Source of the DNA: Catajapyx aquilonaris
Lineage: Eukaryota
Direction: 5' to 3'
Assembly (NCBI GenBank): GCA_000934665.2
Contig: KZ538042.1
Location: 1 to 64,000 of the forward strand
DNA: 64,000 bases
Shown: positions 1 to 64,000 of the stretch, piece after piece
How the letters are laid out: each line of letters starts with the position of its first letter
Position numbering within the stretch: position 1 is the stretch's first letter
Notes under the pieces: generated by a model
Databases searched by the model: none
What the model was told of the DNA's origin: nothing
Seen by the model: the letters and a program-made list of their open reading frames with translations, nothing else
Position numbers and translations under genes: made by a program

Positions 1-149
1 TTGCTGGGTTGTCCGCGTCACTCACTCGATTTGTAAACAGTGGCAACAATGGAAGCGCTCTCCATGGGCTGATGTTTGAATTGGCCCGCCGGACAGGGTT
101 GCCAGGTAACGCCGCCGCCGCCGGAAAAAAACATTCAGCGACGGCTATT

Positions 150-530
150 ATGTCCAGCACTGTACTACCAGTGCCAACATTGGTAGTGGTACCTAGCAGT
201 TGTAACAGTAAGTAGCAGAGTAGCAGTTGCTGCTAGTTACTGCTAACTTAAGCAGTACCAATGTTGGCACTGGTAGGTCTACTGCTAAGTTAGCAGTAAC
301 TAGCAGTGGGACGAAAACTGTAGTGTGAAACCTACTCGAGCACGGAGAGAACAGAGACCCAGACAACAACACTCGTGTGGACTCTGCTTTTATCCTAGCT
401 CGCAGTTACTCCAAGCTTCACCTAAAGTTAAATGGCGGAATTTTCGTCCCACTGCTATCTATTACTAACTTAGCAGTGCCAGTGTTGGTAATGGTACTGC
501 TAAGTTAGCAGTGGGACGAAAATTCAACCC
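150..530. repeat. Degenerate foldback/tandem repeat cluster built from GCTAAGTTAGCAGT-like units
   Basis: ACCAGTGCCAACATTGGTA (~167) is inverted at ~256. TAGCAGTGGGACGAAAA (~301, ~508) is inverted at ~441. Confidence 0.6.
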
Positions 531-922
531 AAAGTTGGTATAGATGTCGTTAACGGTCGGTTAGAAGTCAGCTCATCACTATAGCAGTTTTTAAAAAGCG
601 GTTATTAAAGCCAAAGTAGCGGCTACTTGTTGATGCCTCTGCGACGTTGCCAGATCGACTGCAGTATCCGACAATTCTAAAAATTGAGCATAGAATTTGT
701 TCCTTAAAAAAAACCGTGTTGTTTTTGCGCGAGGTTCATATATCTCTGCCCAACCATTCATAGCTGGTTGTACAGGCAGGCAATGACGTGTATGTGAAGC
801 AAGATGGCCGTGTTTTACTGGTTCATTCCGCGTATTTACTGTGCAAAGAGGGCCTCGTTGTGGAGCCCATTTGTACCGGTTCAATTTGGGGGGAGGACCC
901 ACCCCATGTTTTTTGGCAATTT

Positions 923-924
<2 letters not shown>

Positions 925-957
<33 letters not shown>
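925..957. repeat. (GA)n microsatellite
   Basis: Pure AG dinucleotide run. Confidence 0.95.
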
Positions 958-958
<1 letters not shown>

Positions 959-1479
959 CTGCAAGCAGCAGTCTTACGATCCGGCTATAATTTGGCCAGG
1001 CAGTTTTGCAGGTGTTGGCAAAGTGTCGTTTGCTCGCAACTTTTGGATCCGATTTTTTTCCTGTTTGTTGCACCACCTCATCTTTTTTTTTTTTTTTCAG
1101 GAGGCCATTTCGCCAACAATCGAATATTGTTGAGGGGGGTAGAAGGTGTGGGGGAAAAGTTTTTAGTGCTGCGTCGGATTGGGCTATCAGCAGGCCGTAA
1201 AAAATGCTTTACGCCCGCATATTACGGCGCGCCGCTACTCTTCTGTTTATGTTGACGCGCTTTAATTTGACAAATATTGACCCCGTCGGGCCTTCAAATT
1301 GTTGCATAATTACCCATAAAGCTTCGGCACCTGGACCTGACGCCTGGGGCGCCACCTTCGCGCCTCACGGACGCCATCTGTCAGCTAGATTGGTGTCGCA
1401 GCAACCAAATGAACATGGACCCGGTTCCAGACCGGGTCCACTTTCCGTGTGTGAATGAGACCAACCAAAGTGGCTCTTC

Positions 1480-2010
1480 CTGTCAAAATATGTTGATATG
1501 GCCCGCTTTCGATAGGAAGCTACAATAAAGCAGAGGGCCTACTTGGGGCATCTCAACACACGTTTAATTTTGAAGCGCTTTATCACAAGGTATACGGCAG
1601 CAATGGAGCGCTGTACAGTGTGGGACATTAATCGAGGCATACTGCTAGTGACATTTTCCGAAGCGGCAGAAGAAGGAATCGAAGATAAGGATACTGCAAG
1701 CCGGGCGAGCAAGATTACTTCTTCTGCCGCTTCGGAAAATGTCGCTAGCAGTATGCCTCGATTAATGTCCAACACTGTACCTTGCACTCCTTCCTGAAGC
1801 GCTTTTAACTGTGCCATGCCACGTTCGTAGCGTTTCCTTTCAAAACGTGTTGTATGGCCCTCTTTCGGTATAGGGAGTTACATGGCAGCAGATTAACTCG
1901 CTTCAAACCGAGTCAACAGAGCGAGGCATCTCAACACGCTTTATCACGAGTTACACTGCAGCAATGGAACGCTCTTTCCTGGAGCGTTTTTAACTGTTGC
2001 CATGCAATAA
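1480..2010. repeat. Two tandem copies of interspersed repeat family J; the first copy is interrupted by a MITE
   Basis: TCAAAA..GTTGATATGGCCCGCTTTCG...GCATCTCAACAC...GCAGCAATGGA...TTTTAACTG..GCCATGC occurs at ~1483 and ~1840; related sequence at ~20000-20290. Confidence 0.65.
1616..1777. mobile_element. Tc1/mariner-type MITE, family I, copy 1
   Basis: TA|CAGTG...CACTG|TA ends with long near-perfect inverted arms; homologous copy at 27759. Confidence 0.85.
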
Positions 2011-4192
2011 TACACCTCTTTGCCTTTGTGTGCTTTACCTGGCAGTACAGGTCGGTACAAGATTCACTTTTCGGGACTCTGCAAGTGTGGGCCCAATCTC
2101 TTCCCCTCCTCTTTCCCCCCAAATTGCGAGGCCCCCGTTTTGGGCATTCCTTCCGGGTGCTGGGTCCCGAATCCGGGGCCAATCATGGGCCATTTTGGGT
2201 CGCCATAAAGTGACCCCGCCCCGGTCCCCAATTGTCATTCCGGAGGTGTGAAATCGGACCAAGTCGACGCTTATGAGGGTGGGGGCCAGAGGGCAGCAGG
2301 AGAGAGAGGGGGTGGGGGGGATGAAAAGAAGAAAAAAAGGACCACCTCTTCTCTCCCCCCTCCAAAAAAAGAGAGAAAAAGCCGTCGTGGATCCGCTCGA
2401 TTTCCCGCTTTATACCCACAAACATGGGCGACCACAAGTCGCCCAATGACGGGTTTTTGAACTCTGTAATTCTCCCTTGTGAGAGTGTGTTCCTCTAGCT
2501 TTTTTATTATTTCTTTTTTTTATATTCCCAAACTGAAAAAGCTCTTTGAAAAGGCATTTACATTTGAATAAAGAGTGAGAAACGGGCCATAATTTAACCC
2601 CAGAGATGAAAACATGGTGCACTAAAATTTACGTCCGGCCATTAAGCAAAAAAATAAGGAAGTTGACAATCATGGTGAATTGTGCGATGCGGTTATGAAT
2701 TATGTATTTATGACCCTGCGGGTTTAGAGTGGGGGAAAGGGAGGTGGAGTGGTTGGAGGGGGAGAGGAAAGTGTTACCACACTTTTATACATGTGTACAG
2801 TGTGTCGTGCCAGGGGTTGGTCACGCCAATTTTCGAATCAAAGAGGACGCCCTCCAGGAAGAAGAAAAGATGGCAATAAGACGAATCGATGGGAATGGGA
2901 TAGGAATGATGATGATAGCAAAGAGAATGGGAAAAGGAACAATAAGGGATAAGAATGGGGAAAAGAGTAGCAATAGTATCACACGAATGGATGTGACTAG
3001 TTAAGGATACAAAAAGTAAGAAAAAATGAGGGTTGTCAGCACAGGCCAGCGAACGTTGTTGTGGCTTTGCCCACCACGATGAATATGTCACGGGGGCGAA
3101 TACTCCGGGGCGAAACGGCGGGGGCGAAATGTCCGAGACCCCCGTTTTCCACCGCAGACCTGAAATGATAGGCTGGAATGGAGTAAGTGCGAGTAAATGT
3201 GACAAAAATTTTGGCACGTGCCATTGGCTGATGGAGGATTCTGTGACCCACCACTGGACACCTGTACCCTCTATATTGACTCTATTTATTTCCCCTCCCA
3301 AAAAACATGACCCAAATTGCCCCCCGACTCCATAACCTCTCACACTTGAAAATACAGCGTCTAGTGTTGTCATGCTGCACTTCATCCCCCCCTCCCCCCC
3401 CCCTCTCATAATTGCGACATAACAATCGAGCTGTCAAAGCGCGTTGACACTGGAAAACCAGTCAGATCCACAATCAGTGGCGCAGGCATTTTGACAGAGA
3501 CGCCCTGCTGCTGCATGGAAGCCCCGAAAGTAAAGAGGCATATACACAAGCCCCCTGCGTATATGCACGGTTTGACACCCCCCCTCCTTGCCTATGATAT
3601 AAATGATACTGTAATTAATTAACGCTGCACCGTCGTCGTGGGCTTGGTCGGATGGTTTGAACAGGCTGCGACGCCGATAATTATTCCGTTTGTCGCTGCT
3701 TACAGACCCAACTTGCTCTCCTTTGTCTACTACACTTGCCTGCACTGCTTTGGTGCTAACAGCTCCCTCCTTCAATCTGGTATCAAAACTGATGGAAGTG
3801 GACCCATTCCCTTGCCTATAGCTCGTCTATTCAACGCAACAGACATTTGGATGCATAATTGGATCAAACTGCGAAAAAAAGGGGAGCGCACTTGGACACC
3901 TGAGCGACACCTGGTGGTTTACAGTGCACTGCAAGCCGTCGGAATGGAAACAATCCAATCAGAAGCTGCACACGAAAAATTATCCCATATTTACGCAAAT
4001 GAGCGGCTGTCTCTGATTTTGCCATGTCCAATTAGTAGAAGCCATTTTTAACCTGTTTATCCCAGTCAGCACCCGCCTCTGAAATTTTCTAAATTTTAAC
4101 TAATGCGCGACACTGTTTCCTTAATGATTTTATCCCTGGTTTTTAGCCAATCAGAAGGTTACTGTGAAACTTCGGCCAATCAGAACCCCTGA

Positions 4193-4619
4193 TTTTAGAC
4201 TTTTGATAGAATCGAAACAAGTGTTATAGAATGGCTCTGTCCGGATGTCTGTGGACAGGTATCAGAGCCTAAACCGCAAGAGATAGCGACAAACGGTTTT
4301 CGGATTCGTATTAAGCGTAACCAATATAAGTATTAAGCGTGACCATTTGTAGGTGTTACGCGTAACCAAAATAGGTTTCATGGCCGACATCCGGTGGCCG
4401 GCCACTTCCGGTTTTCTGGGTACACTGTATCCGCCAAGTAACAGGCCAGGTAACAGTATAAATTGGGTTCCTTGGCAACGAGTAGTGAGACTGACAACAA
4501 TCAATGTCGTTGTTGTCCAACTAAAATCGCATCGTGTCGTGTCGTATCTGTTTTGTCAGCCGTAATTCCCGCTCCTCAATGAGAAAAGTCTACTCGAATC
4601 ACACTCGCCAATCTTGTTC
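4193..4619 (+). mobile_element. DINE-1/HINE-like non-autonomous Helentron, family D, copy 1
   Basis: 5' TAGACTTTT, GTCY-type microsatellite, conserved core AAACCGCAAGAGATAGC..AAACGGTTTTCGGATTC, 3' AAAAGTCTA subterminal IR and CTTGTT end; five copies in the window. Confidence 0.75.
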
Positions 4620-4727
4620 TAAAAATTCGGTCGAATATGAATCAAAATTTATGCCAAATCACAACTGGTGATTCTTCCAAATAGAATTGGAGGATCCGAG
4701 GCAACTTGGGCCACGATATACAGTGAA

Positions 4728-4981
4728 TCTTAGACATATAAAGCAAAAGGTTATTTGATGGTATGTATGTCCGGGCTACCTATCCCACTTACGGAGTACT
4801 GAGAGAGCTGAAACTTGGCACACTGACGTCTTACGTGGCACCGCTGATTCCGGGAAAAGTAAGAAACCGCAATATTTTGACTCGAAATACCCGAAATTTA
4901 GGATTATTTGTTTTTAAATAATATTTGGTGTCTCATATTTTATTTATCAAATCACCGTGCGAAGAACGGGTTCCCTGCTAG
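4728..4981 (+). mobile_element. Non-autonomous Helitron, family F, copy 1
   Basis: A|TC 5' end (TCTTAGACATATAAAGC), 3' hairpin CCGTGCGAAGAACGG and CTAG|T end, no TSD; homologues at 44859 and 60180. Confidence 0.85.
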
Positions 4982-5869
4982 TGGAAGATAAGCTGGAGCA
5001 GAAAAGTGGTAAACAAGTTGCTCCGGGTTATGTCTTTTCCCCCCTCCTTGTGATGAATCCAGGGCTCCCCCAGGAGGGGTGGGTAGAGGCTTACAATTTA
5101 GCTTTGATCGCATGTCGAGAAAACGGGGAGGAGGAGGGGGAAGGAGGGTGAGTTTGGCAGATATGCTGCCATTAAGTGGCAAGAGATTGGATGAGATGCG
5201 GCGTTAAAGCGAGCTTGATTCGCCGACGCTTTTTGGCCGCACGCAAAATCCGGGCTACATCCTTCCTGCCAAAGCCATCTGCGGGGAGGGAGGAGGGGGT
5301 GGAGGGGGATGAAAAAGAGCCTGGGGGTGTGGGAAAAAGGGGGGGGGAGGTTTGGGTTGGGGTAGGGGCACTGCAGTGTGTGAGGACGAAATAAAATGAG
5401 AGATCGATAGCCTCGACTCAGACACCAAAAAGACCCAGCTTCTACCGAGAGGCATTCTCTGTGTCCCCCCCCCTCCCCCTCCCCCACCTTCACCCGGTGC
5501 CACCCACTCCGGATTTTTGCTCCATGCCAAAAGTTTCCAGAATTTGCCGCGGGGAGGCCTAAACAGCCAAGGGTTTTGTCGCGTTCGGATTTTTGCAAGG
5601 GGGGGGGGGGACCCAATTTAAGGGGGGCTGGGAGCGGAGAAAATTTTTGCGTAAACAGGGGTAGTGCCCCAGACGAGGAGTTTCCCAGGCTGTGTTTTTT
5701 TTGCCACCGGTTTTTTTTTAGCTTAAGAGCCTGAGGAAAAGGGGTGTGAATCTGCGAGATGACGTGGGGAGGATTAGGCTAGGCCTAGTCGGACGCCATG
5801 TTTGGGACCCGTGGGGAAATGCTGCCTAGTGTATAGCCTACACTGTGAATCAGGCTCAGAAAAGGAGAG

Positions 5870-6239
5870 AAACAAGATTGGCAAATCACGTGAACGTGAT
5901 TCGAGTAGACTTTTTCTCATTGCCAGGGAAATTCAACTGGGACAACAACGACATTCGAGTAGACGTTTTATCATTGCCAAGGAAATTCAAATGGGACAAC
6001 AACGATATAGAATGTCAGTTTTCCGCGGTTTCCTGCCTGTAGATTTGACTTTGGCGGTTAAGAGTGAACCCGGAACACCGGAAGTTGACCATGAAACCTA
6101 TTTAGGGTCAGCTGAATCCGAATTCGAAAACCGTTCGTCGCGATCTCTTGCGGTTGAGGCTCTGATACCAGTTCACGGACGGACAGACGGACAATAGGCG
6201 TTTTCTGTAAGACTTTTCATGATAAGAAAGGTATAAAAA
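5870..6239 (-). mobile_element. DINE-1/HINE-like family D, copy 2
   Basis: Minus strand starts TTTTTATACC (DINE-1-like), has GTCCGTCTGTCCGT and the same core, and ends with hairpin AATCACG..CGTGATT and CTTGTT. Confidence 0.75.
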
Positions 6240-7057
6240 TGAAGATCTTGGCCCATGCCTTCATCGCTACAGTTATCGCGACTTCAAGATTGGGCTGCCA
6301 TAAAAGGAACTGACGTTAGCTGCTAACGGCTAGTTAGTTGATCGGAATTTGTCGGAAGTGGTTAACCGGCCGTCGACCGGTCAGTTAATCTTCCAGGAGG
6401 CGGCTAGTGAGAGGGGAAGGGGTGGGGGGCTAAAAAATTAAAATGCTAGAATTTTCCGGCTTATCTCTCTCTCGTTGTTGTAGCGGGCATTAAGGCTCAT
6501 TAGGGGTGAGTTAAGCGGGTATTATCTGACGTTTGTGGGGGGACAGGGTTACGGCTTGTTTAACATCACCTGGACTCGAGTGGTTTTTTTTCCCTATCCT
6601 TTTTTCTTCCCCCTCCCCCCCCCCCTCTCCCTCCTGTATAATCCGGTTAACACCTAGGCGGCCATTTTTCTTTTTGGAGTCTCCGGCAATCGTCTTATCT
6701 GTCGTGCTACCGGAACGTTATTCCTTTTTCGGCGTCCGAAAGCCACTGATGCCACATTTAACTAAAAAAAGAGAGAACCTCGCTTGCATGTCCACCTCGC
6801 TTTTATTCGCTCCAGGAAATGGATCGCAGGAGTTGGGGGGGGGGGGGAGGGTGGAACCAAGAGGTGAGAGAAAAATTAGGATAGCCAGTTAGCAGCTACG
6901 AATGTGCTACTAAACGTTGCTGTAAGAATTAGCTGCCAACATTTAATTTGTAGCCGATGAATTTTGCAAAATCTTTTTTTTCCTTCTCACCCTTACACTG
7001 CTGGCACCATAGATGGCTGGCACATTGATAAACCCGATACTCTCCCGAGTCAATTAA

Positions 7058-7347
7058 CCATGGAACCGTGCTGTGGGGTCTTTTCGGACCCCAAAGGAAT
7101 TAAAATGCATTAATATTACAATTGCAATGAACTGTTTGCCGTTTAAAAAAAGTATATAACAGGAAGGGCATGTTTATTTTGAATTAGCGATCATTTTAGG
7201 CATTGTTCAAAGAATGATTGTATATAGTCAATACATTGAAAAGTATTATATAATAATTAATAAAAATTAAAATAAGGCGAGGGTTCCTAAAAGACCCCAC
7301 GGCAGTGTTGCCGTGACTTTCAGGCACGGCACGGTTTTTTTGTCGGA
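7058..7347. mobile_element. Possible piggyBac-like MITE
   Basis: Flanked by TTAA on both sides. AACCGTGC/GCACGGTT inverted ends, subterminal GGGGTC..GACCCC palindromes and an AT-rich interior. Confidence 0.4.
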
Positions 7348-8606
7348 TTAATTTTTTAAATTTTAGAAAAAGAACCTGTCAGAAATAAGCACATTGCCTG
7401 TTTTTAGCTATACCAAATTGTTTTAGCAGCTAATGCCAATTTTCTTATTAGCTGCTAAATTATCAGATGATAGCAACGCATTCTAAATTTAAACTTAACT
7501 ACGTTTGTACGTAGCTCCTCAATTTAGTACATCTGCTGATTTGTGATTTTGAATGACTTGGTTGAAGTTCGTATGTTTTGCATAATTTTATATTAATATG
7601 TATCATTAATTTGAAGGCGAGTTGACTACCTCCATTCTGAGGGAAAATATATTAGTCCGCAATAATTATTGTTATTCATTAGTTTCTGTAACTAATTTGC
7701 GACTTTTAAAAGCAGAATAGAGCACTCTGTCCCATCAGTCCGGCGTTGCCAGATTGACGGAAACGGCTTCTCGCATGTCCAGAGCCATTTTGATCCCGTT
7801 TCATTTTCTTGTAGGAAATCACTCGCAGGATTGAAAAGCGTAGGATGTGGTTGGGGGGGGGGGGAGAGAGAGAGAGAGAGTAAAGTATTGGGGCGGGGGT
7901 GAAAACGGCCATGCCGTGCGAGGGGAGGGAGAGAGATAATAACGACTTCATTTAGTCCCAATCTGAACCCATCTGCGTACATATACTGGGGGAGGGGGAG
8001 TGGGTCCCAGTTCCTAACATTTGACACCCCCTATAAATCACTTTCCCCCCCAGTCCCTGGAGCAAGCCAAAGCGAACCTAACCCAAAAGTTGAGCCTTCC
8101 TAACCAGTTTATCGGGAAACGGATGCGAAATTATTATCGCCTCGGACAATTCGGTTATGAGAGGGAGGGGGGAATGGAGGAGGTTTTCCTCATTTTCCTC
8201 CCGGGTTAATTACCCTCCCTCCCCCTCCCCTCCAAACATAATCTCCTCCCCTGCTGTCGTCGTGGATAAAACACTCCGGATTTAGACTTCAGAGACAGCG
8301 ATGGTAAGGGAGGTGGGGAGCGGAGGGAGGGGATTAATCCGGGGAGGGTTAGTTACGGATTTTTGGGGGATCATGTCGAGACGCTTGTCCTCGCTTGCAC
8401 CTTCCTGGAGCATTACCGGAGCCTTTTTTTCCCTGAGCGTCATTACCGCTGAGTAATTAAACATCCGGTGCTACCTTGTCCCATGCTGACAGCTTGCAGG
8501 GAACCCGAGAAAGCATGACCCTAAATAACTCCATGCACTAGCCTGTGCCCAGAATCTTGTGTAGAATTGGCTAGACGAGACTCTGCCACTTGGCTCTAAC
8601 TTGTCA

Positions 8607-8830
8607 ACACTGCCCAGCCCGCTTCTCACTTGGACGTATATGCCACTACCAGGTGGCGCAGAGGCACAGGACTGCCGCTCTCATGCGGAAAGCAGCACCA
8701 CATGCACGTTGGTGATGAGTCATTGACTCATGCCTCATCACCAACGTGCATGAGAGCGGCAGTAGTGTGCATATGCGCCACCTGGTAGTGGCATATACAT
8801 CCAAGTGAGAAGCGGGCAGGGCAGTGTTGC
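8607..8830. mobile_element. Palindromic element, family E
   Basis: ~110-bp inverted arms (CACTTGGACGTATATGCCACTACCAGGTGGCGCA...CATGCACGTTGGTGATGAG and its reverse complement); related segments at ~12535, 30090, 32770, 38996 and 42217. Confidence 0.75.
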
Positions 8831-10489
8831 CAGATTTTGGTACCCACTCGAGCCCCGCACTCGCAGATGTGAAGCTGTACAGTACATTCACACCCAGTAA
8901 TGTGCCCTCCAGTCCCTCGAATGTGCTCGCTCGTCACGCTTGAAAAGTTTGTGGAAACACGCGCTTTAAAAAGTTTTCTATGAATAATTGACCAGGCCGA
9001 CCATTTTTATGTTGTAACAAATGTAGATAGCGAGTTTTTAAAAACCGGGTTAATTTTGATACGGGGACCTGGGTTGGAGGGAGGCCGAGAGGAGCTTGTG
9101 GAGGGGACTGAGGATCGATCCCCCGGTTGGTGTGTGCTGCTGGGGGCTGTGCACCAGGGGAGGGGGTCTCCGGCCCCTGGATGAAATATACAAGGGTGAG
9201 CCAAGTTCGCCAACCCTCCCCCCCCCAAAAACTGCCAAAATTTATTGGCGACTCCAAACCTGGAACCAGCCTTGGACACGGTTGGCCTCTCGGGTTTTCA
9301 AGTTGAAGGCCCTCTTTACTTATTTCAATTCGAGTCCGAGTCGATTTTAAAGTCGATAGTTGCTGAATGGCATGGCCTTCAATGGGCAGATCTAAAGATA
9401 TAGTGTGGTTTTGTGGTGTCGGAAGTGACGGCAGTCGTTTTGTGTGAATGGGAGTTCTGGTGGAATCAGGTGCTTGGGAAGGTGTAGTGGCGTTTAGTAC
9501 AGTGCTTCAGCCTCCCTTCTCCTTGGCCAAAGAGCCCGGAAACTCGCTTGCTCACAGGGTGTATTGCAATGAATGCGGCGGCAGCTGAGAGGGGGACAAT
9601 GCAGCAGATTTTATCTAATTTTTTTCAAACATGTTCGGTTATGCCTACGGGGTCAGGTGTACGTGTATATGCCAGGGCTTGCCATGTGTGTTCACCATAT
9701 ACTGTACACACATGTATTGATCCGGAGTATGTGACTTACAGTGACGGGGACCAGGGGGTTCAAACTGCACTGTCAAATGCCGGCTTTTCATTTCCCTCAG
9801 GGGGTTACTCATATCTGTCGGTTTCTATGGATTCAACTGGTATCATTCTCTGGCAGGTGTGCCGCACCTTCGTCGCCAAAGTGCTGGTGCGGCATATTCT
9901 GTCGAGATGATTTTGTCTGAGGCTGTGCATCTGAAGCGCAATTAGGCCCCGTCGATTGCGAGGCATTGAGTGGCTGGCGTTGTTGTTATGTAAGGTGAGT
10001 TTGGGTACCGGAATAGGAGGGCTTATTACGCGTGAATCATCATCCCGAGGAGACGAGACGGAGACAAAGGGGCGGCCACTGTGCGGGGGCATTGGGACGG
10101 GGCATGGAACCGCGGCTAATTAATGCCTTCACCTGCTATCCCATCGATTAAGCCGTCTTGGTTTCAACTCAATCAGCAGCCCAGCCTCGTGCTTCGGGTA
10201 TCTCCAGCTATACAATGGGCGCAATCCACGCACCAGGAAAGGCATTCCTCTCGCGATGGACCCCTTGTAAAAACCCACCTGCGAGCCGCTGCCTTTTCGG
10301 CTGGGCCTCCCGGAAATGAGCCAATCACTAGCCACGCATATTATTCAGACTGATTGACCCCCATCGATCCGCCTAGAGGAAGTAGTCTGCCTCACGCCAC
10401 TAGGTTATTATACTGACCCACAAGTCCCGCCAGTTCTTGTGGTCTTACTCATATCGAAAGGACATGTCGCGCTGACGAGTGCTAGAACC

Positions 10490-10590
10490 TAGCAGTATGG
10501 CAGTGACAGTCAAACGACTTTAATGAGATGGCCTGCCGATTTACCACGTAGTCTTATTCTTCGCGCATAGATGGCGTATGCACACTCATG
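10490..10590. repeat. Interspersed repeat family L fragment
   Basis: GACAGTCAAACGACTTTAATGAGATGGCCTGCCGATTTACCA...TCTTCGCGCATAGATGGCG; reverse-complement copy at ~46250-46350. Confidence 0.65.
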
Positions 10591-12195
10591 CCACCCTCGG
10601 GTGGGACAAACATCCGACGGAGAGAAAAAGCCTTTGAGTAGAGTACGGGTATTAGCAGATTTCCTCAATGTTCTATGATGAGCACTGCCACCAGATATAG
10701 GCTGGGTTATAGCCCATGATCCAATGGTGGACAGCGTACGTATATTCAGTTATATATAGGGAAGGGTGAGACGATGGCCTCCAGTGGAAAAGGGACAGGA
10801 TGACAAAGCGAAGACGTCGAGTCGAGCTTACAGCCTTGTCTAGGGAGTTTTGTTCCGCCGAGACGATTCTCCCCTAGCAAGAACTCGGAATAGGACGGAC
10901 GGGTGGTATTGGAAATGCATCGCCGCTTCTCTGCCACCAGAAGATACTTTTTGCCTCTCGGAGTAATCCCCCATGCCATGCACCGCGCTGCAAGAAAAAA
11001 AGAAGTCACAAAGTTGCTCAGACAGGCGGCCATTTCTTCACAAACTGACATCAACGTGACGGACCGTGACATTCAAATTGAAAGTTCATCTCTTTAAAAC
11101 TGGTTGAGCACCGTTTGTGTCAAAACATCTTTCTGTGTGTAGACGCATGGGAGTATACGATCTTTGCACAGGCTGGGGAATCTTGAAGGATCGCAGGGTG
11201 TCAGCTGATCGGAGGTCCGGCCATGTTTCATCCTGGGCAAAGGTTTGCTTTCTCGCACCTTCTCCCTTGTGAGTCACTTGGGCATGAATCCGAGGGCCTC
11301 CCTTGGCATTAAATCATTTCGGCAGGTGCAATTTTCTCAACGGGATAGCCAACCTGAAGGACCTCCCCCCCTGCCATTCCCCCCCTCTTTTTTCCAAAAA
11401 AGAAAGAAAGAAAGAGAAAAAAGAGGCCTCGATTCTTTTCCAGCCCGTTGGGTCGAGCCCCGCCTTTTCATTGATGAAATTTTGATTAAATTTTAAGCCG
11501 TTCCGCCAGCTCGCCTGTTATACCCAGGCTGGTTGGTGGGGGGTGGAGGAGAAAAATATAAAGGGCGTGTCGAGGGGGAAGGGGGGTGTGTGGTGGTGGG
11601 AAAAATCTCTAAAAGCCCCACAACTCGTGTGGATATATTGAAGCCTCCAACAGTGAAGGCTTGGAAGGCCGTAAAGCTTCTACCACACCCAAGGTCCCCC
11701 CTTTTTGGAAAAGCGGTTATTAGGTTGGCCTGAAGGGGGCTTTTTTGTTGGGTATGTGTGTGTGTATGGGTGAGGATGGTTATATAACATGGCAGGGGAA
11801 GCCGCAGCCAACATTTTGGCGGCGGTGCGGTAAAGAAGCCTTTGGTCGCAAGGTAAGGTGGCGAAGGCTCGTAAATCACCCACGCCTCTCACTATTACTT
11901 ACGACACTTTAAAAAAAAAAAATTGGCTGGCAGGAGGAGCGTACGGGTACGACAAAACCTCCTCAGAAACTACGTGTTTGGGTGATATTGAATGGAGACT
12001 CTGGTTGGCCCTACTTTCCCCCCTTGTTCACTGCCAGGGAGTAGACGCTTCAAATATTTAGCACATTTAAATATAAAACGAGCAGTGATGTTTACTCGCC
12101 GCCAGTCAGCTAGCAACTGAATAGGTCCTCCTCATTGCGCAGGCGCTGAACGGGACCCAATCGGAAACATCGCCCCATAAGGCGAGCCAATCGGA

Positions 12196-12524
12196 ATTAT
12201 GCGATTCACGAGTCCTGGCCTGTTAGGCTCCTCCCCAGTCCTCCGCCCTCTGAAGGCGAGGTTGCCACGTCCGCGTCCGCGTCCGCCATGGCCTCACACG
12301 CCTGCCAGGAGGATGAGGGAGAGAACTTGGCAGCAGTGGATCGCATTGGGGGGCAACCAGGCCTGGAAATACGACGAACCACCTATCCCTTGTTGAGACC
12401 GAACCTCTCACCAATGACTCCTACTCGCGAGAATCACGAGCATTCCAAGCCTGATTTCTTTCGCCGCTGACGTTGGGAGGTGGTGGGTGGAGCCTAACAG
12501 GCCAGGACTCGTGAATCGCATAAT
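12196..12524. mobile_element. MITE with perfect 36-bp terminal inverted repeats and GC-rich interior
   Basis: ATTATGCGATTCACGAGTCCTGGCCTGTTAGGCTCC (12196-12231) is exactly inverted at 12489-12524. Confidence 0.8.
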
Positions 12525-12534
12525 AGTAGCGGGG

Positions 12535-12760
12535 ACCCGTTGCCAAATTGCTTGGCCCACCCCTCCACTTGGACGTATAGTACGATAGGCACACTACTGC
12601 CGCTCTAAGGGAGGAATTAGTACTACATGCCCGTTGGTGATGAGTCACTGCCCGGACAAAGTCCACCCGGGTGCTATACTACTGTCCTCTATTGTTGAAC
12701 GGGGAAAGCGAAATCTATGGTAACTACTACCTATCGGTGATGTTTACGGGATGGAGTCAC
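12535..12760. mobile_element. Family E fragment (uninterrupted right arm)
   Basis: CGTTGGTGATGAGTCACTGCCCGGACAAAGTCCACC..CTATACTACTGTCCT..ATTGTTGAACGGGGAAAGCG matches the host arm at 39245-40010 without its inserts. Confidence 0.7.
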
Positions 12761-13444
12761 GGATTGTGAATCATCTGCAAGAAATTATCATAATAAAATC
12801 CGGGTGCAAATTGGTTCACTAGGTGCTCTACCAGTTTTTCCACACACGTCCAGGAACATTTTTGGGAGGTCTAGTTGGGCGGAGGATGCGTTGGTAAAAT
12901 TTTTAGTCGTTTTTTCCCCCACAGTGCAGTGTGTTGAAAAGTGCAAAATAGGCTTGAAGTTGGCCCGGGCCTGCCATGCGCAAGGTCAACTCCTGGGACG
13001 GTTTTTTTGGCGTCAGGGCCAGTGTGTCTCCATGGCACCCCGAAATTATTTAGAGAGAAGGGGAGGGAGGGGGGGACCAGGCCATTGATCGGCCCCACTT
13101 TTTTTTTTAAAGAACTTGATGAAAAAAATAGAGTCGGTCATCAGATAAGCACACATATATAAGAGAGGGGGAACATGTAAGACGTAACGGGGACCAATTT
13201 TCATGGTGAATGAAAAGAGAATTCGTATGTGAAGCACGCGATTCAAGGCTGCTGCTTTGTCAATGTTACGGGCCTCGGGGCTTGGGCTGCACCCGAGCTG
13301 TTGCTTTGTCACATTACCCCCTCTGTTTACGACCTCAATTCAAGAGAGATTTAATGTAATACAAAAATAATAACAACGGTAAAGGACGGACGATATTCAG
13401 ATAATCGAGACGAAAATGTTGGAATCAGTCATTTTAGCACGTGT

Positions 13445-14010
13445 TATTTTTACGAGCGCAACCAAGTGCGCATTCACACTCGCGCAAGTTCATTTGTTCC
13501 GACAACAACGTTGCCACAGTTACTTCTCAAGGGCCAAATTCGCACTCCTTTAAGGCAGAGAGCTTATAGTACATAAGAGGCGCAAACATTCGATTTCCGC
13601 GTCTCTCTGTTTGGGGCGTAGCCTAGGCTGGCGGCCATTTTGAAGTGTGGGCAACGCCAACGAGGTATAAATAGGGTACAGGCAAAAATATGGTCCGCCA
13701 TCTTTGATTCGCGCGTGTTCTTGCCGTGTAGTTGTCATGGCCGCCAAAACCATCAAAGATGGCGGACCTACTTATACCTCGTTGGCGTTCCCCACACTTC
13801 AAAATGGCCGCCAGCCTTGGCAACGGCCACAAACAGAGAGACGCGAACATCAAAGGCGCCGAAGATGTAGTATATGCTCCCTGTCTAAGGTTCGTCCCAT
13901 AGCTTCGGCAACGTAGCAAAAGTCGGCCATATTGTTACCCCTTCAAGAGTAGCGTTGGAAATAATCTTCGCGAACTGTGTTACGCACACGGTTGCGCTCG
14001 TAAGAAATTA
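13445..14010. mobile_element. Inverted-repeat element, family C, hosting MITE A copy 1
   Basis: TTACGAGCGCAACC..GTGCG (left) and CGCACACGGTTGCGCTCGTAA (right); related copies at ~32645-32775 and ~40600-40845. Confidence 0.65.
13556..13883. mobile_element. Foldback MITE, family A, copy 1
   Basis: CAGAGAGC...GCTCCCTG termini, long inverted arms, flanks TTTAAGG / TCTAAGG. Confidence 0.9.
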
Positions 14011-15289
14011 ATATGTTATAGTTGCTAATAATAGGCACGGTATTGAAGCTAAAATGTTCTCAGGCCGTCGCATTTTTTCACTAATAGTTTCGAAAATGTG
14101 CAGTACGGATCGTGCCGTTTAGTAATTTTTTTTTCCTTAATTCGCAATAGAGAGTTTGGCTGATCGTTGGGGCTATTTACACGCGCGTTGGAATGTAAAT
14201 ATTCGGGAGTTGGGACCGTCCCTCTCTCCATTGTCATCGATACGATTCCCATGCTCTACCAGGACCGCTTGTTATATCTAGCATTACCAGGGTTAATTTA
14301 TTCTAATTACGGCCCGATGCAGCTACAGTACCGCGTTCCTGGAAATAATGAAGCAGTAACTTGTTGTTTTGCACTTTGTTTTACAATATGGTCGATGGCA
14401 TTAAATTAAGCGGAGCATAAAAAATAACTATATAACATGTAGCTCTCTTGTTATACGTTTGACGTGAAACTAATTGAATGTTTTTGATGGGTGGAATGAC
14501 CCGAAAGAGAATTGGATCAGCCAACCGGCGGATTAGAGGTCCAAGTTTGTTGTTGGATACAATTCAATTTGTTTAGAGCCCTGTTGCGGCCAGTTGTTTG
14601 CAAAGGAGAGGATTGGAACACAATTAGTTGCTGGGAATTACAAATCGGACAAAATATATCCAGCCCGTTTGTTCATTATACACGTTCTGTAAAAATGCGT
14701 GTGTGTAACATCCGAGAGCCATGAATGGGTGATATTAGAACAACAGCCATAAATGTGACCGTTTTAACCCCTATTGACCCCCGTTGTCATCAATCATCGT
14801 CACTGTCAACCCCCCTTACTCTCTCTCTCTCCCCCCGCTTCCAACAAATGGCGGTGGGCACGCTGCATCTGGAATGATTGCAGGACCACACCAAATTCCT
14901 AGGGTCATTTGTAAAATTATTTTGCAGAAAGTTGAACTCTGCTGCTGCCACTGTGGGGACCGGATTTTGTGCAAAAAGGGGTGGGGGGGTTAGAGCTGGC
15001 TGCTGAACTAATAATAATTGAGCGAGCGTGGCCCTGAGGTTTTGATCCCGGCTCTTCAAATCGGGGAACTGTTAATTCCTTATTAGCAGACTCCGGTTAT
15101 TTGCTGCGATTATTTTTGCGAGCTGCTTGTTGCGGCACGTTCTCATCATCGGGAGGCGGTTTTTGCTGGTTTGTTTATTTGTTCATCTGGGGATTAGAGA
15201 GAATGATGCTCTCTGCGACATATGCGGGGAAGTCTGTTACATAACATCGTCGGTCATTATATCGACTCGCACAGGTCTTGAAAAATTGA

Positions 15290-15910
15290 TCCATAGTATC
15301 GCATGCGATGTAGTAGGGATCATTGAAATATCGATTTCCGCGATGTATTTCATATCGTAATATTCAGCGTACCCTGTATCGACATGCGATAGCATACGAT
15401 ATATCGAAATAAAATTATACGATATATCGAAATAAATAAACGATATATCGAATTAAATATACGATATATCGAAATAAATAAACGATATATCGAATTAAAT
15501 ATACGATATATCGATATACGATCACACGTAATAAGCGAATATCATAGCTGTATCGAGATACGATAATTATCACACTCGATGTATCGTGGATATCGTACGA
15601 TATATCGAGTTTTGATGTACGATGTATCGAAATCGATATGTATGATCCATCGAGATACGCCATGCGATACGATATCACATTCGATATATCGTATATCACA
15701 TCTCGATGCATAGGTATATTTATTTCGATACAGTGTGTAATCTTGATATATCGTACGATATATCGATATATCGTAATTAGCTATTGCGATGTTCGAATTT
15801 TGATATATCGTATATCGCATTCCGATATATCGTGATTCGATATTACACGTTGTATCGAAATATATCGAGATCGATACATCAATCGATGTATCGAGAATCG
15901 TGTTACGTTA
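15290..15910. repeat. CGATAT/ATATCG-rich low-complexity array, possibly a hAT-like MITE interior
   Basis: Dense CGATATATCG palindromic units, with local ~21-bp tandem repeats at 15400-15510; TAGGGAT near the left edge. Confidence 0.7.
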
Positions 15911-17018
15911 TGTACGTGTATAATTTCGAGTTTTGATTACACGGAACATGGCGATATGCTGCTGTTGTCAGTTATTTTAAACTTCAGTGAACATCGCAAG
16001 ATGATGCACCTGATGCAGTGTTGCCACTTTGTTGTCTGATGCCCAATTATATATTTTTTCCTCCTCCCCCCCCTCCTCCCCTCTTTTTTTTGCTGCAGAC
16101 CTGGCCACGTCCATTTCTCCCCAACGATATTTCACAGCTGTCATCATTCCCTCTCTTTGCCTGACACTGACTAATCCCTTCCCATTTGGCCCGGGAAGGA
16201 ACATAATGGATGCCTCCCCCTCCCTTCTCCTCCACCCCCCTCCCTTAGTTCGACTTTGCTCTGCCTGGATGTGATGGGGGTATACAAAACCACCCACCAG
16301 ACCACCCTCCCCACCAAAAAAAGAGAAGAGGGAGAGCTAGCAGAGAGAACGGGAGGGGCCAAGTCCAACCTTAAGTGGCTCCACCATCGGAAAATGGGGG
16401 AGGTTGGGCCATGGTTGGGGTGAGGGTGGGTGGGTGGTGGGGTGAACTAGCCTACTCCCGGAGTCTGGAAAATTCGGTGCACGTCCGTGTGTTGCGGAGG
16501 CTCGGGTTTCCTTAAGCCGAGGAAATGTGGGGGGGTTATTCAAATCCCTATTGGATGAAGTAAAAGGCTGCTCCCCCCCACCCTTCCATAGCACCCACCC
16601 CACCCTCCCTTGGTCAAATGCGACCACTTACATTCGCCGCGGCGGATCAAATGTTTGCCCAACTGGAGGCTTTTGTTGAGTGGCGAAACACCCGCTCTGG
16701 GTATTACCGGCTTGCTTTTCCTCCCCACCCCTCTTATTCCCACCCCTCACCCTCACTGCAACTAAACCATCCAAAAGTTATTAAATGGGATAACTAAAAG
16801 AGAGGGGGGCAGGTCATTTCCATTGATTCATGGGCTGGAACGACATTAAATCGGAATCAAAGATATATAAGGGAGGGAATTTTTTCCCCTCCTCAATTTG
16901 TGTTATCGCCACGTTCTGTACGAAAAGTTGCTAACTGCTGAAGAGGAGGGAGACTGCGTATTATTCAGATCGATTCATGGTCTGAATAGTGGCTGAACTG
17001 ACACTGAGCTGAATCTAA

Positions 17019-17186
17019 AGATATCGAAGTATCTTACCAGACTAAGAAATTAGCCTCCAACAGAGGTGCTGTCTGGGGGAGTGCGAGTTATTGCATCAGG
17101 GGGAGGCAGCATCTCTGTTGGAGGCTAATTTCTGGGTCAGGTCTGGTAAGATACTCATTTAACCGACTGTACCACTCTCGATATCT
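17019..17186. mobile_element. Kolobok-like foldback MITE
   Basis: CTAA|AGATATCGA...TCGATATCT|TTAA; internal arms GTATCTTACCAGAC..AGAAATTAGCCTCCAACAGAG are inverted. Confidence 0.65.
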
Positions 17187-20100
17187 TTAACCTGAAGATA
17201 ATCGTACTTCTTTACCCGACTGTATACCATACAAAATGTTAGTTACAAGATTCTGAACGAACACGGAGACTGAAGTGTGAAAGTTTTTGTCGCGTGTGTG
17301 TCTTGTCAGTCAAAACTTGCTCTACTAACAGGAAGTGCGACAACAATGGGAGGCAGCATTTCTATCGATTAAGGCTCAAACAACATTAGACTGAGAATGA
17401 CAAGCGATTTCAGTCTGAGTGTTTTTTCTGGCGTCGTTTGTGTGTTATCGCGACTGAACCACAGTCTGAAATTATTCGCACAGGCTAACCAGTGGAAAGG
17501 ACATGAAATTAGCATCGATTCGTGGGTTATTACGCAATTAGACGGGATGACGGTAGAGGAAAGCAATTTGAGAAATTCCTTCACGTTTGTGTTAATACGT
17601 CTAAAAGTTATTAACATGGCAAGAGGTTTCAATCGCCTGGCTTGAAAACGATCTGAAATAACACCAAAGGGATATTAGACTGAATCAGGAAGAAAAGTGA
17701 TTGGATTTTTTTTTAGCTCTTTGGTTTGTGTTATCTCACCCACCTCCCCCCATACCCTGGTTCGATTATATCTGGCTCTATTTCTATGGCGCCGAGTTGA
17801 AAAATAAGCCTCCCCCCCTTCCTCTCTATCGCCTTTTCTCCTTTGGAGCTCCAGCTTTTATTAATGACCATAATGGGTTCCCGTGATTAGTAATTGAATC
17901 GCTGAGAGCCAACAAAAGGATATGGAGGAGGAGGAGGAGGAGGAGGAATTGGATCTGTGGAATGAGTTTCATCAAGTCAAGCCCCCCTACTCCACATCTC
18001 ATACTCTGTGGTCAGTCTATATGCTCTGACTACATCATTAGTCCAGAATTGTATGATTCCTCACAGCCGGCATTGTTCTTGCCGTAATTAAAGTCGGTGG
18101 TCGCCTGGCCCACCCATTCCCCCCACTAATTTTTGAAATACTGCACCACCCTATCCCCGATGGGGCGTAATTGAGTAATATGTGCGAGAAAATGAGGCAT
18201 TCCTCGTGCAGGGAGCGATAATTGGACTCATTTGGCCTATTGGTTCGGAATTCATTGACGTCTCGGCCCGGTGGAGGGAATCGGTTGGCCTACAGCACAC
18301 AGGAGGGGGGGTCGAATATCGGAGAAGAAGGAAAATGATTTTTTGTCGTTTCTAATATTGGTAGTTATTTCCGTACTAATGTGACTTATTAGCACGCCTT
18401 TTGCTTCATCGTCGACTAGCCCCCATTTCACATAGGCGCATGCGTGGCCTGGGAACATGCATATATCGGTTGAACGCTCTCGGCCCCAGATAGACTTCCC
18501 TCATTACTTATTTACCCAAACTTTATTGACTCAATGGAAACGGGGAGTGGGCCCCTCCTCCTCCAGCCCCTACTACTTCCGTCCTCCCTCAATTCGGGGG
18601 TGGGCCTGATCCAAGCGACTTTAGCAAGCTGGCTTCTAGAATGCCTCTACTTGTGTGGAGGTCCTCTTTTCTCCCGAGTGTGGATTACGCACTTCACACT
18701 GCCCATACTCGTTCCCTTTATGTAGGTTACGGACGTTTCCAGTGGCTTCCCTCCCAGACTCCACCGTCCTGGACCCACTACCAACCAATTTTTTGAGGGG
18801 AAACCAACCTCGAGAGAGAGAGAGAGAGATCGGTTGGATCTGCTTGGACAGATCGCCAGAATGGCAACGCCGCTTTGATAATGGCTAATAAGTGGCAACG
18901 TCGCGTTAGGTATGACAATTTCAAGTTAGTTTTACCCTCTTCCTGTGCGAATTGCCAATGTTTCACAACACACTACATTAAAAAGGAGTCTGGCAAAACA
19001 CTGGCAACGTCGTAAAATATGACAATGCCGCTTTAGATACATGGCAACATCGCACAGGAAGCGCGGGAAAAACGAACTTGAAATGAGGAAAACATAGAAA
19101 TCCTCGACATCTATCTGTTGATCTCTATACAAAGATGAGAATTTTTTTAAAAAATGGCAACGTGGCACTCCAGGCAAGAGCAATGGATGAGTGTCAAGGT
19201 CACTTCCAGGATCTCTCTCTTTTTTTCCCCTGGGTTTGGTCAGCTGCAGTGAAGCCGATCGAACCGGAGTTGGCCCGGATAACGTGGTCCGACGTGGCTA
19301 CTGATGCCCGGATTTGCGCCAGATCAAAAGATGCGCCGGATTTTGCTCCCCCCCCCCCCCTTTCCCATCCCCGCCCATCCCTTCCCCTTTCCAACCCGTG
19401 CAAATAAAATCGGCGTTGATGTCACAGTCGCCAAGTGCTGTCGACTGTTGTCAAACGCAATCCGGGAGAGAGATGGGTGGGCCAGTGGGTGGGCCAGTGG
19501 GTGGTGAGGGTGGGGGGTGAGGGTGGGGGGCTTTAAATGGATGAATATTTTTTAGGCAGAAGGTTGGAGGGGGGAGGATAAAGCAAAAAAAAAAAAAATA
19601 GGCGCGAATTAAAAATGGCGGGAGGATTTGACAGCTGAATTGGGCTTGATAAGTGGCCCGCTAATTAGGGGGATGTTTATCTGAAATGAAATGGCGATCG
19701 GAATCGATATCGGCCTCGGGCCAGGTTTGCCACCTCATCCCTCCAACCCACCCACCGCCACAGGGACCTTTTTCTCGCTCCTACAAGTACAGGGTGACTC
19801 AACACTATATACTCAGCTTATCCTACCAATTCATGGACACGTTTTTCCCATTCTCAGAAGCTCGTAGATCAAATGTATACGAACCCCGCTCTCTCAGTCA
19901 CATGACACCATTTAAAAGAGATTCAGAAACGAGCGCTTTTCCCATTGCTGTCATGCGTAACTTGTGATAATGCGCGTCAAAATTCAACGCGTGTTAGGAT
20001 GCCTCCTTATACACCCGCTTCAAACGGTCTTGTAACTCCCTACCGAAAGTGGAACATATCAACACGTTTTGAAAGGAAGCGCTGGGAAAGTGTCATGAAA

Positions 20101-22272
20101 CGTGGCTCATATAGACATTACATGGTACTTTTGTAGCGCTTTTTTTCTTCAAAACGTGTTGATATGGCCCGCTTTCGGTAGGGAGTTACAAGGCAGCAGA
20201 CTTAACCCGCTTCAAACCGATAGAAGCGCTTGTAAAGGGTGGCTCAACGGAGAGAGGCGTCTCAACACGCTCCTTTGCGCTTGTAACGCGGCTCTATACG
20301 GCATGCCAGATGTCCCTTTTCCAAAAAAAATATCTGGTGATTCTACCTGCTACTATCCGAATATATTGTGATACCGGTACTGGAAAACAGCTAGATAAGC
20401 CCAACACCAGTATGTATAATGTACGGGCTGTCCTGTATCAGGATTTTCGTATACGGAAAATCGATGCGGATTAAATATTGCATCGAGCGCGATATATCGA
20501 AAAAAAAAATCACGGATCACTGTCGCTATCGAACAATCCTCTCTTGGGAATGCGTTTTCGCCGCATTTGTATGGTTTCAGTTTTTATCCAGGTCGGTAGG
20601 TGGAAGTGTTGCGCGCAATATTAGTGTGCGTAATATTTCATCGAGCCCGTATTATATCCCGGGGGGCAGGCGGGTGTTGTGTGGGGCGAAAGCAAATGAG
20701 TGGATAAACATGGCGGCTTGGGTTGAAAGATGGCTCCGTCGCCATCTTTTCAGCCCGGCTTTCACTTTTGTTCCGGAGCCATCATCCATCAAAAGGCGGG
20801 CTTGTTTCGCAGCTTTTGAAGAGGGCCCACAGAGAACGGCTCGGAAGCGACCCAGATCCTACACGTTGACCTACTAACCACCTGCTTTTGTTGCCAATTT
20901 TTAGCCACTTTTTTGGGGGGTTGGCGAACCGGAAGGTTGATGTCCGGTGAAGGTCGGATGGATGGCGCCTCTTGTCTCGAAAGATGGCGCCAACAAGTTC
21001 CACTTGTGCCAATCGGAAGTATCTGGACTGGATGGGGGTCATCATCCAATCAAGAGGCGATTAAGTGCCGGAGATTGAGACCAGTTCTTGAGCCGCGTAC
21101 ACGTAACGCACACACATCTCGGCCCTTATAAGGACAGGCAGTCCAATCTGCTGGTGCCCCATCCGTCTGCAGATGAAACATATCCAGATATATCGGGGAA
21201 TAAGAAAAATTCCATGGCGGCTTCTGATCTCCTCGATTACCGTCCCCTGCAGGCTCGTCATGTAAAGGGGTAGCCCGGTCCTTCTCCCGAAAAAGGGTCC
21301 TGCGGGATAGCCAGCAAGGCACAAACACTGGAGGCAAAGAGGAGTGAAATTGGGGCCCCGGACTGGAGCGGAATGCAAACTGGTTTGCCAATTGAAGAGT
21401 TGCTTGCGAAAATAGGGCCCTTTCCAAAAATTGGCCCGCCGGAGATAACACCTTCCATCTGTACTAGGATTTGGGGGGGGGGGCAATGGAGCGGATGGGA
21501 GGAGGGAGAAATCTGCGCTACAAACGACCTAATTTGCTTCCAAATCAGGTGCTCCATGTAGACTGGGGAGGGCCTAAATCTGCTATTTTCCCGATTTACT
21601 CCGCTTTGACTTTTATGGAACGGCCGCCATTTTTATCCCTGTCTGTCTGTCAGGTGAACAAACCCTCGTGACGTAAGCTCTGATTTTTTAACGAGCCTAC
21701 CTCCCACTCAGGTGCAGCATAAATCCATATCATGCGGCGCGTTAATGTTACGTATGGGAAGTCGTGAATCATAACGTCTTATCGTATGGTTAGCGTGGTT
21801 AGCTCCCTTGTCTATACACCGGTGGTGGTGACCTATGCGTGGCCTTAACACAATGCGGCAGTATCTGACCGGAGCGTGCCCAACATGGCCATGATTAGAT
21901 AAAACAGAGTCGAGAGATGGGAGGCACACGAGTTCTTTGACCTAATGGCACCATCGCAGGGTGGGTTTAACTGACCGTCACACACACACGAATCCTCCGG
22001 TTATCTCCTGACGTGAGGACCCCCGATTAATGGTCACGAACGGAGAGGGGACATGCCTGGATCGCATGTGCGACCCATCTAATCATCCTTCAAGCTACAG
22101 GGTGCACACTTCGAAAGTTTTGGCCATTCACGGGGTTGACCTCGGGTCGATGCTGACCTTGCCATCTGGCCTATCCAAGGCAGGAAGGAGGTGTGATGGT
22201 CAGAATCAGAAACTTTGACCGAACTTGTCCGAAAATTTTGACGTCGACATCTGAACATGTCAGTTGATAAAT

Positions 22273-22494
22273 GGACTGTGTCGTGCAATAATGTGTCAAC
22301 CCACAAAAAATGTCAAAATTGAGTTACGCCCATGAACATATACCCAAAGGATCGCCATGAAGCTTGCGAAATCTGCATGCTTCTGCTATAAACGACCGAA
22401 ATGGACATTGAAATAATTTCACAGGTGAAATTCGAAGCCCTTTTTCTCACAACTGTTCTCATGCGGGTTGACTCATTATTGCGTAACACCGTCC
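22273..22494. mobile_element. MITE family H (mariner-like TIR), copy 1
   Basis: GGAC.GTGTCGTGCAATAATGTGTCAACCC ... GGGTTGACTCATTATTGCGTAACACCGTCC; second copy at 59898. Confidence 0.85.
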
Positions 22495-22535
22495 AAATGT
22501 ATTGTTTGGTGTAGTGAAATACACGTGTTCGTTGT

Positions 22536-22607
22536 TTCTAATATTATGTCTCTCTCTTGCAGGTAAGTGTTGTCGACTGTGCATGACGCTGCGCTGGGGT
22601 GGTGAGT
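22536..22607 (+). other. Putative recursive splice site (ratchet point) 1 with 39-nt cryptic exon
   Basis: TTCTAAT branch-like motif, TCTCTCTCTTGCAG|GTAAGT at 22562/22563, second donor GTG|GTGAGT at 22602. Confidence 0.65.
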
Positions 22608-24549
22608 ATAGTTGACTTCACTATCGCAGTGGAATTTTGACGATATAACTGCAATAATCTGCACGTGTGGTCGTGCAGATTCAACACCCTGTGCATCGAT
22701 CATCAATATTCATACTAGGTCACTGATACGACACGCCACACATCATCACTTACGGGCCTGACACGTGATAGCTTCTTTCGTGAAGGTATGAATACTGTTG
22801 AAATTGTCGAATTGTCCATGCCATTCACGCTAAAAAGGGGAAAAAATGGAGCCAGTTAATTCTTTTCCATACGGCTGCTCTTTCGTATTGGGAGACCCCG
22901 CACTTTTACGTAACGCCGCGCCGCCTGGAGGAGGGCGAATTCAAACATCAGCCCATGATGGTCGCTTACAGTGTTTTGCCATTGGATACTGTTTTCAGTG
23001 GCGACAATGGTAATCTCCTGAGCATGTATCTTCTGAAGGATCGGCGTGTATCCTTCGGGAAGGAAGGTTAGGTCATGGGGTAGGCTGGTGCAGCGTGCCC
23101 CTACCCCTGCCACATTCGGTCTCTAATTACGAACGCCCTTCCTTCCCTACACCTGGCTACCCTGCTTCCAAACCAGCGACGCGACGTCCCCCCCTGATAC
23201 ACTTGCGCAAGTGGTCCCGTGTGAACGCATCAAACTGGACCCGGTCTGGAACAGTGTGCCCCGGCCCACTTGGAAGGGGGTCGAATTTAATTTGACCCGT
23301 TCTGCGGCCGAGACTGTACTACGTTTGGGTCGATACGATAGGCGATCATCAGATAGAGCTGTCGCCGAAGCACGACGTTTACGATGTCAGAAAAGGTGTG
23401 CGGATCTTAATATACGACCCTGCCCCGAGTGGGTGGACATATTGACCTTTTGCAATGGGTCGAGGGAGGGGAGGGGAGGGGGGGGGCGTATATGGGTGCT
23501 GGTGAAAACATATACTGCGACAGTGTTATGTGTCGGGCACTTTATCAATGTTGACGGAAGCGGCGGCGGGCACAGGCGTTGTAAAACCTCTTTTCGCGTG
23601 TCTGACCAGGCGATCAGGCAACGCCGCTTTCATATTGACAATGAATGTACTTTCTTTGTTTTAATTGGGGCTGGGTGTGGGTGTGTGGTGGCCGATGGGT
23701 TGCGTAAAACCCCATCTTTTATTTACACGTGCTTGATGCTGCGTTTGGCCGCTTTATTGCCCTTAATAAGGAGCCGGTTCGCGCCTCGTCTTATTATAGC
23801 CATTTACAGTCTATAGCCGTGTGATCAGATAATAGACGCTCCAATAAAATATTGGAGGAAGGCCAGTGACGCCGCTATTAGATTGACGCTTTAATACGAG
23901 GGGCGACTAGTTTCGTGCAGTGAGGCAATGTCCCGAATTCAATCCCCGGTATGCGAATTTGTTTAAAAAAATAATGGGCATGCAGCAGGTACAAAACACC
24001 CGACCGCTGACCCCCTCGACCTCTCCCACAAATGAGGTACTATGCGAGTGACCACTCAATAGACTCTTCATCACATGGCCTCTTCATCTGCTCGCTCGGT
24101 GCACGTCATATTTTTTTTTCTATCCAACTTTAATATCAGTGGACTTGAAAAGGCGAAAAGGCACTCTGGGAAGTCAACTGATGGGATTAGAGCTCGGTGC
24201 AAAAATTCGCACATTTTTTGGGGCCAAATTGCGCCGAGAGTGCTCGCGTCCGGTTGAATATGTTTTTTCGAAAAAGAAAGAGATAAAAAAAACCCATCCG
24301 TGGACAAGGACATGAGAGGCTTAAAGTTTCAGGCATCGTCGGGATGATGACCTCTTCACCCTCAGTCGCACATTATTACAGCTGACGGATAACGATCTTT
24401 CCATAATCCACTTGTGCCGGGCATCATCGGACGCCAGTTTTCCTAATTGATCGGATTCCAGCTATGCCGCTTAGGCCTGCCCTTTCAATTAGTATCGCCC
24501 ATCAATTGCATTCTGGTACATAATAATAATAATTAAATAATAACAACGA

Positions 24550-25330
24550 GATAGAAAAACTATCGCATTTTTCTGGGACTGGGGCCTGCGGTGGTGGAGG
24601 CCATATTGTTAATCGCTTTGGCCTTCAAACAGCCCGGTTATCCGAACACTTCCTCTGATGTTCCAAGAACGAACTGTTTACTGACTGTCAACAACCCGAC
24701 AGTGGTGTCAACTAGGGGGCTAGGGGGTAGGGAGATAGCGAAGTAGACCCTCCAGCCGTCGGTGATCGAATGGATGGTTCCTCCTCCCACCCACCAGAGG
24801 CGCTGTCTACACCCCATTGCGTATGCGCGGAACGGGGGCCATTCTGAAGCGTCGCTGTAACAACATGCGGCGGACAAATCAGAAGGGATGATATACACGG
24901 TCATTACGATTTTAATATTATACAGTACAAGGAAAATCCTCGCTACGCTCGAATTTTTCTAGGCCTGCGGGCTGCGGTGGTTCAGATTGTTCAGATCATT
25001 TCCATAGAAACTTGAAACGTGAGAAGTTCCCAGAAGTGCATTCTATGATTAGCAACAAGGAAAATCCTCGCTACGCTCGAATTTTTCTAGGCCTGCGGGT
25101 TGCGGTGGTGGAAGTCATTGTTAATCATTGAATGCACTTTTGGGAACTACTCACGTTTCAAGTTCTCTATGGAAATGATCTGAACAATATAAGTAAGTTC
25201 CAACTAAAGGACACAGTTTACTCGTATTGCTGAGTGTGTGCTGGCCAATCGGGAGTGTCGCGGTAACAATATGGGGGCGGACCAATCAGAATGCCTATAC
25301 AAACAACGAAGGATTTTAATATTATAGATA
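24550..25330 (-). mobile_element. Cluster of Helitron family G copies and repeated 3' ends
   Basis: 24550-24925 aligns with 51434-51719. The 3'-end module GGAAAATCCTCGCTACGCTCGAATTTTTCTAGGCCTGCGG is repeated at ~24930 and ~25059; a 5'-end fragment lies at ~25240-25330. Confidence 0.75.
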
Positions 25331-26709
25331 GATAACTACTGTTGCCAGAGAGAGTAAAAGGTCGCGTTGATTGCAGCAGAGAACCAATCTCTCCGGCTGC
25401 TGCGTGCCGCCATCTGTCCAGCGAAATGGTGGGGGTGGAGGCAGGATTGTGACACGCGTGACAAAGGGAGAGGGGGGTGGTGTAATCCGGACCCCCCTGG
25501 CTTCCTATTGTTTTTTTTTTCTCCTTCTCCGTTGCTTCTCTCTTAAGGATCAAGCATCAGCGTGAAAGATCCCGATCGAGAAGCGAACTGAAAGAGCCGA
25601 CGTTGGATGGAAGGATTGGAAGGGGGGGGGGGGGGGNGGGGGGGGGGGGGAGAGCGACGCTGCCAAATGTCAATCCGACAGAAGGAGGGAGGGACACGCG
25701 GCCATCTTTTCTGGAGTAAAGCGTCCCCCCCCCCTCCCCAAAAGCCTGCTCAATAATTGCTTTGAACGCGGAGCTTGTGCTTTATCTTTCTGGGGGCCTC
25801 TCCTTTCCATTAGGCCGAATTAGAGGATGGGGAAGTTGGAGTGGAAATCTTGCCTCCTTCCCCCTCCTCCTTCCCCCTCCTCCCCACCCCTTATCCACTC
25901 ATCCAAAAAAGAAACGGAGGCGCTCAGGGATAGGGAGGGAAAAGGGGGGGCAAGAGTTGTTTCCATGCTGCTCAGTTTAATTTGGGGGAATAAACGAGGC
26001 TGAAAAATGGCGGCATGGAACGTACGCTCCGGAGACACTTTCTTTTACACGACCAGTCTCAATCGCCTTTAAAAAAAATATTTGGCGATATTTTTCGTGC
26101 AATAAAAATCGGACGAGCATATTTCCTAATTATTAATTCGGTCCGTCGTCCCTCGTTATCGGTCGTCTATACGCCTTATACCTGGCCCATGTCCGGATCA
26201 ATGCGGAATTTCCGCTCTTTCACACGCACTCTACATGTGTTTAAACCGCTCGTCAAAATTCAGGTCAGCGTGATTGGGTAAAACATTCCCTCCCCCCCAT
26301 CCCCACCCTGCTTAAAATTTCAAATATCACGTTTTAACTCGCCCGATGGAACTCGTTCCGCAGACTCAATTTGTATGTGTGTCTCTCTCTGTGCGACCCA
26401 GCCGCGCGCGCACGCACGCAAAATTCGCATCCCGAATTTTTGTGGGGGCGGAGGGGAAGCGATGTATAGTCCACTAATTATTATGCCCGCTAAATGCCGG
26501 GCGTGCTATCATTTCATTTGGTACACCCTTTTTAGAGAGAGAGAGAGATAGAGACCGGAATTTTACACGCTCCTTCTGCTGCCTGTCAATATTTACGCCG
26601 CGTTTAAAAAGGGGGGGCCTGGTTGCACCACGATTCGCATGTCAAATACGGTTGGTTTACTCCTTACTCGCTTGTTGGGAGAATTTCAACAACCTGCTCC
26701 AGCCACATC

Positions 26710-27425
26710 TTTCCAGCCTTTAACTGACCGTTAAGAGTTAATTTCTAAGGGTAAGGTTGAAGAAACAGGACATGAATCTGAAAGATTAACTGTTGGTATT
26801 AATAACGATAGGATATGATAAACCCTGGTTAGAAAGTTCACAATTGATTACTCCAACCTCTTAACTGACCGTAAAGAGTTAATTTTCAAGGGTAAGGTTG
26901 GAAGAACAGGGTATGATTACGAGAAATTAACTGTTGGTATTAATAACGATAAGATATGATAAACTCTGGTTAGAAAGTTCACAATTGATTGCTGCAACCT
27001 CTTAACTTACCGTTAATAGTTAATTTTCAAGGGTGAGGGTGGAAGAACAGGACATTAATCTGAGAGATAAACTGTTGGTATTAATAACGATAGGATATGA
27101 TAAACCGTGGTTAGAAAGTTCACAATTTTAGCTGACAGTTAATAGTTAATTTTCAAAGGTAACGCTGGAGGAACAGGGCATGAATCCGACAGATTAACTG
27201 TTGGTGTTAACAACGATAAGGTACGATAAACCATAGTTATAAAGTTCACAATTACTTACTCCAACCTTTTAACTGACCGTTAAGAGTTAATTTCTATAAG
27301 GGTAAGGTTGAAGAAACAGGACATGAATCTGAGAGATTAACTGTTGGTATTAATAACGATAAGATATGATAAACTCTGGTTAGAAAGTTGACAATTGATT
27401 ACTCCCAACTTTTAACTAACCATCA
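26710..27425. repeat. 141-bp tandem satellite, about 5 copies
   Basis: TTAACTGACCGTTAAGAGTTAATTT... units start at ~26720, 26861, 27002, 27128, 27269 and 27411; one unit has a ~15-bp deletion. Confidence 0.95.
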
Positions 27426-27758
27426 GCAGTTTAAGCATACTTAAACTGCAGTTAGCTCTGTAGTCCTGTACGGTACAATAATTCGTCACTGTTAGCTCTT
27501 AATGGTCCGTAACAATGTTGGAATTAATGAAAGAGTTTAATTCTCACCGAATGTCAGTGGTGCGTTGTAACAATTAGGATCGGGTGCACCACATCGGGGT
27601 AAAATGATCCACCGAGGAAATCAGCCGGTTTTTAGACTGAAATTTGGCCATGAATAATTTAGCTGCCTGTGGCCTTAGCAGCAAGGATAAACTCGTGGTA
27701 TACATCAGGTGTCATGTTGTATTCCAACTCCTGAGGGGCGGTTGTACCATTGCCTGTA

Positions 27759-27957
27759 CAGTATTGGTCATATATCGAGGCAACTGCCAGCGACATTTTC
27801 CGAAGCGGAAGAAGCAGGAATCGAATATAAGGATACTGCAAGCCGGGCGAGTATGATTCTGTGACCTGAGCGGCTAGGAATAATATGGTCACAATTCCTT
27901 CTTTTGCCGCTTCGGAAAATGTCGTTGGCAGTATGCCTCGATTTATGTCCAACACTG
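27759..27957. mobile_element. Tc1/mariner-type MITE, family I, copy 2
   Basis: TA|CAGT...CACTG|TA; same arms as 1616-1777 with a longer loop. Confidence 0.85.
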
Positions 27958-29447
27958 TACTCTACAACTGTCTTTATTATTCGTTATCAATCTTACAAGT
28001 ATCATCGAAAACATAAGCCGCAGAGATGTAAAAATTGGCGTTAATCGGACCAGTTTTTTCCCCATCATTTTCACTGCGTAATCTTCTGATGTGGCTTTAA
28101 ACTCCCGTTAAAAATGTTGGAAAAAAACCGTACACTTATTTAGTCACACGACAGTCATACCCAATAGGATCGAATGAGGTTGGTAACAGTGCCATTAATC
28201 CGGTGTGCACATTTGCGTAAACCCCCCGATTCTTATCCAGAAAAAAAATCCCACATAAATTACAAACCCTAATCAAAATGGGTAGTTAGCCCCCCCCCCC
28301 CACACACACACACGGAAATGACTCATTATGGTCACGTGATCGACCAGTGTGCCTTCTACAAAGTAGCAGCTATCACCAACAGTTAATGTGACTGATAGTT
28401 CTTGAAACTATTGCAACACTTTTGATTCAGAACGTATGGTTAAGCCAAAAAAATTCTAAGCGGAAAATGTTAAAGCCCTTTGATGACGTAAAGGGACGCC
28501 TAGGGGTTACCAGATGCACTGCACAGTATATCCATTTCACCTGGCAACCCTGCAGGAACTGGCAAGTGCTGGTGTCAAAAGGAGCGAACTTTCCCAAAGT
28601 TGGATGAATATATCTAATTTAAAGAGGGGCTGCCTGTTTCGAAATGGGTGGGCCAGAGTGTCCCCTGTACTTTTTTGGGGGGGAGCGTCCGGTGTTGCGG
28701 GTTTTCCCCGTGGTGGTGGAATTCGTCCAGGGCGGGGGGAGCAGCAGACCCTGTGAGTCTGTGGCCGGGGTTTGATTATTTTGTTATCGGGAAGGGCTTA
28801 GGTGCGGTTGTGTTTTCCAGGGGAAAAAGGCAAAGTCCCTGCTTTGTCTCCCTAATGATTATGAGTTTGGGTTTTTGGGGAGGAGGGGAGGAATTGGATT
28901 TTGTGTGTGCCGTCAGAAGCCCCCGGACTATTCTACCTAGGGATTAAACTCCCCAAAATTTTCCCCCCACATCGCCCCCCCTCCCGGTGATTAACGGACC
29001 GTGTTAATGCATTAGCCCGGACCTTATTTGGACTGCCACAGTTTGGGAAGAGGGGGTGGGAGGTGGGGAAACAGCAAGAGGGTTAGTGATCTGCAGGTTT
29101 TCTGCACGACTTTGTGTTTGGACAGTTGGGTCGAGTTTTAGGAAACCCCCCCATCTTCAAGAGGGAGAGGGCTTTTGAGGGGGGGTTCCCAAGCACGTTT
29201 TCTTATTTCCAACACTTAAGAGAAAAGGAGGAAGGATTTGCATATGAAAGAGCTAGTTTTGCCTGCCTCCAGGAATATTGATTATGCAATTACTTATTTT
29301 GATAAAGTGGCTGTGTCCAAGTGGAAATAACGTGGACCTGATTTTCTTCTTCGTTCAAAGTCTGTTTCACCCACCATTTCCTGCTGGAAATACGTCGGTT
29401 TCGGTACCACTCTCAGCGAGAAATATATCGAACGACGTGATATCACA

Positions 29448-30054
29448 CACACTCGAAAAATTTCGAGCGTTTTTCCCACTCATTTTGATCGAAATGATCA
29501 CTAATTTTGAGTTAAATCACTCGATCACTAGAGTGAAAATTTCCCACTCAAAATGAGCCATCATTTCTCTCAAATTGAGTGGAAAATCGCTCGATCACTA
29601 GAGTGACAATTTCCCACTCAAAATGAGTCATCATTTCTCTCAAATTGAGTGGAAAATCACTCGATCACTAGTGACAATTTCCCATTCAAAACGAGTCATC
29701 ATTTCTCTCAAATTGAGTGGAAAATCACTCGATCACTAGTGACAATTTCCCATTCAAAACGAGTCATCATTTCTCTCAAATTGGGTGGAAAATCACTCCA
29801 TTCGAGTGAAATGATGGGTAATTTTGAGTCAGTTTAACTCCAAATGAGTGGGGAAACGCTCGAAATTTTGAGTGAAATATGTCTTACTTGCTGTAAAAGC
29901 GTCTCCCGCACCTACTTTCACTCTTCTTTCGAGTACGGTCCACTCGATATGAGTGAAAGTAGATCATTGCGTAGTGAAATTTACTCAAAAAGAGCATTTT
30001 GCAAAATTTCTCATTTTTCGAGTGAATTTTCCACTCGAGTGTTTTTAGAGAGTA
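29448..30054. mobile_element. CACTC-rich element, family K, with internal ~59-bp tandem repeats (CACTA/EnSpm-like MITE)
   Basis: ACACTCGAAAAA ... TTTTTAGAGAGT termini; about 4 tandem units of CACTCGATCACTAG..ACAATTTCCCA..CAAAA.GAGTCATCATTTCTCTCAAATTGAGTGGAAAAT. Confidence 0.7.
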
Positions 30055-30791
30055 TAGAATTGGCTAGGAGTGACTCTGTCCCTACATGCTGTGACTCGTC
30101 ACATAGGTGCATGTAGTTACCACTATAGTTAACGCGTGGCGTGGGAGGAGCCTATGCGCCAACTGGTAGTGGCCTATTGTACTACGTCTAAGTGCAGTGT
30201 TGCCAAATTTTAGATGAGCTCTTGGTGAGGTCAAGACGGCGGGTATGACCGAGTATAACTTTAGAACCACAAGCTCCATGTACTTGATCCAATATGGGCG
30301 GAAGTTAGCGATTCATTCCTGAATTTCGTAAAGTTGAGGCCACATTTCGGGCGAGCGAATTTCGCCAAAAGCCTGGGTGCCCCTGACGTGTTTGCAATTT
30401 GATTCTCGGCGGTGGATCAAATAAGTGATGAGGTCAAAGTTGCATCCGGGGGAGGTCGCCCCTATTTATAAGTCCTGGGCCGCATGGTAAATGAGTCATG
30501 AGTCTTGGTGTGCAAAAGCGCGGAGGTCATTTTTTGGGTTGAAATGTTGTGTTGTTCACTTTCCCCTCGTTTTCATCCAAACCCCGGGCATGCAAAATTC
30601 ACCTCCGGCGGGGCCACACCGCCATTTAATTCAATTTTCATCTAACTCTCCCCACCACCACTGCCATCCCGGGGCCACCCATCGGCCTCGTTCAATTATA
30701 AATAAAATATATAGGTCTATACATACAGACTGGCGCCACTTGTCAGCCATGCATTTTTGAGTCACGTTAGGTTGAAACTGTATAACACGCT

Positions 30792-31630
30792 TTTTTTAAG
30801 ACATTTTCTCATCGAGAAAAAGAAGCCATACAACTGTCCGTCCGTCTGTGGACAGGTATCAGGGCCTAAACTGCAAGAGATAGCCTACCGACAAACTGAT
30901 TTCGGATTCGGATTCAGCGGACCCCTAAAGAGGTTGATGGTCAACTTCCGGTGTGGTTATCCGGGTTCACCCTATCCGCCAAGGTCAAACAGTATTATTG
31001 AGAAGTTACTTTCCATTGACTCCTTCGCAACGAGAAATGAGATCGACAACATTGTATGTTGTTGTTATCCAGTTGGAATCGCATCGTGTATCGTATCGTA
31101 GTCAACAAAGTGTCAGTCTCATTTCCCGCTGCCAAATGAGAAAAAAGTATACTCGAATGGGTGTCCTTATTGGAGGCCGGAAATGAGACTACCACAATCT
31201 ATGTCGTTGTCTAATTCGAATTTCCTCGACAATGAGAAAAATGTATACTCGAATCATGCTCGTGTGATTTTTGCCAATCTTATTCGAATATCATGGACAA
31301 TGAGAAAAAATCTACTGGAATCGTGCTCGTGTGTTGCCAACTATCTTATTCGAATTTCCTGGACAACGAGAAAAAGTGTACTCGAATCATGCTCGTGTGA
31401 TTTTTTTTTCCCCCCAATCTATTTCGAATTTCCTCGACAATGAGAACAAAGTCTACTCGAATAGTGCTCCTGTGATTTTGCCAATCTTATTCGAATTTCC
31501 TGGACAATGAGAAAAAGTATACTCGAGTCATGCTTGTGTGATTTTTTTTTGCCATTATTATTCGAATTTCTTGGACAAGGAGAGAAAAGTCTACTCGAAT
31601 TAGGCTCGTGTGATTTTTGCCATTCTTATT
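30792..31630 (+). mobile_element. DINE-1/HINE-like family D, copy 3, with tandemly amplified 3' module
   Basis: Family D core at ~30835-31140, followed by about 7 copies of a ~60-70-bp unit ACAATGAGAAAAAGT.TACTCGAATCATGCTCGTGTGATTTTTGCCAATCTTATTCGAATTTCC. Confidence 0.8.
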
Positions 31631-32918
31631 TGGGTTTTTATTTTAGTACTACAATATCTAGATTCCTTCAGGATGTTGCACCTGGAATATGTTCCGGAGC
31701 ATCTTGGGTTCTTGCATGTTGGCCGGATTATCCGTGCGTTTCCCATCCTATAGAGATTCTCTCGAGTTTCACCACGATTTCTGCTGAAGTTGACTGCACC
31801 CTCTCCCAGATTTTCTGAGCAATTTCATCCTGATGTTGGCTGCATGTAGTGCGTGTTGCTGTCCCTCTTTTTTTTCTCTGTCCCTCCCCCTTCCACCCGC
31901 CCATCAAGCCCTCCCCTCCGTCGGCCCGGATTATCAGGAGCGGAGTTGGGAGGCCCGGAACATTAATAAAGAAGGCTGATGAAACAATTTGAAACCGCGT
32001 CGGTCCCGCTTTTGTAACCTAATAATGTCCTTGCCGGCGGTTAACACAGACTTGGGGCCTCGTTTCCTCACCAATTTGGGTAATTGAGGGCTGGGGGGGG
32101 TGGAGGGTAGGGGGATGGGAGATAACATTTTGTACATTTTGAGACCCCCGCTACTATACTAACAGAATGTATGTCAGGTTTTTTCCTCCCTGTGTTCTTT
32201 GAGGGGGGTGCATCTGCCAACCCTAGCTGGTTCCTTCCCACCATTTGCCAAATTCGCTTGGGCATCAACCCAGAATAACTGCCTGGGGGTTTTTTTTTTG
32301 TCATCGTTTTGTTGTTGTTGTCGTCTACGTATAGGTCAGTTATCTGGCGCGAGGATGCTGCTCTTGGGATTGCGCAAGGGCGTTACCCTGCTCGACTCTT
32401 TTTTTCACTGCGAGTGGCTCCAGGCTCTCGTAGTAATGTGCGAATGGGGCCCAGGACTCGTTATTGCAGATACGTTGGAATGTTTTTCGAGGTCGTGGAT
32501 GACGCCAGAGTGTTTTACTGGGGATGGAGACTGATGTGGGAAACGGTCCTGTCACATTTGGGGGGCCCAATTGGCTCCAAATCGTATATACTTCGCTTTC
32601 TGTTCAAAGCCACCCCACTTCATCGTACCACTATAGACGAGTTTTTTTTTTTAAATGAGCGCAACCGAGTGCGCCACACAGTTCGCGCAAATTGTTTCCA
32701 ACACTGCCCTTGAGTGGATAACAATATGACCGACTTTTGCTACGTTGCCAAGGCTCTTGAACGAACCGTATAGTACTACTTTCCCTCTAAGCAAGTGTGC
32801 AGAGAGACAGCCCATGCGCCAACTGGTAGTGGCCTATTGTACTACGTCCACGTGAGCGGGCTGGGGGGAGGGGGGAGCAAACAGTGTTGCCAACATTTGG
32901 CAACGAGTTCGCTACTAG

Positions 32919-33286
32919 CAGGGAGCATATTGCATATACTACATAAGAGGCGCAAACATTCGATTTCCGCGTCACTCTGTTTGGGGCATTGCCAGGGCTG
33001 GGGGCCACTTTAAAGTGTGGGCAACGCCAACGAGGTGTAAATAGGGTACGGGCAAAAATAGGGTCCGCCATCTTGGATTCGCGCGTGTTCTTGCCGTGTA
33101 GTTGCCATGGCCGCCAAAACCATCAAAGATGGCGGACCCTATTTTTGCCTGTACCCTATTTATACCTCGTTGGCGTTGCCCCCGTTTCAAAATGGCCGCC
33201 AGCCTTGGCAACGGCCCCAAACAGAGAGACGCGAACATCAAAGGCGCCGACAGAAGTTTGCGCCTCTTAGTATAATATGCTCCCTG
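32919..33286. mobile_element. Foldback MITE, family A, copy 2
   Basis: CAGGGAGCATAT...ATATGCTCCCTG; flanks CTACTAG / CTACTGG; abuts family E and C fragments. Confidence 0.9.
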
Positions 33287-34149
33287 CTACTGGTATGATA
33301 AGAATGACAAGAAGCTAGTCAAGATTTGAGCCTTCCGAGCTTATCGCCTCGAGTTGTCCGGAGTGGGTGGCATTCAGATAGTAGCTATAGGCGAAGTGTG
33401 GTGTACATACGGGTTGACTCGAATAGGGCATGTGCTACTATCCTGGTGGCAGGATGACCAAAAGAGATTGCGATTCGAGACAGTGCAAACTGCCAGCCCA
33501 GATTGGCATCTTGACTCCCAGTATACCGCACAGCGACATCTGTTGTTGGCGTCGTCGTACTAAACGGAGGGGCCAGCTGGGTTGCATTTTATCTCTCTGT
33601 CTCCCTTTTTCTTCTATCTCAACGACCTGTGAAAAGAGCGTAGGGAAAGGAGGTTGTTATCTCCTTACTTATAGTTGGCCGGGGCTTATTTAAAACCAAC
33701 TCGAGCGAGCTCTCAACAATCTGTGAACGTGTTCCAATCCGGTCGGAGGAGAGTGGGAGAGAAGAGGGGGGGTTTTCTTTACAGAGAAGACCGACCTTCT
33801 TTGTGCTTCCTTCCAGCTCCTCCTTTAGAAACTGGAGGCTCGCACGGCACGCAGTATTTGCTACAGTTGAAGTATCAAATCCTGTGATTCCTCGGAATGG
33901 GGAGGTTGGGGAGAGGAGAGTGGCTAACACTGTATACGTTGCTGTGGGAAGTCGGTAAGCACCTTCAGGTGGGTTCAACAAACTTAGCCGAATTATTGCA
34001 GGCGCCTACATGCAAGGGATGGTGCACTGTACATTGGTTTTACAGGGTGGTTTACTGGAGCAAGTGCATCTCTTTGATTCCCATGATGCTACAGGCCATA
34101 GGTTTGCACAGGGTAATATGGACGTGTAATTTAGTTTTGTATCAGGGCC

Positions 34150-34468
34150 CATTCTAGAACGACTGTGTCCGTCCGTCCGTCCGTAGACAGGTATCAGCGC
34201 CCAAACCGCAAGAGATAGCAACCAACGGTTTTCGGATTCAGATTAAGTGGACCCTAATGGTCAACTTCTGGTTTTCTAGATTCACTCTATCCGCCAGGGT
34301 CAAAGAGCATGATTTAGAAATTATTGGTGTCCTCGGGTTCCTTGACAACGGGAAATGAGTCTGACATCATTGTCATCGTTGTCATATTTGTTCGTCAGCC
34401 TCATTTCCCTCTTCCCAATGAGAAAATGTCTACTCGAATCCCGCTCGTGTGATATGCCAATCTTGTTT
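34150..34468 (+). mobile_element. DINE-1/HINE-like family D, copy 4
   Basis: (GTCC)n, core AAACCGCAAGAGATAGC, 3' GTCTACTCGAATC...GCCAATCTTGTT. Confidence 0.75.
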
Positions 34469-35154
34469 ATTTGCTCGATTTGAATGCATGGTTGGCCATA
34501 TATAAGACTGTATGACTTGGTATGGCGTCATTGGGACTGTAAAGTCGTCTTGATTGATGGGCACTGCAGACACGACCATGGGCAATGTTTCCACCATTTG
34601 TTTTTTTTGTGCCCGCCCGTCACTGCACTCACTCCGCCTAAGTATGACTGAAGGATGACCCTTTGACCTGGGTTCATTCACTTCTGGGAGTTTGAAAAAT
34701 GCCTGGCAATCTGACGAAGACAGGTCGTCTACGATGATTTATGCGCCAACAATTTGTGTGCGAGGTGTATATAGTGCAGTCGAAGGACGGGGCCTGGCTC
34801 GCTTTTTTCTCTCTCTCTGTCTATGTGTGTGTGTGTGTGTGAAGGAAGTGTTTGACAGCCGGGCCAAAATTTTGGGCGGAAATGAGGATTTAGTGCCGAC
34901 ATAAGTCATCGTTAACCGGGATGCTAACCGCAAATGGACGGCCCCCCGAAACATCAAACACGAATTTTGCATTACCACCAACCCGTCCAGGAATTTTCAA
35001 TCTTTCTCTCTCTCCAACCATTTGCACTGTCCCGGATTTTATATTTCATATTACACAGGGCGGTACACCACCCAAGTTCCACGCTTCAAATTTGAAACAA
35101 ACTTCACTTTCAGATTTAAAAACAATAATTTAATATCGCTTTGGACCAACCTGT

Positions 35155-36055
35155 ACGCTATAAAAAAAATTCAGAGTGAAAATTTCGCATTTGCAAAATG
35201 CTATTTTTGAGTGAATTTCTCCCCAAAGAGTTACTGTAACTCAAATCGAGTGGAAAATTACTCGGAAAGTGGTCCTTCAGTGAGTGAACTCCCATTTCCC
35301 TCAATTTGAGAGGTTTTAAGCTCGAAGAGATGGTCATTCCACTTCGCTCAACTTGAGCGGAAATTCCACTCAATTCGAGCGAAATGGAATGACCTCTCAT
35401 TTCTGAGCTTAAAACTACTCAAACTGAGTGAAATGGGAGGTTCATTTCTCTCAAATTGAGCAGAAAAACCACTCAATTCGAGCGAAATGATAACTCAGTT
35501 TTGAGCGGAAATATTTCTCTCGATTGATAGTGATTTTCACTCAAAAAAAGAGAGTGGGACTCTATAAAAATTTTCGAGTGAAAATTTCCATTTTTTTTGC
35601 AAAATGCTCTTTTTAAGTGAATTTCTCTCCGCAAAGAGTTACTGTAACTCGCACGAGTGGAAAATTACTCTAAAGAAGAGTGAAAATGAGTGGTCCTTCA
35701 GTGAGTGAACCCCCCATTTCCCTCAATTTGAGTGATTTTAAGCTCGAAGAGATGGTCATTCCATTTCGCTCAAACTGAGCGGAAATTCCACTCAATTCGG
35801 GCGAAATGGAATGACCTCTCATTTCTGAGCTTAAAACCACTCAAACTGATGAGTGAAATAGGAGTTTCACTGAGTCATCATTTCGCTCAAATTGAGCAGA
35901 AAAACCACTCCATTCGAGCGAAAGGATGACTCAGTTTGGAGCGGAAATATTTCTCTCGATTGATCGAGTGTTTTCCACTCAAAAAAGAGCGGGAGTTAAA
36001 TCTAGGATAAAGAGTGAAAATCACTCAAATCGAGTGGCAAAAACACTCGAATTAA
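35155..36055. mobile_element. Family K-related element as a ~405-bp tandem duplication
   Basis: Units start CTATAAAAA..GAGTGAAAATTTC..TTTGCAAAATGCT at ~35157 and ~35562; this end is the reverse complement of the 29975-30050 end. Confidence 0.75.
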
Positions 36056-39000
36056 AAAATATATACCGTATGCACATTTCATCCTGAATTTTTGTGTAGG
36101 ATTCTTCTAAGTGAAAAGTATGGGCGAGATGTGATTTTTAAGGAGAGATTTTAGGGTCCCCATCGGGGGAGTTTGAGGGGCAGGCTCTTCCTCCACAATG
36201 TCTGTCTCTGTCACAGATTAGGATAATAGTCGGCACGTGCTATGCTCGGGCTGCCTATGGGTGTTTCACTATATAGCCGCAGAAGCACGACTTGGCCTCC
36301 TCTTCCTTGATCCGGATTATGCGGGAAGTGCATGTTTATTAAAGTGAAATGTTCTGTTCGTTGCAGAGACGGTCGTGACTTGCTTCATCCGGCCGGGGGA
36401 TTGCTGGACACCAAGCCAAAAGGGTGAGTATACTGTAGTAGTTTGTAGTAGTACTCGCAGAGAGAACTCTGCTCCAGGGCACTCTGCCCAACCGATTATC
36501 CGGGCCCCAATCACTGCTCGTCCCAAGCAGAAGGCGGCCCCGGATTTTGCTTCAATTGGTGACAAACGACGGTCAAATTAGGAAGAAAAAAATAATGGAT
36601 CTGTTGTCAAATGCGAAAAAGTCTACTCGAATCACGCTGGCGTGATTTGCCAATTTTGTTCATTTTTTAAAAGCGACTTTGAAGGTTTTCTAATCGTGGG
36701 TTTTTGGGGGTTAACAGTGAACGATCGGCTAGTTTTTTTGCGGCACTGCGACTATTCCAATAATAAAACTTCCGCATTTCTGGTTTACAACTGATCGCGT
36801 GATTTTGGCTTCTGTCCTAATTCTTTCCATATTGAAATTTTCTGGTCGGAAACCGTGGCAGATTCAAGGTCTGACTGGTCGTAAACTTCCAAAATTCCCA
36901 TCACCCCTCCTCGAAAAAAACAGCAGAGAGTATAAATGTAAAAAGAAAAAATTGGCAGGTACAGAAATACTCCAGCGCCTTTTTCTGTTGGCGGCGATGG
37001 TTTGGAGGCTGGGCAAAAACACACTCGCTAAATTCTTCGTTGTCAGCCAGATGATGTACGATTTTGCGGATTCCTTCATGCCTCGGTTTGGCAAAAACAG
37101 CTGGGAAGATTGTTGGTCAGGGACATAATATATATAAAAACCACAAGCTTTTTCTACCCCTACCCCAACCCGTAACCCATGACAAATGGGGTGCGAGCCT
37201 CTCTCTTTTTTTCACAACTCAGCCATTTAGCAGCGCTTGTTTATTTCTGGGAAAAAAAATTTGGCCCACTGTTCAGATACAGGGTGGTCAGTCATTTGCT
37301 GTGGCAGGAGTTACTTACATCCCTGACTACAACTAATGACAAACGAGGTTTTGTGTACTTAGCAGTTTGTTTGTTTTGAGGGCAAAAGTTTGTGTATGCC
37401 TCCCTGGTAAAAAAAAGAATTGGAAGAGAAAGAAAAGGTTTATCCAAAGCAGGTGAAATGTGGGTGGGGATGTGGCCCAGACATTCGAGACTTGATCATT
37501 ATTTGAGGGAGGGCAAGGGAAAAGGGCAGACGATCCATTCCTAGCCAAGGTTTTGGGATCGAACCAACGACCCCCCTCGGGGTCTGAATAAATGAGAATG
37601 TATCGAGAGAGAAAAAAAGAGGACTAGGTTTGGGGGAGGGGGGACGACTTTTCCGGGTTTTCATTTTTTTTCCTCTCTTCTTTCCCAGGGAGCGTGTGTG
37701 TGTATGGTGAGGTCCCTTTTCTCTCTCCGGGTTAGGGAAGGGAAAATTTATCCCTCTTCGCAGGTTTCCGGAACGAGACAAGGCCCCGGAACAGTGCGTA
37801 GGGGGATTGTGGGGAGAGAGAGAAGCGCTCCTCTCTCTTTTTTTTTTGAAAGTTCCTCGGGATACTGCGCGTAAGTAAAATCAATATCTGCACAACTACA
37901 GAGAGCCCTTGCATGCAATAAATTTATCCAGAGTGCATAGGTCACTTACGCACTGGAATTAAAGATGCGAATATTTAAAGAGGGAGAAATTTCCGGATAC
38001 CATTAATTTTATGGGCTTTTTTTCCACACGGGGTCTGCCCACCTTGAGAAGCACCCTGTACATGATTGAAGGTGCATAAAGTGAGCGTCTCCGGGCGTTC
38101 CGGGCGTCGCGCCTGAGCCAGCCGATATTCACTCATGTTTGAAGAAGTCCCTAGACGAGTAAATGGATTGGAAAAAAAACCTCCACACGTTTTGGATGGG
38201 GTTAAAAAATGGAGTCCGGGGCTTGGCTGGCATGGTTTATCCGGAAGCCAGAAATTCCTTCCGGGGCCACCCCCCCCAAATATATACCTGGGAAGCACTT
38301 AGGGTTGATGGGGGCACAGGGCTCGGGGTCATATTTCTGCATCATTTGGCGACATGTGTCAGTGGTGGCCATCTCCTCTTTTTTTTTTGGTGGGAGCAAC
38401 TCCGCTTTGGGACTCATCACCAGAGCCGACTCGAGCCAATCGTAAAAATGGATGCGGCCTGCATTTATTTTCTCAGCTGCCCAAAAAAAACACACACACC
38501 CAGACCCCAACCTTTTTGCAAAAAGAGCAGCAGTCAATTGGTGCTGCCTTCAGTTCAGGATGTTCCCGCAAATTCATCCCGTCTCGCAAAACCGTAAGCG
38601 CAAACTTGAGTAATTAAATTTTTTTCGCAGTACTTTTGGTTTGCACGATTTGCAATAGTTTTTTTTCCCCTGAAAAAAGGAAAATTCGATGAAGAGTGAG
38701 TTGGGAGGAGGAACGAGGCCTGATTCCCCCGAGGGCTTTTTTATCCGGGCCCGACCAACCGAAGTAGAGTGAATTTTATCCCCTTATCTGGACACCCCCT
38801 CCGTCCCACCTTTTGTCCCGACTGGATGCTGGCTGTAGAATAGAGGACACCTCTGGCAGCAGAGTTATCCTGAGAGGCAGGCAACCGCACCCTTGTGTTA
38901 AGGAAACGTATACATTCCAGGGGTAACTTTCAGAGTCATAAGTTTGTCTTATCTGTACTGTACCGTCTACATAATTCCCCTTATTCTCTCTATCCACAAG

Positions 39001-39291
39001 TTTGTTGACTCATCGCCTATAGGTAGTAGTTACCATAGTTTCCGCTTTTCCCGTTCAATAATTAGAGGACATGTAGTGGTCAGAAAGTGTGGGATCCACT
39101 GCAATGTAGCACCCTGGTGGGCTTTGTCCGCGCGGTGACTCATCACCAACGTGCATGCAGTACGTACTACTTTCCCCCTGAGAGTGACAGTAGCGTAGTA
39201 CGATAGGCCTTCTACACACCCCTGCCACTCTCAGGGTACATGTACGTTGGTGATGTGTCACTGCGCGGACAAAGTCCACCAGGGCTCCATA

Positions 39292-39458
39292 CTGCCGTCA
39301 GATGTAAGAAGACCGTAACTCGAAAACCACTAAGGGCGAAAGTCGCATGCACGCCCTGCACTAATCCCCTCTGAGCCAGGGTGGATTAGTGCACGGCATG
39401 CATGCGACTTTCGCCCTTACTAGTTTTTGAGTTACGGTCTTCTTACAACTGACGGCAG
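39292..39458. mobile_element. Hairpin MITE, family B (CTGCCGTC termini, 4-bp TSD)
   Basis: CATA|CTGCCGTCAG...CTGACGGCAG|CATA; ~75-bp near-perfect stem. Confidence 0.85.
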
Positions 39459-39469
39459 CATACTACTGA

Positions 39470-39949
39470 CAGGGAGCATATACTACAAGAGGCGCGAACT
39501 TCTGTCGGCGACTTTGATGTCCGCGTCTCTCTGTTTGGGGCCGTTGCCAAGGCTAGCGGCCATTTTGAAACGGGGGCAACGCCAACGAGGTATAAATAGG
39601 GTACAGGCAGGCCGTAAAGGTCCGCCATCCTGGATGGTTTTGGCGTTCACGGCAAGAACACTCGCGAATTTGAATATTTTTGCCGTATGAGCTCCTTACA
39701 CTTTTCTACTTATTAATTCCGTAGGTACGACAAATATATTCAAATTCGCGCGTGTTCTTGCCTTGAAGTGCCATGGCCGCCAAAACCATCAAAGATGGCG
39801 GACCTTTACGGCCTGCCTGTACCCTCTTTATACCTCGTTGGCGTTGCCCCCGTTTCAAAATGGCCGCCAGCCTTGGCAACACCCCAAACAGAGAGACGCG
39901 TGAATCGAATGTTTGCGCCTCTTATGTAGTATACAGTATATGCTCCCTG
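39470..39949. mobile_element. Foldback MITE, family A, copy 3 (long variant, opposite orientation)
   Basis: CAGGGAGCATAT...ATATGCTCCCTG; flanks CTACTGA / CTACTGT; extra central AT-rich spacer at ~39665-39750. Confidence 0.9.
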
Positions 39950-42216
39950 CTACTGTCCTGTAATAATTGTTGAATCGGGAAAGTGAAAGCTATGGTAACT
40001 ACTACCTAGGTGATCACTTGATGAGTCAACTTGTTTACAGTGGGGGTGTCGGACATGTCAATTCTGTATATGATATGGCGTTTCAATTGAAGCGTATGTT
40101 ATTACGCCCGTGGTTTTATGCCTGTACAGTGTGTGCTATGAAAATTTTTGTGCGCGAAAACCTACAGGTGTCGAGGGGATTTATGTTGTGTATAGCCCCC
40201 CGTTTGTCAATATGCCTATTATGCAACAAAGCATGGTCCACCCCCTCTTTCTCTCTATATTTGGGAGGGAACAAAATTCGCAGTAACTCGGGTCCAATTT
40301 TTGGTAACTGGCAATTTGGATCGCGGTCATGCAACTTTTAACTGTTAAATTAACACATTTTGCCAATGGCTGCGGTCGCCTGTTTTAGAAGCCCCCCCTG
40401 TAACGTTCATTTTAAAATTTTAAATGCGTCAAACCGCGTTTACTCTTCTGACCAAATGACACGCGTGCGATATAAAGTAATTAATTGCAGCGTCCCAAAC
40501 CGCATAATTTTTGGTAATTAGTGGGTCAGAAATTATTTCATCGTCGGCCAGGTTACACTGTTTTATCCTACCCATCACTGATGTTCTAAAAATGGATGAA
40601 TTCTTTACTGCGCACCCACACTCGCGCATATCCATAGTTCTGACAACAACATTGCCAGCGTTACAACCCAGGGTTGAGGTTCGTTGCTGAGTATTTGCAA
40701 AGTCGCAAACGTCAGCCATTTTGTTCTTCCCCCCAGAGTAGCGTTAGAAATAAGTGCAGCACAGTTCAGCCACTATTTGATAATGCCAACCGTGCAAGCT
40801 GCGCGAACTGTGGTGCGCACTCGGTTTCGCTCATTAAAAAAATCCCAAGTAGCAGTTTTTCGAAGTGGTTGCTCTGGATAAGGGCAGTGTATATTGTGGA
40901 GTTATTGTTAAAAATGGACGAGTGTTGATTCTCGCCCCCCGCGCTATTTTGTTATTTATTGGCCAGTAAAAACCCGGTGTAAACTTTCTTTTTTGTACAG
41001 TGCATGTGTGTGTACATGAGAGCCGTCCCTGCGTGACGCCTCTTTTTTTTAACCCCCCCATTGTTTGATGCCCGCCGACCATTGTTTGCAATATTGACGC
41101 TGAAGCCATGTACATAATACCCTGTATATGTATATCCACCTCCCCCACTTCCATTGGCCGGATTCCATTAAAAGCCGGGGTGAAATATTCGCTCTGTTAC
41201 AATAACTTCATGATTAGGCCTAAAGTGCTCAATATAATAATAATTTTCCTGCTAATCATGTGGCCGGAGCGTATGGCTAAACCCGATTTGAATAAATCAA
41301 GCCTTTCATTCCAACACACATCGTGGTATGACGCCCATCTCTCTAATAAATGAACTTGTGCCGATCACAAATACTGGCTGTGCACTATTCGGGACATGAA
41401 GTTGGGGATTGTGGGTGTGTGTCTCAACAAGCGGAATTTTTAAAATATTTTTTTTCCCTCCCTCCAACTGAAATGCTGACTATTCACAGCTGCGCTTTTT
41501 CGAATCGAGGGCTCAATTATTCCGGTCCAAATGCAGGTAATTTTTGGAACTTTTGGTGGGCCGAGCGGAACTGCATTTTTCGGCATGCACATTAGCATAA
41601 AAAATAATAACGGACCTTCCAAAAAAAAACATGTCCGTCCGGATTAGCCCCCACAAAATAGTTCAATTTCCTAGGCATTAGAGACCATTTATTGGGGGGA
41701 GCTGGTCATGATTTGTCAGGAACCGGAACTACCCCCGAAAAAAATTTTATATAGGACCATTTTCTTTCTCTTCACCGGATTTTGGTGCTGGCTTTTTAAA
41801 TAATTGCATTACCATTTGACGTGGCTTTTTACCCCCTCTCTCCCTACCTCCCCATGTCCACGTAACGCTGGTCGGAGTGTCAGGCTGTGACTAATACATT
41901 TGCGTGGTATCAGGAAGGAAACGAATCAAATAAAACGCGGTGAATAAATCATCGAGGTTTTTTTTGGATTGGGGGTGGATGGGGTGGATGGGGGAGATCG
42001 GTTTACACGGCAGTCATTCATTCGTGAGTGATATCTGATTAGAGTACCGGACATGAACGTGTGTAACGGCCGTGTCAGAATCGGAGACACCTTGCCTACA
42101 GAATGACGCACAACACACACTGTTCGCTCTATTCATTATTCAGAATCCTCTCTGGGTCCTAAACTCAATACCGGTTGAAAATCCTATATACTAATACCCT
42201 TATTCTGTCTGTCCGT

Positions 42217-42780
42217 TTTGACTCATCGCCTATACAGGTACCATAGTTTTCACTTTCCCCTTTCAACAATTTAGATGTCATATCGCGGTCAGAGAGGGTG
42301 TGACCCACTTCAATGGAGGCGACGCACTCGCTGGGTATAGCACCCTGGTGGGCTTTGTCCGCGCGGTGACTCATCACCAACGTGCATGTAGTACTTCTTT
42401 CCCTCCCTAAGCAGTAGATGCGCAATCTGGTAGGGGCCTATTGCACTATTGTCAAATGCAAATAGGAACGATTGCGCAACCCGGAGTGCGCTGAATACAG
42501 TCCGGGAAATCGAAGGGGTTTTAAATGAAACACCCCCTCTTGTGACCCTTATTTCCAACGCTGGCTGGGGGAAATGGCTGGGAATGGGCCGGCGTTGGAA
42601 ATAAGGATCACAAGAGGGAGTGTTTCATTAAAAACCCCTTCGATTTCCCGGACTGTATCCAGCGCACTCTGGGTTGCGCAGTCGGTCTTATTTGCATTCG
42701 ACAATACTTCCAAATCCGGAGGGGGGGGGGGGAGCAGTGTTGCCAAAATTTGGCAAACTAGTCCGCTACTAGTATCACTA
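42217..42780. mobile_element. Family E copy interrupted by a foldback MITE
   Basis: TTGACTCATCGCCTATA..GGTACCATAGTTT...CACCCTGGTGGGCTTTGTCCGCGCGGTGACTCATCACCAACGTGCATG, resuming after 42706. Confidence 0.7.
42449..42704. mobile_element. Near-perfect 256-bp foldback MITE with TA target duplication
   Basis: TA|TTGTC...GACAA|TA with ~120-bp inverted arms. Other family E copies read GGCCTATTGTACTACGTC at the empty site. Confidence 0.85.
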
Positions 42781-43299
42781 TAAACATCTGCTGTCAGCTA
42801 ATTAAAAAAAAAAAAGCTAGCTTCCAAAATAGTTATTCGGAGCCTTGCATCCAGAACTTATCGAGAGAAAAAAATTAGCCGCCCAATCCATCCGTGTATG
42901 CAGGGGGTACAATGGGAGCGATCAGAAGTGAGGAATTTTTCGCACCGATGGGGTTCAAAACTCTCATCTCCGCAGCATCCCGTGATGGACCGAAAAAAAA
43001 GGAGTGGTGGGTGGGTGGGGGTGGAATAAATGTTGAAAAACGCGACCGGTCTGCGGCTCAAGTTGGGCGTATTATCCAATCAGCAGCGTTGGCTTGGAAC
43101 TATCCAGGGGGGGGATTGGAATATTGAAAAAAAAGAAAAAATCGTGGGGGTCCCATCATTTTCCAACCCTCCCCCCCCCCCTTTCGCCTTGAATCCTGGA
43201 TGATCGCAAACAAAAGGCGGCGTTTTAGTTCACATCCTCTCTCCCAGAATATTATTGCGGATCCACTGGATCGTATCCACAAAATACCTTTGAACTTTT

Positions 43300-43302
<3 letters not shown>

Positions 43303-43359
<57 letters not shown>
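43303..43359. repeat. (CT)n microsatellite
   Basis: Pure dinucleotide run. Confidence 0.95.
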
Positions 43360-43361
<2 letters not shown>

Positions 43362-44008
43362 CACCTCCCCCTGTGTCATTGGTCCCATTGTCTTGAGTGT
43401 GTGGGCTGACTGATAATGGGGCAAAATTGCTACTGAATAGTGGGGGGATTATTGGGAAGGGCTATGGCTACAATGGAGCGTCACTGGAAAGGTGTTGGGC
43501 TGCTAAGCTGATTGGAGGAACTTAACCGTGAATATAATGGCTATTGGACACGGTGTAGAGCCAGTGAGAGGGGGGGGGGGGGGAAGCCACCCCCCATTTC
43601 AACACCCGGCTCGACCGAGAGTGAATATCTAATAATGAAGTTATTTCGGCAGAAAATATTGCGCAGATACGGGGCTTTGCAGCTGCTGCATTGTTGCCCA
43701 GGATTACCCTGCAACCGGGGTGGGATTCACACGGGCCAAAAAAAAAGCGAGGTTAAGGTTGCGACGAAAAATTTACGCCCTTGCTGCAACGCTTTTTATA
43801 GAAACCACAACTGCAGGGTGGTCTAAAAAAAGCCTAATATTAGCAGCTAATGTTATGATAACATATGAAAGGAGCTGCTTAAAAATATGTGCCAATGAAG
43901 TATTTACGCCTTTCGTTCCTCAGGATTTTGACAAATATATTGCAGTCTCCACGTCTCACATAAGTAACAAAACCATACTTTTTACGCCCTTGCCCACACA
44001 TCCACGCC

Positions 44009-44381
44009 GTTCGGGCTTGCCCCATGTTCGGACTTACCCTGTGTTCGGACTTGCCCTGTGTTTAGACTTGCCCTGTGTTCGGAATTACCCCGTATTTGGA
44101 CTTGACCTGTGTTTGGACTTGTCTTGTGTTCGGAATTGCCCTGTTTTTGGACTTGCCCTGTGTTCGGACGTGTCCAATGTTCGGAATTACCCCGTTTTTG
44201 GACTTGCCATGTGTTTAGACTTGCCCTGTGTTCGGAAGTGTCCTATGTTCGGAATTACCCTGTGTTTGGACTTGTCCTGTGTTCGGGATTACCCCGTTTT
44301 TGGACTTGCCCTGTGTTTAGACTTGCCCTGTGTTCTGACGTGTCCCATGTTCGGAATTACCCTGTGTTTGGACTTGCCCTA
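44009..44381. repeat. ~17-18-bp minisatellite (GTGTTCGGACTTGCCCT-like)
   Basis: About 21 degenerate units; it generates the repetitive tail of ORF 43720-44397. Confidence 0.9.
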
Positions 44382-44858
44382 CTTTACCTTTAAATGAAGA
44401 TACTTTGGCGGAAAACACTGCGAGGCATTGCAGAGCTGGTGCATCGCACCCTGTACCAAAAAATAGAAGAGTAAGCCCCCCCTGGCTGGTGGAATGAGTT
44501 GTGTGAGATAATAACTGATTGCGGCAACGTTGCCCAAGGCTGTGTAATGTCGGGTTCCTTATCGGAGGTTGGCTTGTGCCCAAACCTATCCAATGATAGT
44601 TAATAATTTACCGCGTTAAGTACCTCGACGATGTAATTGATTTATTTTTTCAAACTGGGGAGCCAGTGGGAACGGAACGCTTGCAGCTCGGATAAGGTCG
44701 TCTTTTATGCATGCTGACTGGGAAGGGGGTAGAGTCGCACACTTCCGCCTTTTTCCCTGCATAAAAAGCCTGCTCTTTCTTATTGCCAAACCCTCTCTCA
44801 GGGGGACACGCTGCATGGTCCTTTCGCTGTGATTTTGCAGCCAAACATATATACAATA

Positions 44859-45158
44859 CTAGCAGGGGACCCGTTCTTCGCACGGAGATCGATAAATCCG
44901 GATAAATCTAAATGAAAGAAGTTTGTAAAAGCTTGTCAAATTCTCGCAGATGAATACCAAACGTCGTAAAAAACAAAAACCAAAAATCCCTAAAGTTTGG
45001 GTATTTAGACTCAAAAAAGTGCGGATTTCGGCCTTTTCCCGGAATCAGCGGCATGTAAGATGTGTGTGTGTGTGCGTGCCAAGTTTCAGCACTCCGGATG
45101 GGAGTTAAACATCCGTGACATACACATGGACAAACATTCTGCTTTATATAATGTAAGA
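44859..45158 (-). mobile_element. Non-autonomous Helitron, family F, copy 2
   Basis: Minus strand A|TCTTACATTATATAAAGCAG ... CCGTGCGAAGAACGGGTCCCCTGCTAG|T. Confidence 0.85.
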
Positions 45159-47634
45159 TGATGCCCGAGTGTCACCAGCTGTAGCCCTATCAATTCAGGA
45201 GTAAATCTCTTGTAAACACTTATACCTAACTGTAGTTTCCGTTTTGATTTTTGATAATTTCAACTCTCGGGACATGACAGATGAGGTCATCATACACTTC
45301 AGGGTCGCTGAACTCGTGAAAGGCATGGGGTATTTGCACCGAGTAGAGCCCCGTACTATTAATATCCGACTGGATTAAGCCGTTTACTCTCAGGGTGAAA
45401 AGTTTAATTAATATTTTGAAATGCTGGATATATGGTTGGAAGTTTTGTGTGCGCAATGGACCACCCTGCATCCGCTGTGTGTTTTTACTGCGGCCCCATT
45501 TGGAGTGGAAGGGGTTACGGTATGCCCCCCTTCTCCGCCTCCACACCTGGCACCCCCTGGATGCACGCCAGGCGCACGCACTCACCAGCACACATTCATA
45601 CACATAAAGGACTCGTAGGTTTGTGTCAGCGAGTGGCCCCGAAGGAAGGATATGGAGCCCCCATTTATTTTACGACCTCTGGAGATACTCTTTTTTACGA
45701 CCCTCAACAAACGGCTGCCACCAACTTTATTTTCATTTTTATACACTTCCCCCATACCCCCCTCTCGCACATGCATGAGGGTGTATGCCTGCTGGCTCTA
45801 GAGTTATGCTTCCCTCGGGGCCTGAAGCAGCGCCTGCAAGCGGCCAGCCAGAGCAAACCCTCCAAGGACAGCAGGAGGTGCCATGACTTATGTAGAGTTT
45901 TGCCGTGACACCAACCCATGTACTGCCCCTGAAGGGTGCTACCAAGACGGGGAGGGAATGACTTATGGGCCCTCGGGTGGGGCAGGTTTTGGCCCAGGGG
46001 TAAACACACGAGTTGCTCCTAGAAACTCACCCATCTCAATACATTGTTGATTGTTCCTCAGGTTGCGTAACTCGGCCTTTGCCATGACCCGAATGCAACA
46101 TCGATTTCCAGATCGAAACCACACATCGACAAACATGCAATTTTCATTAAAACCACTTACGGCCATTTGCATATCTTTCTCCTAATAGGTTGATTCTCTC
46201 CGTCTGATATTTGCCCGACGCAACGACTCGAGGGTCGCAGTAGTGTGAAGAGGGAGTATGCGCCATCTGTGCGTGAAGAATACTACCACATGGTAAATCG
46301 GCGGGCTGTCTCATTAAAGCCGTTTGATTGTCAATATCATATACTGCGTCTAGGTTTTGCCAATGGGTTTGTTAGTTATTTAAGAAATACATTGCACCCT
46401 TTGTGAAACTTGGACTTGGACAATGTACCACCCTGTGTGAAGCAAGCGACGTTGTTTGCAGCAAAGTATTCGGTGTCTGAGAGGCGTTTGCAAAGGTGGT
46501 GGAAAAGGTTGGGAATATTATTCCGGGCCCTTTCATCATTTGATATTACAGGGGAGCGTTAGCGGTGGATTTATAAGCCCCTTGGAAAATCCGGGCACAT
46601 AAACACACAGCAGCAGCCACGCACCGCTCTCTACTACTACTACTGTACCTCTCTCACCCCTAGAGAGGGGGAGAGAAGGCTTTAATCCAATTCCGACGTC
46701 AAATAAGGGAAAACACCGGTATGGATGTAAATGGGGGGAGGCTCTTCTTTGCGAAAACATCATGCAAGTTTAATCTGAAAGATTTGCGGTCAGACCGAAT
46801 TAGCGAGCCGCCCTTTGACCCTTTCCCTCCCAGCAGCTTGGCTAGGAACTAATTCGTCATTATTTTCTTCCCCTTTCCCTCGCTCCGTAAACACAATCCA
46901 GCCAGCTCTTTCCGATTGTTTTGCCGGATGGTGCGGGTTGGAGAAAGAAAGGAACTTTGGAAAATCCGGAAAAGAAAAATATCTTTGGAAGATAAAGTTC
47001 GGTGGCCTGGAAGCAAGCCCTATATAATTAACAATCGGTAGCCAAGCCATCCTCGTAAATGAAATGTTATCCGTCAAAAGTGACAAAATGTGCGAGTTTC
47101 GTGCAAAATAACCACTGATATTCCGAAGTAACGGCGAGCAGTTTATATCCAGTTGTTTTTCCATCATCGTATACCCGCTACTGAGAAAGAAACATGTAAA
47201 TTCCTGCGAGGTCTACACTGTGCAGTGCGGAAATTGTGACAATTTGAGCAAAGAGAAGTAGCAGGAAATTCCATGCAGTGATCCGGTTATGTCGCGATGT
47301 AACCCCCCGCCATTGCGCCCAGGAAATAGCAGGAATTTCCCAACTAGTAACGTCAAAATGTCACGGGAATGCCAGGAAGGTCCTAGAAGTACAAATCGAA
47401 CTAACTCTCGTAAGTATCCGGAAATGCCCCGGAATCCCACCTTGTCTTTGGAGGGGGGGCCCACTATCACTAATTTCATTCCATCCCATCGCCCACCTAC
47501 GTACAAACAAACGCCATGAAATTCCAATCAGCTCCATGAAATTCAAACCTATTCCCCACATTGAATTCTATAAATTTGTCCAGGAAATGACTGAGCGATG
47601 TCTCCTGAAAATATGAAACAATGCCCAGTGAGAA

Positions 47635-47953
47635 AAGGCCTCGAAATGACAATAATTATGTTCCCCTAATCTAGCCTAGCAGGTTAGGATAGCTTAGGAT
47701 AGCCTAGGATATATCCTAACCTATCCTAACCCTGCCTAGGGTTAACCTGTTTGGGTTAGGATAGGTTAGGATATAGCCTAACCTATCCTAACCTATCCTA
47801 ACCTATCCTAACCCCTAGAATAACTAGATTAGGGTTAGGATAGGATATATCTTAACCTATCCTAACCTATCCTAACCCTAACCTGATGTATCATAACGAG
47901 CCCTGAATGGACTGCCATTTGTCATTTTATTTGCAACTTATTGTGGAGGCCTT
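47635..47953. repeat. TTAGG/ATAGG repeat block in alternating orientations, probably inside a MITE
   Basis: GGTTAGGATA and TATCCTAACC tracts switch orientation several times (47668-47885); flanking AAGGCCTC..AAATGACAA / TTGTCATTT..GAGGCCTT inverted motifs. Confidence 0.7.
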
Positions 47954-49554
47954 GGGGGTCCACCTGTGACGTTTTTTAAAGAGCCATTTTAGGTGGGTAA
48001 AAGTGGCCAGTCCTGGCCACTAGAAGAGGAGGAAATGCTTATAAAGTTCTTTTTGAGGTGGGTCAGACGTCGCCCGGAGCCCACCGAAAAAACTTGATTC
48101 TCAGTTGGCTGAAGGCAACTATGAGAGCAAAAGGGAAGGAGACAGGGTTGCCAGATACAGCAGGGTTTGAAAAAGGTGCAGCGAGGTGCAATCGATGTTG
48201 TTTGTCCGTCGGTCCCTCCCTGCCCATATAAGGCTCAACCCTTTTCCCATTTCCATGAAATGGATTTGGAAAACCCAGGGTGAGGGGAGGGGGATAAATC
48301 GCCTGCATCAAGAGGGGGGGGAGGGGACTTGCAACTATTTGATCTGCGGTTTGTGTTTTTTTTAGGGTGCCAAAAATAGGAAAAGTGGGATCGGGGGTTT
48401 TTGTTGCAGGAGAGGGTTTTTTTTGCGGTTTTTCATTCCCCCCCCTGTAGATAGGCAGTGTCATTTTCTCGCTGGAGCGATTGCGGTTATTGATTGCCCG
48501 CGTTTTAAATCGCGGTTTTGGAATTTTGGGAGGGGGCTCAGGCCTCCGAAATGGGACCCCGTTTGTTTTACTGGAGGAGACAGCAGAGTGTTGGTATGTA
48601 AGGTATACGGAAGAGGAGGGGGGTGAAGTTGATGAAAATTTGGAGGGATCTTCACAACATATCAGATTTCCAATCTGCCTCGATCAACAGGGTGTTCAGA
48701 AAATTGGAGCATAATTTCTGCGTATAAAAATAACGAAAGTTGTTGCTTCTTTCAGTGGTAAATTCACGACTTCCTTCTTTGGACTGTGGGGCTTGGTCCA
48801 CACTTCATACTCTAGTAATTTTATTGGGAATTTATGATTCGGTTTCCGAGCTGCTGCCTGGGGTTATCAGGCAGATAATTATTATTAGAGCGGCCAGCTG
48901 CAGCACCCTGTATTTTCATTCATGTCCTGCAGGCCTTTCTTTGGCCCCGGGTTTTGGCAAGAACCTCCTCCTCCTCCTCCTCCTCCCTTTCTTGTTCTCC
49001 CCAGTGAATCGATGGCGTTCAAAATTAGCAGTATATTGCGCAGTAATTGCAGTACTTACTTCGGGACAAGTAATGCGCTCTTGAATATGCATGGGGCGGT
49101 ACATACATCCGCAGCGGTACGGCACTAAATCACATTAAGCGTGATCTAAGAGGGTAGTGTATTACTGGAGCGTATTAGTTGGATGAGGTGGTTGGTGCAG
49201 CACTGGCACCATATTATAGTCTCCATTGGCTCCAGGGGAGACTCCTCTCTCAAATTGCATTTGCGGATAAAAATATTCGCAAATGTTTTTCCAGGATCCG
49301 CAAACTTTGGCGGCCTGCAGGAGGACGGAATTAGTTGGCTTAGCGGCTGATTATATTACTTGAAACATGGACTGGTCATATCCGATGGAGACTGACAGCG
49401 CTCACCTATCAAAGGAGCATTGAAGAAGCTGCGAGCCTTCTTTTGCCTTTGCCAGAAAAACGCGCCCACTTGTCCATTTGGCCAAAAAGTGGCATCAAAA
49501 GGTTCTTCCTCTGATTCTGACGCCGGAATTTAATTCGATATTTCTTCCCCCTTT

Positions 49555-49590
49555 TTCCTTCCTTCCTTCCTTCCTTCCTTCCTTCCTTCC
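49555..49590. repeat. (TTCC)n microsatellite
   Basis: Tetranucleotide run. Confidence 0.9.
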
Positions 49591-49939
49591 CTTTTTGCTC
49601 CCATGATTTTCGGGAAGGATCCAACCCCCACTGGTGTTTTTGATTGGCAGGGCATCATCTTAAGCAGGGCTGGTTCCACTTACACGCCCAAAAAGTCCTC
49701 AGATGTCATCCTGTCATCCGCTTCTGGGGCGGGGAGATGACGATGGGGAATTTCTGCATCACCCTTTTTTGGTGCTCACAAGTCAACGATGACGCAAAGT
49801 TCAAATACTGATGGTTCATGTTTCAGCTGCCATGGTCATTAGTCGTGTTCGAATGAGAAATGTTACCTTTAAATCAACTGGTGACGTCTGTAGGTCACGA
49901 GCCAACTGATGACGTCAATGTTATGTTTAAAGCAACTAT

Positions 49940-50110
49940 CAATATACTATCAAAATACTCCGTTGTTTGTAATTTAAGCATTCTGATTGGTCCGCCGCAC
50001 ATTGTTGTTACCGCGTCGGTTCCGATTGGCCCACGTCCTGCGCATGCGCAATGGGGGTTGAAGCAGCGCCTCTGGCGGGCGGGCGAAGGAACTACAGGCA
50101 GGCCACGCTA
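49940..50110 (+). mobile_element. Helitron family G fragment
   Basis: TTCTGATTGGTCCGCCG..ATTGTTG..CCGCG..TTCCGATTGGCCC..GCGCATGCGCAATGGGG..CAGCGCCTCTGG is the reverse complement of ~51580-51680. Confidence 0.65.
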
Positions 50111-51433
50111 ACTTCCCATTGACGTCGTAGTTTTTGTTTACAAATTCCTAGTGTTACGTTTAAATCAACTAGTGACGTCTATGGGACGTTTGATGGCGTC
50201 GTAATTCACCTATGTTTGAACCCAATGAGACGTGGTCGCTCGGCCACGTCTAAATCCTGGACTGCGGGATCGCTTTTTTATTATAATTCGGCTGAACTGT
50301 AGTGCAAACCAGCGATCCGACCGCCAATACAATGCTTCGTGCGTTACCTGCACATTTACAGTTCATCCCTGCGGCCGTAATTTCCCTGCCAACACGTGAA
50401 ATATCCCTCAGGATCTGGTTTCCGGATTTCCCTATACCTTCCCGTTTTAAAGCCATTCCGGGAGCGAGGTGGGGAATAAAAAAGGCTGGGAAAAATATAT
50501 ATAAAAAATAAACTAAATGCGGAGTATATCGGCAGAACGGTTAAAGCCCGCGCCGCTTTTTTATGTGTGCAAAATACGGATCGCTTATTTCGGGTTGGGG
50601 GAGGATTACCCGGAGCCTAGACTGGAATATCGATATTCTTGGATTGGATTGGATGCAATACGGGTTCTTCTAACCGGGAATCTTTTGACGCCGATAGTAC
50701 CGCACAGCGCTATTTTTGTAAGTAAAGAAGTTGTTGAAAAAGTGAAGCGCAACATTTTTAAAATTTTTATTTTTATACTCTACTTACAATTTAATATTTC
50801 CGCGCTAAACAGAGTCTTTGAACACGTGTAATTACGTCGGGAGTTAAATCATGCAGGAGCGACAGGTTGTCCGGATCTTTTTGTCCGACGTTGTTCCCCT
50901 CTGCAACCGGAGATTTTTAAAAAAATGAGTGTGTCATCGAGTTCATTACCGAGTTATTACGTGTCCATTACAGTAGTGCATTGCATTGTTTATGTGTCGT
51001 GCAAACAGCCCTTGAGCCTGTTGCACGGGGAAGTAAACAAGAGGCCTTGGCCAACTAATTAGAGGGAACAATAACTGTCGGTACAGGAGGCGCCTATTAA
51101 ACTCGCAGGGGTTACGTTTCAAAAATTTCCCGATTGTTTTGTGCCACGTTTGTTCGGAAAAATAGTGGGGGAGGCAGGGGGCGGCTTTTAATTTTAGTTA
51201 CACCCCAATCCCATGCCTCCCCATGAGACTGATTGAATTGGCGTCCATACCGCCGCATGATTGCGTCGCCACAAGTGCTCGTTGATTGGCGCCAAGCATC
51301 GAGTCATACTCTGTGTACAAGCTGCACATTCAACACCTCCAGTGGGCTTTGATCCACATTTTTGTTTGGAGCCAACACCCGCAGCTGCTAATATTAGCTC
51401 ATATCTGTCGGAAGATGTACATAGTTATACGTA

Positions 51434-51719
51434 CTAGAAAAACCCTCGCTTCGCTCGCATTTTTCTAGGCCTGCAGCGTACGGTGGTGGAGGCCATGAAT
51501 CGCTTTGGCCGTCGAACACGTCCTGATGTGCCAATACGAAACTGTTTACTTCCTGTCAACAACTTGACAGTTGTGCCCAACCACCAGAGGCGCTGCCGCC
51601 ACCCCACTGCGCATGCGTAGAACGCGGGCCAATAGGAAGCGTCGCGGCAACAATACGCGGCGGACTAATCAGAACGCTTATATACAAACATGCCCACTAC
51701 GATTTTAATATATATATGA
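51434..51719 (-). mobile_element. Non-autonomous Helitron, family G, full copy
   Basis: Minus strand A|TCATATATATATTAAAATCG ... CGAGCGAAGCGAGGGTTTTTCTAG|T, with a 3' stem and no TSD. Confidence 0.8.
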
Positions 51720-51746
51720 TATAATAAGATTCGTGTACTGCATTGT

Positions 51747-51814
51747 TACTAACATACTTTTCTCTACTTGCAGGTGAGTGTTGGCTGCGTTGACACACGC
51801 TGCTAGTGGTGAGT
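51747..51814 (+). other. Putative recursive splice site (ratchet point) 2 with 35-nt cryptic exon
   Basis: Perfect TACTAAC branch point (51747-51753), CTTTTCTCTACTTGCAG|GTGAGT at 51773/51774, second donor GTG|GTGAGT at 51809. Confidence 0.7.
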
Positions 51815-53399
51815 GGAACGTGTAATTTCAATGACACTGCGACAGCTGCAAATTGCGGTGTGTTTCTCATATGTGTGGGATTCGGCAATAGAAATGCAGT
51901 GCGACGACATGTGAAGCAGGTTAGATTAGAGCTGAGAGTGTGCTGGATAGCCAGGGGGGATCCAGGGCCCGAATCGATGCATCTGCATGCTGCTCTAGGA
52001 ATAAGGAAAGATATGTGTATGTTGCCTGGAAACTGCCAAGAAGAAGGGTTAGCACGAGTATATCCAACCGAGACAGGCAGACAGGGCTGGGTGGAGGGGA
52101 CGTCTAGTGACTTATCGATGTTTCCAGCGGTGGCTCACAATTATTGAGCCGAGTCCAGCACATCCAACGTGCCTTGGCAAAAGGGATGGGAATTCCTGCG
52201 GGAGATGAAAGGGGGAAAAGGGAAGGAAAAGAAGGAAGAAGAAGAAGAAGAAGAAGAGGCCCCGGGAACCTCAGACGTGGCCCCGATGACTCTCCAACTC
52301 CGATAACTAACTCCTTTTTTCCTCCTTCTCCTCCTGGAGCTCTGCTGCACCTACTACCGGATTTTCATTCTGTGCCCGGAGAAAACCCCTGCTCCGGATT
52401 CCCGGATACAAACGCCCATTTGCTGCAGCACACTCTCTGCCACGGAGCTGTCCACACTTCCTATACCTCTTCTTGGATGATACTTTTCTGCGACTTGGCC
52501 ATAACTATCACCTTGTATGTATTTGAATGCTTGTCTTGATTCTTCAGTTTGAGGCCAACAGTCTCCCGATTGCTTTAAAATAGACTAATCGCGAAGGCCG
52601 GTTGGAAAGAGGTATTCGCGTGAGCTGGAATAGTCAGCAGCTGTCAGTCTTATCAGCGCCAACTGCCCGTCCGTATTTTATCTGACATTGTTCGGCCCCC
52701 TCCTGAAGTGTCCATGTAACTACTCCGCTAACAAAAGTTGACCTGGGGAGGCATTTGCCAGTTTGAAAATACTTGAAAAGCGGTTTGTCTTATCAGCTGG
52801 CTGTAAGCAACCCCACAGTCCACGACATTCTGAATTACATGTAATTTGTCTTTTTGAAACTGAGGTCAAACTCGATTCAAGATTTTAAAGTCAGACAACA
52901 CCCGATCCCAGAGGACGTTTCTGACCTTCGAGGTTTCCACATCGGATAACGCCTGACTTTACACATGGACGAGGAGTTAACATCAATAATCTTCAAAGGC
53001 CGGGTGATTGAGCTTTGATAACTTTTTTTTTCTTTCAAAACTGTGTAAATCTCTCTGAAATAGTAACCTGGCCCTCTTTGAACGAGTCCCGAGCATGTTA
53101 ATTAACTAACTATGTAAACTGGCCAAAAGGGACTGAATTTATCGGCGGCATTGAGGCCTAGCTTTATTAACGGGGCGTTTTTTTCTGGTGGAAAATCCAG
53201 CGCTTAATATCCACTGTGAATCCTAATCAAAAAAGTCACGCTCTAATGCAACTTACAGAGAGGACCTTTCAATATCATCCGATAATATTAGTCATACAAT
53301 CATTATACCAGGAAACTTCAGTTAAATGTAGTGCTGATCTTTGACCCAAGTATTATTCCTAACTACAGCGATAATGAATTTCGAAACGAACCGACACTT

Positions 53400-53462
53400 C
53401 TGGTCTGGGAATCGAACTCTGAACCTCATAACTTGAGAGGTGAGTTGGCCTAAACCAGCAGT
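53400..53462 (-). mobile_element. Degenerate tRNA-derived SINE head
   Basis: Minus strand TGGTTTAGG (A-box-like) ... GTTCGATTCCC (B-box) at tRNA-like spacing; no intact cloverleaf. Confidence 0.35.
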
Positions 53463-54850
53463 TATGTGTAAAATATATGCTAAAATCTTTGCGAGGCTTC
53501 GAAATTTGCAATTCAATTATGTTCAATAAGTTGTTGGAGCTTAGGGCAGTTGTGCGGTCTATTCGCTGCTCGAACATTTCTCAATTCCTATATGCACGTC
53601 TATGCGAAAATGTTAATAATTTTATTCGCGATTTTTTAAAAAAAGTCGACTCGGATCAGCGGATGTGTATGTTTGCTTCTTGTTGTAAACCGGTGAAAGA
53701 ATAACACACTCGGCATTAATTTATTATCATAGGGTTACACACTAATGTTGCCTTAACATAATAATAATTTATACGTACTTGGAGGCAGCATTAATTTAAC
53801 CAAAAATTGCAAATTTGGAACCGCCTGTACTTTATGGGAATTATGTGGAGTAATATGCAAGAAATAATATCCGATTGGGAGTCGCCCAATTGACCGCTAG
53901 TTGACCGAATAATAAGGCCCGAGCGCCATAAATACGCTACGTTTTTCTACACAAATACCATTCACTGGCTTTGGTTCCCACAGTCGTATTTTCCAAACAT
54001 ATTGATGCAATATGAACGAATGAAATTCCTGTTGATGTATATAATATCTAGTGTTGGAAATCGGCGAGCACATTTGGGTGCAACGTGGGTATCGGTAATT
54101 GCACAAAGAACGGTTTTGTAATGTTTCCATGGCCTGCAGACGAGTGACACTCAACCCCTTTTTGAATTTGGGAGGCACTGTACACAGAGTGGGCCACCTT
54201 TGTGCTCGATTTGGACCATTGAAGCATCGCCGCTTTGACAAATATTTATATAAACGGGTTTGCCAAAAAAGAGATATATGCGATCCGATACATAAATGAT
54301 GAAGAGTGTAGCCAAGTGACGGTTTCGTCCCCCCTCCCCTAAAAAAAGGAAGTGTCGGAAATGGAACAAAATGCAGCAGCAGGCAGGATCGAAGAGAAAA
54401 TTTTCGCGAAGTTGTTTGTGCCTCTGGTGCCCCTAAAAAAAAGGTGTGCGGTTTTGGCAAAAGTGGGTCTGGCATTGGGTCCAAGGGAAAAAGGAGTGCG
54501 CAGGCCTTTTCCCAGCAGAGAAAGTCACACTGAATTAGAGTCGCAATTGATGACGTGAGCCGAGTTGCAGACGACCGAATAAAAGCCTGTGCTGCACCAC
54601 CACCACCACCAGGAGCAGCAGAGAGAGAGTTTTTGGAGGGAGGTGTGTGGGGCTCATCTTGGCTCAGTCCGAGGATTCATACCTGCGCGTGACTGTCCGT
54701 TTTATCTCCTGGACCAGATAAAACACGACTTTGCTTAATCTACTGCTCGGCTGCTGGAGGCCTTCTTGGACCACGCACCTTTCCTCACCACACTAGACAT
54801 ATTTGCGGGTATTTGTACTCATACACTTGTAAGCACATTCATTCTCTCTC

Positions 54851-54957
54851 GGGTTAGGATAGGTTAGGATAGGTTAGGATAGGTTAGAATAGGTTAGGAT
54901 AGGTTAGAATAGGTTAGAATAGGTTAGGATAGGTTAGGATAGGTTAGAATAGGTTAA
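54851..54957 (+). repeat. (GGTTAGGATA)n decamer array, about 10.5 copies
   Basis: Regular 10-bp period with GGAT/GAAT variants. Confidence 0.95.
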
Positions 54958-57049
54958 GGTTGCCTATGCGGAACCCAGCAATTCCGTCAATAACAGTAAC
55001 GGATATTTGGCTGATTGTGATGCGAAATTGTGCCACATTTCAGAGTTAGCGACATGTAAAGCGCAATCGCCGATTTTTTTGGTTCATTCCAGCGCCATCT
55101 CCATTGTAATGTACCAGGTGTTGGTTACCCATGTGGTTTTTTTGGAAGCCGGACACATAGGTCTGGAGCAAACATATTGATGGGAATTTTCACGGCTGCC
55201 AAGCATCTCCGCCGACCAATGGGCACCATCGACCCGGGTGCTGATATTCCATTGTGTTACTCTGATGGGGTTTGCTCCAGGGGCTGGGTCGGTTGAATGG
55301 AGAAAGAGAGTGAGAGAGAGCGCCACCTTCTCTCCTCCAAAATCTCTTTCCATTCTTAGGGGGGCCCTGCTCCCTGCTTGTTCTTTTCACTGGGCCTCCA
55401 GGCTTGTAATCCGCTGAGAAAATGTTGTCCTTGCATGTAAGACGGATCCGGATTTTCCAGTGGGGGGGCATGTCATTCTCACCATTTTGGGGAAGGGTGG
55501 CAGGCACTCACTTCCCTTTGTCTATCCAAAGATGGGCTGATCTTTCAACCTTTCTCCTTACACCTGCTGGCAGAGGGTCTGGGGCTGGGGAAACAATCAG
55601 TTTATGGCACCCATTCAAACTAAAGCGAGGCTCCGTTAATAACATTACTGTAGTGAGAAAGTTTGGGTCTACACGGTGGTCCAAGAGGCAAAATTATATC
55701 CACGACATATTGCGAGCTACTGTATCCTTACAGTTCGGATATCATTTTTTAAAACTCCAACCTGCAACCCAGGAGGATAGACCCGAGTATAATGGAATAT
55801 TACGTGGCAATTACAGCAGCACTTTGGCGTTGATGCGAACCATAGTTCCTCCATCTCAAAGGTCGTAGTTCCTTTTTCTTCCTTCCTTCCTTTTAGCCCA
55901 CCGCCACAATGTTTGCAATATTTCAAGGGAACAGGGGGGGCTGGTGCAGCGACAGCACTTCGCCAACTCTGGGAGGAATCGCTATAATTGAAGAGTTTCT
56001 CCGGAGGAAGGAAAAGGAAACGGGCTTGTGTTCCCCTCCCCACCTCCTCCTTTTCTCTCTTTTTTTTTGCAGAAATGCAATCAGACTGAATAACTTGGCT
56101 CAGAATTTGGGCCCTCCGGTTATTATGGGCGCCACGCTTTTGATTGACGTCCGACACTTCTTCTTGGCACATTTGCCCAAGTCTGTTCCTCTTCCGGGTT
56201 GACACACACTTTGCGAATATCCGTCCGTTGCAAACAGCTTCAAAATGTGTGGATATATGAAAGCGGTGTTGTGACGTCCAGTTATCGCAACGGTCAGTTA
56301 GTGTCCTGCCAGGTTTAGGCTCGAACTGAAAGGTGGTGTTGGTGCAATGAAGGTTAACAGCAACAAAACTCACCCTGGCAAAAATGGTGTGGGTCCCGAA
56401 ATGACAGGCCTGCACCTCCTGGGGGCGCCCCTGCAATTTTAATATCCGGGAGAGCAAATAGTCCTGATAGAGGCAATCAGTCTGGATTTTGGCAGCCTTT
56501 GGGGACCCCGAGCATTCGCAACGAGAGAGGAGGCACACACATCCGGACCCTGATTAATGATTGAAAAAAAAGTGCGTGTTGTTGCCTTCACCAAAACCAG
56601 CCAATCACACGCAAAAAAACACACACCCCTCCCCAGGCAAAAAGCGTCTCGATTTCCGGCAATCTCCGATGCACCCAGGGCCATTCCAGCCGGATTCCAT
56701 TCCCGTCAAAATCTATCCGGATATACCCTGCTGCATGCACCGACAGCCAATTAAAATCCCTTCCTGGGAAATTTAAGCAAATAATAATAAACGTGGAATT
56801 TAAAATTTCGTTGGCTTCATCAGTGCTTTCCACCTGTTGTTACGGGATCTGCGCACACCCAAGACACGAAGCGACGAAGTGGTATAATTCGGGGTGGAGG
56901 CTCGTCCGAATGCATGTGACGCCCCAGTGCATCTCGTCGTGGCAAAGCCACAATAATGTTCACAAAACGTACAGCAATTTTTTCTGTTACATAACCCATA
57001 ATAAGCGCGCAGCCCATTAGGTTACCTACGAAGTGCTCCTAAAAATTAC

Positions 57050-57729
57050 AAACAAGATTCGAGCAGGGAGCATATACTACATAAAAGGCGCAAACATTCG
57101 GTTTTTGCGTCTCTCTGTTTGGGGCGTTGCCAAGGCTGGCGGCCATTTTGAAGTGTGTGGAACGCCAACGAGGTATAAATAGGGTATACAGGCAAAAATA
57201 GGGTCAGCCGTCTTTGATTCGCGCGTGTTCTTGCCTTTCTTGCCATGTATAGTTGCCATGGCCGCCACAATCATCAAAGATGGCGGACCCTATTTTTGCC
57301 TGTACCCTATTTATACCTCGTTGGCGTTCCACACACTTCAAAATGGCCGCCAGCCTTGGCAACGCCCCAAACAGAGACACGCGAACATCAAAGGCGCAGA
57401 CAGAAGTTTGCGCCTCTTATGCAGTATATGCTACCTTACTCGAGATTGATTCGAGTAGACGTTTTCTCAGCAACGACATAGATTGTTGTCAGTCATTTGC
57501 AGTTTCCAAGGAACCCAAGGTCGCCCGTCTGTTGATTCGACCTTGGCTGATATAGTGTACTCGGAAAACCGGTAGTGGTCGGTCACTGGAACCTATTTTG
57601 GCCACAATGAATCCGAATCCGAAAACCGTTTGTCGATATCACCTTCGGTTTAGGACCTGATGCATGTACACGGACAGGCGGACAGAGCCGTTATATTGTC
57701 ACTTTTAATCGGTGAGGAAAAAGTCTAAC
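57050..57729 (-). mobile_element. DINE-1/HINE-like family D, copy 5, with MITE A inserted near its 3' end
   Basis: AACAAGATT..[MITE A]..GATTCGAGTAGAC..GAATCCGAAAACCGTTTGTCG..GGACAGGCGGACAG..AAAAAGTCTAA. Confidence 0.7.
57064..57437. mobile_element. Foldback MITE, family A, copy 4
   Basis: CAGGGAGCATAT...ATATGCTACCTT (decayed right end); flanks ATTCGAG / ACTCGAG. Confidence 0.85.
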
Positions 57730-59897
57730 CGAGTTGGTCTGGAAATGGGCTGCTTCTAAATGAATTGTAACCTTTGTTGCTCGACTTTTTCTGCAGTTTT
57801 TTTTCCTTCCAACCTGCCCGTGTCACTTGGACCCCGCATTGTAACAAAATGGTTACGGAAAATGGCTTTAAAAAATATTTATGCGAAGAAATGAAGTGTC
57901 GCTCCCCCCATGCTGGCCTGTGAAGTAAATCTGCATCAAGGTGGGACAGTTTTTGGGCATAACGCGGCCACAAAAGGTCGGATTTTACAAAGTAGAAAAG
58001 GGGGGAAAAGGGGGGAGGGTATGGTGGGGGTGGGGTGGCTAAAAAAAAGAGAGGAAGGACTATAATGTTTGGAGTGGTTTATAGTAGTCCGTCCGGGGCT
58101 GGTCGGGATCCCAGGGGGTGATGGAATTCCAAATGGTCCTACTCGTCATAATCCACTGGATCATTTATGTCAGTCCGGCGGGTTGGTTCCGGACGATACA
58201 ATTTAAATGTCACCCCCTCGGCTTTTACGGCCCACTCTTGGGAGGGGAAGGGGGGGGGGGACAAAAAGTACACTCCTCGACAAAAAAGCAAGGGCACTGA
58301 AGCCATACCTGGATTCGTATATCGGAACTATCGAGCCTTAAATAAATATTGAAAAGCTATTCAAATTGCAATCAAAAATTGGAAGTGTCAGCTGTTGGGT
58401 GCCGATGTCAAAATGTCAGCGAACGACCCCGGCGAACAATATTTAAAATTGACAATTAACGTCTGTTGAAGCGTCAATGTTCAGGTTTACATTATTATCG
58501 GTCCTGCTGCTGTAATGGCCACCTGTAAAGCTTCAATGTGGATTGAATCACGCCAACAGCTTATCTGACCCCCAATGTCCGCAGGATTTACATCCCCCTC
58601 TTATTAACCCCCATTCATTATATCAAATCCTCGTTAATGATTAATTAATAATTTTAGAACCGCTCTAATTTTATAACGGACTGTTCGACAAGAGTAGCAG
58701 CTACTCTCGTTTCTGCAGTCCAACAGTCAGTTATTGTGACTATGGCAAATATTGTGACAGCTATAACATCTGAAACTGATATAGCTGCTGTAGGAGGAGC
58801 CTGGGACTATCCCTCAGGAGTAAATGACCCCTACTGGCGTGCGGGAGGCGGCAGGGTGAGTGGTGGCTGGGGGCATCTTGGCTGTGTCGCAAAGGCAAAG
58901 ATGCAAAGATAGATTTTTTTTGGATTTTGGAAGGGGTATGCCGTACCAACCCAACCTAACGAAGCCTAACCTTCCTTCCTTGCGGATACAGACCTGTCTT
59001 CAGCGGATACACGCCTATCCTTTATCCTTGCCTTTGCGACACAACCCGCTGCCCCCACCGACTACAACTACCCTCCCGCCTCCCGCACGCCAGTAAGGTC
59101 AACTATATCCATTCGGGGTCCACCAAACAGTTGAAGGTACTTGAAATGTTACATTAGGACCCCCATTGTTGGTCAGGTGCTATCAATCATCGTGATTTTA
59201 CTCATTATGATCATATGCAATAGATAAATATTTTGGCGATATTGGGGGCTTAAATCATCGTGAATCCACATCGAATCCTCTAAATAAATTTTTAAGGATG
59301 CAATTAGAAGATTAGAGATGGACAATCCTGATGCCCCCGCATCACGAAGGAGGAGGAGACAGAGACAACTGGAAGGAAAGTGGACACGAAAAGTGTGTCC
59401 CATTTACGTTGCGGATAAAAAAATATATTATACTGTGTCTCTCCCCCCCTGGACAACGTTTGGAATTGTAGTCATTAACCATGGTGAAATGACGTCATTA
59501 TTGAAAAAATAACCCCCCTGGACCGCTGTCGTTATTTTTCACGTTATGATCTATAAAATGCGGTGGATGGCAGGGGGAGGGGTGTTGTCACATGAGGACC
59601 ACGGTACACGGTTTGATGACGGGGCATTAAGTTTTTTGGCTGTTTTTTTTTTTAATCCGGAGAATTTAACGGCAGTTGAAATCAATGCGGAAAATAAAAC
59701 AGGTTGGGGAGGGGGCTCCGTAAAATAGGTTTTTGGGGGGTCCCAACAATCGGGTTTTACGAGTCGATTCTTCCAGCCAACGAGGCCTGTGGGGAGACTG
59801 TGTGTCTATAGAGGCAGATAGACATCGTGAAGGTGTTGCTTTAGCTCGAATACCATTGGCACCTGTGGCCATACGACAAAAATCGTGTCCTCTAATT

Positions 59898-60112
59898 GGA
59901 CGGTGTCATGCAATAATGAGTCAACCCACAAAAAATGTCCAAAGATATGCCCACTACTTCATTAAGATAAAATCACGTTGGTGAAATCTGCATAACTCTG
60001 CCATAAATGACCGAAAAGAATACCGAATTAATTTCACACGTATGACCTTCAAAACCCCCTTTTCTCAAAACTGTTCTCATGTGGGTTGACGCATTATTGC
60101 ATAACACCGTCT
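59898..60112. mobile_element. MITE family H, copy 2
   Basis: GACGGTGTCATGCAATAATGAGTCAACCC ... GGGTTGACGCATTATTGCATAACACCGTC|TA. Confidence 0.85.
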
Positions 60113-60179
60113 AATTCATTTACAGTATAAAATAATCACCACGATTTACGTTTAACTTCCCACAGCGCTTATGCGCCCA

Positions 60180-60370
60180 TCTTACATCTTACATAATAAA
60201 GCAGAAAGTTTCTCCGTATGGCCGGGCTACCAAACTCACTTTCGTACTACTGAGAGTGCTGAAACTTGGCACACCGAGGACGAATGTGCCAATGATTGAG
60301 AGAAATGTCCGAAAATCGCACTTTTTTGAGTCTAAATGCCCAAAATTTAGGCCTTTTCCTTCTCAGAACA
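60180..60370 (+). mobile_element. Helitron family F, 5' portion
   Basis: A|TCTTACA..ATAAAGCAGAA...CCGGGCTACC...TACTGAGAG.GCTGAAACTTGGCACAC; no 3' CTAG end seen. Confidence 0.7.
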
Positions 60371-61083
60371 GCAACGCCATCTGGCTCGGCCCAGGCGCAT
60401 GCGCAAAAACGCTGCAGTGTTGCCAGGTTGTTCAATTCTCCGACGTGACGAGCGTCTCTTACACAGATCTCTGCATCCCTCTCTCTCAGAATGGCATATC
60501 CGGAGATGAGCGATCCAATCTGCCGCACCCTGCTCCCAAAACGCATTAATAAGGAATGAGAGGCCACCCGGATCCATTTCCCGGGAAAACGTGCGCGCGC
60601 ATTCATCCAAAAACCTCGATATCCCAAAACCCCAGTATACACACACGCAAACTGCGACAACCGACCCCGCAAATAATAATCACTGCCAGTTAAGTCGGTC
60701 GCACCCACTCCCCAAATTAGGGGAATTACTTGCTCCGGGTTTATTAAATAGAATGGGGGGGGGGGGGGGATGGAAGGGTGGGTGGGTGGGATGGGGTCAT
60801 ATTGACCTGGCATCGACCCCCGGCAGCAGCTGCCATTACCCTGTACAAACCCATTTACAGCTAAGCTGAACTGATGAGCACTTTGCGGGGGTGGTTATAC
60901 AGGGTGTTCCAGCTCCAAATGCCCCCCCCCCCAGTTGCCACTAAGCTGCTTCTCATTAAGCAGTTATTTTCTCGGGTCACTTCTGCCCGATAATGACCAG
61001 CAGGGTTGAATGAAGCACGAATAGCAGCCAGGAATTCTCGCCAAAAATTTATTCGTCACGCACTGGACATTAATGGTGTCGTA

Positions 61084-61321
61084 CAGTGTTGGACACTAAT
61101 CGCAACTGCGGCAGAAGTGCAAATATGAGCCGTGCGAGTAAGAAGAAGTAGGCCTCGAGTGACGTCACTTGGCTGGGGGCAATGGAGAAAAGGCTTGTCC
61201 CCAGCCAGTGACGTCACCCAAGGGCTACCATTTCTTACTCGCAGGGCTCGTGACTTCGATTTACACGTCTGCCGCATCGGAAAATGTCGCTAGCAGTATG
61301 ACGGAATAAATGTCCGTACTG
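61084..61321. mobile_element. Family I-related MITE with a different internal hairpin
   Basis: TA|CAGTGTTGGACA left end and CGGAAAATGTCGCTAGCAGTATG right arm; internal palindrome with two TGACGTCA. Confidence 0.6.
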
Positions 61322-61898
61322 GTGGATTCATCACTTCAATTCGCTCTTTTCCCACCATGGGCTCGTGGAGCCACCAGTAAGACACCATTAAAGTCCAGCA
61401 CTGTACAAGATTACATAGGGATTGACAATGGGGTGTATAAGAGATGTGCAGTGTTGGGGAAGCTTTACAACCCTTGAACCCCCTCCCGGATGGAAGGAGG
61501 CCGTGTCTGGTTTCGGTTTGTGTTGCGTGCTTTGAATATGGTTCCGGTAACCAAGGACTGGAGCTCTAACCAACCAACCGTCCGGTTAATCCCCGGAGTC
61601 ACACAGCAGCCCCGGAGACTCCGGTTGCGGCACAGGAGACCTTGCCCACACACAAAAGCTCGCTAATGAAGGAAGAGTGCTGCCTGCCTGCCTCTGCCAC
61701 TGGAGATGTGCTAGCAGGGGCAGCCTATAGGATATACCAGCTAGGGGAGGATGGAAAAGGAAAAGGGGAGAAAACGATCCCCTATTAACCCTCGGCTATC
61801 GCCTGCATGATGCTAATGAGGAAGGCGATTGCGACTGGAATTAGAGGAATCTGCATTTCCTTTCTGACTTTACGCTTTTCTTGCTAATGGAAAAGCTC

Positions 61899-61922
61899 NN
61901 NNNNNNNNNNNNNNNNNNNNNN
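61899..61922. other. Assembly gap (N run) next to a poly-C tract
   Basis: Run of n followed by about 17 C. Confidence 1.
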
Positions 61923-62297
61923 CCCCCCCCCCCCCCCCCAATTGTGTGTGCTCATGCGCGTGATTAGGTTCGAAGCACACTTTGCCCTCTATAAGTAACC
62001 TTAGATAAAGAAGTCGGAGGGCAATGGAAGGAAAAGAAAAGAAAGGTTATCTCTTTTCCAAACACAGGCAAATATTTGGTCACAGTAACCGGGATCTGTT
62101 TGAATTTCGCTCCAAGGGCGCCAAGTTAAGTCGACCTTTGCCCAAAAATCTGGGGGTAATCTCCTTTGAGGGAATCAACTCGCTAATTATTATTTCCAAC
62201 CCTTCAATTTCAGACTTTATTTTTTTACGATTATGAAAAATCAGTCGCACGAATACCAAAGGATCGTAATATCAAATGGAAGGACCAAACTTGGTGT

Positions 62298-62860
62298 TCT
62301 TAGCAGTCGTTACTAACTTAGTAACGGCTACTAACTGAAGAGATCTTAGTAACAGCAACTAAGTGAAATGAGATTCTTAGTAACAGCTACTAAATGAAAA
62401 GAGATCTTAGTAACAGCTCCTAAATGAAAAGAGATCTTAGTAACAGCTACTAAGTGAAATGAGACAGTTACAGCTCCTAAATGAAAAGAGATCTTAGTAA
62501 CAGCTACTAAGTGAGATGAGATTCTTAGTAACAGCTACTAACTGAAAGGATTATATTCTTAGCAACAGCTACTAAGTGAAATGAGACATTCTTAGTAACA
62601 GATCCTAACTGAAAAGAGAGCTTAGTAACAGCTAACTGAAATGAGATTCTTAGTAACAGCTACTAACTGAAAGGATTATATTCTTAGCAACAGCTACTAA
62701 CTGAAGAACTTGACAGCAGCTACTAACAGAAAAGAGATCTTAGTAACAGCCACGAGTAAGTGAAAGGAGATATTCTTAGCAACACTAACTAACTGAAAAG
62801 AGATATCTTAGTAGCCGCTAATAACTGAGAGGAGAGCTTCTTAGCATTATATACTAACAG
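62298..62860. repeat. ~30-bp minisatellite (GAGATCTTAGTAACAGCTACTAAGTGAAAT-like)
   Basis: About 18 degenerate tandem units. Confidence 0.9.
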
Positions 62861-63703
62861 GAGCAAAGCCAAGCCTGCGTTTAGTTACTGCACTACTAAC
62901 TGATGAGTATAAATCAGAAAAGATACGCCCACTTTATAAAACTGCTATGCAAAATCCTTTCGAGTTTCAGAAGTGATTATTATTTCGCGACGTCTCGCGT
63001 TTTTAAAAATTGTTTTGGGCTGAAGGCTCAAGTAGGAAAAATGGCGGCAGTTTCTTTCTGAAGAGCTGATTCGATTTAAAGTTTTTGGCAAAAACCGGAG
63101 GGGGCTTGAGAGAAGAAGAAAGAATCGGTTTAATTTTGAGAAGGTGCGTATAATAGTGGGGGTTTGATGGTGGAAAATCTGCAAAAGGCAAAATTCGTCA
63201 TTGGCCGGGAAAGTTAACGGGCCGTTTTATGATTAGTCTCGAGGGAATGATACTTTTCGGGGCAGGGGAACATTAATGATCATTCGCGTAAATTTTGCGC
63301 CTGGTTTTCGCCCGGTTCTCTGGCTCGGAAAAGTGAGAGGAGGAGTGTGGGTACTCTCACTGGAGAGGCAGAGAGAGGGGGGGGGGAGGGGGGCGTAAAA
63401 TGAAATAGTCAAATAGGCCCACCTGCAATTTGGGGATATATGGACTCCTTCCTGCCTGATAACCATTCTGGGCTTCCTATTGCCGCACATTATGTACTCC
63501 ACGGCCTGCCTCTATTCGCAGCGATAAAACCCAGTAATGTCGGATTTTACATGTTTTCCGGTGAGTCACCCCCCGCAATGTAAAGCGAGCATAAAGCACG
63601 GGGCTGCCAATGACACGAAATAAGTGGAAGTGGTCCGCCAGTACGGTGAAGTAGCAGTTAGTTTATGAGAGGACTAGCAGAGGAGCCCGTTCTTCACACT
63701 GTT

Positions 63704-63803
63704 CTGCCGTCCCACGGAAAAAAGCCGTATCTGAAAAACCGTTAGAGTTCGACTCTAACGGTTTTTAGGTAAGACTTACGGCTTTTTTTCCGTGGGACGG
63801 TAG
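63704..63803. mobile_element. 100-bp hairpin MITE, family B-related, beside a Helitron F 3' end
   Basis: TGTT|CTGCCGTCCCACGGAAAAAAGCCG...CGGCTTTTTTTCCGTGGGACGGTAG|TGTT; adjacent 63673-63699 matches the family F 3' terminus on the minus strand. Confidence 0.85.
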
Positions 63804-64000
63804 TGTTGCCATGGTGAACTTATAGGACAAACCAACCAATAGACTTTGTCTTTTATGTATATATGTAGATAGATGCAATGCGGGTGGCCGTGTGCGTCTA
63901 AGGGGCAACAGAAGGTTCATTATCGTATACGTGGTTAACAATAGGATTTCAGACATTTCTCACCACTACATTTTTGGCTTGTATTAAGCCACGGCATGCC

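Follow-up and report, generated by a model that had tools for sequence, protein, structure and literature searches.

Two candidate ratchet points with putative cryptic RS-exons, 29.2 kb apart on the same strand of a 64-kb DNA window

Analysis of the window, that is, the whole stretch of 64,000 nucleotides studied here, revealed two splice-signal modules on the + strand, with AG dinucleotides ending at positions 22562 (site 1) and 51773 (site 2), 29,211 nt apart. Both modules are probably insect-type intronic ratchet points with cryptic RS-exons, located in one very long intron of a gene transcribed from the + strand with its exons outside the window. The preliminary description had proposed recursive splicing through RS-exons at these sites; this interpretation is supported in part, by a rare motif found on one strand, the TT at -5/-6, the branch points, the short non-coding exons and an identity of 23 nt to a fly site.

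Results

Structure of the two modules

Site 1 reads ttCTAAT..tctctctcTTGCAG|GTAAGTgttg and site 2 reads taCTAAC..ttttctctacTTGCAG|GTGAGTgttg (Table 1). The layout reported in the preliminary description (a branch point, a pyrimidine tract, TTGCAG|GTRAGTGTTG and a GTGAGT 39 or 35 nt further on) was confirmed at both sites. All the published sequence criteria by which Drosophila ratchet points are recognised were found in the two modules. The acceptor and a strong GTRAGT donor are juxtaposed (CAG|GTAAGT at 22562/22563 and CAG|GTGAGT at 51773/51774), the pyrimidine tract is accompanied by an upstream branch point, identified by sequence only (CTAAT or CTAAC, the branch A lying at -21), and a short cryptic exon is closed by a downstream GTGAGT, at +39 for site 1 and at +35 for site 2. 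The tracts are good without being extreme, with 14/20 pyrimidines at -23..-4 in both sites.

Table 1. Features of the two modules and of two weaker candidate sites in the window.
Feature	Positions	Strand	Remarks
Site 1 branch-point motif CTAAT	22538..22542	+	branch A 22541, 21 nt 5' of AG
Site 1 pyrimidine tract and acceptor tctctctcTTGCAG	22543..22562	+	TT at -5/-6
Site 1 candidate ratchet-point donor GTAAGT	22563..22568	+	abuts AG
Putative cryptic RS-exon 1, 39 nt	22563..22601	+	stops in 2/3 frames
Putative RS-exon 1 downstream donor gtg|GTGAGT	22602..22607	+	motif read
Site 2 branch-point motif CTAAC	51749..51753	+	branch A 51752, 21 nt 5' of AG
Site 2 pyrimidine tract and acceptor ttttctctacTTGCAG	51754..51773	+	TT at -5/-6
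Site 2 candidate ratchet-point donor GTGAGT	51774..51779	+	abuts AG
Putative cryptic RS-exon 2, 35 nt, frame-shifting	51774..51808	+	stops in 3/3 frames
Putative RS-exon 2 downstream donor gtg|GTGAGT	51809..51814	+	motif read
Site 2 23-nt core (-16..+7), identical to D. melanogaster sbb site 2R:14216011	51758..51780	+	Pai et al. S1 Table
Weaker candidate TTTTAG|GTGGGT	47968..48002	+	AG end 47992; weak tract; relaxed scan
Weaker candidate TTTTAG|GTAAGA	63744..63778	+	AG end 63768; relaxed scan

Rarity and strand bias of the fused sites

The sequence AGGTRAGT occurred four times on the + strand of the whole window (9994, 22562, 51773 and 53439) and 0 times on the - strand, and the frequency of this motif alone was as expected, about 2 per strand. 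When we further required Y at -3 and 14/20 or more pyrimidines at -23..-4, only sites 1 and 2 were retained among the AGGTRAGT sequences. The preliminary description had found by eye no comparable AG|GTRAGT with a strong tract elsewhere on either strand, and this proved correct for YAG|GTRAGT with a pyrimidine-rich tract. It had also named equal motifs on the opposite strand as evidence that would count against its reading; the fused site with its tract was present twice on the + strand and 0 times on the - strand.

We then compared the window with 2000 dinucleotide-preserving strand-shuffles, using as criteria YAG|GTRAGT and at least 14/20 pyrimidines at -23..-4. With these tract and spacing thresholds, which were chosen after the sites had been seen, the mean number of tract-bearing sites in the shuffles was 0.054 per strand, with two or more in 4/2000, while the mean number of sites that also had a GTRAGT at +20..+100 was 0.0025, with at least one in 5/2000 and at least two in 0/2000. 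An estimate made from the real sequence, in which the acceptor-like YAG (135 on the + strand and 176 on the - strand) were multiplied by the frequency of GTRAGT (24 per 64,000), gave 0.05-0.07 expected sites per strand. The downstream donor is not distinctive by itself. Chance would place one at 3% of sites. Pairs of an acceptor-like site and a GTRAGT at most 400 nt apart numbered 22 on the + strand and 37 on the - strand, and those at 20-60 nt numbered 4 and 5, respectively.

Two features that lie outside the shuffle criteria, TT at -5/-6 and CTAAY at -21, are present at both sites. The TT at -5/-6 was found in 14/202 AGGT of the + strand and in 9/175 of the - strand (23/377 in total, about 6%). 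A CTAAY with its branch A at -21 was found at sites 1 and 2 only, that is, at 2/311 acceptor-like sites of both strands, when a CTAAY anywhere in -45..-13 was found at 20/311.

We also ran a relaxed scan with criteria taken from published work on flies, namely TT at -5/-6, YAG, 12/20 or more pyrimidines and a donor of at least 5/6. It gave four matches on the + strand and none on the - strand. Among them, the weaker candidate at 47992 has a donor-like GAG|GTGGGT at +65, and for the candidate at 63768 no donor of at least 5/6 was found within 100 nt downstream.

Comparison with fly recursive sites

Both sites read cTTgcag and carry the TT at -5/-6 that is present in 196/197 fly ratchet points. 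The comparison with the 539 fly motifs of Pai et al. (S1 Table) was made by counts of short motifs. In this table, TTGCAGGT is the commonest TTNCAGGT form, with 128 rows versus 61, 42 and 23, while TTGCAGGTGAGT and TTGCAGGTAAGT occupy 27 and 12 rows, respectively. The sequence TACTTGCAGGT recurs in 8/539 fly rows, and 16-nt matches to unrelated fly sites were found for both site 1 and site 2.

Site 2 is an exact 23-mer match, at -16..+7, to the recursive site of the D. melanogaster sbb gene located at 2R:14216011, and the identity takes in the A at -8, which breaks the tract. Beyond these 23 nt of the 37-nt motif the flanks are unrelated, with 1/9 matches upstream and 0/5 downstream. In flies this site is supported by both junction and saw-tooth evidence (Pai et al. 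S1 Table). The 65.6-kb intron 2R:14177355-14243004(-) of sbb (scribbler, FBgn0010575), to which it belongs, is removed as segments of 27.0, 14.6, 7.8 and 16.3 kb. In the fly gene, 27.0 kb separate the 5' splice site from 14216011, the first recursive site, whereas site 2 here is preceded by another module, 29.2 kb upstream of it. The 23-nt match may reflect orthology, and it could also be due to chance, for which a rough estimate is 2e-3 to 5e-3. Orthology of site 2 with the first sbb recursive site is a tentative assignment, to which we give somewhat less than even weight; on that view the window would belong to the sbb gene of a different species, probably a dipteran.

Site 1 showed no comparable long match to any of the 539 fly sites. 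Its identification with recursive site 2 or 3 of fly sbb was rejected after a by-eye comparison, which gave a loose likeness to recursive site 2 only, in the wrong order. The supplements of PMC8605326 contain no sbb entry, and a metagenome scan with the 23-nt core gave 0 matches. A degenerate 24-mer spanning both sites gave one metagenome match (L001), with 36% G+C and no blastn similarity to the window; this match was rejected because about one is expected by chance.

Likeness between the two modules

An ungapped alignment of sites 1 and 2 spans 42 nt, of which 34 are identical; its E-value within the window is 0.004. The two modules also have in common their branch-point spacing, a GTTG (+7..+10) and an ACGCTGC (+24..+30), the presence of ACGCTGC at the same offset having p = 0.0012, and the resemblance exceeds what the consensus requires. 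Because of this extra likeness the two modules may not count as independent, and the statistic of two sites is weaker for it. A blastn comparison (word size 7) of the 1-kb regions around the sites returned only the 42-nt core and unrelated repeats, and no third copy of the module was found in the window.

Surroundings of the modules

The modules had been described as lying outside repeats, which is true by a narrow margin. A MITE-like copy stops at 22496, leaving 66 nt to the site 1 AG, and a repeat stops at 51721, leaving 52 nt to the site 2 AG; neither module is entered by these nearest repeats. The window contains many short repeats and is rich in MITE-like ones; it has 46.6% G+C and a CpG observed/expected ratio of 0.83. 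The earlier statement that it holds no coding exon stands as far as long reading frames go, and short exons may be present: the Pfam scan of the 146 longest ORFs (at least 87 aa, stop-to-stop), among 322 ORFs of at least 70 aa, gave no family above noise and two sub-threshold matches, both in repeat-derived ORFs. The translations of the nine longest ORFs appear non-coding, and an Rfam search of the window gave 0 matches at gathering scores. G exceeded C on the + strand in 23/32 2-kb bins, which is weak evidence for the + strand reading, while T exceeded A in 19/32 bins, which gives it no support.

Discussion

The mechanism that we infer for the two modules, including transcription, the order of the steps and the outcome of donor competition, is modelled on that of Drosophila (PMC8605326, PMC6110457). 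U2AF and U2 would recognise the strong acceptor, with its CAG, its TT at -5/-6 and its branch A at -21, and the GTGAGT donor 35-39 nt downstream would aid this recognition by exon definition. Joining of the upstream exon to 22563 would recreate a 5' splice site (exon|GTAAGT), and the recreated GTAAGT would beat the weaker gtg|GTGAGT donor, with loss of the 39-nt segment in the next lariat. This lariat would end at 51773, or earlier at the weaker site near 47992, and the cycle would be repeated at 51774. The mRNA would then receive no nucleotide of either site.

The same elements could belong to expressed, regulated micro-exons with recursive features (poison cassette or 5'-UTR exons), in which the 39 or 35 nt are sometimes kept through the gtg|GTGAGT donor. 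We consider this unlikely. Each segment does have a full acceptor and a GTGAGT donor, the ACGCTGC at the same offset in both could be an exonic regulatory element, and the 39-nt segment is frame-preserving with one open frame; however, stops are found in all three frames of the 35-nt segment, which is frame-shifting, and in two of the three frames of the 39-nt segment. A GTG before the donor is a poor match to the usual consensus of exon ends, and this GTG is found on the exonic side of both downstream donors. Expressed RS-exons, such as mI and mII of Ubx, do exist in flies, where their outcome is set by donor competition and exonic sequence, but fewer than 50 of them are counted against more than 500 intronic ratchet points. 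It is less likely still, and to our mind very improbable, that the motifs are functionless products of chance in non-transcribed or antisense DNA. AGGTRAGT itself occurs at its expected rate, the thresholds were picked with the sites in view, and very many windows were scanned, so that rare events turn up somewhere. Against this, no strand-shuffle of the 2000 contained two full modules, both sites also carry the TT (about 6% of AGGT) and the CTAAY at -21 (2/311), and site 2 shares its 23 nt with a verified fly site.

The likeness between the modules could result from ancestry rather than from selection for recursive splicing, if both were left over from the duplication of a single sequence that happened to contain a splice-like core, whether by segmental copying or as part of a repeat family that has escaped recognition. 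The gap-free alignment (34 matches over 42 nt, E = 0.004), the identical branch-point spacing, the ACGCTGC at +24..+30 common to both and the crowding of the window with short repeats agree with such an origin, but the likeness stops at the edges of the functional elements, a third copy is missing from the window and a neutral copy is not expected to retain all the splice elements in both modules. We regard relics of this kind as quite improbable; moreover, duplication and function are compatible. In a further reading, which we consider unlikely, the window would be the long sbb intron of a species only distantly related to D. melanogaster and possibly not a drosophilid, its first ratchet point having stayed identical over 23 nt amid divergence, and the upstream module, 29 kb away, would be a copy of it made while MITE insertions enlarged the intron. 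Ratchet points could in that case arise by duplication within an intron and carry an undescribed RS-exon element. The extra likeness of the modules is a small testable lead on the content of RS-exons or the origin of ratchet points.

If the two sites are used as insect-type ratchet points, they would add two well-formed examples of recursive splicing of the RS-exon type beyond D. melanogaster, and if the sbb match reflects orthology, it would provide a dated case of the depth of conservation of the ratchet-point core. The mechanism is well known in flies and its signature has been known in other invertebrates since 2009; the finding mainly confirms that this signature is readable in raw sequence.

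Intronic ratchet points with cryptic RS-exons were reportedly described in Drosophila by Hatton in 1998, Burnette in 2005, Duff in 2015 and Joseph in 2018. They were also the subject of Pai (2018) and of Joseph and Lai (2021). The modules resemble them in the fused (Y)nNCAG|GTRAGT, in the TT at -5/-6, in TTGCAG|GT (the commonest fly form), in the branch point about 20 nt 5', in the short non-coding cryptic exon closed by a second donor and in the kilobase-scale spacing on a single strand (29.2 kb here). Fly cryptic RS-exons are generally out of frame and about 50 nt long, whereas those proposed here are 35-39 nt, the pyrimidine tracts are shorter than those of the many fly sites with longer T runs, and our sites are candidates read from sequence. 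Neither site is among the 539 of the D. melanogaster list, in which AGGTAAGTGTTG and AGGTGAGTGTTG have 0 rows each.

RS-exons of vertebrates are said to have been described by Sibley in 2015 and Blazquez in 2018. As in these, an acceptor is followed directly by a reconstituted donor, and exon definition would operate through a downstream donor; unlike the modules, vertebrate RS-exons are mostly annotated exons under the control of the exon junction complex, and only nine fully suppressed intronic recursive sites have been noted in vertebrates. Given the CpG observed/expected ratio of the window and the fly-type motif, a vertebrate source of the window is unlikely.

The preliminary description held that recursive splicing is documented mainly in Drosophila and vertebrates, which is too strong, since other invertebrates have been published (PMC2773006, PMC8892266). 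Shepard et al. (2009; PMC2773006) found that long introns of other invertebrates carry an excess of ratchet-point motifs in the sense orientation, with sense/antisense ratios much greater than 10 in mosquito, 8.0 in beetle, 4.0 in bee and 8.2 in sea urchin; for an experimental report of recursive splicing in mosquitoes, a literature search returned citations only. A recursive site of the locust NPF1 gene was predicted and partly tested (PMC8892266). Those predictions were made in annotated introns, whereas ours was made in sequence without intron annotation; like them, it is sequence-based and argued from an excess on the sense strand.

Structure of the two modules

Direct reading of the sequence at both sites confirmed two + strand modules as the preliminary description had given them, each with a branch point, a pyrimidine tract, a fused AG|GT core, a short segment and a second GTGAGT donor (see table). 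The A of a CTAAY branch point lies 21 nt upstream of the G of the AG in site 1 and site 2 alike. The 39-nt segment of site 1 has stop codons in two of three frames and the 35-nt segment of site 2 has them in all three, a content that fits putative cryptic exons (RS-exons) that must never enter mRNA.

Comparison of the 1-kb regions surrounding the two sites by blastn gave a single similarity, 22532-22572 with 51743-51783 (34/42, E = 0.004), which extends from the branch point to +10, counted from the AG|GT boundary. Beyond consensus, both modules have their branch point at the same 21-nt distance, carry TTGTTNCTAAYAT around it and read GTTG at +7 to +10. Both putative RS-exons also contain ACGCTGC at +24 to +30 (22586-22592 and 51797-51803); in a post hoc test, the probability of a 7-mer common to both was 0.0012 at the same offset and 0.011 within 4 nt either way. 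This likeness reflects either common ancestry of the modules or constraint on the interior of the RS-exons.

Composition, repeats and coding content of the window

The G+C content is 46.6% and the CpG observed/expected ratio is 0.83, a composition that is not vertebrate-like. Tandem and MITE-like repeats are abundant across the window. The modules do lie outside repeats, as had been claimed, but only just, the nearest repeats found by blastn within the window ending 52-66 nt upstream of the AGs (52 nt for the 51425-51721 copy and site 2). No Rfam family was found in the window, and the 146 longest stop-to-stop ORFs (at least 87 aa), out of 322 of at least 70 aa, gave nothing above noise in Pfam. 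A 252-aa open frame at 43639-44397 was rejected as a gene, the frame being generated by a 17-nt tandem array. On the + strand, 23 of the 32 2-kb bins hold more G than C, with a cumulative GC skew that climbs almost steadily; the excess of T over A, seen in 19 of the 32, is not significant. The GC skew could mark + strand transcription or else repeat orientation, and it supports a + strand reading weakly at most.

Features of the two modules and of the surrounding window
Feature	Position	Strand	Description	Method
Site 1	AG end 22562	+	ttCTAATattatgtctctctcTTGCAG|GTAAGTgttg	
Site 1 second donor	start 22602	+	gtg|GTGAGT; intervening segment 39 nt	
Site 2	AG end 51773	+	taCTAACatacttttctctacTTGCAG|GTGAGTgttg	
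Site 2 second donor	start 51809	+	gtg|GTGAGT; intervening segment 35 nt	
MITE-like element, ~230 nt	22268-22496		34-nt inverted ends 22272-22305 / 22462-22495	blastn
Second copy of this element	59893-60114		75% identical	blastn
Repeat family	51425-51721, 24563-25330, 49964-50084		several partial copies	blastn
Repeat, ~300 nt, four copies	13555-13862, 32925-33250, 39535-39918, 57063-57401		near reverse-complementary blocks in its two halves (families D4, D6, D7, D8); probably another MITE family	
Tandem array, 17 nt	43958-44433		~22 copies; higher-order periods 51 and 102 nt	
(GGTTAGGATA)n array	54852-54956		10.5 copies	
Block related to (GGTTAGGATA)n	47682-47895		~7 kb upstream of the array; unit in both orientations	
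Satellites	26712-27421; 29514-29798; 31210-31630; 62317-62860		periods ~141; ~68; ~66/141; ~30 nt	
Assembly uncertainties	25622-25650; 61899-61922		long G run with single N at 25637; 24-N gap	

Rarity of the modules

AGGTRAGT occurs four times on the + strand and not at all on the - strand, near the roughly two per strand that length alone predicts. At the two + strand occurrences other than sites 1 and 2 (9994 and 53439), position -3 is a purine and the tract is weak. A filter that required a pyrimidine at -3 and a pyrimidine content of 14 or more out of 20 over -23 to -4 left only site 1 and site 2, with none on the - strand, which bears out the earlier reading by eye, in which no comparable strong-tract AG|GTRAGT was seen elsewhere in the window; the thresholds were picked after the sites had been seen.

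In 2000 dinucleotide-preserving shuffles of a strand, the filtered fused sites averaged 0.054 per strand, and at least two were present in 4/2000. When a second GTRAGT at +20 to +100 was also required, the mean fell to 0.0025, with at least one in 5/2000 and at least two in 0/2000. Since shuffling breaks up natural pyrimidine runs, the count was repeated on the real sequence. The 135 (+) and 176 (-) acceptor-like YAG sites and the 24 GTRAGT per strand led to an expectation of 0.05-0.07 fused sites per strand, with a second donor at +20 to +100 by chance in 3%. The downstream donor by itself is not distinctive, because acceptor-like sites paired with a GTRAGT 20-60 nt away number four on the + strand and five on the - strand. 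If the modules share ancestry, the statistic for two independent sites falls to the value for one site, still about 0.0025 per strand.

Two properties stood outside these counts. Both sites have TT at -5/-6, which is present in 14/202 (+) and 9/175 (-) of AGGT overall. Only 2 of 311 acceptor-like sites, site 1 and site 2, have a CTAAY whose branch A is at -21, while 20 of the 311 have a CTAAY somewhere between -45 and -13.

We judge it likely, though unproven, that the modules are recursive splice sites with RS-exons in a long + strand intron, as the preliminary description had proposed. We infer each step of the most likely mechanism, for which the fly model would apply. The acceptor would be recognised through exon definition, aided by the donor 35-39 nt downstream, and the upstream exon would be joined to 22563. 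This would recreate exon|GTAAGT at 22563, which would win over gtg|GTGAGT, and the following segment would be excised up to 51773, possibly by way of a weaker candidate at 47992, before the cycle ran again at 51774.

Comparison with fly recursive sites

In Drosophila, ratchet points with RS-exons are well-established sites of recursive splicing. TT at -5/-6 is reported for 196/197 fly ratchet points versus 43.8% of all introns (Duff et al. preprint, 10.1101/006163). As described by Joseph and Lai (PMC8605326), a cryptic RS-exon starts at the ratchet point, its closing donor is out-competed by the regenerated ratchet-point donor, and flies have more than 500 intronic ratchet points and fewer than 50 expressed RS-exons. 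Pai et al. (PMC6110457) describe strong donors enriched downstream of recursive sites and an acceptor half stronger than that of ordinary acceptors. Among the 539 D. melanogaster sites of the S1 Table of PMC6110457, the most frequent TTNCAGGT form is TTGCAGGT, with 128 rows, whereas TTT has 61, TTA 42 and TTC 23; TTGCAGGTGAGT is in 27 rows and TTGCAGGTAAGT in 12. Both of our sites bear TTGCAGGT, and neither is itself among the 539.

A string search of the same table from both sites found TACTTGCAGGTGAGTG in one row. That row lists 2R:14216011, a recursive site of FBgn0010575, which is sbb (scribbler; table in PMC2628282), within the 65.6-kb intron at 2R:14177355-14243004(-). It is the first of the three recursive sites that divide this sbb intron into segments of 26,993, 14,609, 7,762 and 16,285 nt, and its motif is TTCTTTGCATTTTCTCTACTTGCAG|GTGAGTGCCAAT (PMC6110457 S1 Table). 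Site 2 is identical to it over exactly 23 nt, from -16 to +7 (51758-51780); beyond this core, 1/9 upstream and 0/5 downstream bases are identical. This is consistent with the description of ratchet points as ultraconserved cores whose flanks are free to vary (PMC8605326). Against orthology, TACTTGCAGGT is in 8/539 fly rows and CTACTTGCAGGT in 3/539, a Ten-m site has 16 nt in common with site 2, and an FBgn0052264 site, read by eye, has 16 nt in common with site 1. The last two put matches of 16 nt at the level of chance, which the sbb match exceeds by 7 nt; by a rough estimate, a 23-nt match would arise by chance with a probability of 2e-3 to 5e-3. From these sequence matches, we give orthology of site 2 with 2R:14216011 an even chance or slightly less. 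Site 1 has no counterpart among the 539 fly sites (CTTGCAGGTAAGTG in 0 rows; PMC6110457 S1 Table) and may be lineage-specific or merely unlisted.

Occurrence in other animals and metagenomes

Metagenome scans for the module sequence gave nothing usable; ttctccttcTTGCAG|GTAAGTgttg at 1260-1283 of contig L001 (36% G+C, no blastn match to the window) was taken as a chance match. Within the literature searched, no report of experimental recursive splicing in mosquitoes was found. A locust recursive site is described as predicted, with support from U2AF65 immunoprecipitation (PMC8892266), and lungfish were studied by RNA-seq (10.1101/2024.12.11.627982). Shepard et al. (2009, PMC2773006) report that RP-sites in introns above 50 kb have sense/antisense ratios of 21.7 in fruit fly, >>10 in mosquito, 8.0 in beetle, 4.0 in bee, 8.2 in sea urchin and near 1 in vertebrates. 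Site 1 and site 2, as putative recursive sites, would extend a known phenomenon, ratchet points with RS-exons being already known in Drosophila and RP-site enrichment in other invertebrates having been described since 2009 (PMC2773006).

Follow-up and report, generated by a model that had tools for sequence, protein, structure and literature searches.

Ratchet points are well described in flies, and the Drosophila examples with cryptic RS-exons (kuz RP1/RP2, Bx, Ubx-RP and luna) are the closest parallels to the locus reported here. As presented in the relevant parts of PMC8605326, 10.1101/006163 and PMC6110457, these sites share with it an acceptor fused to a donor, a strong pyrimidine tract, TT at -6/-5, a branch point at -22, a short exon, out of frame, at whose end lies a second donor, and an arrangement of multiple sites on a single strand at intervals of tens of kb. 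The TT at -5/-6 is present in 196 of 197 fly ratchet points, and fly branch points range from -36 to -21 (10.1101/006163). The Ubx micro-exons m1 and m2, as outlined in PMC8605326, are a second likeness: several short exons within one long intron, with a donor at the start and a conserved interior. Mammalian RS-exons in long neuronal introns follow an exon-definition model and bring premature stops if included (Sibley 2015 as cited in PMC8605326); these are rare, with nine suppressed sites, and the account given there describes no paralogous sets. Finally, the 'sister' stwintrons of Hypoxylon (PMC9024468) present a stepwise-splicing signal as sequence-similar copies in one genome.

Here we describe a candidate recursive splice site of this known kind at position 51773 of the window (the whole stretch analysed, 64,000 nt), with which contig C116 (178,253 nt) of a 285.6-Mb genome begins. 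In contrast to the Drosophila ratchet points, the host is a non-dipteran arthropod. Its Hox homeodomains assign the genome to the arthropods: for the ftz-like one the top named hits come from a tick, a bristletail and a pseudoscorpion, and the Ubx-like one has a tail of QAQA and poly-alanine, a feature of hexapods. The site is well formed and probably functional. In the reading that we prefer, and in which we have reasonable confidence, it would be a ratchet point whose cryptic exon is skipped, in a very long plus-strand intron, and one of about five paralogues that stem from an old duplication.

The cassette at 51747-51814 (Table 1) bears out the order of signals given in a preliminary description of this DNA: TACTAAC (51747-51753) ends 20 nt before the junction, no earlier AG occurs in 51754-51773, and a pyrimidine tract, CAG/GTGAGT at 51773/4 and a second GTGAGT at 51809 follow. 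The site has the sequence features of the ratchet-point class: its predicted branch A at -22 falls within the fly range, and a downstream donor closes a short non-coding exon. This exon had been called frameshifting; its length of 35 nt stands, but it does more than shift the frame, as it holds one stop per frame (TGA at 51775-77, TGA at 51791-93 and TAG at 51804-06), and the frameshift matters only if the host intron lies in a coding region. In length and stops it matches the fly cryptic RS-exons treated in PMC8605326. It is not a coding RS micro-exon of the Ubx m1/m2 type, which in the same treatment are 51 nt long, in frame and translated, whereas the cassettes here are of mixed length and the focal exon of 35 nt has stops in all frames. 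The three-frame stops were missed in the preliminary description, as were the identity of the two donor hexamers and the kinship with 22562 and with cassettes outside the window.

Both donors of the focal cassette being GTGAGT, some inclusion of the exon is possible. By hexamer the second donor is as strong as the first, whereas the ratchet donors of the fly sites covered in PMC8605326 are usually the stronger, and donor competition is the weak point of the ratchet reading at 51773. As RNA, the cassette folds no better than shuffled sequences (z +0.69); two hairpins, one inside the exon and one spanning the second donor, were both rejected, since shuffles fold as well (combined p for the donor hairpin 0.20). 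The Hypoxylon stwintrons of PMC9024468 are short nested fungal introns over many genes and have internal symmetry, whereas here an exon-like cassette is clustered in one region, with no significant folding. Among the fly sites listed in the site table of PMC6110457, AGGTGAGTGTT occurs in one and AGGTAAGTGTT in none, counts that say nothing on orthology.

Table 1. Positions of the focal cassette, its relatives and the neighbouring repeat (window coordinates unless a contig is named; a slash marks a splice junction)
Feature	Position	Strand	Description	Basis
Helitron-like repeat	51434-51719	-	non-autonomous; 5' TC, 3' CTAG, between A and T; bystander outside the cassette	sequence, BLAST
Branch-point consensus	51747-51753	+	TACTAAC; predicted branch A 51752 (-22)	sequence; function inferred
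Pyrimidine tract and 3' splice site	51754-51773	+	ends TTGCAG; TT at -6/-5	sequence
Ratchet-point donor	51774-51779	+	GTGAGT, fused to acceptor	sequence
Predicted cryptic RS-exon	51774-51808	+	35 nt; stop codon in each frame	sequence
Second (RS-exon) donor	51809-51814	+	GTG/GTGAGT; context common to all five cassettes	sequence
Sibling S1	22533-22607	+	branch-like CTAAT 22538-42; AG ending 22562; 39-nt exon 22563-22601; second donor 22602-22607	sequence, profile
Sibling S3	C116 116118-116162 (exon)	+	AG ending 116117; 45-nt exon	sequence, profile
Fourth cassette	C116 140953-141031	+	acceptor at 140985 reads AA, not AG	BLAST
Fifth cassette	C4599			exon-interior likeness, profile
Partial sixth	C758 63556	+	matches 5' half	35 bits

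The splice signals, their non-randomness and the likeness of the copies are established directly. The four cassettes of C116 all lie on the plus strand, as do, among them, its three strongest sites (22562, 51773 and 116117); four of four on one strand would occur by chance alone once in eight. Their spacing is 29.2, 64.3 and 24.9 kb, so that steps of 25-64 kb compare with a mean of 18 kb for the fly sites described in PMC8605326, 10.1101/006163 and PMC6110457, and the 64.3-kb step just exceeds the longest fly recursive segment, 63.6 kb (10.1101/006163). From -34 to the second donor, the cassettes are identical in 72-86% of aligned columns, and a leave-one-out profile gives the held-out cassettes 35.5-56.1 bits, the highest score among 53 other sites being 14.0-16.2. 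The ranking of exon-interior likeness covered 33 exons of 57 sites, with second donors assigned by eye. In it, the three pairs among 22562, 51773 and 116117 rank 5, 16 and 26 of 528 and the pairs with the C4599 site rank 1, 3 and 21; only the first three ranks are selection-free, because these three sites were picked by location, and 140985 and C4599 by likeness. The relationship includes the exon interior, which in the fly cryptic exons discussed in PMC8605326 is poorly conserved.

The alike region spans about 75-85 nt, from branch point to second donor, and in five flank windows beyond the cassette edges likeness is at background (p 0.2-0.7). So sharp a fall at the edges fits an old duplication plus selection on splicing, and convergence or decay is less likely; likeness and edges together point to an old duplication of the cassette. 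The ratchet donor is GTAAGT in S1, S3 and the C4599 copy, as against GTGAGT at 51774. One sibling having AA for AG, copies can evidently persist without an intact acceptor; that fourth cassette may be either a dead site or one with an AAG acceptor one base later. The preliminary description had considered that the motif might belong to a high-copy repeat inserted in random orientation, and this is not what we find: the focal cassette has one BLAST match genome-wide, itself, and of the five copies, whose flanks are unrelated, four share one contig and strand. Four genome-wide pattern searches returned no further full member of the family.

From these data we infer transcription, an intron, every splicing step, and duplication as the cause of the likeness. 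Under the fly model set out in PMC8605326, the 35-nt exon would be defined across its ends, the branch point and acceptor marking its upstream edge and the second donor its downstream edge. Joining of an upstream exon to 51774 would recreate a donor at the junction, and use of that donor in the next step would remove the 35 nt with the next intron segment, so that they would be absent from the mRNA; any inclusion would introduce a stop or a frameshift, should the intron lie in coding sequence. An ancestral cassette may have been duplicated long ago, with just about 75-85 nt staying alike afterwards. We offer, as a doubtful extension that may well prove wrong, the proposal that in this lineage ratchet points increase in number by duplication while an intron lengthens. 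One 80-nt cassette would have given rise to four to six siblings that partition one intron exceeding 180 kb; selection for a common regulatory signal would have preserved the resemblance of their interiors, and one sibling would have been retired by loss of its AG.

The very long plus-strand intron around the cassettes is itself postulated from the sequence, and the searches for its gene were as follows. A codon scan of C116 revealed no coding exons, just low-complexity stretches; the scan gave true short exons scores of 18-26, so small exons could escape it. None of 119 candidate plus-strand exons matched Pfam (119 of 120 candidates were run, the remaining one being too short), no homeobox was found on C116, and Rfam gave no matches in 144 of its 178 kb. 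Searches with both ends of the contig returned matches to repeats alone, with no host gene, and neither C4599 nor C758 overlaps its ends. As the host gene was not found on C116, the contig could be intergenic. Intron 2 of muscleblind, prompted as a host by YGCY-like words, was rejected, since its flanking exons lie on two other contigs, about 21 kb apart. C149:1-304 and C1423:1-306 overlap by 308 nt at 97%; this joins the muscleblind-like exons and sets the intron between them at about 21 kb, short of the 40-700 kb given for insects in PMC3315501.

Several other explanations of the cassettes were weighed. The one that survives best, although we judge it unlikely, is that they are expressed sibling micro-exons (5' UTR or NMD-coupled poison exons) that some cells include by using the second donor, in the manner of Ubx m1/m2 or of the RS-exons of heph and mub; recursive skipping would then be only one outcome. 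Such a role would suit the second donor, which reads GTG/GTGAGT in all five copies and has the same hexamer as the ratchet donor in two of the five, and it would suit S1 (39 nt) and S3 (45 nt), whose lengths are divisible by three and which share an open frame. It agrees less well with the focal exon, closed in all frames, and shared ancestry by itself could account for the likeness. The five exon lengths (39, 35, 45, 40 and 29 nt) break frame and the encoded peptides are unlike, which argues against a coding array.

It is improbable, in our view, that the copies became alike by convergence on the motifs of one gene-specific regulator rather than by descent. The short words held in common (TGTT ahead of the branch point, TGAC, GCTG and TAGTG) could be binding sites, and flanking homology of the sort that would support duplication was not found; however, the likeness is collinear over 75-85 nt, arbitrary positions included. 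A second related pair elsewhere in the genome, C258:93959 (-) and C4585:11878 (+), moreover has 37 of 41 nt in common over a stretch that starts ahead of the branch point and runs into the donor, and the sequence shared is a different one. Relatedness is not a general property of neighbouring sites: of three further pairs that share a contig, none stands out for likeness (ranks 129, 158 and 460 of 1770), so a rule that same-contig sites are paralogous is not supported.

Similarly improbable is that the copies, no longer spliced, are leftovers either of some mobile element of low copy number or of an exon duplicated long ago. The loss of AG in one copy, the failure of the C116 searches to reveal a host gene and the repeat-rich nature of the contig, 23% of which is covered by repeat hits, would all be in keeping with this. 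Against it, the resemblance covers the splice signals and the enclosed exon and goes no further, flanking sequence on both sides being at background, a pattern expected from selection on splicing but not from decay; four of the five copies keep all four splice signals at the level of identity given above, and two of the genome-wide patterns revealed no scattered family. An arrangement of the motifs by chance can be dismissed, for although the window's motifs had been picked by eye, the layout occurs 0 times in 6.4 Mb of DNA (both strands) simulated with a third-order Markov model of the contig, versus two occurrences in the window and three across all 178 kb of the contig, and sequence relatives share it.

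A class of ratchet-point-like sites is real in this genome. The pattern of branch point, tract and YAG/GTRAGT has 56 genome matches, compared with 14 for the reversed pattern; the expected number of GTRAGT sites, derived from 1008 matches ending in GTY and two hexamers, is 15.75 (P 3e-15). The second-donor count covers 55 of these 56 sites: a GTRAG at +30 to +75 is present at 19 of them, versus 2.8 expected from their flanks (P 1e-11), and 36 have none. The focal site is absent from the 56 because an A interrupts its tract, and not every hit is a ratchet point: one of the 36 is a repeat copy, and ordinary exons of tandem genes, as on C925, can begin with GTGAGG. Both pattern sites on C258 lie upstream of sugar-transporter exons on the same strand, an arrangement that fits a transcript shared with those exons without proving one. 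The ratchet-point reading already advanced in the preliminary description is consistent with the anatomy, with this genome-wide excess, with the excess of downstream second donors and with the finding that the cassette is no high-copy repeat; use of the site in splicing, which defines the class, is predicted.

Taken singly, the site at 51773 is an ordinary candidate for a mechanism known from flies, here in a non-dipteran arthropod; what is new is the sibling relationship of the cassettes, and what raises the site above the ordinary is its place in a small paralogous set with one damaged copy. A literature search, with most subscription papers outside its reach, found no report of paralogous or duplicated ratchet-point cassettes. 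The likeness of about five copies, four of them on one strand of a 178-kb stretch, hints that ratchet signals can multiply by duplication, a point that bears on why only some long introns have ratchet points, a question stated as open in 10.1101/006163. Such a set with a damaged copy would form a natural series for the origin of sites, for selection on the exon and for the loss of sites. Duplication with intron growth, if true, would let the birth and death of recursive splice sites be read from the sequence, and interiors kept by selection, if true, would mean that the interiors of 'cryptic' RS-exons can carry information.

Upstream of the focal cassette lies a repeat on the minus strand (Table 1), whose 5' end is 28 nt before TACTAAC and which leaves the cassette uncovered. 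Non-autonomous Helitrons are defined by a 5' TC, a 3' CTAG, insertion between A and T, and dispersal. The focal copy reads A/TC...CTAG/T; among the other copies viewed, the 5' TC is present in 4 of 5 and the 3' CTAG in 2 of 3, and the repeat has at least 54 matches genome-wide, on both strands, with 40 of 1177 candidates scored. The claim in the preliminary description that a Helitron copy ends about 28 nt upstream without disruption therefore stands as to position and non-disruption, and the termini fit the Helitron label.

Some further features were noted. Within the 64-kb gap between cassettes, C116:78979 (+) has an acceptor with a branch-like GCTAAC, its AG being followed by a weak GTGAAA and, 47 nt further along, by GTAAGC; it could be an unrelated weaker site. 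The partial member on C758 has a 71-nt exon whose terminal donor itself follows a tract and AG, giving fused sites at 63556 and 63627 (+), 71 nt apart; no coding stretch was found on that contig. At C925:8706-31101 (-), five tandem paralogous exons start with GTGAGG after a normal acceptor and are a source of false ratchet-point calls. In S1 (ATG at 22583-22585) and S3, an ATG lies within TGCATGAC and begins a frame that runs uninterrupted, in the same phase in both, as far as the second donor, a feature that the other three copies lack; TGCATG is the Rbfox motif. The window holds 13 copies of TACTAAC, all on the plus strand and none on the minus, 8 of which fall in a tandem repeat of about 30 nt at 62317-62900.
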